Source: Amphiscolops sp. MND2022 | Taxonomy: Eukaryota | Reading direction: 5' to 3' | NCBI GenBank assembly: GCA_964187785.1 | Contig: OZ076409.1 | Span: forward strand, 60,946,001-61,010,000 | Length of the DNA stretch: 64,000 bases | Shown here: positions 1-64,000 of the stretch, piece after piece | Layout of the letters: every line of letters starts with the position of its first letter | Numbering within the stretch: the stretch's first letter is position 1 | Made by a program: the position numbers and the translations under genes | Notes under the pieces: model-generated | The model's database searches: none | Told to the model about the DNA's origin: nothing | Seen by the model: only the letters and a program-made list of their open reading frames with translations

Positions 1-240
1 GAATTTTGGCTGAAAATGCAATTCAAAAGTGAAATTAATCATGACTAATTTTGGTCTCAATCGTGAGTAATTTTTTTACTCACGATTGGGACCAAAACAT
101 CACAAAATCTTTTTTCATTTTAGTATACTGAAAGGCCTCCTTTTTGTCCTCACGAAAGATATTAGGGATTAATTTTAACTGTTTGACTTCTAATAACAAC
201 GAAGTTTGGCTAAAAATGCAATTCAAAAGTTCAGTTGAAT
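1..240 (-). repeat. Hairpin satellite B copy (partial)
   Basis: TTTTGGTCTCAATCGTGAGTAA...TTACTCACGATTGGGACCAAAA palindrome; flanks match the reverse complement of the ~200-bp unit at 24451-25175. Confidence 0.85.
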
Positions 241-242
241 GT

Positions 243-485
243 TGACACTAATGTCTTCGGGTCCTTCCACATGGCGCTGCGATACACGTCTGCAGGCGGG
301 GAAGTGCCAACACCAGGGGGATTGTCAGCTGTGTCGGGATTGCCAGCTTTCTGAAATTCGCCGGACACAGCACCTAAAACAGAACGGGAATTTCTAACCA
401 CCTTTGAACAAAACTATTCAATAAATGAATTAGAACTCCTGGCGGTAGTTTGGGCAATAGAGAATTTTCGAAACTATGTGTATAT
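243..485 (+). mobile_element. Gypsy fragment: LTR end, PBS, first ~27 gag codons, then a jump to RNase H
   Basis: CA|TGGCGCTGCGA at 270-282; frame MALRY...GLPAF* matches the Gag start of the intact element; then EQNYSINELELLAVVWAIENFRNYVY. Confidence 0.85.
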
Positions 486-778
486 CTGCCCCTCAAGAAT
501 ATGTCATTATTATGTCACGTTGGCTATTTTCGCATGAGCTATTTTGTAACGTTGGATATTTTGGCATTGGCTAATATGGCATTGGTTATTATGATAATGA
601 TTTGATGCATTTGACGCTCCGACGCTCTCATTAGCACGCGTCTCAATACTGTGTTCTTTAGTACAATCAATTATTTGCATCCAAAAATAAATAATTGTAA
701 TTGCTACCTCCTAATAATAAAAAATTGTGTTTATTTTAATGCCAATCATTTTTCGACCAATTATTTTTTTAACACCCC

Positions 779-1200
779 TGCAAGTAGAGAGATAGGTAGA
801 TATCTACCCGCTGGGTAGATAGGTTATTACCGTTCCAATTCACAGTAACGCACTCACCAGGCAGAACGATAGGAATTGCTGACTATTTTTCCAGGTATCC
901 CTCGCCAAGTCACCAAAATAACCAAATAAAAGAACTATGGAATAACTGGTTTACAGTAAACAAAATTGATAATGAGAAAATTGTTTTAGATCAGCAGAAA
1001 CGGCAAGAAGTAACAAAGCAACCAATCAGAGAAAAGATGACAGGTGAGGAAAATGTGGCAGGAGAGAGCGAACGGACGGCCGGCGGCGAAAGCGAACGCG
1101 AGAACGAAATATGCAAACAAGAAAGAAAAACACTTAAAGGCATAATTGCGTCAATTTGTAATCAAGACAGCAGCGGAACGATGAACGACGAATAACTGTA
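779..1200 (+). mobile_element. Gypsy RNase H end plus linker fragment
   Basis: Encodes RWVDRLLPFQF...PGRTIGIADY..., EELWNNWFTVN and QPIR. Confidence 0.85.
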
Positions 1201-1327
1201 ATAAAAACTAAAACCACTGGTGTTTCTACAACACACTTAGCACTGTATACTGGGGAGAACTAAAAGTTTATGTATGGTGGGGTCGTTTAGCACTAGGAAT
1301 GGTTAGTACTAGAAGTCTAAATGACAG

Positions 1328-1567
1328 TCAGCGCATCCTAAATTCGAAAAACGGATCGATTCTTACACTTCCACTGGGCCCGTTCCTTAAGACACAGTTC
1401 TTCCTGCAAAGGGGGCACGCAACTTCTAATCTCGCCTGGGCCCACCCTCTGCGCTCGTTGTCGCGATCCTTCACCTCAATCCAACGATTGCGGCATCCCT
1501 CACAGAGGAAGTGTTGGTCGTGGAGGCTCGTTCGTGTTTCTTCATGGCAGACCATGCACTGAGGCAT
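1328..1567 (-). CDS. RING-finger-like protein, 79 aa (may be a terminal exon)
   Basis: CMVC-x8-H-x2-H-x2-CEGC-x25-CPLCR; real ATG at 1567. Confidence 0.65.
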   Translation of the reverse strand: MPQCMVCHEETRTSLHDQHFLCEGCRNRWIEVKDRDNERRGWAQARLEVACPLCRKNCVLRNGPSGSVRIDPFFEFRMR

Positions 1568-1599
1568 TTTGCGATATAATATGAAGGTATCAAAATTAT

Positions 1600-2330
1600 G
1601 GTTAGAAAATTTTGTTTCGAAATTATGGACGTTTTTGCTGGGCAGTATTCCAATTGAATGATAACCAGACTGGTTAAACCAGTAACCGAAATTTCAGCAA
1701 ACATTGAAAGATTTCAACTAAAGGGAACGTCCCTTTTGTTCACGGTACCTTGGCGTTTTTTCACACTGAAAGTGGCTTTCATGCATTACTCGCTTTCTTT
1801 AATGAACACGCGGACACTGATAAATAACCTTTTTGGGCTAACAATTAATTAGAATCCTAATTACGGACAAGTGAGATCAACAATTTCTCTTTGTTCAGCT
1901 ATTGCTATTGAACCGTGAATCAGAACATTTTGAAGCTGAATATGAACATTGTAAACGCGACCAGGCCGCCCATATTTTGTCCCCGGTGTCCCAACCATCA
2001 TGACATGTAATAGCAACGAATACTTTTCTCCTTGACTTGTAATAAACACAAAATTTGTCTCAAAAGTCCTAGTCTCACGAAAACACCTATCAATTTTGCA
2101 TGGCATTTTTTGAAAACATGGCATTTATTCATAACTGTCTTGTCATCAAAATATGGCAGATTTTGATCAATTGCCATTTTTTCATTAGCACTCAACGAAT
2201 GAGCTCGTTTTTGAATGGTCCCAAAACGACTATGGAAAGTAAGACCATATCTTTATACATGTGTCGTGGAAACCATATACATATCTTAAACTGTAAGAAA
2301 ACAACTACTAAAGGGGGTGGTAGGTAGTAC
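1600..2330 (-). repeat. Segment duplicated in inverted orientation at 21706-22290
   Basis: Near-identical shadow ORFs 1861-2124(-) and 21944-22207(+); the second copy has an internal deletion and stops just before the RING ORF. Confidence 0.9.
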
Positions 2331-2680
2331 GTCAATATTTAAATCTGACTGTATTGTCCTGGTTTCCACCAATTTGAGCATATTGTCTTGGATTCCACCA
2401 AAATAGCATTCACTGTTCGATGGCCACGAAAGCGACTGTGGAAAGTAGGACCATATCATTATACATGTGTCGTGGAAACCATATACATATCTTAAACTGT
2501 ACGAAAACAACTACCGAAGGTAGTAGTATTTCAATATGTAAATTTTAAAGAACCGTATTAGTGTCGAGGAACTATTGTTCAATTTTGGATGGCGTTTCAT
2601 AATTTTCTGGCATTTTTCCTCGTTTTGCTTTTAAATAAAATCTGGCAGATTTTGTTTAACTCCAACTTTTCGATTGGTTT
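2060..2680 (-). repeat. Repeat arm A (tandem ~190-bp GTGGAAACC/TTTCCAC units)
   Basis: Reverse complement of TTGACGTACTACCCCCTTTGGTAGTTGTTTTCTTACAGTTTAAGATATGTATATGGTTTCCACGACACATG... Confidence 0.9.
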
Positions 2681-2941
2681 ACCATGGTTTATCATAACCT
2701 CTACTTCTCGCGACGTAACGGGGTACGATGTGTTGGTTTCTCTTCACTGTATCTGATCTTCAGCAGAGTATGAAAAATCTTTCACAACTTGAAATTGGAG
2801 TTATGTTTATCACAGAGATACGCAAATTCAAGAACAGATTTCTAACAGTATTATTTTGAAATAGTAATGTTTCGCTAGATATGAACACAAATATCAACAC
2901 AACATAATTACGGTGTCCCATTTTTTGTTGAACTCTGGGGT

Positions 2942-5900
2942 CTACAAAGTGATCTGAGAACATTCTTCATCTAAGTCGTCGTCGTCATCATCAATGTTGT
3001 CAATTTCTCCGGCAAAAGTGTCATCATCATTCTCGAAAAAGAGTTTTGGTAATCTCGTTTGTCCATTTCTGTATCGTTTGAGATAAGCCACAGCCGATAT
3101 ATTCTCGTTTGATTTTTTCCCTGATATTTGATCAAGGAAGAGTGGTCTCATATCATTTACTCTGGCTCGACGAAAATTACTTCCGGGGGCGATGGTGTAA
3201 TCTTTGGTGTCTAACAACGTAACTACTTTTTTGACATCCATGGTAAAATTCTTCTTCAAAAAAGTTAGACCTCCTTGGGCAAATTTCTGAGCAATTTGTG
3301 AGTATTGAGCAGTTTCTTTTTTCTGTGTTGCTGTGAGTTGCGATGATGGGCATTGACTGTCCGAATCTGAAGACTGATACGTGGAAAGTCTTAGTTTTTT
3401 CGCCGGCGGCATCTTCTTTTTCAGTTCTTCAATTTCTTGCACAGATCCTGTGGCGATTACTAGGTCTTCTTCGTCTTTGACCAGAACGAAGCAATTACGC
3501 AGTCGTGAATGTGTCTTCATGAGGGTGTCTGCTTGATCGTGTTCAATGAATATGCCCCCCATTTCGTTGATAAATTTAATCAGAACATCCTTCGTTAACG
3601 AAATCCCATCGACTACCCCTAATCTTCCAATTGAAGTGAACCTCATACCACTTAAAAGTTGGGAATCGGGATGCGATTTCCCGATTGCAAGAGAAGTCGA
3701 GGAAATTGGGGTCTTGCAAAGTTCGAGGTATGTTGGTCCGGGGTATTTGGCATCCAAATCATCAACAAGTTTCTTAAGTATTTCAGATATTTCCAAGCCA
3801 TCATGCTTCATTGTTTCCAATTCAATCGATGCACGGAGGAATTTTCCAAATGAAGATGACAATTCCAGGAAAAGAGGATCTTTATGGTAAATATTACCGC
3901 CACCACGCATGGTTTTTGTCTGGAAATAGCGATTTGCGTGATGATTGGATTTTTCAAGCCCTTCGCACATGTGGTCAAAAGGTCTTTCCACAAACCCTCC
4001 TTCTACAATCTGCGGCATCATTGCGAGCTTCAACTTATATGGTGTCAATGAGCATTCACCAAATAACAAAATGCTTGTCTGATAATATATTTCAGCCCAT
4101 TTCTTGTAGCATTGGGCGTCAAACTGCTCAGATCTCAAGAGAATTGCACAGCGGTTCAGGCTGGAGCGCAGCAATTCACATGCATCTGTCTTCGAGATGT
4201 ATGGATTGGCGGATGCCTTGTCACTAGGGTGAGGCTTATCGAAAAGTTCTGGGAGAAATTGTTTTAGTATTTGAGCACTAGCAGCTGATTCACTCCCAAT
4301 AACAACATCGTTTGTGGGATCCCAAACATCTTCAAAAAGATTCCCTATTGAACAATCATTTGCGCCAGCCAATTCTTCTTTTTCTGCTATAATAGATAGG
4401 GCATTACTTCCGGCTAATGACACACTGTTCACAGTACCAACACCAGAACCTAGTTTTGTGTTCACATTGAACTGGAAATATGGCCTTTTTGCATCACGTC
4501 GTGTACGATTTTCTTCAAAGGCTTTGAGTGAGGGGCCATAATCGGGATACTTGTCAGTGATTATTTTCTGCGCCACTCTCCTCAAGTCGTTTTCAACACA
4601 TCTGGTGATCATGTGCGTCGGGTCAGGGCATATACATCGCACGTCTTGGAAATAAACAAGGGATGTTTTTGGCAGTTCCTCTCGGGAAGGTATCTTAAGA
4701 TCGGTTCTCAGACCTGTTTCAGGATGGCAATTTGTTGGCAAAAAGCTATTATCAGGAACATGAAGTGGCATTTTTGATTCGAAATTCGTTTCACAGGAAA
4801 TTCCAAGTATCAAGCGTAGCAAAAATGGTGTATCTCCACTGTAGGTTAGTTTAACACCACGATCTGACAACTCCGACGTTTTCTGGTAGAGCCAACCCGA
4901 ACTTTGATCACCAGCTATAGTTGGTCCAAGGTTCTGTTCCATCGCGAATCGGCTGTCTTTTCCTCGATACGATGCAAAACAGAACACTGAACTTGATGAC
5001 TGGCAACTAATTTTTTCCGATAACACTCGAAAGGCAAAACGGGTTGTTTCCAGGCCTCCAATTTCACAACCGTCGCCCCAGATATCAATTCTGAAACCAC
5101 ATAAATCATACATTCCGAGCAAGTATGCGGCCAGCTCAACACATTTTATCAGATCGCATCGGAAACCGGAGAACGTTCTTTCGGGATGGCATAGTGAAAC
5201 AAAATAGGTCTGGATTTGAGCTGATGTCTTGATCAAGCGTATACAAGGTACTACGTTGTATCCCAAGCCAACTACCGAAAGTTTCGATCTGATAAGTTTT
5301 ATGACTGCCTCTGTATTTCCAGTTTGAGCAGTAAAAGATAAAATGTCACTGAATTCCTTGGTCGATCCTCGATTCTCAAAAAGTCGGTCGATTAGAATTT
5401 TCACCACATTCACGTCTTCCTTCTTTGTGAATCCCTGGTATTTCCGTTTAACAATATTGTCTTTCACTTGTTCTACAAACTCAGTGAACCCAATTTCTTT
5501 ATTATCGTTGGCCTCATCGATGACCTTTTTCCAGAAACAAGTGGCTGCTTCTTTGTTCAATTTTTTTGTTCTCCTCTTTTGGGGGTATGGGCTTGTCGCT
5601 GCATCAAGGTACATTGTTGGTGGTGCATGCGAATCCACTGTTTCAAGGTCCATTGTTGGTGGTGCATGCGAATCCATGGTTCCAGGGTCCATTGTTGGTG
5701 GTGCATGCGAATCCATGGTTCCAGGGTCCATTGTTGGTGGTGCATGCGAATCCATGGTTCCAGGGTCCATTGCTGGTGGTGCATGCGAATCCATGGTTCC
5801 AGGGTCCATTGTGGGTGGTGCATGCGAATCCATGGTTCCAGGGTCCATTGTTGGTGGTGCACGCGAATCCATGGTTCCAGGGTCCATTGTTGGTGGTGCA

Positions 5901-6397
5901 TGCGAATCCATGGTTCCAGGGTCCATTGTTGGTGGTGCATGCGAATCCATGGTTTCAAGGTCCATTGTTGGTGGTGCATGCGAATCCATGGTTTCAAGGT
6001 TCATTCTTGGTGTTGCAAGCGAATTCATTGTTCCAAGGTCCATTGTTGGTGGTGCATGCGAATCCATGGTTTCAAGGTCCATTCTTGGTGTTGCAAGCAA
6101 TTTCATTGTTTCAAGGTCCATTCTTGGTGTTGCAAGCGAATTCATTGTTTCAAGATTCATTCTTGGTGTTGCAAACGAATTTATTGTTTCAAGCACCATT
6201 GTTGGTGGTGGTGAAAACAGATCCGAGGTACGTATTGCAAGGGGATTCAAGGTTGGTGTTACAAGAAGAGGAAAATTGAAAGTATCTTCGTAAGGAATCA
6301 AATATCGAGGGACGAAGCATTCCACAAATCTCTTCCTTGCGTCGGTCCATTGGAAATCCTTGAACCCTCGGAAGATTAAAAACATCGCAATTTTTCC
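2942..6397 (-). CDS. RAG1/Transib-like DDE transposase, terminal exon (1151 codons), with N-terminal 13-aa repeats and C-terminal BRCT-like domain
   Basis: Uninterrupted ORF; putative triad IWGDG (D 5072-5074), YSGDTP (D 4832-4834), MCEGLEKSN (E 3962-3964); CPDPTH and LTPYKLKLAMMPQIV resemble RAG1 IDALH and ITNYFHKTLAHVPEII; LSGMRFTSIGRL...LTKDVLIKFINEMGG is BRCT-like; acceptor TTTTCAG| at 6398. Confidence 0.7.
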   Translation of the reverse strand, partial: GKIAMFLIFRGFKDFQWTDARKRFVECFVPRYLIPYEDTFNFPLLVTPTLNPLAIRTSDLFSPPPTMVLETINSFATPRMNLETMNSLATPRMDLETMKLLATPRMDLETMDSHAPPTMDLGTMNSLATPRMNLETMDSHAPPTMDLETMDSHAPPTMDPGTMDSHAPPTMDPGTMDSRAPPTMDPGTMDSHAPPTMDPGTMDSHAPPAMDPGTMDSHAPPTMDPGTMDSHAPPTMDPGTMDSHAPPTMDLETVDSHAPPTMYLDAATSPYPQKRRTKKLNKEAATCFWKKVIDEANDNKEIGFTEFVEQVKDNIVKRKYQGFTKKEDVNVVKILIDRLFENRGSTKEFSDILSFTAQTGNTEAVIKLIRSKLSVVGLGYNVVPCIRLIKTSAQIQTYFVSLCHPERTFSGFRCDLIKCVELAAYLLGMYDLCGFRIDIWGDGCEIGGLETTRFAFRVLSEKISCQSSSSVFCFASYRGKDSRFAMEQNLGPTIAGDQSSGWLYQKTSELSDRGVKLTYSGDTPFLLRLILGISCETNFESKMPLHVPDNSFLPTNCHPETGLRTDLKIPSREELPKTSLVYFQDVRCICPDPTHMITRCVENDLRRVAQKIITDKYPDYGPSLKAFEENRTRRDAKRPYFQFNVNTKLGSGVGTVNSVSLAGSNALSIIAEKEELAGANDCSIGNLFEDVWDPTNDVVIGSESAASAQILKQFLPELFDKPHPSDKASANPYISKTDACELLRSSLNRCAILLRSEQFDAQCYKKWAEIYYQTSILLFGECSLTPYKLKLAMMPQIVEGGFVERPFDHMCEGLEKSNHHANRYFQTKTMRGGGNIYHKDPLFLELSSSFGKFLRASIELETMKHDGLEISEILKKLVDDLDAKYPGPTYLELCKTPISSTSLAIGKSHPDSQLLSGMRFTSIGRLGVVDGISLTKDVLIKFINEMGGIFIEHDQADTLMKTHSRLRNCFVLVKDEEDLVIATGSVQEIEELKKKMPPAKKLRLSTYQSSDSDSQCPSSQLTATQKKETAQYSQIAQKFAQGGLTFLKKNFTMDVKKVVTLLDTKDYTIAPGSNFRRARVNDMRPLFLDQISGKKSNENISAVAYLKRYRNGQTRLPKLFFENDDDTFAGEIDNIDDDDDDLDEECSQITL
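5615..6199 (-). repeat. Coding minisatellite, 15 x 39 bp (MDPGTMDSHAPPT / MNLETMNSLATPR)
   Basis: Units counted directly in the translation. Confidence 0.95.
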
Positions 6398-6799
6398 CTG
6401 AAAAGAATATTTTTTCGAAAACGGTTTTTGTGGTGGATATGTAAATGTTTCAGTTATGTATTTAGTAAAGGTATTTTTAGTTTTTGGGGATGAGGGCAAA
6501 AAACAAAGATGAAGAGAAAAAAAATTCAAAATGAATTTCCAAACTTATTTTCATATCGTGGTTCGTAGTTTTTTCCAAAATGAATGCATTGATTTCGAAT
6601 GCGAGCGACCACTAAATTGCAAGAACGTGGCGTGTAGCCAATTGGTGGTGGACAAGAGAAAACGCGCGGTTTGCACAATTATATCAATTTAAATGAACAT
6701 TCACAAATCTCCAAAAGCATCCAAAACGCCAGCGAAGTACGACTTTTACGAAAAAGATAGACACTTGCAAAAATGGTAATTAGAAAAAAAGTTACTTAC

Positions 6800-7110
6800 T
6801 GCTATACACACAGTCGGTTTGCTTTGTCCTTTCGTGGGAATTCTCCGGAGTAAGTCTTTGTTATTTAACCCACACCCGGCGAATGCATCGTCAATGATCT
6901 TTTCGAGTTTTCTGTATTTGTTCGTGAATCGTTTCTCGGCCATGACTTCGAACATTTTGCTGTCGATAAACAACAAATTTTCATCGATTTGTACAGAATG
7001 GGCATTCCAAAGTGCTAAGGGGTCCATTAAAAGAGCGTTGATATGAGATTTCAACAACGTTGTGTTCAACTCAACTAGTGATGAAGATGTATGAAGGTCA
7101 CAGTGACTAT
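6800..7110 (-). CDS. Upstream exon of the transposase gene
   Basis: Acceptor TTTCAG| at 7111; donor GCA|GTAAGT at 6799 is phase 0 and joins in frame to the acceptor at 6398. Confidence 0.65.
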
Positions 7111-7359
7111 CTGAAATATATTTGCAAAATGACGCTTTGATTTAGAAGTTGAGATTGGGAGTTAAGATGAACCGACACGTTCACAAAAAGAGGGACTTTC
7201 AATACCATAATGAAAAGAAGCTCTTGAACAACTTTCTCTTTACGTGACGTGGAAACCCTATTTTCGTGACTAATAAATTTTAAAACCAAGCCAATACAAA
7301 CTGATATGATTATGGACGTAACACGAAGCTCGTTCGTTAAAGTAAAGTAGTCAAAAAAC

Positions 7360-7842
7360 TGCAGTTTAAAAAAACTTGCCAGATTTTGCTGGCAAGCCAG
7401 GTTTTTTTAAATGCCAGATTTTTCTAAAACGTCATTCAAAATTGAGCAATATTTCCATGACAATAATAGGGTATATTAGATTTTAAATATTGACGTACTA
7501 CCCCCTTTGGTAGTTGTTTTCTCACAGTTTAAGATATGTATATGGTTTCCACGACACATGTATATTGATATGGTCTTGCTTTCCACAGTCGCTTTCGTGG
7601 CCATCGAACAGTGAATGCTATTTTGGTGGAATCCAGGACAATATGCTCAAATTGGTGGAAACCAGGACAATACAGTCAGATTTAAATATTGACGTACTAC
7701 CCCCTTTGGTAGTTGTTTTCTTACAGTTTAAGATATGTAAGCGGTTTCCACTTCACATTTATAAAGATATGGTCCTACTTTCCACAGTCGCTTTCGTGGC
7801 CATCGAACAGTGAATGCTATTTTGGTGGAATCCAGGACAAAG
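7360..7842 (+). repeat. Repeat arm A (two units)
   Basis: Direct sequence match to other arm copies. Confidence 0.9.
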
Positions 7843-8022
7843 GTGGTATGGATAATTGACTGAACTTAATCTGACCATCTGGTTGAAAATCTGGTTCATA
7901 TATATCGGATAATTATTCGAAAAGTGAACGAAATGAGTATTTTTAAAAAACCAAAAAAAAAGTGTTCAGAATAAACAGACTCTTGAAAAAGCACATGAAG
8001 ATATTTGTCAGCAAGTCGCTTT

Positions 8023-8265
8023 TCACGAAAAAAGGGACCGCGCTGTTGGGTCCTCGTAATCGAATTTCAATTCTTCGAAAGGGCTTATATCTCTGATAGC
8101 CCTGAAGCAGCAAACTCGGGACTGGTCATAAAGCAAAATGTCAGTTTGCTTTATGTTTGCATCTTTGGAACAGTGGTTAATGAGGCGTCCCAAACATAGA
8201 ATATTTGGGTGACTTTCACATATCTCGGAGGAAGCGTTGATCAGTCTCCGTCCGGGACCTTTCAC
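8023..8265 (-). CDS. SET domain C-terminal exon (PR-Set7/KMT5A-like)
   Basis: CLGRLINHC...FRAIRDISPFEELKFDY; acceptor TTCCAG| at 8266, phase 0. Confidence 0.85.
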   Translation of the reverse strand: MKGPGRRLINASSEICESHPNILCLGRLINHCSKDANIKQTDILLYDQSRVCCFRAIRDISPFEELKFDYEDPTARSLFS

Positions 8266-8339
8266 CTGGAACAAAGAAGTTCCAAGAATACCTTACAAAA
8301 GCCCACAATTTTCAACAGATTTTGGAATGAAATGATCCA

Positions 8340-8436
8340 AAAATGAATTAGTTACTAGCTGTCGTGTGAGAATATTGAAAGTTATGTATGTGGTACACAA
8401 TTTGGAGTCGTATCTGATCACAAGGCTTTACAAGTT
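8340..8436 (+). mobile_element. Degenerate Gypsy RNase H fragment inside the SET intron
   Basis: ELLAV...YVCGTQFGVVSDHKAL. Confidence 0.7.
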
Positions 8437-8495
8437 CCAGATGTTCTTGATGGTGTTCTAGATGATCTAGATAGATCTTGTTGCAACGAAGACTT

Positions 8496-8756
8496 TTGTG
8501 TTGTAGGTCTTACTGCGATGAAAGGAAGCGAAGTTGAGTAATTGTAAATTCAGGCAATGTTTGTGTAAATGTCACTATTCACTAAAATAGCAAATCAGAT
8601 AAAAATGGCAGTACTATTGGTTAGTCCCTAACCAATAGTAATGCCTTTTTTAACTGATTTGCCATTCTACTGAATAGTGACATTCGCACGTATATTGCCT
8701 GAATTTACAATTACTCAACTTCGCTTCCTTTCATCGCAGTAAGACCTACAACACAA
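8496..8756. mobile_element. Foldback MITE inside the SET intron
   Basis: ~130-bp inverted arms TGTGTTGTAGGTCTTACTGCGATGAAAGG / CCTTTCATCGCAGTAAGACCTACAACACA. Confidence 0.85.
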
Positions 8757-8976
8757 CAGCATACTAAAAAATCCTGTTTTGAAAAGCAAAAAAGTTTCGT
8801 GTACTTTCATTTAGCTAGGTCCTAGTGAACTAATAATTTTTTTCTTCTTCACTTTTAGCTCTCTAGGTCCAAAATTGATAAAAGAACAAATACTCATACT
8901 TTTTAGACTTTTTAGATTTTTTATGTGTCTTCACTCACTTGGTATGTATCTAACAAAAAAACTTTAGATTACGTAC

Positions 8977-9735
8977 CTCCATCAGATATTCAGACTGTAC
9001 GCCTTCCATCGCCAGAGCTTGTATCAATGTCATTTTCTCAAGTATTTGACCGTGGTAGTCAAGCACAATCTCGTTTTTAAAAAACTTCTGTGTGCTGACC
9101 ACTCCGCGTCCATAAGATTTGAAAATGGCTGGACATACGCCTGGCCAGCTCTGCGTGTCACATCGTTCGAATAGTAAGGTCTGACACTCGAAATCCATGT
9201 TATGTGCCATCCCTTTATACATTATTTTGACAGAACCATCACTGCCCATTCGTCTCGAATCTGGATTTTGTAGCATAGGTAAAACCAACAGAAACACTTT
9301 TCTAATATCCTGTTTGACGTCTTCTGGGGTTGTCCATTTCTGCTTCTGGAAAAATCCTTCGATTCTTTTCTCCAAGACGTTCAAGTCACATTTCCCGTTC
9401 ATGTATTTGAAGAACGTTGCGGCTCGAGCTGACTGTCGTGCGTATCGTTGAGCATCTTGATGTTTTCTCACGCATGTTTTGATGGTATCCTGGTCAAATT
9501 CATTGCCAAATTTTCCTTGCACTTCCCTGATTTGATTTTTCAATTTTGGCAATCGTGCTTCAGGGTCGTCAACAATTGGATAGATGAGTTCCAATTTGAA
9601 CTTCAGCTGATTGGCTGGTTTTTCACATTGTTGAAGTATCTGAAATACATGCTTTCGATTAAATATATGATCTGTTACACTAGAACTACAATGGTTTAGT
9701 AGATGTAGGTTTTTCAATCGAAGTTGTTTTGAAAA
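8977..9735 (-). CDS. SET-gene exon ending in the SET N-terminal half
   Basis: YGRGVVSTQKFFKNEIVLDYHG...EYLME|GTACGT; phase-0 join to 8265; 5' acceptor (GAG at 9736) uncertain. Confidence 0.75.
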
Positions 9736-9781
9736 CTCCGAAATATATAAAAATTTAAATGTCAAAAAAAAACAAACGTAC

Positions 9782-10011
9782 AGGGATCAAATACTGGTCG
9801 ACAACATGGCTCGGTCTAAAACAAGACTTCCCAACAGAATTGACGAACAGGAGCTCTGTCACGACTGGTCGGTCATCACTTTTGGAGACACATCGTTGGA
9901 ATTTCACACCTTCGGTTTTGTTGAGAAAATCAGGTCTCGTGTGGCTGGCATACTCAACCAAACCTTCGATTAACCAGCGTGGTGTCTTGTAATGTATTCG
10001 AGAAACAGAAT
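9782..10011 (-). CDS. Upstream exon of the SET gene, weakly tyrosine-recombinase-like
   Basis: Acceptor TTTGCAG| at 10012; RIHYKT...LVEYASHTRP...LLFVNSVGK; donor CCT|GTACGT. Confidence 0.5.
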
Positions 10012-10169
10012 CTGCAAAAAAGACATTTATTGAACATGTAAATTAGTTTCGAGTTTTCAGTTTTTTTTAAAATTTCATTTGTCAGAAAGACAAAATAGGC
10101 CCAAAATATTTTCGCCTTTAAGAACTCTAATCAATCGGAAATCTGACACCTAAACAAAATTTATTGAAA

Positions 10170-10890
10170 AAACAAACAAAGTTATTTCACAACGCCATTC
10201 AACACTGAACAATATTTCCATGACAATAAGACGGTTTATAAGGTTTTAAATTTTGACGTACTACCCCCTTTGGTAGTTGTTTTCTTACAGTTTAAGATAT
10301 GTATATGGTTTCCACGACACATGTATAATGATATGGTCTTACTTTCCACGGTCGCTTTCGTGGCCATCGAACAGTGAATGCTATTTTGGTGGAAACCAGG
10401 TCAATATGCTCAAAATTGTTGTTTTCTTACAGTTTAAGATATTTTAAAACGCAATTCGAACATTGAGCAATGCTTCTAATATTTCTGTTGTAGAGAAAAG
10501 AATAGTGCGAACTGTGTATTATGGCAAAGTAAGGTCAACTGACCATTTCATCTATTTTGCCATTTTCCTTCAGAATGGCAATTATTGGTTGTTCACCAAC
10601 AGTCTAGATATCGCCACTTACAACTTCCTCACGCTCTGCCATATTCCCTTCTTTGTAAATGAAAGGGCAAAGTAATTATTATCAACTAGGAATGTTAATT
10701 TTCGGCACAGCCGAGAATTGCCAAAAACGCCGAAACCCAATAAATTTAGAGTGAAGGTGCCGAAATCCAACTTGGAAAAACATTCGGAGCAGGCTATTTT
10801 TTACCAATGCGCCATCGAACAGTGAATGCTATTTTGGTGGAATCCAGGATATTATGCTCAAAACGGTGGTGGAAACCAGGACAATATATC
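10170..10890 (+). repeat. Arm A pieces enclosing a ~340-bp segment (10466-10810) that is also present at 39988-40345
   Basis: Direct sequence identity; shadow ORFs 10463 and 39989 nearly identical. Confidence 0.85.
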
Positions 10891-11004
10891 CAATTGTTGT
10901 TTGGATCATTCAAAATTGATAGCTACTTTGATTTTCATCATATGTTTGAAAAAGTCAAAAAAAGTTTAAGAGGTTAAGGGTTTAGGTTATGCATAAATAC
11001 TTAC

Positions 11005-11748
11005 TTTCATTTGGCTCGATGGAAAATGGTATGTCTTCATCATCCGGGTAGTCTTTCATATGCACCAAGGCTTGAGCCAACTCGTGGACAATGATATTGC
11101 TGAATTCTTTGTCCAACAGGCCAGCAACGCCAACAAACAAAAACAGGTAGGCCACCAGACTTCTGAAAAAGTTTATCTGGGTCTTCTTCGGGGCGCTAAC
11201 ATTCTTTTTGTAACGGCTCGTTGTGGCAACTATAAAGGATTTCAGCCATTCTTTGGCTTCATCCGTCTTCAAGTCGGGTTTGCTTTTTTTGCAGGGGGAG
11301 TTGTTTTGACTACATTGTAGACTCTTTCTTCAAACGAGTCAACAGGTTGTTTCTGACTCGAGGTCGGAACTGTGGCGCTGGTTAAACCCACGGCATTGGA
11401 AATGTCAAGATTAGGAGAAGGAGTTACCGCGTGATCTTCGACCGGCTGATTTGGCTCGTGATGCTCTTCTTGCATAATCCCATCTGCATTGTAAGCAATC
11501 GAGCTCTGCGAGCTCTGCGAGATCTGCGTGTAGAATGTCTGCGAGCTCTGCGGGTAGACTGTTGCATCGAATGAGGGTGTCGAATTTGTCAAAGAAGCTT
11601 CAGAACTTCCGCTGAGCAAAGGAGTTGAGGATTCGAGCAACCATGGGGTCAAGTTTGTCAATGGAGTCGAGAACTGGGTTAAAACAGATGAGTAGGACAA
11701 TGGTAGATCTTGAGCAGGAGTTTGATTTTGGGGATTTGAATTATCCAT
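11005..11748 (-). pseudogene. Probable first exon of the SET gene, with a 1-nt frameshift in an A7 run near 11285
   Basis: ATG 11748, S/T/P-rich N-terminus; adding one A fuses ORFs 11269-11748 and 10982-11272; donor GAAA|GTAAGT (phase 1) is compatible with the phase-1 acceptor at 10012. Confidence 0.5.
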
Positions 11749-12308
11749 TAGTTATTTAGTTGCAACCAAGCGATTCAAAAACTTGGAAGGAACTGTGATG
11801 TATATTCGAGAAGACTGGAAGCTACTGATTGTGAAAATGGTTTGAAAGAAACTGAGCAAATCTTTATCAAACAATCGCTATCAACCAAAATCGAGCGTCA
11901 TCTTTTTTAATTATAGGCGGCGTTGAAATGCCCCAAAGATCTCCTAATTAATTTCAAAGGTGAGTATTAATTGAACCTTAGGATAAACAGTAAGCATCGT
12001 CCCTACTTCAATCCTAAGCGGTTTCAACTTGCCGCCTCATCATAAGCGTTGTCGACTTGACGCCCCAATTGAATATGCCATCAATTGCCAGGCACTACTT
12101 TACTTTGCCAGTGGGTGTTCATTGGATCTGAGCAGCAACAGTATTTAAGCATCACCTCTGCTTCAATTATAAGCGGCGTCATTTTGCCCTAGCTTTGAAA
12201 TTGACGCAGAAAATGGAATTTCTTTTTATTTCCCCAGTGGATGTTAATTGAACTATTGATAAGGTGACTATTCCAGTCAGTCTCAAACTATTCAACCTTT
12301 AAACGCAG

Positions 12309-12493
12309 TAATGCTTCTCCAAAAGTTCGAAACGAACGAAGTTGTCCATATCCTGGACCCTCTAACATTTATTTGGGAGCTTGCAAAAATCACTGCAATC
12401 ATGAGTGACTGGAGTGTCAGAATCAAATGGATGGAGTGGTCTACGAGAAAAGCAGTTGACATAACAGTGCCAGAAATCGACAGGGAAGATGAG
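12309..12493 (+). CDS. Tudor/chromo-barrel-like exon
   Basis: FETNEVVHILDPLTFIWELAKITAIMSDWSVRIKWMEW fits the Tudor-knot pattern; GCAG| acceptor, GAG|GT donor (phase 0). Confidence 0.6.
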
Positions 12494-12894
12494 GTTGCTA
12501 TAACATTTCATTACGTTTTTTCGAAATATTTTCCACAATTCTCTCATTTCTTAGGCCATAGTTCCGATGAAATACTAAACAGGTTTTGAGGACAAAAAAT
12601 ACACAAATCGAACTTTAAAATTGAATACCTTGCTAAGCTCATACGTCGGAGTGAACAAACTAGAACCGGAAGTTTAACAAAGTTTGCCAAACTTGGACGA
12701 CAAGCCAGATATTCGAAAATGCCAAATTAGTAGAAAATGCCAAACAAGAAAATCATAAATTTCTCGAGGGCAAGACCGAAAATTGAGATTTAAACCTTGA
12801 CATACTACTTATAAATAGGGCTAGCATTTAAAATCAAAAATTGAGAAGTCCTACTTCCAGCATGGAAATTCAAAAAATGAAAGTTAAATCATGG

Positions 12895-13860
12895 TTCCAA
12901 TTTAAAAGATTTCGTGATATTTGTGTCCCAATCGTGAGTAAGAAACTTACTCACGATTGGGACCAAAATTAATCATGACTAATTTCCCCTTTGAACTACT
13001 TTTTTAGCCGAAATTCGTTGCTATTAGAAGTTAGAGAGACAAAACATGTCCTCAATATCTTTCGTGAGGACAAAAAGGAGGCCTTTTAGTATACTAAATT
13101 GAAAAAAGATTTTGTGATATTTTGGTCCCAATCGTGAGTTAAAAATTTACTCACGATTGGGACCAAAATTATTCGTGATTAGTTTCACCTTTGAATTGTT
13201 TTTTCAGGCAAAATTGGTTGCTACTAGAAGTCAGAGAGACAAATCATGTCCATAATATCATTCGAGCGATTAAAAGCCGGCCTCTGAAAATGCTAACCAA
13301 TCAAAAATGTACCACTTCATCAAAATCTGCCAGTTTTCAATTTTTAGCCAGAGATAAATAAACGTCAGAATATTCTAAAACGTCATTGAATTTTGAGCAA
13401 ATTTTCCATGACACTAATACGGTATATCAAAATTTCATTATTGACGTACAATAATACAGTCAGAATTATATATTGACGTACTACCCCCTTTGGTAGTTGT
13501 TTTCTTACAGTTTAAGATATGTATATGGTTTCCACGACACATGTATAATGATATGGTCCTACTTTCCACAGTCGCTTTCGTGGCCATCGAACAGTGAATG
13601 CTATTTTGGTGGAATCCAAGACAATATGCTCAAAATGGTGGAAACCAGGACAATACAGTCAGATTCAAATATTGACGTGCTACTCCCTTTGGTAGTTGTT
13701 TTCTTACAGTTTAAGATTAGTATGCGGTTTCCACGACACATGTATAACGATATGGTCTTAATTTCCACAATCGTTTTAGGACCATTCAAGAACGAACTCA
13801 TTCGTTGAATGTTTATGGAAAAATGGCAGTTTAGCAAAATCTGCCAGATTTCAATGACAA
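12895..13860 (+). repeat. Satellite B (about 2 units) joined to arm A, inside the Tudor-gene intron
   Basis: Two CCCAATCGTGAGT/ACTCACGATTGGG hairpins followed by arm A units. Confidence 0.9.
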
Positions 13861-13961
13861 TCCACGTGTTGATATCCTCCACATAATTTTTTTTCAAAGA
13901 AACCCATGATTGAAGTTGATAGAAATTTGAAAATCGAGAAGTAATTTTCAAATTTTTTCAG

Positions 13962-14771
13962 CGACGGTGGAATATTAGAAAAACCCAAAAACTGGATGAA
14001 TCTCTGAGAAAGAAACGGGGTAGAAGCTTGCCTTTCAATCCAAGGAAGTTAATGCGCAATGACGAAGTTTTCTTTTGGCAATCAAATGACGAAAATTGTG
14101 ACTGTATCGGCGACTTCGAAAATTGCGAGGTTACTTGCTGCGGGTCAGTTGTTACTGCGACAGTGATGATCAACGATCCGTTCCTGCGACAGTGCTTGGT
14201 CGTTGATGACGAAGGAAAACAATTTTTTGTCTCTTATCGACAATTACGGGCAAGCTTACCTGATGAGACTGCTCCAGATGACACCAACGAAGAACCTGAA
14301 TCACCTCCGACCATAATCGATTCCAGGCCTCCCGTACCAAAAAAGCGATGCCCCCCAAAAACAATACCTTTTGTGGATGCAGTATCTTTGATACCACACA
14401 GTGACGAGAATGTTGAGTTGAAGTATGCGCCATGCTATAACAACATCCTGAAAGTTGGGTCTCTCACCAACTATGCAAACGCGGCGTTTGAAGTAAAAGA
14501 ACTGTTCTTTGATTGCAGCAAACGAAAAGCGTTTGTTAAAATGATAGGAAAAACAAACCCCGATATTGAAGTACGCATGCCCGCACTAGAAGTTCAAGTT
14601 ATCGAAGACGAAATAAAAGAATTCAATATCCACATGCTAGTTCATCCTATTAACCAAGCATTCGCGGTGTTTTCAGCAGTCAAAAAGATGGTTGGATTCG
14701 CCCAGAAAAAACATTCAATGACAAAATCATTGATTCCAGCGACGCCATTGACCCGTAAAGTGTGGTTTTGA
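13962..14771 (+). CDS. Second exon of the Tudor-like gene (second SH3/Tudor-like barrel)
   Basis: TTTTCAG| acceptor, phase 0, in frame with ORF 14028-14771; CLVVDDEGKQFFVSYRQLR. Confidence 0.55.
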   Translation, partial: RRWNIRKTQKLDESLRKKRGRSLPFNPRKLMRNDEVFFWQSNDENCDCIGDFENCEVTCCGSVVTATVMINDPFLRQCLVVDDEGKQFFVSYRQLRASLPDETAPDDTNEEPESPPTIIDSRPPVPKKRCPPKTIPFVDAVSLIPHSDENVELKYAPCYNNILKVGSLTNYANAAFEVKELFFDCSKRKAFVKMIGKTNPDIEVRMPALEVQVIEDEIKEFNIHMLVHPINQAFAVFSAVKKMVGFAQKKHSMTKSLIPATPLTRKVWF

Positions 14772-15474
14772 AACGACGTCCTCGAAAGAAACAGTGAAAT
14801 TTTCTGGGGATATCAGCAATGACTTCAAAGGGTCTAATCAGTCATGGGACAGTGTGCTTGGGAAACGATGGGACGTGATCGCAAGTAACAAAGAAGGTGA
14901 AGATGCTTTCATCAAAATATTGAGGTTCACTGAACATCGTGAATTCGGATTTTTCATGATTCGATGTAGCTTCGTAGCATGTCGTGGTCACTTCAGGTGT
15001 TCAGATAGTTATCGATCCTTAACCCAAACCAGTTTACAATGAAGGAGAATCTAATGACAAACCCAACGTCCTGTACCTCTACAAACTCGATTTCATTGTG
15101 TGTTATAGAGTAAGGAATATGTGACTCAAAGCATGTATTGTTTACTGTACTTTATGCTATCCTCAATTGAAATCTTCTGCTCAACTTCTTTTGAATCTTT
15201 AGGCGGGTTGTTTAACATGTTACTGTTTTTCTCACAGGTTTGTGTTAAAGGTATTTCAGACCCTTCGCAGATAGATATTTACGCCTTTGTGAGTTGCATA
15301 TCAGTAGGCGTCGAACGTTTTATTTCTACACTGAACGCATTCGAGGCTGATCTGCCTAACATGACGGAAAACACTCTGAACAAAATTTTTCTACAGTTAT
15401 CAACGCTATTTTCAAGTCTGGCAAAACTAAATAATATAACAAATGAATTGACAGATCATCATGTTATGGCGTGA
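14761..15474 (+). pseudogene. Possible frameshifted continuation of the Tudor-like gene
   Basis: Consecutive open frames (14794, 15121) with coding-like composition; no recognisable domain. Confidence 0.3.
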
Positions 15475-15659
15475 ATGATTATTTTATCTTTTTCTTATTA
15501 TTATGATCAAAGATCAGGGGTTACAATCTGTGGGTTTATTCAATGTCAATGTCACTCAATTTACATTACAATTTACGAAAATCGTAACACAAACTAAAAT
15601 GCTAGTTGGCTTACCAATTAGCTACATAAATAATGACGTAACAATTGTTTAGGTTTTTA

Positions 15660-17800
15660 CAGGGTACTCAGTTTTTCAATTTCGGCTTCTTCTGTTTATT
15701 CAATTCGATTCAATCCACGCTGTCTGCGTATTCGTCAAACTTGAAGCTTTTGTCTGTTTTGGCATTTTGAAGCGAACTGCAGTTTTGCTCTGATACGGTA
15801 AATACTCGTTCTCGCTTCTGATTGGCTAATCGGTCAGTAATTAAAACGCAGTCTTCCACTAGCAAAAGCGAGCGACAAGTCGAATCTGATAATCACGCAG
15901 AAATGAACGATGATATAATTCAAGCGGCAATTATGCCACCAATAAAAAGCCCTATTTGTTACTCCATAAATCAAATTGAAGTACTACAGCAACTGGGAAA
16001 TCACACGTTTGCAGCCCAGTATGAATCAGACGAATTCATGCAAAAAATTATCGGATTGCTCAAAAGACCAGACAGCACGAAAATCAACCGCCTCCCCACA
16101 CCATGGAGAGAGAAGTACAAGTGCTTCAGCTTAGATGCCAACGACTTCGTCTACATGGACGAAAGATTAGTAATCCCCAAGACGCTAAGACCAATCATCA
16201 TGAGATCACTGTACTACGGGCACCCGGGGCGAGATGCCATGTTGGCAACAATTTCTAATGTGTGGTGGCCAAGACTGCATCGAGAGGTAGTCACAATCGC
16301 CAGAGAATGCCCCCAATGCAAAGAATCTGGTAAGAACATAATAACAATACTTAGCCAAAAACAAATAGGGAAATTGCCTGAAAGTAAAGAATGTAATCAA
16401 GAGATAGCAATTGACTTCGCCGGCCCATTCCAAAACGCCATAAACGCAAAAAAGTACCTTTTAGTATCAGTATATCACTTTTCGGGATTGCTGGAAGCAA
16501 AGTTTTTAAGAAAGCCAACCACAGAAAAGGTAATAGGAATTTTAAAGAACTATATTACAAGGCACGGAATTCCACAGACCATAAGAACGGACCCGGCGAC
16601 AATTTTCCGAAGTAGGCGATTTAGGAATTTTGCCAAAAACGACTGATCCGCCACATAGAATGTCCAGAAAGGGACCACCGCGGAAATGGCAAAATAGAGA
16701 GACTAAATTCGTTTCGGAATATTTCAGATCAACCACAGCCAGCCATCCAACTCAGCGACACAGACTTCGAGTCGGGACAGGACTCAACTATCATGGTACG
16801 CGAGAGGACAAGAGGCACAAAACTTGAGAGGGCCTACAAGAAAAAGAAGGGGTACTGCTCGAGCAATCGAATCATACAATAAACTTCCTGCCAGCAGGCA
16901 GAAATCAGCCAACGATCATCTCCAAACGCGACGTGGCGAACAACACCAACCAACCATGCTGCTCCCGCGAAGCAACAAAGCAACTAGCGTCACAAAATAC
17001 AGGCACGGCATTGGCGGGAAACCAGCCAATCACAAGCGAGGACGACAGCAGCTCAGAAGTGGCAACAAGAGATGACCTGCCAATCACCATGAACTTGCCA
17101 GAAACATCACGCCCGCCAACTCCAACAACAGAACAGCGACGAAAAAAGAAATCAGCACTAGAACAACTAAAGCAAAAAGTAAAGAAAACAAAGGAGGGGA
17201 AGAAGATGAAAAGAGCAAAACAAAATCAAAAACCAGAACAAATCACAGAAATCGGAAGCGAATCAGAAGAAGAGATGTGGCCACAACAAGAAGCCGAACC
17301 CAAAATCAAAGAAAAAAAGCAAGACAATGAAGAAGAAGACAACAGAAGCGAGCAAAACCCAGCAACTATGATAGACTCTACCAATCAAAACGAAGTACAA
17401 CAACTGCCGAACCCACCACGCCGAGGAAACAGAAACCGGCCCAAAACCGACTTCTTTGGCAACAACATAATGGTTTCACAAATAACCAAAAGCCCGAGAA
17501 GAGAAGAAGAAAACGACGAAAACTAAACCTACAAACTACTCTCTAAAATCTACAAACTACTCTTAGAAGAAGAAAAATTTTCAGTTTCGTAAATTGGCAA
17601 TTGTACAATTTATATTATTACACGCCTGTACAATAAATACAAATTTGTGTTAAATCGGGGGATGTGAGAGAGGCTAAGCTATACTCTCGAAACTGACCTC
17701 ATTCAAATAAGAAAAGTGTCTAGTTGTTGACAAACATAAATGACAAACACGGTACAGCATCTAGACTTAGGACTTAGTAGAAGTCATCGTCAACAGTAAC
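15660..17800 (+). mobile_element. Gypsy 3' half: linker, frameshifted integrase, tail, PPT, LTR start (17663)
   Basis: YGHPGRD...WWP...CPQC, IAIDFAGPF, RTDPATIF; tail RPKTDFFGNNIM; CGGGGGA|TGTGAGAG; 15660-15827 is an inverted linker piece of another family. Confidence 0.9.
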
Positions 17801-17993
17801 AGATAGATTGCTTGTTTCTTATTTTTGTCTCATACAGAATTGAAAAATGTGGTAATTTGTGAATCCAATGGTTTCACATTTCGTTTTCTAATTTGCAATT
17901 TTTTATATTTAAAATTTCAAGAGGGAAAAGAAACTAGAAACTCTGTTGAATGACAACCTTGAAAACAAATAGAATAATGGTGAATAAAAACAG

Positions 17994-20900
17994 TCAACAT
18001 ATATCAAAGAGTTCATCCTCTTTAGGGATAGTTCTAATGCCTTTTAGTGAAGCCATAATCGGTAGTGCATGAGGTCGAAATTTGTTTTCGCAAAACTTTG
18101 GAGTTTGCGAATTCTCCCTCAGAAGTTCAACTGTCGAGACACGGGTCTCGCACGACTCACTCAGAACATCTACATTGTTAATGTAATCGGGGATGGTTGC
18201 GTAGGAGTCACCGGGATATTTAATGCTGACGCACGCCAGATATTTTTTGGAGATTGTGGCATCTTGGAGGGTTCCGGTTGGTTGTTTCCTGCCCAGAAGC
18301 AATCGCAACTTGCTCATGCAAAACTGTGGATGAATCTGCAAATTAAAAAGAAAATAAGTTGAACAAGTGAAACACTATGAATTTAAAATGAACAGTTTTT
18401 CAAGTCAAATTGTAAAAACCTCCTGGACGGCCTTTTCATTACCAATTGTTTTAACTGCGTCGAACAAACGAAACTTGAAAGGACAAGCTCTCTGAATTTT
18501 TTCTGTTGCAGTGAGAAGAAGCAATGCCAGCAGCTCGGGAAGATCAGGGAATTTGTCATCCGCGTAAGTCCTCGAATGGTCAAGGATCATCATCTCCCGT
18601 ATCATAGGAATGTGTCCAAGGGCCAAAAAATTGGTCCTTACTGCAATTGAGTCACCTGTAACGATTTGATTGAGGAAAGACAGAATTATTTTTTGGTTCC
18701 AATCGTGAGTAAAAAATTTTTTGGTGGAAACCAGGACAAAACAGTCAGATTTGAATGTTGACGTACCCCCTTTGGTAGTTGTTTTCTTACAGTTTAAGAT
18801 ATGTATATGGTTTCCACGACACATGTATAAAGATATGGTCCTACTTTCCACAGTCGCTTTCGTGGCCATCGAACAGTGAATGCTATTTTGGTGGAATCCA
18901 GGAAAATATGCTCAAAATGGTGGAAACCAGGACAATACAGTCAGATTTAAATATTGACGTACTACTCCCTTTGGTAGTTGTTTTCTTACAGTTTAAGATT
19001 AGTATGTGGTTTCCACGACACATGTATAACGATATGGTCTTACTTTCCACAATCGTTTTAGGACCATTCAAGAACGAACTCATTCGTTAAATGCTTATGA
19101 AAAATGGCAGTTGACAGAAATCTGTCATACTTCGATGACAAGACAGTAATAAATAAATGCCATTTTTAATAAAATGCCTTGCAAAATTGTTTTCAATGTT
19201 TTCGTGAGACAAAGACTTTTTAAAGCCTGGGTAGATCGGTTTTTGCCGTACGATTTTCATATTGAACAAACACCGGGGAGAACTCTGGGAATAGCTGACT
19301 ATTTGTCAAGGCATCCTTCCTAATGTGAAGGATCAATCATTCAATCTGAGGAATTATTCAAAGATTGGTTCACCGTAAAGGTAGTAGACAAGTTCACAAA
19401 CGAATTAAAACGGACGGTATTGGCGAGAAGAAACGGACCAATCAAATCGCGAGAGAGTGTAAATGGAACGCGGAAAACATGCAAACGAGTATTGACACTG
19501 TAGAGTGAAAAAGAAAGTATTAAGTTGTGGCAAAATTATGCATCGTGCCAATACCGGAAAAAACGCCAAAATTACAAAAATGAATCCAACACTAGAAAGA
19601 GATCGTCAGCTAAATTCGTTCAGAATTAGTCAAGTGTACGTAAAAGCGATTACGAAAAAGACCAACTGACACTTCTTTCATAACTCAAAGAGACTAAAGA
19701 AGACCATAATACCTTTCGTGAGGACAAAATGAAGGTAGTTGGCAGGCATAACTAGCATGTCACTGGGTGTAACATTGAGTCGGAGGCATCCTTCTTCCAG
19801 TTCATTGATGGCACCAAAGAATGTGGGCCTGAAACATCAAACTAAATCAAAACTAGTTTTTATGCACTGTTTCTGTAGCTATTGGTGTCCGTTGTTTTGT
19901 TGAAAAAAATTAATTTATAAATTTATAATCAACTCTTATAAATTTTAAAAACTCTTCGTTAGTTTCAATTAAAAACGCTTACGTTTGGTCATTTTCTGCA
20001 TCTGACCATTTCTCGAAGATTGCCATAGTCTTTTTTGTTGGCTTGACCGAGAAAAAAATTTTCTCGCCACGAAGAACAGTATAGCAAACAGAAGTTGCTG
20101 AAAAGTCTTGGTGCCAAGTTGTGTGCGCTGAGTCCTGCGTAATCAGCAGATAATATGAAGTGGCACATGAATAAGGCTCGAGGCTAGTCTTCCCAATGAG
20201 TTTTTCAACCAGGTGACCAATGGAATTGTCTCTCACCATCTTTGGGACTGTGTACAGCTTCTTAAACACAAAAACTTAGTTTAAAAAATGAAAATAGTTG
20301 AAAAATGAGGTTATTCTTTCATCAAGTTTCCCAAGTCACTTTTGGCTTCATCCTGATATCAATAACATTCAGTGGATACTTCACGTCATCAGGGCCACAT
20401 GAATTCAAAACATCTACGAACACCGGTGTGGATAGAGATTGCGTCTGAAACTAGGAAGTATTCATTTCGTTTTATTGGAGAGAGGTAATGAATAATTTTT
20501 GTGAAATAATAACCATGGTGAAATGTGAAAAAAATAGATAAAACACTACATGAATCCAATATACGAGACATTTTGGCTTTTTAAAAGACAGTATTTTTGC
20601 GAAAAGATAATGAAAAACTTACAGTGCCGATCATTGCCCAGTTCACATCTAGTTGCTGCTCCGGATCAGTCAAATTTGATGCCATCAGGAGTTGCTGGAC
20701 TTCACTGGGAAAATACGCACTCCTGTCAACTTTGGGAAGCTGTATACCGGGACAATGGTTTGCACCACTTTTCCAAAGCAGAGGTATGCCGTGTTGCAAC
20801 AGAGAGCCTAAATGCACACTTGGATTCTCCTGAGGGCCCTGCCACTCGTCGAAAGAAAACCCACATTCCAGAGGAATTCTCTCGCAAAATTCAAAGTACC

Positions 20901-21622
20901 CTGTGGTACCAAAAGGAGATGGGGGATACTCTGAGAAGGTGACATCAACAGGCATTGGAGCTAGGGCTACTTGGCAAGATAGTGATCTTGCGACGTGATT
21001 CCGGAGTACGTACTGGTACGCGAACAACTTGCCACAACTCAGACAAATATGGGGACTTTTTTGACGACCTTTTGCAGCTGCTGGAAAACATCATGTGTAA
21101 ACACAAACATGTGCAAACATTTTGATTTGGATTTTTTGTTAATCTTCCTCCCAAACCCCCCGCCCACACACAGTTCTTTATATCTTTCCAGATCATAAGT
21201 ATTCGAGCGAAAAACTCAATAATTTCAGTAAGGCTAAATAACTTACGATATTTGTACATGGAGACTTCTGTGCCGGCATCAATTTTGGCTTTCTGCTTGA
21301 CACAGTACTTAGCGTTCTTTTGATGACGCATCCGACTTTTCTTATTAGTGAATAACTGTCCACAATTCTCACAGGTCAGTTCTTTTTTCTTCCAGTCCTC
21401 ATAGGGCATTCCTGGGCACTGCTTCTCATGACGCTGGAGGTTGAACAACCGATCAGTGACGTAATCACAGGTGCCATTGGTACAAGAAAATAGGTTGGTC
21501 GAGCTTTTTTTGTACTTCTTGTATGATGGTGCTTCATTCTGCCTTTCAGTATTTGGCGACAACTGCCCGCATTTCTCACACGTCACTGCTTGTGACTGCG
21601 ATGAGCAAGCCTGATCAGACAT
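17994..21622 (-). CDS. C2H2 zinc-finger + JmjC demethylase (KDM2/KDM7-like); 7 exons 21622-21247, 21080-20623, 20444-20340, 20260-19983, 19828-19713, 18655-18420, 18335-17994; 636 aa
   Basis: All six introns GT-AG and phase-compatible; TTWHQDFSATSVCYTVLRGEKIF (HxD), MPANYLHFVLT (distal His), DSIAVRTNFL and KFPD fit the KDM2/7 JmjC consensus; three C2H2-like fingers. Confidence 0.85.
18695..19215 (+). repeat. Satellite B piece plus arm A in JmjC intron 5
   Basis: Direct sequence match. Confidence 0.9.
19230..19660 (+). mobile_element. Gypsy RNase H/linker fragment in JmjC intron 5
   Basis: VDRFLPYDF...PGRTLGIADYLSRHP...EELFKDWFTV. Confidence 0.85.
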
Positions 21623-22324
21623 CTGGAATATAGGTTTAAAAAAGAAAAACATCATTTGCATTGAATTTTTTTAAAGTCCTCAAAAAGGACAATAAACTCA
21701 CACTGGTGGAAACCAGGACAAAACAGTCAGATTTAAATATTGACGTACTACCCCCTTTGGTAGTTGTTTTCTTACAGTTTAAGATTAGTATGCGGTTTCC
21801 ACGACACATGTATAAAGATATGGTCTTACTTTCTATAGTCGTTTTGGGACCATTCAAAAACGAGCTCATTCGTTGAGTGCTAATGAAAAAATGGCAATTG
21901 ATCAAAATCTGCCATATTTTGATGACAAGACAGTTATGAATAAATGCCATGTTTTCAAAAAATGCCATGCAAAATTGATAGGTATTTTCGTGAGACTAGG
22001 ACTTTTGAGACAAATTTTGTGTTTATTACAAGTCAAGGAGAAAAGTATTCGTTGCTATTCCATGTCATGATTGTTGGGACACCGGGGACAAAATATGGGC
22101 GGCCTGGTCGCGTTTACAATGTTCATATTCAGCTTCAAAATGTTCTGATTCACGGTTCAATAGCAATAGTTGAACAAAGAGAAATTGTTGATCTCACTTG
22201 TCCGTAATTAGGATTCTAATTAATTGTTAGCTAGCAATGGAATACTGCCTAGCAAAAATTTGCATAACTTCGAAACCAAATTTTACATTGTATTACTTTG
22301 TTAAAGACTCAGAATTGTTAGACA

Positions 22325-23930
22325 TTGAACAGTGAATGCTATTTTGATGGAATCCAAGACAATATGCTCAAAATGGTGGAAACCAGGACAATACAGTCAG
22401 ATATAAATATTGACGTACTACCCTCTTCGGTAGTTGTTTTCTTACAGTTTAAGATTAGTATGCGGTTTCCACGACACATGTATAACGATATGGTGCTACT
22501 TTCCACAGTCGTTTTAGTACCATTCAAGAACTAGCTCATTCGTGAAATGCTTCCGAAAAATGGCAGTTGATAAAAATCTGTCATATTTTGACAAAAAGAC
22601 AATTATGAACAAATGCCATTTTACATCAAAATGCCTTGCCAACTTGTTTTCAATGTTTTGTTTTAATTAGACTAGGACATCGTTAGCCAAATTTACTGGC
22701 TCTAGCTTTACTTTTTTGTCCACGAAAACTTGTGCAATATATAATTCATCTTCCTCTCTCTGCGCGTTTCTCGGTCTACGGTAACTCAAACAATTTAGAG
22801 CTTTGCATCGAAAATGACTGTATATGAATAAAATTAATTGATCATCTAAATACAAAAATATATATGAAAAGAACAAATCAACAAGTTTCTTCTGTTGAAG
22901 CAGTAGTGAAAGAGTGGCTCGAGAGGGCTTATAATTTCTTCTTTGGATTTCTGCTGTACTGGATTTGATTTCAGGGGTACTGGTTGTGTTTAGAGCTGAG
23001 CCCTAAAAGGCTTGACGTGAAGATTATTGTTCGGTCTCCAGATGTCATCGAAAATGATCTCTTCATCGTACGTGTTTTTTTGGGTAACTTCGTACTTTGT
23101 TTTCCCGTTGGGGTAGAACACTTGGCAGTAGTAGCAAAACCCAACTTTGCGTGGGGCATGCGACTTTCCAGGTAATTTGTTAACTCCGTTTTCGCCTTTT
23201 TGTGAGATGACTTTATCCATTGAAGCAAGAAGCGAAAATAAGTACAGATGTATGAATTGTGGAGAGAGACTGGGTGCAGAAGAGGGTTTGCGGAGAAACC
23301 GAGTACAGATGACCTGGTAAGAGAGGCTGATTGATGGCAGAACGAGAGACTGAATGATGACAAAAAAGAATAGAGACTGGATCGTTTGAGTTTGTTTGGC
23401 AAGAATGAAAGAAATGTAATTGAAAGCCAAACTTTTCGGTTAACCCTTATTGGTTGAAATACTGCTTTGATGTCAGAATAAAGTTAGATTAAAGTGTTTG
23501 GTTCTAATTATTTAATTGTAAATGGCTTTTACCATGCCGTCTTTTTCAAAGGTAATTGTATTTCGTCATTAATTGCGCAAAATGCCCCCTCCCCAAGCGA
23601 CCGCAGGGGAAAATAAGACACAAGGTTTAATTCTGACTGTATTGTAGTACGTCAAAATTTAAAATCTATTATGCCGTCCTATGGTCAAGGAAAAATTTCG
23701 CAATGTTTGAATGGCGTTTTCGAATAACATGGCGTTTAATATTATCTAGCTTGTCATCAAAATCTGGCAGATTTTGATAAACTGCCATTTTCGTAATATC
23801 ACATTCAACGAATGAGCTAAAACGACTGTGGAAAGTAAGACCCTAACTTTATACATGTGTCGTGGAAACCGCATACATATCCTAAACTTTGAGAAAACAA
23901 CTACCAAAGGTGGTAGTACGTCAATATTTA
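22325..23930 (-). mobile_element. Cargo cassette copy 1 (about 1 kb between inverted A arms)
   Basis: Reverse complement of 25190-27100. Confidence 0.85.
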
Positions 23931-24450
23931 AACCCTTACCTTGAGTATTGAGATTTCGGATAGATAAGTATGTCTCGAGAGCCTTGCACAAAGAGGAATG
24001 AAGTAGCAAAAGTGGCAATGAATCAAAACAAACAAAGTTTCAACAAGAAATGATAAATAAACGAGCAGTTACTCAACTACATGTAGGTAGCACAAAATTG
24101 CAAATTACGAACTAAACGTGACTTTTCACGGACTATGGTTGACCAAGGAATCAGGAGAGAGAGAGTAGCGTTCTCTTTTGACAAGTGTGCATGTAGTTAG
24201 AAACTGTTCACGAGTTTGCTTCAAATTATCGAACTATAGCTTACCAAAAAAGGATGAGAGTCATCTGACATACTGGAGGATCAAAACATGATAAATTGTA
24301 ACCATTCTAACAATTAGTAGTTTAGCATAATCTGCCAAATTTTGATTTTGAGTGACATTTCGTATGACTGCCATGTTATTCAAAACAAAACAATGTAAGA
24401 TCAGTCAATAATTTTGTGAAACCAGGATCAAACTTTGTGACAATTTGTGA

Positions 24451-25175
24451 CCAAAATTATTCAAGATTAATTTCACCTTTGAATTACTTTTAGCCGAGTG
24501 CCGTTGCTAGAAGAAGTCAGAGGGACGAAATATGTCCATAATATCTTTCGTGAGGACAAAAAGGAGGCCTTTTAGAATACTAAAATGAAAAAAAAGATTT
24601 TTTGATATTTTGGTCCCAATCGTGAGTAAAAAAATTACTCACGATTGGGACCAAAATTATTCACGAATAATTTCACCTTTGAAATACTTTTTTAGCCGAA
24701 TTTCGTTGCTAGAAGAAGTCAGAGGGACGAAATATGTCCATAATATCTTTCGTGAGGACAAAAAGGAGGCCTTTTAGAATACTAAAATGAAAAAAAAAGA
24801 TTTTGTGATATTTTGGTCCCAATCGTGAGTAAAAAAATTACTCACGATTGGGACCAAAATTATTCACGAATAATTTCACCTTTGAAATACTTTTTAGCCG
24901 AATTTCGTTGCTAGAAGAAGTCAGAGGGACGAAATATGTCCATAATATCTTTCGTGAGGACAAAAAGGAGGCCTTTTAGAATACTAAAATGAAAAACAGA
25001 TTTGTGATTTTTTGGTCCCAATCGTGAGTAAAAAAGTTACTCACGATTGGGACCAAAATTATTCACGAATAATTTCACCTTTGAAATACTTTTTTAACCG
25101 AATTTCGTTGCTATGAGAAGTCAGAGGGACAAAATATGTCCATAATATCTTTCGTGCGACAAAAAGCTGGCCTCT
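24451..25175 (+). repeat. Satellite B tandem array, about 3.6 x ~200 bp, with a 23-bp-arm hairpin per full unit
   Basis: Units start near 24451, 24651, 24853, 25053; hairpin arms 24607-24629 / 24635-24657. Confidence 0.95.
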
Positions 25176-25189
25176 AAAAACGCTAACCA

Positions 25190-27100
25190 ATCGAAAACAG
25201 AATATTTTATCAAAATCTGCCATCTTTTAATGACAAGCCAGGTATAAATAAATGTCGCAATACTCTAAAACGTTATACAAAATTGAGCAATACTTCCACG
25301 ACACTAATACGGCATATTAAAATTCACATATTGAAATACTACCTCTGGTAGTTGTTTATAACAGTTTAGGATATGTATGCGGTTTCCACGACACATGTAT
25401 ATAGTCAGGTTCTTACTTTCCACAGTCGTTTTAGGTCATTCGTTGAATGTGATACTACGAAAATGGCCGTTCCTCCAAATCTGCCAGATTTTGATGACAA
25501 GCTAGATAATATTAAACGCCATGTTATTCGAAAACGCCATTCAAACATTGAGAAATTTTTCCTTGACCATAGGACGGCATAATAGATTTTAAATTTTGAC
25601 GTACTACAATACAGTCAGAATTAAACCTTGTGTCTTATTTTACCCTGCGGTCGCTTGGGGAGGGGGCATTTTGCGCAATTAATGACGAAATACAATTACC
25701 TTTGAAAAAGACGGCATGGTAAAAGCCATTTACAATTAAATAATTAGAACCAAACACTTTAATCTAACTTTATTCTGACATCAAAGCAGTATTTCAACCA
25801 ATAAGGGTTAACCAAAAAGTTTGGCTTTCAATTACATTTCTTTCATTCTTGCCAAACAAACTCAAACGATCCAGTCTGTATTCTTTTTTGTCATCATTCA
25901 GTCTCTCGTTCTGCCATCAATCAGCCTCTCTTACCAGGTCATCTGTACTCGGTCTCTCCGCAAACCCTCTTCTGCACCCAGTCTCTCTCCACAATTCATA
26001 CATCTGTACTCATTTTCGCTTCTTGCTTCAATGGATAAAGTCATCTCACAAAATGGCGAAAACGGAATTAACAAATTACCTGGAAAGTCGCATGCCCCAC
26101 GCAAAGTTGGGTTTTGCTACTACTGCCAAGTGTTCTACCCCAACGGGAAAACAAAGTACGAAGTTACCCAAAAAAACACGTACGATGAAGAGATCATTTT
26201 CGATGACATCTGGAGACCGAACAATAATCTTCACGTCAAGCCTTTTAGGGCTCAGCTCTAAACACAACCAGTACCCCTGAAATCAAATCCCGTACAGCAG
26301 GAATCCAAAGAAGAAATTATAAGCCCTCTCGAGCCACTCTTTCACTACTGCTTCAACAGAAGAAACTTTTTGATTTGTTCTTTTCATATATATTTTTGTA
26401 TTTAGATGATTAATTAATTTTATTCATATACAGTCATTTTCGATGCAAATCTCTAAATTGTTTGAGTTACCGTAGACCGAGAAACGCGCAGAGAGAGGAA
26501 GATGAATTATATATTGCACAAATATTCGTGGACAAAAAAGTAAAGCTAGAGCCAGTAAATTTGGCTAACGAAGTCCTAGTCTAATTAAAATAAAACATTG
26601 AAAACAAGTTGGCAAGGCATTTTGATGTAAAATGGCATTTGTTCATAATTGTCTTTTTGTCAAAATATGGCAGATTTTTATCAACTGCCATTTTTCGAAA
26701 GCATTTCACGAATGAACTAGTTCTTGAATGGTACTAAAACGACTGTGGAAAGTAGCACCATATCGTTATACATGTGTCGTGGAAACCGCATACTAATCTT
26801 AAACTGTAAGAAAACAACTACCAAAGGGGGTAGTACGTCAATATTTAAATCTGACTGTAATGTCTTGGTTTCCACCATTTTGAGCATATTGTCTTGGATT
26901 CCACCAAAATAGCATTCACTGTTCGATGGTCACGAAAGCGACTGTGGAAAGTAGGACCATATCATTATACATGTGTCGTGGAAACCATATACATATCTTA
27001 AACTGTACAAAAACAACTACCAAAGGGGGTAGTACGTCAATATGTGAATTTTGATATACCGTATTAGTGTCATGGAAATATTGCTTAATTTTGAATGCAT
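25190..27100 (+). mobile_element. Cargo cassette copy 2
   Basis: Arm A(+) 25190-25520, cargo, arm A(-) 26580-27100. Confidence 0.85.
26053..26280 (+). CDS. Putative 75-aa basic peptide MAKTELTNYLESRM... (copies 30554-30781, 36118-36345; 22971-23198 has lost the ATG)
   Basis: ATG start; three substitutions noticed between copies are synonymous in this frame. Confidence 0.35.
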   Translation: MAKTELTNYLESRMPHAKLGFATTAKCSTPTGKQSTKLPKKTRTMKRSFSMTSGDRTIIFTSSLLGLSSKHNQYP

Positions 27101-27366
27101 CTTAAGAATCAGGGGAGATGTTTAAAGGCTGATTACGTACCTAACATAAGTGCAAATAACATAAAAACAAAATTAGTGTCAAAGAATATAAAAATGAAAT
27201 TAAAAATGAAATGACAAGACAGTTATAAATAAATGCCACGTTTCCAAAAAATGCCAAAATAACATCTGGAAACCAAATTCGTACGCATCTCGACTTTTAA
27301 CAAATTTCGAAATGAACTATTTCATGAACGAATATTAATTATTAGTTGTTGTGGTAGACATGTAAA

Positions 27367-29550
27367 TCATGTAACAATTGGCGCAATCAAACGGGTAATG
27401 AAATGCAAGAAAGTTGTGAACAGCCAATCAAAAGCCGAGAATAGCGTGCTTACTGGTGCGAGCGAAAGCAACAGTGGTGAACGAAACGAATACTTGAACG
27501 GCGTTAACAAGTTAACTGAAAACAGATCTAATTCGCAAATTGCCAAAACCATGCAAAACTTCAGTGAGTCGAAAATAAGTAAAAATTACATTCCCGCCAA
27601 TTATGTAGAAGATAGACAATTGCAGAAAATGATAAAACTGGTAGAATCTAAAGATGCGGCGCAAATCGCCAGACTCCCAGTTCCGTGGAGAGAAAAGTTT
27701 ACCGCGTTTAATTTGGATTCGAATAACTTGCTTTACATGAACGAACGCCTCGTTATTCCGAAAAACATGCGAGAAAATATGATGAACGCAATACACTTTG
27801 GGCACACAGGCAGGGACGCGATGTTACGCGACGCGGCAGATGTCTGGTGGCCTAAAATACACCTTGAAATTATAGAGAAAGCCAGTAATTGCCCGCAGTG
27901 CAGATTAGAAGGTAAGAATTTAAAATGTGTTAAATCACAAAAAAAATTTGGTTTCCATCTCATCTATCCCCCCCAGGCACACCTTGTTGAAAATAGGACC
28001 GCCCCCCCTCCCAACACGAAAGCACTTTTTGTTCTCGAATAAAACTATTTCACTAATAACAGAATATTATATGAAAGTAAATACTTAGAGGATTGTCTCT
28101 ACAACTGTTTTGACACTTCAGGCAAAAACACCCTAATTTTTTTGATAATATTGTCCAAAATAGCAGAAATCCACGTTTAGAACAAGCTAAAATCGTATAA
28201 ATTGGGCCTCATTTCAACACAAATTTTCTGCGTGATAGAATCTAATGAGCAACTTTTAACTGACAGTCAATGTAATGGAAAGGATTATGTCGACATCAAT
28301 TATTTTATTGGACCAAAATTTGAACGCAAACGATGTCGAGAGAAGATCCAGAACAGATCCAGGCACGGCATTCAAAAGTGGAAATTTTGAAGAATTTTGT
28401 AGAGAGTATTATATAAATCACATAATATGCCCAGTAAAAGACCATCGTGGAAATGGGAAAGTAGAACGCATGATAAAAACATTAAACGAGAGGTTGAGAA
28501 CGCAAAAGAATGTGGTATTAGAAAGGAGAAACAATGGTCTATTGCATTATGATCAGAAATAGGAAAAGATGGGAGGTCAGCATTTGAGAGGCATAAACAA
28601 CAAAAACCAAACATGTTAAAAACGTGAATGATAAACCGAATTCTTTCAGAAAACGACCCAAAGTTAGTGTTGGAAGAAGACGACTTCAGCCCAGACGTCG
28701 ACTCTACAGTGCTAATTAGAGAAAGAACGCGTGGGTCCAAATTGGAGAAAACATTCAAAAAGAAAACGGCTCAGCCAAGTAGAGAATCGGACCATACTGT
28801 GACAATTCTGCCAAGCCGAGGAAGCCCTGTGGTATTATCCCAAAGAGATATAGCAATCGAGAGAAAAGAGGCGAATAACCCGGGACCGTCAAAAAGGTAG
28901 GGAGTATCGGAAGATGAAAATAGCAGCAGTGAAGAAGAAAGGCCAAAACAAGCCAACTTGCCAAATAGTCAAGAAATGCTAAATGAGGCCGAATTGCCAA
29001 TTGAGGAAGAGGTACTAGAAGGGTCAGAGACGTCAAGTGAGGTGCACATGCCGAAGCGAAAAACAACAAGACTGGAAACAGTATCGACAGAAGAAGAAGA
29101 GATGAAAGAAGACACGGAAAAGGAAAAAGAGGAGTCTCCGAGAAAGGCAGGAAAAACAAGATCGGGCAGAACGGTGAAGAAACCCAAATGGTTGGGTCAC
29201 AATGTTATGGTTTCGTCCATAAAGAAAGCTGAAGCAAAATAAAAGTTTTTTACGATTTTAAACTTTTACCGAAGTGAAGTTCTTGATTGTGCTATGTTAT
29301 TCACAATGCGTTTTGTTTCACGATTGTATTATCATTAACCAAAGTACTATATTATCCTAACTTGTAGTCTAATAATCCCTGAAGTATTATTATAAAAAAG
29401 AGGAATGTAGACATGTAAATGCGCAAGTACCTGTCATAATACCAGTTATTGCCATTCGTTACAGATTTGTCAATACAGTTGTTATTGCCAATTCTCTTCT
29501 TTTTGCCAAGTCATAGCAAAACGTTAACAGCTGTAGTCAATTGAACATCT
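27367..29550 (+). mobile_element. Gypsy 3' half (second family): linker, disrupted integrase, tail, PPT, LTR start (29406)
   Basis: HFGHTGRD...WWP...CPQC; RTDPGTAF; KKPKWLGHNVM; AAAAAAGAGGAA|TGTAG. Confidence 0.9.
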
Positions 29551-29979
29551 TACAAATTACTTAAGGGGTACGTCAAAATATAAAAACTAATTTACCGAGC
29601 CATACAACAAAAAAGCTAATCTTCCCATATGCTAATCAATCTAGTTCCAACATATTGGCTGTAACAGCACTGAAAGCTAGTAATTTGAATTCTGCTGAAT
29701 GGGACCAAATTTTCATTTTCTGTTGTACTTTACTGATGGAACATGAACTCCAATGTGTTTTCAACAATAATTTGAACAAATGCAAGGAATCCAAATAATA
29801 ATTAACAAATATTTTAGCTAAGTACTTTAACATTAAAGCGTCTTCGGAAAAATTGTCCAACCCAAAAGTTTCTTTGCTATTTATTACTTCTACCTTTTTT
29901 CAGTTAAGTTTTTGTTTGTATCTACTGAAAAATTCAGATATTTTGCTCGGCAGTGAGTTTAAGCGAGAGATTTAATTTA

Positions 29980-31635
29980 GACTGCCAGATTTTGATGACA
30001 AGCTAGATAATATTAAACGCCATGTTATTCGAAAACGCCATTCAAACATTGAGAAAGTTTTCCTTGACCATAGGACGGCATAATAGATTTTAAATTTTGA
30101 CGTACTACAATACAGTCAGAATTAAACCTTGTGTCTTATTTTCCCCTGCGGTCGCTTGGGGAGGGGGCATTTTGCGCAATTAATGACGAAATACAATTAC
30201 CTTTGAAAAAGACGGCATGGTAAAAGCCATTTACAATTAAATAATTAGAACCAAACACTTTAATCTAACTTTATTCTGACATCAAAGCAGTATTTCAACC
30301 AATAAGGGTTAACCAAAAAGTTTGGTTTTCAATTACATTTCTTTCATTCTTGCCAAACAAACTCAAAGGATCCAGTCTATATTCTTTTTTGTCATCATTC
30401 AGTCTCTCGGTCTGCCATCAATCAGCCTCTCTTACCAGGTCATCTGTACTCGGTCTCTCCGCCAACCCTCTTCTGCACCCAGTCTCTCTCCACAATTCAT
30501 ACATCTGTACTCATTTTCGCTTCTTGCTTCAATGGATAAAGTCATCTCACAAAATGGCGAAAACGGAGTTAACAAATTACCTGGAAAGTCGCATGCCCCA
30601 CGCAAAGTTGGGTTTTGCTACAACTGCCAAGTGTTCTACCCCAACGGGAAAACAAAGTACGAAGTTACCCAAAAAAACACGTACGATGAAGAGATCATTT
30701 TCGATGACATCTGGAGACCGAACAATAATCTTCACGTCAAGCCTTTTAGGGCTCAGCTCTAAACACAACCAGTACCCCTGAAATCAAATCCAGTACAGCA
30801 GAAATCCAAAGAAGAAATTATAAGCCCTCTCGAGCCACTCTTTCACTACTGCTTCAACAGAAGAAACTTGTTGATTTGTTCTTTTCATATATATTTTTGT
30901 ACTTAGATGATCAATTAATTTTATTCATATACAGTCATTTTCGGTACAAAGCTCTCAATTTTTTGAGTTAACGTAGACCGAGAAACGCGCAGAGAGAGGA
31001 AGATGAATTATATATTGCACAAATATTCGTGGACAAAAAAGTAAAGCTAGAGCCAGTAAATTTGGCTAACGAAGTCCTAGTCTAATTAAAACAAAACATT
31101 GAAAACAAGTTGGCAAGGCAATTTGATGTAAAATGGCATTTGTTCATAATTGTCTTTTTGTCAAAATATGGCAGATTTTTATCAACTGCCATTTTTCGAA
31201 AGCATATCACGAATGAGCTAGTTCTTGAATGGTACTAAAACGACTGTGGAAAGTAGCACCATATCGTTATACATGTGTCGTGGAAACCGCATACTAATCC
31301 TAAACTGTAAGAAAACAACTACGAAAGGGGGTAGTACGTCAATATTTAAATCTGACTGTATTGTCCTGGTTTCCACCATTTTGAGCATATTGTCCTGGTT
31401 TCCACCATTTTAAGCATATTGTCCTGGTTTCCACCAAAATAGCATTCACTGTTCGATGGCCACGAACGCGACTGTGGAAAGTAGGACCATATCATTATAC
31501 ATGTGTCGTGGAAACCATATACATATTTTAAACTGTACGAAAACAACTACCAAAGGGGGTAGTACGTCAATATGTAAATTCTGATATACCGTATTAGTGT
31601 CATGGAAATTTTGCCTAATTTTGAATGCATATTTA
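29980..31635 (+). mobile_element. Cargo cassette copy 3
   Basis: Near-identical to copy 2; left arm truncated. Confidence 0.85.
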
Positions 31636-31656
31636 ATATCAGGGGAGATGTTTAAA

Positions 31657-31968
31657 GGCTGATTACGTACCAAATAACAAGTGCAAATAACATAACAAAA
31701 TTAGTGTCAAATAACATAAAACTGAAATTAGTTTCAGATAACATAAAAATAAAACCGAATACCCGGTTAAATATTCGAAATCAGAAAACTTTATCTGTAA
31801 TTTCCACACTTTTTTCAGTGAATCTTTTGAATTGCGAATGCTTTTGACAGCTGAAACTTTCTCCTGAACAATTTTATTTTTATGTTTAGTAAACCATTTC
31901 ATTTTTATGTTATTTGAAAGGTATTTTGTTTTCATGTTATTTGCTCTTATGTTATTTGGGAATTCACC
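31657..31968. mobile_element. MITE with long TIRs and 7-bp TSD GTTTAAA (truncated copy near 27128)
   Basis: GG...CCAAATA..AAGTGCAAATAACATA / TATGTTATTTGCTCTTATGTTATTTGGGAATTCACC; TSD 31650-31656 and 31969-31975. Confidence 0.85.
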
Positions 31969-33364
31969 GTTTAAATGTTGGTTCACCATAGACGCAGAAG
32001 AATTCACAAAAGGGAAAGAACAAACGTTATTGACGAAACGGAACGGACTAATCAAAACGTGTGACAGCTACACAGCACAAAGCGTAAAGTACATGTACAC
32101 GTATGTGACGAGAGTGTAAACATTTTGACAATATTATTCAGCGTTCAAAGTTTGACCAAAACGGCAAATTGAATTCTTACGCCAATCCGATAGAAATGGA
32201 TAACTTCAATGAAAGTGACCGAGATTTGAGTTCTTCACGAATTAGCAAAGTATACGTCAGAGCTAATTACGACAAGGACAGAACCTTACAAAAAATTATC
32301 GGACTACTGAAGGAACGCAATGCAACACAAATTTCAAGACTACCCCCTCCATGGCGAGAAAAGTTCAATTCGCTCAGTTTAGACAATAATGGGTTATTAT
32401 ACATGGAGGAAAGATTGGTCATTCCAAAAGACATGAGAGATAACATGCTCAGTGCCATACATTTCGGACACGCAGGCAGGGACGCTATGCTTCGTGAAGC
32501 AGCCGATGTTTGGTGGCCGCGTATCCACCGCGAAATTGTCGAAAAAGCGAAAAATTGCCAGCAATGTAGCCAATCAGGTAAAAATTTAAAATGTTTACAA
32601 TCTCAAAATGGGTTTTGGAAATTGACAAATCCGAAAGTACCTAATGCAAAAATCTCACTAGATTTCGCAGGGCTAAAAACAAAAAGAACAACATACTACC
32701 CGTAGTCTCCGTCGATAATAATACTGGATGTCCAGATTCCATATTCCTACCGGATACAACGGCACACAGGGTAGTCGAATTTCTGAATGAGTATATTTCA
32801 AAAAACAGAATCCGCGTAGAATTCGAATCGATCCTGGCACTGTGCTCAAAAGTCAGAAATGTAACCAATTTTGTAAGGAGTTTTGCATTGAACAAGTAGT
32901 GTGCCCGAGACCACCGCGTGAACGGAAAAGTCGAAAGGATGATTAGAAATATAAATGAACCATAACTGGTTGAGAATAGACAAAGATACAGTTTTAACAA
33001 GGGATAATTTAGGACTGTCCAGGATTTTATTTGCACTAAGGAACCAATAAGGCGCAGATGGGAAATCGGCCTTTGAACGGCATTTGAACAGAAAACCTAA
33101 TACAATAAAGAGAGTTATGTTGAAAAATTCATTTCAGAAGCCGACACGAAAATTGAATTGAGCCCAGCGGACTTCAGCGAAGAAGTGGATTCGACCATTC
33201 TGGTCAGAGAGCGAGTGCGCGGGTCAAACTTAGAAGGCGCCTACAAAAAGAAGAAAGGGAAAATTATTGGCGAGGCGAGCCCTTCCATCTCAATTTTGCC
33301 CAAGAAGGGAACGACAGTGATCTATTCGAAGAGGGATGTGGCCCTACAGAGATCCAAACTGACC

Positions 33365-34588
33365 AAATCGCCACAATCGGACAAAGAGCCAAAACAAGCA
33401 AAAGTGCCAAGTCAAAAGAAGGCAACAATTGTACCAGATTCGTCAAGTAGCGAAGAAATGGGAGCACCCGGATGCAGTTGGTGGCTGGATAACAACGAGC
33501 AAAGCGGAAAAGCCGAAAAGCAAGCGGAACATGCACATCGAGAGAACACCGCTATACTTGAGTCTGCGCATGAAGAAACAAAGACATCCCCACTAAAGGC
33601 GAATGTGGAATGGGAGATCAGCCACAAGAACCCGACAACCCAAAAATCTGCACGCAAGACCAAGAAGCCCAAATCGCCACAATCGGACAAAAAGCCAAAA
33701 CAAGCAAAAGTGCCAGGTCAAAAGAGGGCAACGATTGTACCAGATCCGTCAAGTAGCGAAGAAATGGGAGCACCCGGATGCAGTTGGTGGTTGGATAACA
33801 ACGAGCAAAGCGGAAAAGCCGAAAAGCAAGCGGAACATGCACATCGAGAGAACACCGCTATACTTGAGTCTGCGCATGATGAAACAAAGACATCCCCACT
33901 AAAGGCGAATGTGGAATGGGAGATCAGCCACAAGAACCCGACAACCCAAAAATCTGCACGCAAGACCAAGAAGCCCAAATCGCCACAATCGGACAAAAAG
34001 CCAAAACAAGCAAAAGTGCCAGGTCAAAAGAGGGCAACGATTGTACCAGATCCGTCAAGTAGCGAAGAAATGGGAGCACCCGGATGCAGTTGGTGGTTGG
34101 ATAACAACGAGCAAAGCGGAAAAGCCGAAAAGCAAGCGGAACATGCACATCGAGAGAACACCGCTATACTTGAGTCTGCGCATGAAGAAACAAAGACATC
34201 CCCACTAAAGGCGAATGTGGAATGGGAGATCAGCCACAAGAACCCGACAACCCAAAAATCTGCACGCAAGACCAAGAAGCCCAAATCGCCACAATCAGAC
34301 AAAAAGCCAAAACAAGCAAAAGTGCCAGGTCAAAAGAGGGCAACGATTGTACCAGATCCGTCAAGTAGCGAAGAAATGGGAGCACCCGGATGCAGTTGGT
34401 GGTTGGATAACAACGAGCAAAGCGGAAAAGCCGAAAAGCAAGCGGAACATGCACATCGAGAGAACACCGCTATACTTGAGTCTGCGCATGAAGAAACAAA
34501 GACATCCCCACTAAAGGCGAATGTGGAATGGGAGATCAGCCACAAGAACCCGACAACCCGTAAATCTGCACGCAAAACCAAGAAGCCC
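33365..34588 (+). repeat. 4 x 306-bp in-frame tandem repeat (102 aa)
   Basis: Unit starts near 33365, 33671, 33977, 34283. Confidence 0.95.
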
Positions 34589-35164
34589 GACTGGTTGGGC
34601 CACAATTTCATGAAGACAATTGATCGAGATGATGTTGCCGAAGAAAAATAGACGAAGAAACCTAAAAACCTGAAACAAACACATTGTTAACGTACATGTA
34701 AACTACAGTGTTATTCTACATACATGTGCAATTTTAGTTGAAGTTATCCTTATGTAGATTGTGTATTACTTATTGGTCCACTGGTAACCAATCAAATCAT
34801 TTTGCAATGAATGGTTTTGATGTAAATCTAAATTGAGTCTTTTTTCAGTATTCATTACGACTGTTTTTATTTCATATAAGAACTACGCTGTCAGTGACTT
34901 GAAAATTTGACGCATGTTGAAAATAACATGGGAAAATGTCGGACACGACATTCACCTATGAACAAAGTTCACAGAGATTGGTTGACACTTGACAAGACCC
35001 ACGGCAAGAACGTGGCCTGCATCGGGTCTCAAAAAGGCTAATTTCGCAGTCTCATATCTCCAAAACAACTCGAAATGGTTCAATTTGGTAGAAACAAATG
35101 TTTCTTGATTTTTTGCAAAAAACAATGGTTTTTGTTTGAAATTTCAACCATCATTGTTGAATGG

Positions 35165-37190
35165 TCAACCGTCAATACAGTCAGATTTAATTTTTGACCT
35201 ACTACCCCCTTTGGTAATTGTTTTCGTACAGTTTAAGATATGTATATGGTTTCCACGACACATGTATAATGATATGGTCCTACTTTCCACAGTCGCTTTC
35301 GTGGCCATCGAACAGTGAATGCTATTTTGGTGGAATCCAAGACAATATGCTCAAAATGGTGGAAACCAGGACAATACACTCAGATTTAAATATTGACGTA
35401 CTACCCCCTTTGGTAGTTGTTTTCTTACAGTTTAAGATTAGTATGCGGTTTCCACGACACATGTATAAAGTTACGGTCTTACTTTCCACAGTCGTTTTAG
35501 CTCATTCGTTGAATGTGATACTACGAAAATGGCAGTTTATCAAAATCTGCCAGATTTTGATGACAAGCTAGATAATATTAAACGCCATGTTGTTCGAAAA
35601 CGCCATTCAAACATTGAGAAATTTTTCCTTGACCATAGGACGGCATAATAGATTTTGAATTTTGACGTACTACAATACAGTCAGAATTAAACCTTGTGTC
35701 TTTTTTTCCCCTGCGGTCGCTTGGGGAGGGGGCATTTAGCGCAATTAATGACGAAATACAATTACCTTTGAAAAAGACGGCAAGGTAAAAGCCATTTACA
35801 ATTAAATAATTAGAACCAAACACTTTAATCTAACTTTATTCTGACATCAAAGCAGTATTTCAACCAATAAGGGTTAACCAAAAAGTTTGGCTTTCAATTA
35901 CATTTCTTTCATTCTTGCCAAACAAACTCAAACGATCCAGTCTCTATTCTTTTTTGTCATCATTCAGGACTCGTTCTGCCATCAATCAGCCTCTCTTACC
36001 AGGTCATCTGTACTCGGTCTCTCCGCAAACCCTCTTCTGCACCCAGTCTCTCTCCACAATTCATACATCTGTACTCGTTTTCGCTTCTTGCTTCAATGGA
36101 TAAAGTCATCTCACAAAATGGCGAAAACGGAGTTAACAAATTACCTGGAAAGTCGCATGCCCCACGCAAAGTTGGGTTTTGCTACTACTGCCAAGTGTTC
36201 TACCCCAACGGGAAAACAAAGTACGAAGTTACCCAAAAAAACACGTACGATGAAGAGATCATTTTCGATGACATCTGGAGACCGAACAATAATCTTCACG
36301 TCAAGCCTTTTAGGTCTCAGCTCTAAACACAACCAGTACCCCTGAAATCAAATCCAGTACAGCAGAAATCCAAAGAAGAAATTATAAGCCCTCTGGAGCC
36401 ACTCTTTCACTACTGCTTCAACAGAAGAAACTTGTTGATTTGTTCTTTTCATATATATTTTTGTACTTAGATGATCAATTAATTTTATTCATATACAGTC
36501 ATTTTCGGTACAAAGCTCTCAATTTTTTGAGTTAACGTAGACCGAGAAACGCGCAGAGAGAGGAAGATGAATTATATATTGCACAAATATTCGTGGACAA
36601 AAAAGTAAAGCTAGAGCCAGTAAATTTGGCTAACGAAGTCCTAGTCTAATTAAAACAAAACATTGAAAACAAGTTGGCAAGGCAATTTGATGTAAAATGG
36701 CATTTGTTCATAATTGTCTTTTTGTCAAAATATGGCAGATTTTTATCAACTGCCATTTTTCGAAAGCATTTCACGAATGAGCTAGTTCTTGAATGGTACT
36801 AAAACGACTGTGGAAAGTAGCACCATATCGTTATACATGTGTCGTGGAAACCACATACTAATCTTAAACTGTAAGAAAACAACTACCAAAGGGGGTAGTA
36901 CGTCAATATTTAAATCTGACTGTATTGTCCTGGTTTCCACCATTTTGAGCATATTGTCCTGGTTTCCACCATTTTAAGCATATTGTCCTGGTTTCCACCA
37001 AAATAGCATTCACTGTTCGATGGCCACGAACGCGACTGTGGAAAGTAGGATCATATCATTATACATGTGTCGTGGAAACCACATACATATCTTAAACTGT
37101 AAGAAAACAACTACCAAAGGGGGTAGTACGTCAATATGTAAATTTTGATATACCGTATTAGTGTCATGGAAATTTTGCCTAATTACAGTT
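35165..37190 (+). mobile_element. Cargo cassette copy 4
   Basis: Arm A(+) 35165-35570, cargo, arm A(-) 36650-37180. Confidence 0.85.
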
Positions 37191-37240
37191 ATTTTCGGTA
37201 CAAAGCTCTCAATTTTTTGAGTTAACGTAGAGAGAGAGTG

Positions 37241-39985
37241 TGTTGACGATTACGAACTCAAGGGAAATAAGAGATTTCAGTAACAACTGTGAATTAGTCT
37301 AGAATGTGATGTTATGGCAATTGGTGTTATTTTGCCACTTTGGCTAAGTTTGGCAGGTTGTTATTATTGCGTAATTTAATTGTTTTCACACATTCGTTTT
37401 CTCATGCATTAAGTAATTCAGTTCAGTATTCTAAGCTCTACTACACTTCCCTCTTTTAATGGTAAAATGTGGGGGTTGGTATAGCTTCACTAGGTAACAA
37501 TTTTACTGCATCAGATTCTTGGGTAGCTTGTAATTGGCTCCCGTGTTAGCCAATAAATATATAGTAATAATGTACAGTGTTACTCAATGTTTTAACTTTA
37601 ATAAATAAAATAACAATAATAACTAAAATTCTCGATTATGTTTCTACAACATAATTATAGCAACGTAGGATAATGTACTGGTTAATTCAATTAGGTTGGG
37701 TAATACTGATTTTGAATTAACTCAACAATTTAAGTTTAGCAACAGAGCAATGTTTGGTTTTTGTTTTAATTTTGTTCAAAGGGTTCTACCTCGAACACAC
37801 TTGGGAAGCTCTCTTCCGTACCAGTTGCTTCTGGTTCCACTCGGGTTACCATTATGTTATTACCCAGCCAGTTGGGTTTCTTGTGTCTTCTTTTGGAGCT
37901 TCGCGTTGGAGCCTTCTCCTTGTCCCATTTCACGCTTCCTTTTATGGGTACCTTCTTTTCTTCTTGTTTTTCCCCCATTTCTTCTTCTTTTTCTGATTGT
38001 TCTTCTATTTCACTTCTTGCTTCTTTGATTTGAACTGCTTGTTCGGGGCTTGCTTCTTTTTCTGCAAATTTTTGTCTGGCGTTGTCTTCCTCTTCCGAAT
38101 GTTGTTCAATTGTTATATTTGGCAATTGTTCTTCTTGTGGCATTTTTGGGATTTGACCCATTTCGGAACTGCTTGTCGATTCCCGCCCAATTGGCTGGAT
38201 TTGCTTCGCTGGCTTTTCTTGGAATTTGGATTTCTTCTTGGCAGTTTCCTTCTTTGCCGAACTTGTGCTTTGTCCCAATTTGGCAACATCGCGCTTGGAG
38301 TAGATGGTCTCCTTTCCGCCTTTTGGAAGCACCGTTAACGTGTTTTCACTTTGGTGAATTACTTGTCCTTTGATCTTTTTGAAATTTCCTTCAAGTTTTG
38401 TCCCCTTTACTCTCTCTCGAACAAGAATTGTCGAATCGGCCTCCTCACTGAAATCATCAGGCTCGATCTGGAGTTGCGGATCTTTCTCTAAAATACACTT
38501 TCTGATCATAGCCGACTTTAACGTGTTTGGTTTTCTACCCATTTGCCTTTCATAAGCCGATGTGTTATCTACCCCTTTTTCCGTTCTTAGTGCAAATAGA
38601 ATATTTGACAATCCTGATGTATCCTTTTGGACTACTATTTTTCTATTTGTTCTAAGTCTTTCATTCACCGCTCTAATCATTCTTTCTACTTTCCCATTGC
38701 CCCGGTGGTCTCGAATGGGGCAGATTATATGTTGGATAAATCTTTCCTGACAAAACTGTTGAAATTTTTCTCCTTTGAACACCGTCCCTGGATCTGTTCT
38801 AATCCTTTTTGGAATTCCGTTCGTTGCTATGTATTCTACTAAAAATTCTACGACTTTCTCTGCCGACGGGTTAGGTAAAAACATTGCATCTGGCCACCCC
38901 GAATTATTGTCTACCGATACTAGTAAATATTTCTTTTGTTTATATGCATTTTGAAATGGTCCGGCAAAATCTAGTGAAATTTCATCATTTGGGTTTTTAG
39001 CTTCAGGTATCTTTCCAAATTCTTTTTGACTATTTATACATTTAAGATTCTTACCTGCTTTCTGGCATTCGGTACAACTTTGTGCTTTTTCTACAATCTC
39101 ACGGTGGATTCTGGGCCACCACACGTCTGATGCCTCCCGTAACATGGCATCTCTACCAGCATGCCCGAAGTGTATGACTCTTAATACGTTTTCACGCATA
39201 TCTTTCGGAATTACCAGCCTTTGGTCCATATATAATAAGTTTTTCGAGTCCAGGCTAAATGAGTTGAATTTCTCTCTCCAAGGGGGAGGTAAACGAGAGA
39301 TTACTGCCGGGTTTTTATCTTTGACTAAACTAATAATTTTTTGAATGTTGCGATCGTTCTCATAATTCGCTTGGATATAAAATTGGCTGATTTTTGATTT
39401 CGACAAATCTTTGGCTTCTGCCATTTTATCGTTAAACCGATGTTTTGCCTTTTGTTTACTAATGGCACTCAACTGCGTAGGCGTATGAATTGTCAGCACA
39501 CTATCGTTCTCACTTTCGTTTCTTTTGTTATCAAGCTTGAATCTGATTGGTTCATTTTTATTGGCCGGTTTCTTATTCAATGGCGGAACGATTTCATCTA
39601 CTACATTTATTGTAAACCAACTATTAAACATTTCTTCCGCTTTTACAGTTGATCCACAATATTCGGTCGGGTGTCGTGAAAGGTAATCAGCTAATCCTAT
39701 TGTTCTACCCGGTGCGTGTATTACGGAAAAGTCGAATGGAAGTAGTCTGTCTACCCACCTAGTTAACCTACTGGAAAAGGTTTTATTTCCTTTATTTGCT
39801 TTTAGTACACTCTGAAAGGCTTTATGGTCTGACACTACTCCAAATGTTTCACGGTAAACGTAATTTTTGAAATGTTCAATTGCCCACACTACTGCGAGTA
39901 GTTCTAATTCATTTATCGAAAACTTCGCTTCCAATTCCGTTAGAAATCTTGATGCATAAGAAATTGGCTTCCAGCCCATATCTTT
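37241..39985 (-). mobile_element. Gypsy 3' half (fourth family) with PPT and a ~205-bp 3' LTR (37241-37445)
   Basis: AAAAGAGGGAAG|TGTAG...TCAACA on the - strand. Confidence 0.9.
37766..39979 (-). CDS. 5'-truncated Gypsy pol: RNase H + integrase, 737 aa open
   Basis: YASRFL...ELELLAVVWAIE...SDHKA; HFGHAGRD...CTEC; LDFAGPF/RTDPG/GKVERMIR. Confidence 0.9.
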   Translation of the reverse strand: MGWKPISYASRFLTELEAKFSINELELLAVVWAIEHFKNYVYRETFGVVSDHKAFQSVLKANKGNKTFSSRLTRWVDRLLPFDFSVIHAPGRTIGLADYLSRHPTEYCGSTVKAEEMFNSWFTINVVDEIVPPLNKKPANKNEPIRFKLDNKRNESENDSVLTIHTPTQLSAISKQKAKHRFNDKMAEAKDLSKSKISQFYIQANYENDRNIQKIISLVKDKNPAVISRLPPPWREKFNSFSLDSKNLLYMDQRLVIPKDMRENVLRVIHFGHAGRDAMLREASDVWWPRIHREIVEKAQSCTECQKAGKNLKCINSQKEFGKIPEAKNPNDEISLDFAGPFQNAYKQKKYLLVSVDNNSGWPDAMFLPNPSAEKVVEFLVEYIATNGIPKRIRTDPGTVFKGEKFQQFCQERFIQHIICPIRDHRGNGKVERMIRAVNERLRTNRKIVVQKDTSGLSNILFALRTEKGVDNTSAYERQMGRKPNTLKSAMIRKCILEKDPQLQIEPDDFSEEADSTILVRERVKGTKLEGNFKKIKGQVIHQSENTLTVLPKGGKETIYSKRDVAKLGQSTSSAKKETAKKKSKFQEKPAKQIQPIGRESTSSSEMGQIPKMPQEEQLPNITIEQHSEEEDNARQKFAEKEASPEQAVQIKEARSEIEEQSEKEEEMGEKQEEKKVPIKGSVKWDKEKAPTRSSKRRHKKPNWLGNNIMVTRVEPEATGTEESFPSVFEVEPFEQN

Positions 39986-40827
39986 TTTTTGTTGAAGAAC
40001 CGCTCCTTGAGCAATGTTTCTAATATTTCTGTTGTAGAGAAAAGAATAGTGCGAACTGTGTATTATGGCAAAGTAAGGTCAACTGACCCTTTCATCTATT
40101 TTCCCATTTTCTTTCAGAATGGCAATTATTGGTTGTTCACCAACAGTCTAGATATCGCCACTTACAACTTCCTCACGCTCTGCCATATTCCGTTCTTTGT
40201 AAATGAAAGGGCAAAGTAATTATTATCAACTAGGAATGTTAATTTTCGGCACAGCCGAGAATTGCCGAAAACGCCGAAACCCAATAAATTTAGAGTGAAG
40301 GTGCCGAAATCCAACTTGGAAAAACATTCGGAGCAGGCTATTTTTTTACCAATGCGCAGCGGTTTAAAATAGTTCTCTACGAACTTTGAAGTTAAGAGTT
40401 GAGCGGAAGCAATACTGTATTTTAAACAAGACCACGTGGTGAATGGCCGATACATATTTCTAGATGAATACAGTTTCGTTGGTAACAACTTGCTGAATTG
40501 AAAAGTCAAACTGCTCTTTTTTGTATTGTTGAGGTAAAGAGGTTACTAGTGAGTACAAAACTTCTCACATCCCTCTGACTATTAAATAAATACATAAAAA
40601 ATAATGATATAAACATTTCATGTGGTAAAGTTTGTTCGAGATTAGAACTAAAGGTCAACTCTCTCACATATAGGAAAACCAATTTTCGGCAACCGTCGAA
40701 ATGCCGAAAACTGCCGATAAAGCCCATTTTTTGCAGAAAATTAACTCAATTCTTATATGGATTTGTTTAATCCAATTGAAAAAGCAAAGTTGATGCTCTA
40801 AGTTTCTTCGAAAAATTCCGACTTTTG

Positions 40828-40915
40828 TTTACAGACGGGGCAAGTTACAATGTTTTACTTGGAAAACAATTGCTTTTAACTTATCCCAACTTAGTTCATA
40901 TTACTTGTTTGTTAG
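40828..40915 (+). pseudogene. hAT-like transposase fragment
   Basis: FTDGASYN...TYPNLVHITC resembles the hAT second-D / CxxH region. Confidence 0.45.
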
Positions 40916-41099
40916 ATACAATGATACTCCGTTATATAATTTCCGAAATTTACAATTTTTGCCAAAAATCGTGTTTTTCAGCCAAATTTCTGCCAAAAAC
41001 AGCTTTTTTAGGACGAAAATTGGTTTTCCTACTCACATCCTTTCAACTAAACTCGAATTGTACTTCTATCAATGTAAGTTAGAGTACAGAAGCATCATA

Positions 41100-42262
41100 A
41101 CAAAATAGCTGTAGTATCAACGGTAACAAGGCACAAGGGTGATTACTATATCAATGTAATGAGTGTAAACTGGAACTGCATTACTAATGTAATAATAACT
41201 TAAATGTATATATGTAAGATACATCAGTTTGTTTGCTTAGAGTTTCAATTGAGTTTTCAATTACGTTCCTCTAGGGCTGTTCGCTCTCAATCTTCATTAT
41301 CATGACATTATTTCCAAAGAAATTGGTTTTTTGTCGTTGCCTCTCGCCTCGTCTTGCATTAAATTGTTCTTCTTGAAGTGCCTCCTGTCTGTGTGGCAGC
41401 TTCTGTGATTTTGGCACTTTTTGTTTTCTCGCTAATTTCTCTGGTCTTGGCACTTCATCTGTTTTTTCTTGTTCTTCATCATTTGATCCGTTGGACTCAA
41501 TTGATCCGTTGGACCTTCCTTCTGTTTCACTCTTTAGCTTTTCTTCTGTTTCCTTTTTTTTCTGTCATTTTTTCTGCTGTTTGTATCTCCTCCTCTTTAT
41601 CGTTCTCAATTTCTGCTGTTGTCTCCATCTTCTTGCCGTTCTTTTGCTTCTTCTTAGCTTTTAATTTCTGTTGTCGTTTTCTGATTTTTTCCTTCAGTTT
41701 AGTTATTGATGGTTTAATTTTTTCTTTTCCTTTTTTTTCGTTTTCATTTTCTATACTATCCACATTACATGTAATTGATTGACTTGGCGGGAATTGAGTA
41801 TTTGCTTCATTCACTGTAGTTGCCTCAGTAATTGCTTCAACGTCGCTTTGTAACTCGCTTTCACTGTCATTGTGGGTTGACCAATCGCTAGATTTTGCCA
41901 CTTTGCTTGTTTTGTGCATATCTCTCTGACTTGCCAATAGCCGTTGATCTGCTTGTTTGGATGAGCACGGTTGATCTTCTAAACTGTAATTACTGTGACC
42001 AATGTCTCGTTTTGACAGAATTGTGGGTGTTTTCCTTGGTGCTGGAAGGAAGGATATTGTGTGCTCCGATTGAGTTAGAAGCGATCCTTTTTTCTTCTTG
42101 TATGCACACTCCAGTGTACTTCCACGTACCCGCTCTCGTACCAAGATCGCTGAATCTTGGCCAGATTCAAAGTCCGTCTCCGTCAATTTGACGTCCTGGT
42201 TTTCTAAAATAGACAGCCCTTTGTTTATAATCAGAATCTTTATGGTATTAGGTTCCTGGGTC
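41100..42262 (-). mobile_element. Gypsy integrase C-terminal fragment and 3' UTR
   Basis: TDFESGQDSAILVRERVRGS...; RQKTNFFGNNVM. Confidence 0.85.
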
Positions 42263-42848
42263 AACCTGGGTTGTCATGATGGATCATAGTATGATGGATC
42301 ATAGTATGATCATACTATGATCCATCATCTTTCATAGTATGAACATAGCATGATCATAGTATGAGAAACGATGAATTCTAGATTGAAAGTCGAGATGTCG
42401 GACATGGTAACCTCCTGTAAACAAAGTTCACAAATTGGATACCGAGTCCTTATGCTGTATTTTTAAGGAGGCACTCAGCTCGTGAGATATAAGTATCCCA
42501 CTTGACGAGACCCACGACGAGAACGTGGCCTCCGTTGGGTCTCAAAAATCTAAAACTTGGGCAAAACTGCAACAAAATTATGGAAATCAGCTACTGAAAG
42601 AAGAATTAGATCTAAAACCTGGGTCAATTTGATCTAAAATCATCAGAAGCTTTGGAAAGTCAGCGAAGAATATCTAAATTATGCATAATTTTATCTCTAA
42701 ATCGAGAATAAGAACTGAAACTTGGGCAAATTACCTTAAGGGTCTACAGACACTAGCAAGTATTTCTTGGATTTTATGGCGTTCTGAAACGGCCCCACAA
42801 AATCTATAACTATCTCTTGAATATTTTCTGTACACTATGGTAGTGTTA

Positions 42849-43261
42849 CGTATATTCTGGCAAATAAGCCCACCCCCCCTTTTTCTGAATTGTTGGTGGT
42901 CAAAAGTTTGGGGAGGGGGCTTATACGACGAACATAAAACGAAGACCCGTTCTTTCAGAATAAAAATTTTGACATGACATGTGATCGTGAGTTGCAGTTG
43001 ATTTTCTTTTCGAACAAGACTCAGAGCTAGAGGAAATGACAGATGATGCCTCCGATTTTAGTCCCTGAGAATTGGAAATTGAATTTAAACCTCGAAAATT
43101 CTTTTAGATTTAGACTTATTGAACTTTTATTTTCTTTTATTTTTCTTGATTTTTTTTGGGGGGGGGGGCTTATATGACGAAATTACCGTAAATCAACAAC
43201 TTCCCCATCAAAATTGGGGAGGTGGGTTTATACGGAGGGGGCTTATTTGCCGGAATATACG
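42849..43261. mobile_element. MITE with Tc1/mariner-style TIRs
   Basis: CGTATATTCTGGCAAATAAGCCC / GGGCTTATTTGCCGGAATATACG; no clean TA TSD. Confidence 0.7.
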
Positions 43262-44000
43262 GTTCCTACTTGTTTTAGAGTTAATAAAGGCCTGATATTC
43301 TTACCTGATTCGGAGCATTGCGGACATGTTCGTGCAATTGCCACCACCTCACGATGAAGTCGTGGCCACCAAACGTGTGACACAGTAGCCAGCATGTTAT
43401 CTCTGCCTGGGTGTCCGTAATGAAGCGAACGAATTATAATAGGACGCAATACTTTTGGAATTATCAGACGTTCGTCCATATATAAGAAGTCATGTTGGTC
43501 AAGACTCAAGCAACGAAACTTTTCTCTCCATGGCGTGGGGAGTCGGTTAATTTTTGTGCTATCGGGTTTTTTTAGTAGGTGCGTAATTTTTTGAAGGAAA
43601 TCGTCAGTCTCATAATGCGCGACAAACGTGAATTTTCGCAACGTTTGTAGGACTTCTATTTGATGTTCTGTATAACAAACCGGCGTTTTGATTGGCGGTT
43701 GATCAGCCACTTGCATTATCTCTTCGCTCATTTTCGCACACTCGCCTATGTCGCCGCTTGAACGTTTAGATCCACTAACTGTATAATTGCTGCTATTTGC
43801 TTGAGTGGCGCTTTGTTTATTTTAGTAATTTTGCTTTCAATTGCCACTTTGATCTCACTTGCCAATTTTTACCTAAATTGCCTTCACTTGCCAGCTGCTC
43901 TCCTATTGGCTGATTCTGATTTGTGCTTGATTTCTGATTTGTTGTTGCTGAAACAGATTTATTATTCTTGATTATCCCATTCACAGTAAGCCAACTATTC
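43262..44000 (-). mobile_element. Gypsy linker + integrase zinc-finger fragment
   Basis: NSWLTVNG...QPI...LHYGHPGRD...CPQC. Confidence 0.85.
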
Positions 44001-44289
44001 CCAAGCAGGGATTGCAATTTTGAATACAATTAATTGCATGCAATTATAATTAATGGCGACTTTGAGGCTTGCAATAACAATTAACAATTTTTGAAAACCT
44101 TAAAAGCAATTAACAATTACAATTGTAATTTCTAATTTGTGCAACTTCGCAATTTTGCTACCATTTATACACAAATTTGCAATTTTTGCAATTTTCCTGA
44201 AAATTTTAATTTATTTACTATTTAGCTATTTTGCTTTACGTTTTTTTGTTTCAGTTAAAAGTATGTCAACAAATGAGACTGATATCAGC

Positions 44290-44790
44290 CTGTATTGTCC
44301 TGGTTTCCACCATTTTGAGCATAATGTCCTGGTTTCCACCATTTTGAGCATATTGTCCTGGTTTCCACCAAAATAGCATTCACTGTTCGATGGCCACGAA
44401 AGCGACTGTGGAAAGTAGGACCATATCTTTATACATGTGTCGTGGAAACCGCATACATATCTTAAACTGTAAGAAAACAACTACCTGAATGTCGATGCTG
44501 AATGCGTTAAATTTTTCCCTCCAGGGAGGGGGAAGACGGGAAACTACAGTCGCGTTTCGCTCTTTAACAAGCTTTATTACCTTTTGGATAGTTTTATCCG
44601 CTTCGTAATTGACCTGGACATAGAACCGGCTAATTCTAGAATTTGCCAAATCGTTTCGACACGCCATTAAGTTGCTTTCTGGTAATTTGGCAACTTGTTC
44701 ACTTTGACTCAAATTGTGCACAGGCTCGTGAACGGTTAATACTTTCGTATTCAATCTTTTCTCGCTTTCTTGCATTCTGATTAGCTTAGC
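44290..44790 (-). mobile_element. Arm A fused to a Gypsy linker fragment (44486-44790)
   Basis: Chimeric ORF 44380-44775: ...RLPPPWREKFNAFSID then arm A sequence. Confidence 0.8.
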
Positions 44791-44956
44791 CCTATTTAAC
44801 GATCACTTGGAAGAATCAGTGTTTTCTTTTAAGTGCAAATAACATTAGGACCAAAATTATTCATGAATAATTTCACCTTTGAAATACTTTTCGTTGCTAT
44901 GAGAAGTCAGAGGGACGGAATATGTCCATGATATCTTTCGTCCGACAAAAAGCCTG

Positions 44957-47900
44957 TGTTATAGCTGGCAATGTTCAGATGAAAACAATGTAGTGCAAGC
45001 AATACTGTATTCTAGATTAGACCATGTGGTTAATGGTCTTCGAGATTATTCTTTTGATACAGTTTGTATTTATTAACAACTTGCAAATTGACATTCTAAA
45101 TTAACTGCCCTCTCACATCCCTCCGTTTAATATTAGTGTACAACTTGTAATAAATAATATAAATACTGTACAAACTCAAATGTAATTTGCCATGTAATAC
45201 TTGACAATTAAACACAAATAGGTATTTGAGAATACCGGTAATAATATACGTTTCTGCTTTCTCAGTTTTTTTTGTTTTTCCAGTTTCTTGATTTCGTTAG
45301 CCCTTGTGCTAAAGATTTCTGGTTTATTCTTTTTGTTCATCGCCTTGGGGCCCGTCGATTTTGGTCACCATGACGTTATGGCCAAAGAAGTCTGTTTTCT
45401 GGCGGTTTCGTGCTCCTCGTCTACGTTCCTGTACTGTGTCTCGCCATGGTGGCATGTTTGATCGGTCTATTTCGTTTTTTGTATCGTTCAGGTTGTTTTC
45501 TCCTGTATTCTCTTGTTTGATGTGATCTTGTTCTTCTTGTCTCATCTCCTCTTCTTCTTCATCAGATTCAATTAAATCGATTACTGGGGGCTCTCGTTTT
45601 CTGGGATCTTTGGGAGTGGTTTGCTTTTCGGTTTCCTTTGTTTTCGCCTGGCTTTTTCCCTCAGCTGTTTTAAAGCTGACTTCTTTTTCTTTATCTCCAC
45701 TTTTATGGTGGTTAGGGGTCTGTTATCTTCGGCGTGTTTTATTGCTATTTCGTCTCCACTCTTCTCCGCTGGAGCCGCGGTATTGTCCAATGAGCGTGAA
45801 GACTCGCTGTGATTGGTTAGTTCGTCTAGAGTTGCCTGTTCGCCGGTGTTTGCCAATTCTTCTTGACTTGCCTGTTTGCCGGTGTTTGCAAATTCTTCTT
45901 GACTTGCCAGTTCGCCAGTGTTTGCCGCGTCTACAGTAGCGTTCTAAAATATTGTAACTCCAATGCTTAAAATTGCGAATTTCAAATCCAAATTTCTTGA
46001 AAACTGTCACAAACACAAAAAAGTGTCAGCTAGGAAAGTTTCTTAGAGTTTTATCTAGTTTACAAAAATGTTTGTTTGAAATTTTTGTGACAAAAAATAC
46101 AAAAGTTAGAAATTGCAAATTTTGACAAAGTTTGATCAAATTTGCACTTTTTCTTGATTTTCACAAAGTTGAAAAAAGATTTTTGAAAAACTTTCAGTCA
46201 ATGATTTGCCCCCAATGCTCCTGAGGTTGCTGATATGATTTGATTGAAAAACTTTTTCGATTTCAAATGAAAACCATCAATTTTCTAAATGCAATTCTTA
46301 TAGCCTATTGTAATACATGTACTTCAGTGCTCATAGACACAAAATATAGTGTAGTTTTTCTGATTCGGAAAAAAATTGTCGATCAAAACAATTCAGCAGG
46401 TTCGGGAGATTATAGAATGTCTCCCAATGAAAAAAAAATCCAAAAATATTTATTCTAAGTTACTCAATTTCCGAAAAAAACTCAAATTTCAATGAAAGTT
46501 CACTAAAATTGTGTTAGTACTTGTTGTGCTAGTTGTTCTCGTAGTTGATTTAGCTGCCTGTCTGCTTCTCGTGAGCTGCATGGCTGTTCGTTACCTGGCC
46601 CCCATTGTCTGTCTGCCTTAGCGATATCTCTTTTAGATATAATTGTTTCTTGGGATTTTCCTGCCGGCAAAAACGTGATGGTATGTTGTGATTGGTCGAG
46701 AAGTGTTCCTTTTCGCTTCTTGTACGCGCTTTCTAGTTTGGTCCCTCGGACCCGCTCCCTGACGAAAAGGGTAGAGTCTTGCCCAGACTCGAAATCAGAT
46801 GGCGACAGTTTGACTTCTGATGATTCTGAAATAGGAGATCCACGACTTGTTACCAGTTTTTTGACAGTGTTCGGATCTATTCCGACGTATTTTTTGTACG
46901 GCGACTTGCCATTTCTCGTTGGATACATGCGCAGAGCAAATAGGATTTCGGATAGACCTGAATGGTCCCTTTCCAGTATGATTTGTTTGTTCGTGCGTAG
47001 TCTTTCGTTTATAATAAGGCGGTTTGCGCAAAATGTTTTGAATCGTTTACTGCAAAAAATAGTCGCCGGGTCGATCCTAATGCTTTTTGGAATGAATGCT
47101 TTTTGCTTAATGAAGCGGTTTGCGCAAAATGTTTTGAATCGTTTACTCCAAAAAATAGTCGCCGGGTCGGTCCTAATGCTTTTTGGAATGCCATGTCTCG
47201 CTATGTACTTCTTAAGGAACTCAATAACTTTTTCTGTCGTAGGCTTTCTTAAAAATTTAGCCTCTGGCCGCCCCGACAAGTGATCCACTGAAACTAACAG
47301 ATATTGTTTTGCTGCGGGTGCGTTTTTAAAAGGACCGGCAAAATCTATTGCGATTTCTTGATTTATCTCACTTACCTTTGGTAGTTTTCCGAATTGTTTT
47401 TGCGTTAGTAATGGTTTAATGTTCTTACCTGCATTTTGGCATTGTGGACATGATTTTGTGAGATTGACGACCTCCCGGTGTAGTCGTGGCCACCACACGT
47501 TTGAAACGGTCGCTAACATCGTGTCCCTGCCGGGATGTCCGTAATGTTAAGAACGAATGATAATTTGGCGTAACGCTTTGGGAATAACTAAACGCTCGTC
47601 CATGTATATAAAATCGTTTGGATCGAGGCTCAAACAGCAAAACTTTTCCCTCCAAGGGGTGGGAAGGCGATTTATTTTGGTGCTATCGGGCTTCTTGAGG
47701 AGAGCCACGATTTTTTGAATGAATTCATCGGTCTCGTATTCTGCGGCGAATGTAAAATTGCCCAACGTTTTTAAGACTTCGATCTGATTGACACTATAGC
47801 ACATAGGTACTTTTAGTGGCGGTTGGTTTGCTGCGTGGCGGAATTCCTCGCTCATCATTTCGCTCGATTGTTCGGCTTCGCTGACTTTTGACGTGTTAAT

Positions 47901-49300
47901 GATTGTGGCAATTTCGTTGAGTGTTTGTTTATTTATGGCAATTCGTGTTTGTTCGTTTGGCAATTGTCGCTTGCTTTTGTCGTTTCGCTCTCCCTTGATG
48001 AATTGTTGCTGCCTTGCCATTGGCTGTCGTTCGCTGCGTGCGGTGCTACTGGCTGTTCTCTCGCGTTTTGTGTTTGTGACGTATCTGTAACAAATTTATT
48101 TTTGGTTATTTCGTTTACAGTAAACCAATTATTCCACCTTTCTTCTGCTTTAATTTTGTGGATTACGTACCAAATAGCATAAGTGCAAATAACATAAAAA
48201 CAAAATTAGTGTCAAATAACATAAAAATGAAATTAGTTTCAAATAACATAAAAATAAAACCGAATACCCGGTTAAACAATCGAACTCAGAAAATTTTATC
48301 TGTAATTTCCACACTTTTTTCAGTGAATCTTTTGATTTGTGAATGCTTTTGACCACTAAAACTTTCTCGTAAACATATTTGTTTTTATGTTTAGTGAAAC
48401 CCATTTCATTTTTATGTTATTTGAAACTAATTTTGTTTTTATGTTATTAGCTCTTATGCTATTTGGGAATTCACCATTTTGTGTATGTTACTTGCGTTTT
48501 CGGATGGGTGGCGTGATAAGTAATCTGCGATACCCATTGTTCGACCTGGTGCATGAACTACAGTGAATTGAAACGGTAGTAAGCGGTCTACCCACCGCGT
48601 TAATCTTGACGAATAAGTTCTATTAGCTCGATTATCGCGTAGGATAGTTGTCAACGCCTTATGATCTGAAACTACCTCGAATTCGGTGCCGTATACAAAA
48701 TTTCTAAAATTATTGGTCGGATTCCAGCTGCTGATACTTTGTAACCCAATTATTCAGTCTGGATACTTTCAGCATCCACTGCTTTTTGAAGTTGGAGTGG
48801 TACTCGTCTACCTTTCTGTTGAGTGATCTTCGCTCCTACTTTAAATTCGATCTTTATACTGTGGCCGGCAATTTTTCCTTTACGTGAAAAAATGTTGAGA
48901 AACTTTTGCTGACTGCGCTTTAAGTCTGGCGACAATTCAACTTTATTTTCAACTTTACTTTGCCACTACAAAGATGTCCCACCATTTTTCCCATTCTAGT
49001 TTAGGGGGGGGGCACTGTGCTGATCCCAGTATGGTGGCAATCCCGCCAATGCTGACGGTCCGCTGGTTGCTGCCCTTCCGTTGGAGTCCATAATATCTCG
49101 CAGCGCCATGTTGTAGCTGGCAATGTTCAGATGAAAACAATGTAGTGCAAGCAATAGTGTATTCTAGATTAGACCATGTGGTTATTGGTCTTCGAGATTA
49201 TTCTTTTGATACAGTTTGTATTTATTAACAACTAGCAAATTGACATTTTAAATTAACTGCTCTTTTTGATTTGGAGTTCGGTTCGAGGTGCCCTCTCACA
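44957..49300 (-). mobile_element. Two-LTR internally deleted Gypsy element (lacks most of gag, PR, RT), inserted into satellite B
   Basis: 5' LTR 49109-49300; 3' LTR 44957-45117 with a ~31-bp deletion; TSD GCCTG (44952-44956, 49301-49305); PBS 49098-49108; PPT 45118-45126; integrase 46503-48020. Confidence 0.92.
48160..48475. mobile_element. MITE, same family as 31657, TSD ATTTTGT(G)
   Basis: Flanks 48153-48159 and 48476-48482; removing it restores NIHKIKAEE. Confidence 0.9.
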
Positions 49301-49304
49301 GCCT

Positions 49305-49720
49305 GCCTCTGAAAACTCTAACCAATCGAAACGAATTATTTTATCAAAATTTACCATATTTTAATGACAGGCCGATTTTAACTGATTGTCAGAATGTTCG
49401 AAAACGGCATTCAATTGAGCAATATTTCCCTGACAATAATAGGGTATATTAGATTTTAAATATTGACGTACTACCCCCTTTGGTAGTTGTTTTCTTACAG
49501 TTTAAGATATGTATATGGTTTCCACGACACATGTATAAAGATATTGTCTTACTTTCCACAATTGTTTTAGGACCATTCAAAAACAAGCTCATTCGTTGAA
49601 TGCTAATAAAAAACTGGCAGTTGATAAACAAATGCCATATTTTGATGACAAGACAGTTATAAATAAATGCCACATTTTTAAAATAATGCCATGTAAAATT
49701 GTTTTCAAACTTTTCGTGTT
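49305..49720 (+). repeat. Satellite B end plus arm A
   Basis: Continues the B unit interrupted at 44951. Confidence 0.85.
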
Positions 49721-50149
49721 TTGACGTACTACTGATGGAGCAATACTTGTTGGAAGATAGCAGAACTTAGAAACTATACAGGAAAGTGTAAGGCAACAGC
49801 AACTGAATATCTGAATTTTATCGATGTCTAAAAATGTTGGCAGGTGCTAGTAATTAAAGTTTTCACACATATTCGTTTTGTCTAACACTAAGATTAACTT
49901 TCAGTGTCAATCTATCACACTCTCCATTTTTTGGACAAAACTTGTTGGGAAACTAATTTCTCATCAATTTAAGTTCACTTATGTTTCAAATGTTATCGGT
50001 ATCACAGGTACTCATTTCAAGTTACATGACTTCTCAAAGTGTTCAGGATTTTTTAAGGTTTTTCAGTTTCAAGCTCTCTTGGGCTCTCATTCGTTTTGTT
50101 CTACGCCCGCTTTTCCACCATCATCGACATTCATTACGACGTCGATCCC

Positions 50150-50610
50150 ATCTCTAGTGATTTGAATGGTTGATCACCTTTTTGCTTTCTCGCCGTCTTT
50201 GACTGTTGTCGCTCACTCTGTTTACTTTCCACTCTAAGTACATGTACCGAGTACAGCGAACGCGACAATTTCATCAATTTCGTCATTTCCAACGGCGTTG
50301 TTTCTTCTGAAATAGCATTAATTCAAGTAATGGTATTTACCGTAAGCCAATCGTTCCAAGATTTTTCCGCCTTCACTGTGTTTCCTTTTATTTCACTTGG
50401 CCCAAAAAGAAACCACTCATGAGTATCATACCAGCTAATAATTCTAATTCGTTAATTGAGTTTTTCGCTTCAAAATCCGTTTAAAAAATCTTGACGCAAA
50501 TGACACTGGTTTCCATTCTTGGTTATATTGCTGTTGCAGCGTCGCTTATGATTCTAAGTTTCTAATTCGTTTAAAATGTGTCGCAGCGCCATGTTGGAGC
50601 AATACTTGTT
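50150..50610 (-). mobile_element. Gypsy remnant: LTR end, PBS (50581-50591), short gag start, linker fragment
   Basis: CCAACA|TGGCGCTGCGA; KAEKSWNDWLTVN. Confidence 0.7.
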
Positions 50611-51039
50611 GAGTAAAATTGCAAAATTGCGTATTATATTACACAAATATTCGTATTTTCAAGTTTAGTACCAGTTTTGAACAAACTGCCAGATCATCAC
50701 AATCTGCCATTATTTGATGACTTGCTTCATTTTTGGTACCAGTCACGAGTATCTTTATTCGTACTTCTTGGATTTTTTGTGTCAATCAAAACAATTTCCT
50801 TTGATATAAAATTGAATTAATTTAAAATGATTATTCAAAATCAGCGGACCAATCAGAGAGCAGCGGCAAAAGTGTCATTATAGCAGCAGTGTTGGCGTGG
50901 AATCCAGGACAAGCACTGTCGTGGAATCCAAGAAACGCTTAACATCAAAGAGAAATTTTGTCCTGGATTCCACGACTTTTCTCAATTTTCGTGTCCCGGA
51001 TTCCACGAAAATCAGCGAAAAGCTTGCCTGTGCACTGTA

Positions 51040-54000
51040 ATGTTATGCCGGTTTCTGGTGAAATCAATATGGATTTCTTAGCCCGGTTTTTTCGGTAGAT
51101 CGATTCTATTTTTTTCGTTGATGGGTAGTTGGAATTTTAGGTTCTTACCGGCATTGAGACAGGCTGAGCAGGTTTTTGCCTTCTTTTTTATGTTTGCCCG
51201 CATATTCGGACTCCAGAATATTGCTGCTTCGTTACACATCTTGTTGATCCCAGGATGTCCAAAGTGTAAAGCATTGTGTGCGGTGGTACCGTAGTGTCTT
51301 GGGCACTGTTATTCTGTCGTCCACCGAAGTTATGCCCCAATGGTAGGTGAGTTTTCTGGCCACAGTTTTGTATTCATTGGAGGTTTTGGTTAAAGTTGTT
51401 GTCCTCGATGCAGCAATTCAGCTCTAACAAGTCGGGGTCGTCGGCCGTCTCTTTGATTAATGTCTCTAAGTCGAGCATGAAATCTAGTTCGGCTGCTCTG
51501 ACGTTGTCTTCTTGCTGCTTGTTTCTGGTAGCCTTTTGTTCTACCACCCGGTTTGTTCAGACATAGTGCATGGCTATGTCTTCAAAGGGGCCGTCGCGTT
51601 AATCTTGGACATCTATGGCGGGGTATACTCCTGCCTCGTGTGTTGCCACGGCTTCGTCTTGGTTTGATAATGCGGTAGAATCGGTATCTCTGCCTGTTTC
51701 GTTGTTTTCGTCCGTTTGATCCTGGTTTTGTTGTCTTGGCGGCATCTCGTTGTCGAAATTCTTGAAATTGCCCCGCTGATGTGTGATTTTTTTCTTTCCT
51801 TTTCAATTGCAGGTCTATTTTCAATTCTCTCTTCTCTCGTTTTCTTCTGGCCTTCTTGGAACGTAGATTTCTCTGCCGAGGCCTCTGTTCAACTGTGGTC
51901 GCATTCCACTTCGTCTTGCCAATTCGATCCGTCTTCTTACTAACTCCGTAGTTTCGACGGATTTTTCTCGCCTGTTGATAGTTGTCATAATCTTATCGTC
52001 AGCACTCCAATGGTAAAGTAGTTGGCCGTCTGTTCGGAAGAATCTCACATTCTGGTTAACGTTATTGTTATTAATTGTTGAATACTTCGCGGTTATATTG
52101 TCAATAAGCGGCTGTAATGTATGGCAATTGAAATTGGAATGGCTTTTAATTGCTTGGCAGCGCCGCGTATGAATTAGCGTGTGCGTATCATACATGTTCG
52201 TTTCACTGACGGTGTTTGCGGCATCTGATTGGTTGAAAATCCGTCCTATACGAACGTTTGCCATTGCTAGTTGCGCGATTGCGTTGATTTCAAATTCTTC
52301 TTCGTAGTTTTGTTTTGATTTGATTTGCCGGCAGTGTGTTTTAGGCTAATGTCGAAGTTGTTTAGTCTGTCTAGCCATCTTGTTACCCGTGCGCTGTATT
52401 GTTTGCTGGCTTTGTTTCTTTGTAATTATAGTTCGAGTGCTTGAAGGTCCATTAATAATTGGACTTGTTTACCGTATAGATAGAATCAGTATCGCTCTAA
52501 TCCTCAAACTAAGGCTAGTAGCTCTAGTTTGCCTACAGAGTTTTTCTCTTTCGCTTCATTTAAGTAGAGGCTGGCGAATGCAATGGGTTTCAATTCCCCG
52601 TTTCCTTGTTTTTGCCATGGGGCTACTCCAAGACCGGATTTGCAGGCGTCGGTTGTGACGATATTTTCTTCGTTTCCGTTGTAGTGGGCAAGGTACGGTA
52701 GAGATGTCAATTCTTGTTTTTTTCCGACCCACAATTTCAATGGGGAGGCAAATCATCATCTTTGTTGCGTTTTATCCCAAATTCTACCAAATCTCCACGC
52801 TCCATCACTTGACTATTTAGTTACTTGACTATTTTAGTAGGAGGGGAATAAGATCTAAAGTCAGAAGAGGGAAAAAAATCCAAAGGGAACAAGATGTAAA
52901 ACTTCTGGACGAGTATAAAATCTGATGGGAATTAGATCTAAAGTAAAAATGGGATAAAGATCCAAAGGGAACCAGACCTAAAATTGCAGGACGGGAATAA
53001 GATCTGAAGGGAATAAGATCTAAAGCCACTAAATTTTAGATCTTTTTATTTGATCCTATTCCCCTCCCAAAATAGCTATGGCTCAAGTGATGAAAGTGAA
53101 AAGGGAGGAAAGTATCCCGGTGCTTAGCGGGCGTCTTGTTTTATTTCGTTGACGTCTGAGTTGCGTTCTTCAGTCCAGTTACAGTTCGAACCTTTCTTCA
53201 GTAATTGTCTTATGTTGTCTGTTTTTTTTCGGAGAGAATGGGTTTGAACTCGGCGAAGTATTGAATTGCTCCAGAAAGGATTTTAGAGTTTTGGTGTTGG
53301 TTGGGTGTTCTAGTTCGTTTATTGCGTCTGTTTTTTCTGCGTTGGGTCTGATTCCGTCCGGTGAAATTGCGTGTCCAAGCCAAATTTTTTCTTTTTGATA
53401 AACTTTCGATTTCTTCTTGCTTGCTTTGTATCCTTCATTTTCCAGCTTGGTGAGTCCCGAATATCATTTTCGAGCGTGTTCCTCCTTCGTTCCGCGGTGA
53501 CGACAAAGTTGTCGTCGAGCTATACGGGTGTTTGATGTGCCAAGGTTATATCTATTTTCTATTGGAAAATAGTTGGTAAGTCGGACGGGCTGTAGAATCT
53601 AGGAAACGGTAATATCCGTTCTTGTTTTCGCCAGTTACTGCGAAGTTGCAGTGTTTGCTGGTTTCTGCTGCTAGTTTCTTCTGTCCGTGGGCATAGTCGA
53701 GGTCTACGACGGATATCCAGATTGGGTCGTGGTCGTTTCTCGAAAGTTCGGCGGATATTTGGTTCAGTAGTTCCTGCAGTTTTGGCCTATGTGTTTTTTT
53801 TTACACAGTTCTCGTTTAGTTTGCGGGCGTCCATTGCGGTTTTTTCCGTTTTGTCTTCTTCTCACCGTAATTACTACGGGTGATACGAAACAGTCTTCTT
53901 CGATTGTTTCCAGTCTCCCGAGATGTCCGGAGTTTATTTGTCGTATTAGTCGGTCAAGTTCTTTTTTTTACATCTTGTTGCAGGTGGTATGGTATTGGTC

Positions 54001-54790
54001 TGGCTTTTTGTTGAAAAGGATCACATCCTGGTATCCTGGTTTCATTTGGATTTTTACCTCCGTATTTTTGTTTGTATAGTTCGTTTCAAACAGTTTGTGG
54101 ACTTTTGTGTGGATGGTGTTTGATTTGTTGGCGGGTTCGTCCAATAGAATTTTGGATGATAGTAATTGGCAGTTGTTTTATCCAGTTTACGCGTAACAAT
54201 GATAGAATGTCGTTTCTCTGTGGTATTAGTATTGGTAATTTTGTGGTTTCGCCGTTTTACTCGATATCTACCCATATTTCCTCCAAGAATTTGGTTTAGT
54301 TTTTGTTCACATCCTGGTATCCTTCTTTATTTTGGTAATATTTGGTTGATTCGTGTCATTTGCCGGATTTCTTCGGGATACTAGTATTCGCCAGCGTTCT
54401 TCCGGGGTTTCGTTTTCTTCTTGTTTTGTCCAAAAGAAAAATCCAGGCTGTGGTATGTGTTTCGTTTGGGCACGTAATTTTCTTTGAATAGTTTTAGTAG
54501 TCTTTCCGTATTTATTGTGTCGGGGTCCGTGTTAAATTCTCCTTTGGATATAATCTCAATTGCTGACGGTCCAGTTCCCCAGATAAAGTCTTGTCTTATT
54601 TCTGGTTCTTTGTTTGGCCAACTGTTGCTGGTCGGTATTGTTATTCCGGATAATGCCGTTTTTATATCGAAATTCTAAAACCGTTTGATATAGTATGGTA
54701 GTCGTTCCGTCCATTTTATTTGTGTATACAGTTTCTTCCCGTCAAGTCCGGTGTCTTCAAGGCAGCTGTATATTGCTTGTGGTCGTTGTC
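51040..54790 (-). mobile_element. Degenerate Gypsy of a distinct family: gag, partial RT, RNase H, linker, integrase start
   Basis: gag QDFIWGTGP...KRNTYHS; RT PV*LDD...KSFLGAIQY; RNase H TDACKSGLG...LELLA. Confidence 0.75.
52829..53076. mobile_element. MITE with internal GGGAATAAGATCTAAAG repeats, splitting RT from RNase H
   Basis: Inverted ends CTATTTT...GGAGGGGAATA / TATTCCCCTCCCAAAATAG. Confidence 0.65.
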
Positions 54791-55545
54791 ATTGTTTTTT
54801 GATCTGTTAAAGTTTGATAGTACACGGTAAAATAGAAAATAAGGGTAAAATCTTGCTACTGCGTCATGTTTAATCTCGAAATACTTGGTTCTAAAACATC
54901 GTTGTTTAAAAGGTAACTAATATCATGGATCTCACGTACGTATCAAAAGTTTATTAAATGGTAACAAATCTAAGCAACATAAATACACGGCAATTAGAGT
55001 TTTGTTGGTCAATAGCACCAAATGTCTCTGTCTGTTGTCCGTAATAATACGGTTCAAGGTTGGGTTTATGTATGTCACATCATTAGTGATCGAAACGTTC
55101 CTAGATATGAATATCAAAAATTTTTCACACTTGTTCAAATACAAAATGTTTGCGATAGGCTCGCTACCTTCGTTTGAAAAGTAGTTTTTTCTTTGTCACT
55201 TTTTTGAGGTTTATTTTAAACTCTGAATGACTTCTTTAGAAGTTGTTTAGATGCAAGAAGACAAACGCGACAAATTTAGTATTTGTACGGCTGTAGTCCT
55301 CAGTACCACAGAAAGAGAATTTTGGTAATTTCTGCACTGTAAGATTTTGTTATATTCATTTTGAAACTCAACACAATCTAACATTCAAGAGCTCGTTCAT
55401 TGCTTGTCAGTTTCGTTTCAGAAAGTTTTGTTAATATAAAAAGATTCAATTCAAGTCAATCTTCTGAAAATAAGGTAAGCTTCAAGTTTCATAAATTCAA
55501 ATTGGAGGAGAATTCATTTTCGTTGCAGATTATTCATGAAAATGT

Positions 55546-55671
55546 TCAGGACACGTTTTGTGTTGTGAAGGTTCCCCCGTTTGTCTCATCAGTGGCTTGT
55601 TGGTCCTGTTGGTTTGGTTCTGGGTGGTCTTCTCTATAGGCATCCACAAATTGGTCCCAGGTGCACGATCC
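55546..55671 (-). CDS. Possible terminal exon of a host gene
   Basis: TTTAG| acceptor, 41 codons then TGA; no recognisable domain. Confidence 0.25.
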   Translation of the reverse strand, partial: GSCTWDQFVDAYREDHPEPNQQDQQATDETNGGTFTTQNVS

Positions 55672-56511
55672 TAAACCTGGAAACAACACCACGCATATAC
55701 GTCCGAGTAACCAGATTGAAAATCATGTCTGGATTTTAGTCGGCCCTCTCCGAAGATAAAGAGCAGACTATTACAGTGACCACTTTTTTCTTCAGCGTCA
55801 CATAGCAGCGCTCACTTTTTTGTTCGATTTGTTTTAGTGGTTTCATATTATCGTGGGGCAGTTATAAACGGTATCCAGGACAATTTTGCATGTATAGATA
55901 GCAGCATAGGGTCCCTTTTGGGGTTTCTTGGGGATTTTCTTTTGAATTTTTTCATTTCACCGTAGGTTCCCGTTTTCAGAGTCCTGCGTTCAAGAAAAAC
56001 CTTCAGTAGCAAGGAAGCCCTTTAAAAGCGATTCTTGCGCTCTTTGAGCCTTAAGCCGAGCGCAAACTTGGGCCATTCCCGGTTTGTTCGTTTTTGTTTT
56101 CTGTAAAAATAAATCGAAAAAGTTTTAGCGGTTTTTTCTTTGTCAAAAATTTCTGCCTGTAACTACCAGATTGCAAGAATGGAAGGTACTTTCCACTTAG
56201 TATGATGGCTACTGTGGCTATGTCCCTCGGCCAGGCCAGGGAAGCAGGACACTGTTTTTCGAAGCCAACACAGGACGATTTTTCAATGTTTGAAAAAGTA
56301 GACGATTCTAAAGGGACCCGAATTGTGTTTTTTGCACTGCACGACACTTCTGCGAAAATGTTTGCCCAAATTTTTAAAAGTGTTGGTCGATTCATCTAAA
56401 GGTGCCAAAAAAATTCCCCATTTGATTCTTTTACATTTAACTTATCTTAAAGAAACAGACGGTTTTGGTTTTGTTCGACAAATGGTGTAATTTTTCTGCA
56501 AAAAAACTCCT

Positions 56512-56704
56512 TGTGAGAGAGTGCACTCTCGAACACTCAAACGAAAAAGAGACTGGTTGTGTAACACTTTATTAAAGTTGTTTACCAACAAAAAGAGTGC
56601 TCACAAGAAAAGTGAGAACGGCCACTTGCCACATGGTCTACATACAATACAGTATTAACAGCTCTATTGTTTTGATTCTCCTTCGAGATAGCATAGCTAC
56701 AACA
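56512..56704 (+). repeat. 5' LTR (193 bp)
   Basis: Matches 61820-62012. Confidence 0.98.
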
Positions 56705-59700
56705 TGGCGCTGCGAGACAATTCTTTTGAATCCAGCGGGAAACAAACCACAAGCAGTTCGTCAGCTCTGGCGGGACTGCCAGCTTATTGGGAGTGTCCAG
56801 AAGTACCACCTAAAGCAGAATGGGAAAAGTGGTGGGAACTCTTCGTAATGGCAATAAATGCCAAACATGCTATATCAGTTACCGAGCTACTCAGAACACC
56901 TACCCAAAACAGCCCACGACAGGCAGCACTACTAAACAATCTAAACGAACAAGCCGCAGAACGGAAAGTTGTCAGCATTTTATTCCTATCATTAGGAGTG
57001 GCCGGCAGAAAGAATCTAACCGACAAATTCCCGTATATGACGGTAGCCACAGCACCACTAACAGAAATCAAAGAAAATTGCGAGCAGACGTTTTACAAAC
57101 CCAGGAATAGAACTCTGGAGCGATACAAATTCTTCGCACGAAAACAACAGAGTCATGAGTCGTTGAGACAATTCTGGAATATCCTCACGGGATTAGCGGC
57201 AAGATGTGAATTTGGCGAACAAACAGAGGGACTTATCATGGACGCATTCATCCAGAACATGCGACACAAGACAGTACAGGAACGCCTGTGTACTGAACCA
57301 AAAGAAAATCCAAAAGAAGCATTGCAATTCGCGATCGCATATGAAGAAGGCATAAGCCAACAAAAGAACTTCGCAGGAGGCGCAGAAATAAAGACAGAAC
57401 CAGTAATGGCAGTAGAAGGAAGAACAACAAGAAACCCATGTACACGATGCGGGTTCGAATTTTCGCAAAACCACTTAGCAGCATGTAAAGCCAAAACAGA
57501 GAAATGCAGAAACTGCGGAGTAACGGGACACTTCGCAAGAATGTGCAAGAGACCAAGAGCTGGCAACTCGCGCGGAGCTGGCAGAAATCAAAATAGTGGC
57601 AACATGCGGAGAGTGAACATGATTGAACAATCAGCCGACCAATCAGGAGGCAGCTCAGAATGGGACGAGGACAACATCGTACTACACGTAAACGGGGTAG
57701 GTGTTAAACCATTTGTGTTGAAAGGAAAGATAAATAAACAACAATTTTCAACCATGATAGACTCAGGGTCGCCCATAACGATCTTCACGAAGGAAGACTT
57801 ATGCCAAATACTGAAAACAGACCTAATCTTCGCAAGACCCCTCCCGAAAAACGAAGAGTACGTCGACTACAACGGCAGACCACTTAATCTGGTAGGATAC
57901 ATCACAGTCGACGTAGAAGTGGGGAAACAAAAGATGACACGAGCACGCATAGTGATATCAAGAGACGGGAAGAAGTCACTGATTGGTCGCGACTGGCTAA
58001 CAAAACTAAACTACCGACTCACAGAAAAACAAAATGAAGGTGAGTGCAAAAACATTGTAAATAACATTGTAAGAAAAGAGGAATTGTCCCCGGAATTAAA
58101 ACAAATTCAGAAAAAGTTTCCAAAGGTTTTTAAAAGAACAGGTAAGATCATCGGACACACGATCAAAATCGAATTCAAAGAAGGGGCCAAAATCACGCAA
58201 CAGAAGGGCAGACGAGTGCCATTACAACTACAACAAGCAGTGGACAAAGAAATAAAGAACCTACTGGAGGCAGGACATATCAGGAAGATCGACAAAGTGA
58301 CAGATGAGATGTTCATACAACCGGTGGTAATTACGGTCAAAAAGGACAGAAGTGTCAAAATCGCGCTAGATGCCAGGTCGCTCAACAATGCCATTTTGAA
58401 GAATAAATATCAAATGCCAGATCTGGAGAGCCTGATGGATAAGATCGCTGAGGTAATTAACAGCAAACAAGAAGGAGAAGTATTTTTCACTTCATTAGAT
58501 ATGCAATACGCATATGGCCAGACACAATTACATCCCGAGACGGCGAAGCACTGCAACTTCCAAATTGTGGGAGGAGAAACAACGGGCACATACGCATTCA
58601 ACACAGGATTTTACGGGTTAACTACAATGCCCCCAGAATTCCAGAAAATCATGGACAACATCTTACACGAACTAAATAATACATTCACATTTATCGATGA
58701 TATACTAATCGTGACAAAAGGGACAAAAGACGATCACTTGAAGAAAGTGGAAGAAACCATCAAAGTGTTAGATGAAGCAGGAGTCAGGCTGAAAATAGAA
58801 AAGTGCATGATAGCCAAACGAGAAACCGAATGGCTGGGATACATACTGTCGGCTGAAGGAATAAAGCCCATCAACGAAAAGGTACAGGCTATCACTGAGA
58901 AATTAAGACCAAAGAATTTAAAAGATTTGCGGTCCTTCATGGGGGCAATAAATCAGCTAAATAAATTTATACCGAACCTAGCCAACATATGTGCACCTTT
59001 GAGACCTCTCCTAAAACACGATAACGAATGGAAGTGGGAAAAAGAGCATGAAGAAGCTTTCGAGAAAATAAAAGAAGCAATTCGAAAGATCACCGAGCTG
59101 AAACACTTCAAAAGAGACCTGCCCCTAAGAATTATATGTGATGCTAGCAGAGAAGGGCTGGGGGCGATGTTACAACAGGAACAAGAAGAAGGTTGGGAAA
59201 CGACCCACTACGCTTCAAGATTTTTGACGGAGTTTGAACAAAAATACTCGATCAACGAGTTAGAATTGTTGGCCGTTGTATGGGCCGTGGAATATTTCCG
59301 AAATTTTGTATACGGCACAGAATTCGAGGTAGTATCAGATCATAAAGCCCTAACGACTATACTAAGAGGTAACAGAGGAAATAAAACATATTCGTCGAGA
59401 CTTACTAGGTGGGTGGATCGGCTACTTCCATTCCAATTCAGGGTAGTCCACGCCCCAGGACGCACAATGGGAATGGCTGATTATTTGTCTCGGCATCCGT
59501 CGGAAAGTAAGGGTAACGATAACAAAATTAAAGCAGAGGAATTATGGCACAATTGGTTCACCGTTAATGAAATAACTAAACAATCCAATTCTGTTTTAGA
59601 CACAGCCAATAGAATTCAACGAGAAGAAGCAAAACAGCCAATGAGCGAGAAGTTGGCAACTTCGAGCGAACGGCACGCGAAGGTGAAGGCGGAGAAAGTG

Positions 59701-61560
59701 AGCGAGATAACAAGTGCAAATAAACAAACAATTAAACAAATAGCAGCAACCATAACAAGCGCGCAAGAAAGCAATTACAGTGCGAATTCAAGCGACAGCG
59801 AACAGATTAACAATAAAGCAAATTCCAGCGACAGTGATCAAATGAGCGACGAGCTAATACAAGAGGCTAACAAGCCACCCATAAAAACGCCACAATGCTA
59901 CTCGGTGAACCAAATCGAGGTTCTACAATCTCTGGGCAACTTTACATTTGCCTCACAATATGAATCCGACGAGTTTCTGCAAAAAGTAATTGGGCTAATA
60001 AAAAAGCCAGACGCAACCAAAATAAATCGACTGCCAACACCGTGGCGCGAAAAGTTTCGATGCCTTAGCTTAGACAACCACGACTTTATGTACATGGACG
60101 AGCGTCTCGTCATTCCAAAATTATTGCGACCAATTATTATGCGGTCACTGCATTATGGCCATCCCGGTAGGGATAGTATGCTCGCCACAGTCAGCAATGT
60201 ATGGTGGCCGAAGTTACACAGAGAAGTAGTAACAATCGCAAAGAACTGCCCACAATGCTGTAACGCCGGTAAGAATATTAAAACTATACTAAGGCAAAAA
60301 CAAGTTGGTAAACTACCTAGTTGCTCCGAAAATAATCAAGAGATAGCAATAGACTTCGCGGGCCCATTTCAAAATGCAATTCATGCAAGAAAATACTTAT
60401 TAGTCTCAATAGATCATTTTTCAGGCTGGCCAGAAGCAAAATTCTTAAGCAAGCCAACAACTGACAATGTAATAGAGTTTTTGAGAAACTATATATCAAG
60501 ACACGGGATCCCCAAGATAATTAGGACGGACCCAGCCACAATTTTTCGAAGTAGAAAATTCAAGGAATTTTGTAACAAATGGCTGATAAAACATATCGAG
60601 TGCCCAATAAGCGATCACCGTGGAAACGGAAAAATCGAACGGCTGATCAGAACAATAAACGAACGGTTAAGAACAAATAAGGAAATAGTGGTAAAGAGAG
60701 ATAAGTCTGGGTTATCGGAAATATTATTTGCCTTGAGAATGAACCCATCAAGAACAGGAAAATCGCCATTTGAAAAATACACTGGAGTAGAACCGAACAC
60801 GATAAAGAAACTAGTTATAAACCGTGACAAATTCATTTCAGAAAACCCAGAATTTCCCCTCACAGAGACGGACTTCGAGAGTGGCCAAGACTCAACAATA
60901 CTAGTAAGAGAACGAGCCAGGGGAAGCAAGCTAGAAGGCAGCTTCAAGAAAAGAAAGGGCGTGCTTTTAGAACAGTCGAACCACACAATCACGTTCCTAC
61001 CCGCAGGTAGCAACAATCCATCGGTCCTGTCAAAAAGAGACATCGGATACAATAACGAAGACCAGCCATGCTGCTCAAAAGAGGCAGATAAGAGAAAGCA
61101 GACGAAAATAGTGGAGCTGCCAACTACAAGCGAGCAAGCAAATAGAAGTGAGACAAGCAACCAAAGCTTACCGCCAGATGCAGAAGCTGAACGCACGCAC
61201 GAGCCAATCAAAAGACAGAACGAAAAGAAAGCGCCGGCAATGAAACAGTTCAAGGAGAAAATAGCGAAGAGAAAACAAAAACAAAAGAAAAACAAAACCG
61301 AAAAACAACCCACAATCTGGGAACAATCTGAAAATTCAGACACTGAAGAAGAAACAATCAACGCAGACGAAGAGAAGAACATGCAAAATGAAGAAACAAC
61401 TACCGCGCATGAAGAGAAGAATGAGCAGAACCAACCCAAGGCAGAAAAAGAAAGAGAAAGGGCTGAGCCAAGAAGGGGGGAAAGGAGCCGAAATAAAACT
61501 GAATTCTACGGTCACAATGTGATGATAACCAACATTGACCAGAGCCCGGAAAAACAATAA
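56704..61560 (+). CDS. gag-pol: Single-ORF Gag-PR-RT-RNase H-IN polyprotein, 1618 aa
   Basis: CRNCGVTGHFARMC knuckle, IDSGS protease, FIDD RT, CDAS...ELE...SDH RNase H, HYGH...CPQC and DFAG/RTD/KIE integrase, in Gypsy domain order. Confidence 0.98.
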   Translation: MALRDNSFESSGKQTTSSSSALAGLPAYWECPEVPPKAEWEKWWELFVMAINAKHAISVTELLRTPTQNSPRQAALLNNLNEQAAERKVVSILFLSLGVAGRKNLTDKFPYMTVATAPLTEIKENCEQTFYKPRNRTLERYKFFARKQQSHESLRQFWNILTGLAARCEFGEQTEGLIMDAFIQNMRHKTVQERLCTEPKENPKEALQFAIAYEEGISQQKNFAGGAEIKTEPVMAVEGRTTRNPCTRCGFEFSQNHLAACKAKTEKCRNCGVTGHFARMCKRPRAGNSRGAGRNQNSGNMRRVNMIEQSADQSGGSSEWDEDNIVLHVNGVGVKPFVLKGKINKQQFSTMIDSGSPITIFTKEDLCQILKTDLIFARPLPKNEEYVDYNGRPLNLVGYITVDVEVGKQKMTRARIVISRDGKKSLIGRDWLTKLNYRLTEKQNEGECKNIVNNIVRKEELSPELKQIQKKFPKVFKRTGKIIGHTIKIEFKEGAKITQQKGRRVPLQLQQAVDKEIKNLLEAGHIRKIDKVTDEMFIQPVVITVKKDRSVKIALDARSLNNAILKNKYQMPDLESLMDKIAEVINSKQEGEVFFTSLDMQYAYGQTQLHPETAKHCNFQIVGGETTGTYAFNTGFYGLTTMPPEFQKIMDNILHELNNTFTFIDDILIVTKGTKDDHLKKVEETIKVLDEAGVRLKIEKCMIAKRETEWLGYILSAEGIKPINEKVQAITEKLRPKNLKDLRSFMGAINQLNKFIPNLANICAPLRPLLKHDNEWKWEKEHEEAFEKIKEAIRKITELKHFKRDLPLRIICDASREGLGAMLQQEQEEGWETTHYASRFLTEFEQKYSINELELLAVVWAVEYFRNFVYGTEFEVVSDHKALTTILRGNRGNKTYSSRLTRWVDRLLPFQFRVVHAPGRTMGMADYLSRHPSESKGNDNKIKAEELWHNWFTVNEITKQSNSVLDTANRIQREEAKQPMSEKLATSSERHAKVKAEKVSEITSANKQTIKQIAATITSAQESNYSANSSDSEQINNKANSSDSDQMSDELIQEANKPPIKTPQCYSVNQIEVLQSLGNFTFASQYESDEFLQKVIGLIKKPDATKINRLPTPWREKFRCLSLDNHDFMYMDERLVIPKLLRPIIMRSLHYGHPGRDSMLATVSNVWWPKLHREVVTIAKNCPQCCNAGKNIKTILRQKQVGKLPSCSENNQEIAIDFAGPFQNAIHARKYLLVSIDHFSGWPEAKFLSKPTTDNVIEFLRNYISRHGIPKIIRTDPATIFRSRKFKEFCNKWLIKHIECPISDHRGNGKIERLIRTINERLRTNKEIVVKRDKSGLSEILFALRMNPSRTGKSPFEKYTGVEPNTIKKLVINRDKFISENPEFPLTETDFESGQDSTILVRERARGSKLEGSFKKRKGVLLEQSNHTITFLPAGSNNPSVLSKRDIGYNNEDQPCCSKEADKRKQTKIVELPTTSEQANRSETSNQSLPPDAEAERTHEPIKRQNEKKAPAMKQFKEKIAKRKQKQKKNKTEKQPTIWEQSENSDTEEETINADEEKNMQNEETTTAHEEKNEQNQPKAEKERERAEPRRGERSRNKTEFYGHNVMITNIDQSPEKQ
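56705..56718 (+). promoter_or_regulatory. Primer-binding site TGGCGCTGCGAGAC
   Basis: Directly after the LTR CA; TGG pairs with tRNA CCA; a tRNA-Ser-like primer is inference only. Confidence 0.85.
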
Positions 61561-61810
61561 GCCAGGAGTTGCCAACTCCAAGGAAGCTGTCACCTCACGG
61601 CGACATGACAACAAACTCAAAACTGGTATTTACCATATTACATTACCATATTATTGGCGCTACTTGTAGTTTTAATTGAGTTAACTGGTATAACAAATAC
61701 CATTCATTAACTGAGTACATTAGTATGATTATACCGAATTAATGTACAATTTTAGTTCATCAAAAAGCAGCTGTAAATCTGTATTAACCTGATTGTCCAA
61801 TCACTTATAA

Positions 61811-61819
61811 ACTGGGGGA
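61811..61819 (+). promoter_or_regulatory. Polypurine tract ACTGGGGGA
   Basis: Directly before the 3' LTR. Confidence 0.8.
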
Positions 61820-62012
61820 TGTGAGAGAGTGCACTCTCGAACACTCAAACGAAAAAGAGACTGGTTGTGTAACACTTTATTAAAGTTGTTTACCAACAAA
61901 AAGAGTGCTCACAAGAAAAGTGAGAACGGCCACTTGCCACATGGTCTACATACAATACAGTATTAACAGCTCTATTGTTTTGATTCTCCTTCGAGATAGC
62001 ATAGCTACAACA
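61820..62012 (+). repeat. 3' LTR (193 bp)
   Basis: Matches the 5' LTR. Confidence 0.98.
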
Positions 62013-63555
62013 CTCCTCCAATTTTTGAACAGCGTTAACCCAAGATCTCAGGTGTATCCGGTTTTTTTTCCACACTGTTGCCATATGATTCTTTTGTATT
62101 TGGTTTTCTTTGTCTTTAAGTCAAAAAATCAATCCTTTTCAAAAAAATCAGTTTGTGATGTTTCAAGTTAGGAAAAGTCTTTTCAGACTTGGAAGTACCG
62201 CTTTTGAAATTTATTCGTCACTGAACCACTTTTTTGATGATATTTTCTACCAAAAAGTCAACCAACGCAGAATTTCCCGATAAATCAGTGTCGAATTTCC
62301 GTATCTTTTTGAATAGAACTATACTAAATGCCGTTTTCTGAAGTAACAATGAAAAATGAGGTATAGCCGATTTTTGACTACTGAATTTGCAAAAGAGGTG
62401 AGAGTACCTACTTTTATACAACTCCTTTTCGCATGAACTAGGTTTCAGATCTGAAGAGGCATTTCAGTTGTGATTATTCTGTTGTTTCTAGTCGGCGTTT
62501 CCGAAGAAAACGCACGACTCTTACAGTGGCTATTTTTTTCGCCAGTTCAACGCGCGGTCCACTTTTTTTTGCACTGTGCACTTTTGTCATAAGTACTCAG
62601 TACTCCATTTTGAACGCATCCAAAGCCTACAACACCATTCCAAAGCAGAAGGATCCCCCTTTTCATTTTTTTTTGACACTATGAGACTTCCACCTTCTTT
62701 TCGCCTTTTTTCGAAAATTTTTTAATGTCTCCAAAGGGTCCCCTCTTATTTTATTGTATGTTGGAACAGACTGGATGTTAAAAACCCCAAATGGTCACCT
62801 CCTTAGGGTTTTCTCTCAATTTTTTGTTTTTTGAGAGCCTTTCGGTTGAGCAAGATGGTTTTATCGCTGTTTCCAGTTAGAGAAAAGGTGGTTTTCTAGT
62901 CTTATGCGTATCCCTTCGGGCATTTTTTAGCACTGTAAAATTGATGAAATTTTAACAATGGTGTCATTTTGCATATTTAAAAAAACATTCAGTATTTTGA
63001 ATCTTAGCGGGGCACCGACTTGGGCCGTTTCCGGCTTGTTTCTTTTTCAAATAACTGAGTATTGTAAATGTAAGATATTTTCTTTGAACCATCTTATAAC
63101 AGATTACCTAAAAATTGCACTGATACTGCGCTTTTGTTAAAATTCATTTTCGTTCATAAGTTGAAAAGTAAAAAAAATGAATTTTTACTTTTCTCTAGTC
63201 TAGGATTCATTGCAAGATAGACCCTTTTTCAAAGTATTCAACGAAGAAAAACTTGAAGACATCAAAAATCATCAAATTTTTATGCAGAAGGCTTTACCAG
63301 GAAATTGACAGGTCTATCCAGAATTGCTTCTAACATGACAAATAACTGTTAGATCAAAAAATTTTACCTAGCAATAACTTCAACCTCACGAGATAAACCT
63401 TTGGACTATTTTTTCAACGGGAAAAGCCCTATTGATAGCCGCCGTGGGAACGCGGAGGTTATCCATAAATTGCTTACGATAATATTTCAAAGTTTGTACT
63501 GAAAAACACTAAATTTTGTACCATTTTCAAAGATTGCAAGACATGAAAACAAAAC

Positions 63556-63654
63556 TTGCAAATGGTCACCTTGGGTTTTTGCGAGGTGCACACATTTTTC
63601 CAGATAGGAGACGGGATCACTTGGTCTGCTGTACAGCATTCCGGTCAGCATAGC
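63556..63654 (-). CDS. Host exon encoding an RIIa/Dpy-30-type docking domain (AK5 N-terminus-like)
   Basis: TTTTCAG|AMLTGMLYSRPSDPVSYLEKCVHLAKTQGDHLQ|GT, 99 nt, phase 0/0; resembles AK5 SLLNGLMCSKPEDPVEYLESC. Confidence 0.6.
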
Positions 63655-64000
63655 CTGAAAAATAATTCGATCTCGCTGGTGTAAAAACAACTTGACTATC
63701 TTGGTTAAAAGTACATGGAAAATGTGTCCGAACGGTCCACAAAAGGAATAATTTTCGACAATACATCCATTTCACGTGTCGTTTAGTCGTGAATCATAAG
63801 GGTTTCTTAGGTTTTCCCAGTTGTGTCAGGGTTCTTTACTAAATTTACGTTACATAGGAATACATTAAATATCAACCACAAAGTTTTTTCAATAAATTCC
63901 ACAAAATCGTTCCAAAATGTTCTTTTTTCTGTTGTGTTGCGTCCAGATGGGCACGGTTGCGATCCAAAGAGAAAACTTATTCAATTTATACACTTAACAA

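Follow-up and report, generated by a model that had tools for sequence, protein, structure and literature searches.

A probable giant cut-and-paste DNA transposon with a predicted RAG1/Transib-fold transposase and chromatin-protein genes in Amphiscolops sp. MND2022

The window analyzed here is a stretch of 64,000 nucleotides of contig OZ076409.1 from Amphiscolops sp. MND2022. Its segment 1328–21622 is, with a probability of about 0.8, the core that holds the genes of a very large cut-and-paste DNA transposon; the window covers most of a degenerate family member of ~53 kb, and the cargo genes would serve the element. The first-pass annotation had placed five genes here, and all five are present close to where it put them. 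Its proposal of a multi-copy mobile unit is borne out by complete copies whose termini are identical and whose flanks differ, each with a 2-bp target-site duplication. However, the unit is not limited to 1328–21622, as had been suggested; it runs past the start of the window on the left and to position 51042 on the right.

Transposase and chromatin-protein genes

The genes of the window copy are:
2945–6529, minus strand: main exon of the transposase, a single 1195-residue ORF
6749–7141, minus strand: probable 5′ exon of the transposase, a conserved coding segment upstream
8023–11748, minus strand: KMT5A/SET8-like SET-domain gene, with Pfam SET above threshold
12263–15039, plus strand: tandem Tudor/Agenet-like gene, from its predicted fold
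18405–21661, minus strand: C2H2 zinc-finger and PHF8/KDM7-like JmjC gene, from PDB and Pfam matches
1328–1570, minus strand: small RING-like ORF of 80 residues, C-x2-C...H..C-x2-C...C-x2-C

The 1195-residue ORF has the RAG1/Transib fold, as judged from an AlphaFold model of its core. The top 30 Foldseek matches of the model are the RAG1 core, HzTransib, and BbRAGL, with E-values of 1e-5 to 1e-3, probabilities of ~1.0, and modest TM-scores of 0.35–0.49 on the target. The transposase sequence itself has no Pfam or PDB match; in particular, it shows no significant similarity to the transposase families in Pfam, CACTA included, or to RAG1 or Transib. The motifs DIWGDG, SGDTPF, DPTH, and CEGLEKSNHH mark the DDE core, and a 13-residue tandem repeat lies within the exon at 5605–6210. 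The C-terminal domain (~2945–3679) is BRCT-like; Pfam BRCT_2 is found, below threshold, at the equivalent position in six of nine distant homologues. The annotated RAG1/Transib-like transposase with a BRCT tail is thereby upheld. The literature searched yielded no such domain on a transposase of the CMC-Transib clade. The segment 6749–7141 is kept immediately upstream of the transposase in loci L005, L006, L007, L017, and L018.

The SET gene includes exons 8977–9765 and 8023–8265, which are separated by a GT..AG intron, and conserved upstream exons within 9758–10042, 10985–11329, and 11269–11748, recognized by conservation in L005. The catalytic motifs GRG, NH, and ELKFDY can be read directly in the sequence. 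The top 14 PDB matches are all KMT5A/SETD8, in agreement with the annotated SET8 type; they are weak (E 4e-4 for human KMT5A), and mark the divergence from host orthologues that had been noted. The exons of the JmjC gene lie at ~19982–20269, 19713–19833, and 18405–18654. It matches PHF8, KDM7A, PHF2, and KDM2A with an E-value of 3e-11, and its iron ligands, HxD and the second His, are intact; Pfam zf-C2H2 was found in its homologue P0083, which supports the C2H2–JmjC combination. In this element a writer sits beside an eraser that may target the very mark it writes, H4K20me1, a pairing for which the mechanism proposed below does not account.

The Tudor-like gene consists of exon 1 within 12263–12586 and exon 2 within 13923–15039, and is a 429-residue intronless ORF in L007 and L012. 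It has no Pfam match. Its model is of low confidence overall (pLDDT 47), but the N-terminal 150 residues are predicted with confidence, and their fold matches are tandem Tudor/Agenet structures, in keeping with the annotation. The matches include 53BP1 and the H4K20me1 reader BAHCC1 and, equally, the H3K9me readers UHRF1, ADCP1, and SETDB1. The RING-like ORF, previously counted as part of the toolkit, does not belong to it by conservation: it is confined to the window, L001, and L004, has lost one zinc-ligand Cys in L004, and is probably lineage-specific rather than a core component. No Pfam RING family reaches the threshold against it (best E 4.8e-4). Introns of the window genes are GT–AG, as annotated, but only some are short (~148 nt). 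Others reach 0.7–1.3 kb because MITE-like repeats have inserted inside them, including those of the SET gene.

The transposase would bind the terminal inverted repeats (TIRs) and subterminal motifs, excise the entire unit, and reintegrate it through cuts staggered by 2 bp. All three chromatin proteins would serve the element, most likely at its own copies, to which the JmjC protein might be drawn by its zinc fingers and the reader by methyl-lysine. There they would strip repressive methylation of the H3K9/H4K20 type and reset the local chromatin, and the copies would stay transcribed and accessible. This counter-silencing, like every function given here to the cargo, is what we infer.

As a second possibility, H4K20 methylation by the SET8-like protein, the 53BP1-like tandem Tudor, and the BRCT tail may link the breaks of excision and integration to the double-strand-break repair of the host. 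It is conceivable, although rather doubtful, that such handling of DNA breaks, rather than counter-silencing, is the main role of the cargo, which would recruit or mimic the host double-strand-break response at these sites. KMT5A, 53BP1, and BRCT proteins have established roles at double-strand breaks, and the element would resemble RAG, in which cleavage is tied to the reading of chromatin and to NHEJ. The transposase itself carries the BRCT-like domain, the nearest relative of the SET domain is the H4K20me1 writer KMT5A, and 53BP1 and BAHCC1 are among the Tudor matches. However, the H3K9me readers match the Tudor fold just as well, the lysine written, erased, or read may not be H4K20, and a JmjC eraser fits counter-silencing better.

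Copies of the family and selection on the cargo

All four core genes (transposase, SET, Tudor-like, and JmjC) are multi-copy in one assembly (ENA ERZ25074608). The transposase forms four clusters at 90% identity, with 93, 128, 72, and 21 distinct sequences that are spread over many contigs, and the SET and JmjC ORFs are likewise multi-copy. The three cargo genes adjoin the transposase in L005 and L007, the transposases of which are 55% identical to that of the window, and also in L006, where the identity is 37%. The first-pass annotation had anticipated dispersed copies with one gene order; the association recurs together with shared termini and target-site duplications, but the four-gene set occurs in three arrangements across these subfamilies. 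The variation in gene order indicates that the unit has been rearranged often.

Ratios of dN/dS between copies are 0.22–0.34 for the cargo genes in six of eight comparisons and 0.41–0.49 for the transposase. The remaining two, both against L004, are 0.51 (Tudor-like) and 0.70 (SET), at dS below 0.1. By this measure, the cargo genes are under purifying selection equal to or stronger than that on the transposase.

Copies range in size from 16.5 to ~53 kb, and the larger ones are swollen by nested debris of retroelements and MITEs, which was carried along with them. The parts of the window copy outside the genes are:
1–51042, no strand: in-window part of the element, from alignment to L001 and the ctg185161 element
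15822–17526, plus strand: nested LTR-retrotransposon integrase fragment (Pfam Integrase_H2C2 and rve)
22323–50619, no strand: internal non-genic part with repeats, duplications, and decayed retroelements
1837–2325, no strand: left arm of a 489-nt, 98% inverted repeat
21743–22231, no strand: right arm, partner of 1837–2325

The integrase fragment at 15822–17526 resembles other retroelement fragments of the window and is an insertion outside the toolkit. The internal part contains a 1.4–1.6-kb repeat in four copies, tandem duplications of 4.5 and 5.6 kb, arrays of a 200-bp repeat, and decayed Gypsy-type pol/integrase fragments. It is colinear with L008, L009, and L014 (85–94% identity), and several of its features occur at the same relative position in other copies. 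The 489-nt inverted repeat does not form the termini of the element; its arms are two copies of a dispersed MITE-like repeat, which also occurs at other places in the window and in L008, L009, L011, and L014. The window copy is inflated by nested retrotransposon debris, and a 2-bp deletion after position 14759 frameshifts its Tudor-like gene relative to L001 and L004. Because of this frameshift and the many nested insertions, the window copy is probably no longer autonomous.

On another reading, the chromatin genes are passive passengers: host copies captured once, in the manner of Pack-MULE or CACTA transduplication, dragged along, and without function for an ordinary large element of the CMC/Transib clade. 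Capture of host sequences is common among CACTA-type elements. The element tolerates tens of kilobases of junk, with nested retroelement fragments common to copies, and cargo is also lost or broken elsewhere: L002 lacks SET, and SET of L012 has an 858-bp deletion. Nevertheless, passengers are improbable, since the same three genes are retained across subfamilies with 37–55% identical transposases despite repeated reshuffling of their order, their dN/dS is mostly below that of the transposase, the catalytic motifs of SET and JmjC are intact, and the genes are full-length, multi-exon or intronless, rather than fragments.

Termini and target-site duplications

The features of the right (B) end of the window copy are:
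50620–51021, no strand: subterminal region with GGAATC-core motifs and a ~185-bp repeat
51022–51042, plus strand: B-end TIR, GCTTGCCTGTGCACTGTAATG, with an exact match to the terminal 16-mer

The element ends in 21-bp inverted repeats, 5′-CATTACAGTGCA..CAAGC, and GGAATC motifs are clustered in the subterminal regions next to them. The window has one exact match to the terminal 16-mer, in its B-end TIR, and the reverse complement of this TIR is the 21-nt A-end terminus CATTACAGTGCACAGGCAAGC. In another copy, the B end (L014:426–851) is 93% identical to window 51045–50620. The A ends of L001, L003, and L004 part ways directly after CACTGTAATG. Four GGAATC-core motifs, in both orientations, lie at 50898–51005. 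At five ends, the last 400 bp contain 7.5–12.5 such motifs per kb versus 0.4 per kb inside the elements, which is a 20- to 30-fold enrichment. The ~185-bp repeat is present once at 50620–50825, and twice near the A end in L001.

Three complete copies, on which the assignment of a 2-bp target-site duplication rests, are bounded exactly by TIRs and duplications: 16.5 kb (TA), 17.7 kb (TT), and 39.7 kb (AG). L007:175–17870, flanked by TT on both sides, and L012:3051–19509, flanked by TA, come from separate contigs and share 98% identity, and the limits of their homology are exactly the TIRs. The third copy, on contig ctg185161, spans 39,733 bp from its B-end TIR (L014:429) to its A-end TIR (L003:17550) and is flanked by AG. 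The window is colinear with this element from 51045 to 2925. The 98.7%-identical locus L001 places the A end of the window copy ~2,248 bp to the left of window position 1: L001:1–16403 aligns to window 16386–1, and homology among copies ends at L001:18651. The flanks, TT at the B end and AC at the A end as read in L001, do not match, and the two ends therefore may not stem from one insertion.

Segmental duplication of a host cluster of SET, Tudor, and JmjC genes with a domesticated RAG1-like gene would account for large, rearranged copies with old nested insertions in common, and for the 99.6–99.8% identity of L009, L010, and L011 over 20 kb, including flanks within the fetched range, and it agrees with the fact that no empty site was seen. 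It is nevertheless very improbable, because homology stops to the base at the inverted termini with unrelated flanks beyond, three copies have matching duplications (chance ~3e-4), subterminal arrays of motifs are what transposase binding sites typically look like, and hundreds of distinct transposase sequences occur on many contigs.

Comparison with known systems

A transposon that unites a RAG1-like transposase with histone methyltransferase, demethylase, and methyl-lysine-reader-like cargo was not found described in the literature. The CMC-Transib ('CMCT') clade comprises EnSpm/CACTA, Mirage, Chapaev, and Transib, and is the source of RAG1. The element shares with this clade the predicted RAG1/Transib-fold transposase core with conserved D, D, E motifs, and with CACTA/En-Spm the arrays of subterminal repeat motifs and large size. 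Its 5′-CA...TG-3′ termini and 2-bp duplication agree with the 5′-CA..TG-3′ ends and 2–5-bp duplications of the clade (PMC12730594), in which the length varies even within Transib (bioRxiv 10.64898/2026.08.26.747230). By contrast, its terminus is neither CACAATG nor CACTA, and its duplication is shorter than the canonical 5 bp of Transib, so that an assignment to Transib in the strict sense is not supported; the superfamily may be CMC or Transib. It also carries three chromatin-enzyme or reader genes and a BRCT-like C-terminus.

DNA transposons with SET genes in oomycetes (HarbingerS and MuDR families in Phytophthora) or TET/JBP dioxygenase genes in fungi (Kyakuja/Dileera/Zisupton, Plavaka, ESTA, and others) are known (PMC12730594), and VANDAL (MuDR) of Arabidopsis carries the anti-silencing VANC. 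They share with the present element the stable co-carriage, by an autonomous DNA transposon, of a chromatin- or DNA-modification gene presumed to counter silencing (PMC12730594). However, they carry a single modifier, whereas the present element has a trio of writer, eraser, and reader-like genes and sits in the CMC/Transib clade and probably in an animal genome, outside the oomycetes, fungi, and plants in which the others occur.

Like ProtoRAG and RAG-like transposons, the element would combine a RAG1-fold transposase with a chromatin-reading partner. In vertebrate RAG, the PHD finger of RAG2 reads H3K4me3. By contrast, no RAG2-like Kelch/PHD gene was seen in the element, the duplication is 2 bp rather than 5 bp, the TIRs lack an RSS-like heptamer-spacer-nonamer, and the accessory genes are wholly different. 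Starships, Teratorn, and Mavericks/Polintons also mobilize tens of kilobases with accessory genes as a unit, but mobilization here would be driven by a DDE transposase of the RAG1 fold and short TIRs; the element has no tyrosine recombinase, piggyBac transposase, herpesvirus genes, PolB, capsid, or packaging ATPase.

Host KMT5A (PR-Set7/SET8) and KDM7/PHF8/PHF2 are the best relatives of the cargo enzymes in structural databases. The SET motifs (GxG, NH, ELxFDY) and the JmjC iron ligands (HxD...H) are kept as in the host enzymes, whereas in the JmjC protein C2H2 fingers take the place of the PHD finger of PHF8/KDM7. The genes of the element differ from those of the host in being very divergent and multi-copy; on sequence grounds, the SET and JmjC genes are not host orthologues.

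Gene content of the window copy

As judged by sequence comparison, the window carries a copy of a multi-copy unit that is bounded by TIRs, flanked by TSDs, and encodes an intact DDE-type transposase with a predicted RAG1 fold. The first-pass annotation had proposed a mobile unit that carries its own chromatin genes, and the TIRs, the TSDs, the many copies, and the cargo (the SET, Tudor-like, and JmjC genes) kept across subfamilies bear this out. The window is eukaryotic DNA with ~38% GC and zero N, and is very rich in repeats. All five genes named in the annotation were found in ~1.3-21.7 kb of the window.

Genes and associated features in the window
1328-1570, minus strand: RING-like ORF, 80 aa
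2945-6529, minus strand: transposase ORF, 1195 aa
5605-6210, within the transposase ORF: tandem array of 15.5 copies of a 39-nt unit (13 aa, PPTMDPGTMDSHA-like)
8977-9765 and 8023-8265, minus strand: last two exons of the SET gene, joined over a GT..AG intron of ~710 nt with a palindromic repeat
12263-15039, plus strand: Tudor-like gene, spread across this interval
15822-17526: LTR-retrotransposon integrase fragment, a nested insertion
18405-21661, minus strand: C2H2-JmjC gene

The RING-like ORF had been counted as part of the chromatin toolkit. All of its Pfam matches are below threshold, and it was found only in the window copy and at L001 and L004, two of the loci (L001-L018) with homologous copies that were compared with the window; the ORF of L004 has lost one ligand Cys. 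It is absent from the subfamilies of L005, L006, L007, and L012, and is probably not conserved in the unit.

The SET, Tudor-like, and JmjC genes have long introns because copies of a MITE-like family sit in them. The family is composed of ~200-bp units, often dimers, and has at least 13 copies in the window (2051-2679, 7327-7840, 10181-10887, 12904-13860, 18722-19206, 21686-22017, and many beyond 22 kb). The SET intron also contains a near-perfect palindrome of ~240 nt, a hairpin-type MITE, at 8500-8745. Nested and duplicated debris inside the element fills the window between 22.3 and 50.6 kb. Within 22323-37238, a repeat of 1.4-1.6 kb occurs four times with 98% identity, three copies in one orientation and the fourth in the opposite one; it sits within tandemly duplicated segments of 4.5 and 5.6 kb, and also adjoins the JmjC gene in the copies L008, L009, and L014. 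Four copies of a 306-bp tandem repeat (33363-34588, 98% identical) lie within a 497-aa ORF that belongs to a decayed retroelement. Retroelements of the BEL/Pao and Gypsy types accompany the copies of the element. Outside the element, an apparently intact Gypsy-type LTR retrotransposon occupies 56512-62012. Its two LTRs of 193 nt (56512-56704 and 61820-62012) are identical, and its gag-pol is encoded by one ORF of 1618 aa (56704-61560).

Copies, termini, and classification

All contigs that were fetched belong to one ENA assembly, ERZ25074608. The transposase and cargo genes recur in many copies and remain linked, as had been anticipated. Homologues of the transposase form four clusters at 90% identity with 93, 128, 72, and 21 distinct sequences, the N-terminal JmjC ORF and the SET ORF are also multi-copy, and SET, Tudor-like, and JmjC genes lie beside divergent transposases. 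The recurrence of a single gene order, which had been expected as well, was not observed; the subfamilies have three different orders.

Relationship of copies to the window and gene orders of the subfamilies (Tnp, transposase; strand in brackets)
L001: 98.7% identity to the window; colinear with window 1-16386
L004: 93-95% identity to the window; colinear
L003: 84-91% identity to the window; colinear
L002: ~87-93% identity to the window; deletion derivative without SET
Window type: Tnp(-) SET(-) Tudor(+) JmjC(-)
L005, L007, L012, and L013: transposase 55% identical to that of the window; SET(-) Tudor(+) Tnp(+) JmjC(-)
L006: transposase 37% identical to that of the window; Tudor(-) Tnp(+) SET(-) JmjC(-)

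The rank order of divergence is identical for all four genes, and between subfamilies no coding segments are conserved beyond these four. At the loci compared, the SET gene always adjoins the transposase gene. The dN/dS ratios between window-type copies, calculated according to Nei-Gojobori, are 0.41-0.49 for the transposase, 0.24-0.32 for SET (0.70 relative to L004, with dS <0.1), 0.22-0.30 for the Tudor-like gene (0.51 relative to L004, with dS <0.1), and 0.26-0.34 for JmjC. Therefore, the cargo is under constraint at least equal to that of the transposase.

Individual copies differ in structure. The L002 derivative probably arose by recombination between two MITE-like copies. In one divergent copy, the transposase gene is tandemly duplicated (L005:6357-11997). 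An 858-bp deletion (L012:4428-4434 relative to L007:1840-2698) takes part of the SET gene from L012, which is otherwise 98% identical to L007; therefore, cargo-deficient copies exist. Three loci, L009, L010, and L011, are 99.6-99.8% identical across 20 kb around the JmjC gene, and are either very recent copies or the result of assembly or haplotype redundancy.

The element is larger than the extent of 1328-21622 that had been proposed for it. An inverted repeat of 489 nt with 98% identity (1837-2325 and 21743-22231) was considered as a candidate for the termini and rejected: its arms are a dispersed MITE-like repeat, also found elsewhere in the window and at other loci, and the homology between copies runs on through both of them. 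Downstream of the transposase, the aligned copies L001, L003, and L004 lose their homology abruptly after ...GCTTGCCTGTGCACTGTAATG. This limit, the A end, lies outside the window, 2,248 bp to the left of its first position. The 21-mer of the A end has a single occurrence in the window, at 51022-51042, where it is oriented as the other end of the element, the B end, should be. A motif with the core GGAATC, present in both orientations, is clustered at both ends; its density is 7.5-12.5 per kb over the terminal 400 bp, compared with 0.4 per kb internally.

Three complete copies are bounded by the TIRs and flanked by 2-bp duplications, so the shared termini and TSDs foreseen for a transposon are present.

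Complete copies of the element
L007:175-17870: 17,696 bp, flanked by TT and TT
L012:3051-19509: 16,459 bp, flanked by TA and TA
Contig ctg185161, from L014:429 to L003:17550: 39,733 bp, flanked by AG and AG

The probability that the three dinucleotides match by chance is ~3e-4. TSDs of 5, 4, or 3 bp were considered and none fits; a length of 2 bp alone fits all three copies. The L007 and L012 copies, which are located on different contigs, are 98% identical, and their homology begins and ends at the TIRs. The copy on ctg185161 is colinear with the window from 51045 down to 2925, and the two have old retroelement fragments at equal relative positions, for example at window 40007-42257 (94% identity). 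The termini and this colinearity indicate that the window holds ~51 kb of a ~53-kb copy. When the B end of the window was compared with the A end of L001 as a possible pair, the flanks, TT (51043) and AC, did not match. Either L001 is a separate copy and not the allele, or ends have been exchanged. Among the loci fetched, the search for empty sites yielded none, the sole result being a similarity between two flanks: the sequence just outside the B end of the window (51052-51577) matches that just outside the A end of L004 (L004:19918-20449) with 71% similarity in inverted orientation. This shared sequence may be a repeat that is favoured as a target.

The ends of the element, CATTACAGTG...CACTGTAATG with 2-bp TSDs, have the 5'-CA..TG-3' form and the TSD length of 2-4 bp that characterize CMC elements, and the GGAATC arrays correspond to the subterminal arrays of short motifs of that group. 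Subterminal arrays of short repeated motifs are a hallmark of CACTA elements. The transposase has no sequence match to known CMC families in Pfam. The first-pass annotation had called the transposase RAG1/Transib-like. This description holds for the fold, as the predicted structure resembles the RAG1 core and the D/D/E motifs are conserved, but not for the features of a strict Transib element: the termini begin with CATTACAGTGCA... instead of a CACAATG-like, RSS-like heptamer, with a TACAGTG string 3 nt in from the end, and the TSDs of the three complete copies, TT, TA, and AG, include zero 5-bp matches. Elements of the CMC-Transib clade have CA..TG termini and TSDs of 2-5 bp (PMC12730594). 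According to a 2026 preprint (10.64898/2026.08.26.747230), the length of TSDs varies within Transib, with some lineages having 3-bp and TA TSDs, so a 5-bp TSD is not an absolute criterion for Transib. The element fits the CMC-Transib clade, and it is placed at the level of the clade only because it lacks the canonical Transib features and sequence similarity to a named family; within the clade it may belong to Transib, to CMC, or to a new lineage.

Transposase and cargo proteins

Searches with the transposase ORF in Pfam and NCBIfam, with phmmer, and with a profile against the PDB provided no relevant match. Pfam has zero transposase-family matches for the window protein and nine distant homologues, and zero matches of any family for the N-terminal exon; HMM searches of PDB sequences did not reach RAG1 or Transib. 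The acidic D, D, and E motifs (DIWGDG, SGD[ST]PF, and CEGLEKSNHH) are invariant in 17 aligned homologues, which also have a D-x-x-H motif. An AlphaFold model based on this alignment has a mean pLDDT of 69, with most of the core at 70-94. The top 30 Foldseek matches of the model in the PDB are exclusively the RAG1 core, HzTransib, and BbRAGL, the RAG1-like protein of amphioxus (E 1e-5 to 1e-3, probability ~1.0, TM on target 0.35-0.49), followed by Hermes (hAT). Therefore, the model supports a RAG1/Transib-like fold of the transposase core.

The transposase ORF ranges from 958 to 1248 aa among copies that are >90% identical, so the 13-aa array is probably variable in copy number; the transposase of the compact subfamily lacks the array. 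The tail of the protein is probably BRCT-like. Pfam BRCT_2 matches below threshold in six of the nine distant homologues (E 3e-4 to 1.5e-2), at an aligned C-terminal position, and the last 200 residues contain conserved GxRF..G, GG, and A..FA.G.F.FL motifs with a beta-alpha order in the model that fits BRCT. The window protein has no BRCT match in Pfam, nor does a profile of the C-terminal domain have one in the PDB. When 1.84 billion representative proteins were searched with a profile of the transposase, 558 clusters were identified, 189 of them at E <1e-30, and all that were checked are metagenomic. Four related transposase loci in other metagenomes are on contigs of 2-6 kb, which are too short to show cargo.

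Among solved structures, those of human KMT5A and PHF8 are the nearest to the cargo proteins; this similarity and the BEL/Pao- and Gypsy-type retroelements suggest that the host is a metazoan. Scans for tRNAs and Rfam families and Pfam searches with flanking ORFs gave no indication of its identity. The SET domain is above the Pfam threshold, with E 7e-11 to 3e-10 on paralogues, and its top 14 PDB matches are KMT5A/SETD8, at a weak E of 4e-4. The window gene contains the motifs GRG (GxG), NH, and ELKFDY (ELxFDY). KMT5A/SET8 is thus the apparent closest relative of the SET protein, a putative histone methyltransferase. The possibility that the gene is the single-copy KMT5A orthologue of the host was rejected, as there are 22 homologous clusters at 90% identity, several with 15-62 members. 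The central JmjC exon matches structures of PHF8 (E 3e-11), KDM7A (2e-10), PHF2 (2e-7), and KDM2A (9e-6), and the JmjC exons encode the HxD...H iron triad as WHQD (HxD) and YLHFV (distal His). These matches point to the PHF8/KDM7 subfamily as the closest relative. KDM7, PHF8, and PHF2 have an N-terminal PHD finger, which reads H3K4me3. By contrast, the JmjC protein of the element lacks the PHD finger and has C2H2-type fingers encoded by its N-terminal exons; these have weak Pfam matches to zf-C2H2_6 and zf-C2HC_2, and the homologous protein P0083 has PF00096.

The Tudor-like protein, a single 429-aa ORF in compact relatives, has zero Pfam matches. Its AF2 model has a low overall pLDDT of 47; however, residues 1-70 have block means of 70-91, and residues 91-160 are mostly at 63-78, except for a loop of low confidence at 105-119. 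These two segments are modelled as beta-barrels, and Foldseek matches them to the tandem Tudor/Agenet domains of FMRP, FXR1/2, UHRF1, ADCP1, SETDB1, BAHCC1, and 53BP1 (E 7e-5 to 5e-3). Barrel 1 contains several conserved Trp residues. The model fits the tandem five-stranded beta-barrels of the Tudor/Agenet ('Royal') group, and the protein is a putative methyl-lysine reader. The window gene has a 2-bp deletion after 14759, which shifts its frame relative to L001 and L004. At the level of their sequences, the three cargo genes of the unit have intact catalytic motifs, evolve under purifying selection, and have been kept through reshuffling and deep divergence.

Possible function of the cargo and relation to known systems

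The transposase would recognize the TIRs and GGAATC motifs and move the whole unit through a cut-and-paste mechanism in which the stagger is 2 bp. The cargo may act on behalf of the element, with counter-silencing as the favoured function. The KDM7-like demethylase, directed by its zinc fingers, would strip repressive methylation at copies of the element; the SET protein would deposit a permissive or recruiting mark for the tandem-Tudor protein to read. It is possible that the cargo pairs a writer of H4K20me1 with an eraser of the same mark. We estimate a probability of about 0.35 for the complete reading: an active animal DNA transposon family with a private histone-methylation system kept under selection, made up of a SET8-like writer, a KDM7-like eraser targeted by zinc fingers, and a tandem-Tudor reader, and with a BRCT-tailed RAG1-fold transposase, which programs the state of its own copies with respect to chromatin and/or DNA repair.

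A serious alternative is that the cargo couples the element to the repair of DNA breaks, which the combination of SET8-type H4K20 methylation, a 53BP1-like tandem Tudor, and the BRCT tail would suit. That the SET, Tudor-like, and JmjC genes are passengers is disfavoured by the selection data, and the base-exact termini argue against the copies being segmental duplications.

Transposons are usually regarded as targets of silencing by histone methylation. If the cargo acts on the chromatin of the element itself, the family is a natural model of mobile DNA that rewrites host chromatin. If the reading of a private system is true, the element would be an epigenetic counter-defence complete in itself, or a transposition module coupled to chromatin, and would form a new lineage within the CMC/Transib-RAG1 clade. 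The transposase adds a deeply divergent lineage with a BRCT-like tail to the clade from which RAG1 arose. It is again accompanied by putative chromatin-reading partners, which bears on the origin of the link between RAG, chromatin marks, and repair by end joining. For the delivery of large genetic cargo, it is relevant that a DDE transposase with 21-bp TIRs can mobilize 17 to 40 kb or more. The termini and motifs now defined permit annotation of the family in the source genome.

Full-text literature searches identified no Transib or CMC element described with SET, JmjC, or Tudor genes, and no BRCT-bearing transposase described in these elements. Unlike Starship, Maverick-Polinton, and Teratorn, which have their own tyrosine recombinase, PolB and capsid, or piggyBac and herpesvirus genes, the element has none of these genes among the ORFs of the window and the complete copies. 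Single chromatin modifiers have been described in transposons: SET in HarbingerS and MuDR elements of oomycetes, TET/JBP in several lineages of fungal DNA transposons, and VANC in VANDAL elements of plants (PMC12730594). Each of these oomycete, fungal, and plant precedents has one modifier, whereas the element described here carries a set of writer, eraser, and reader-like genes.
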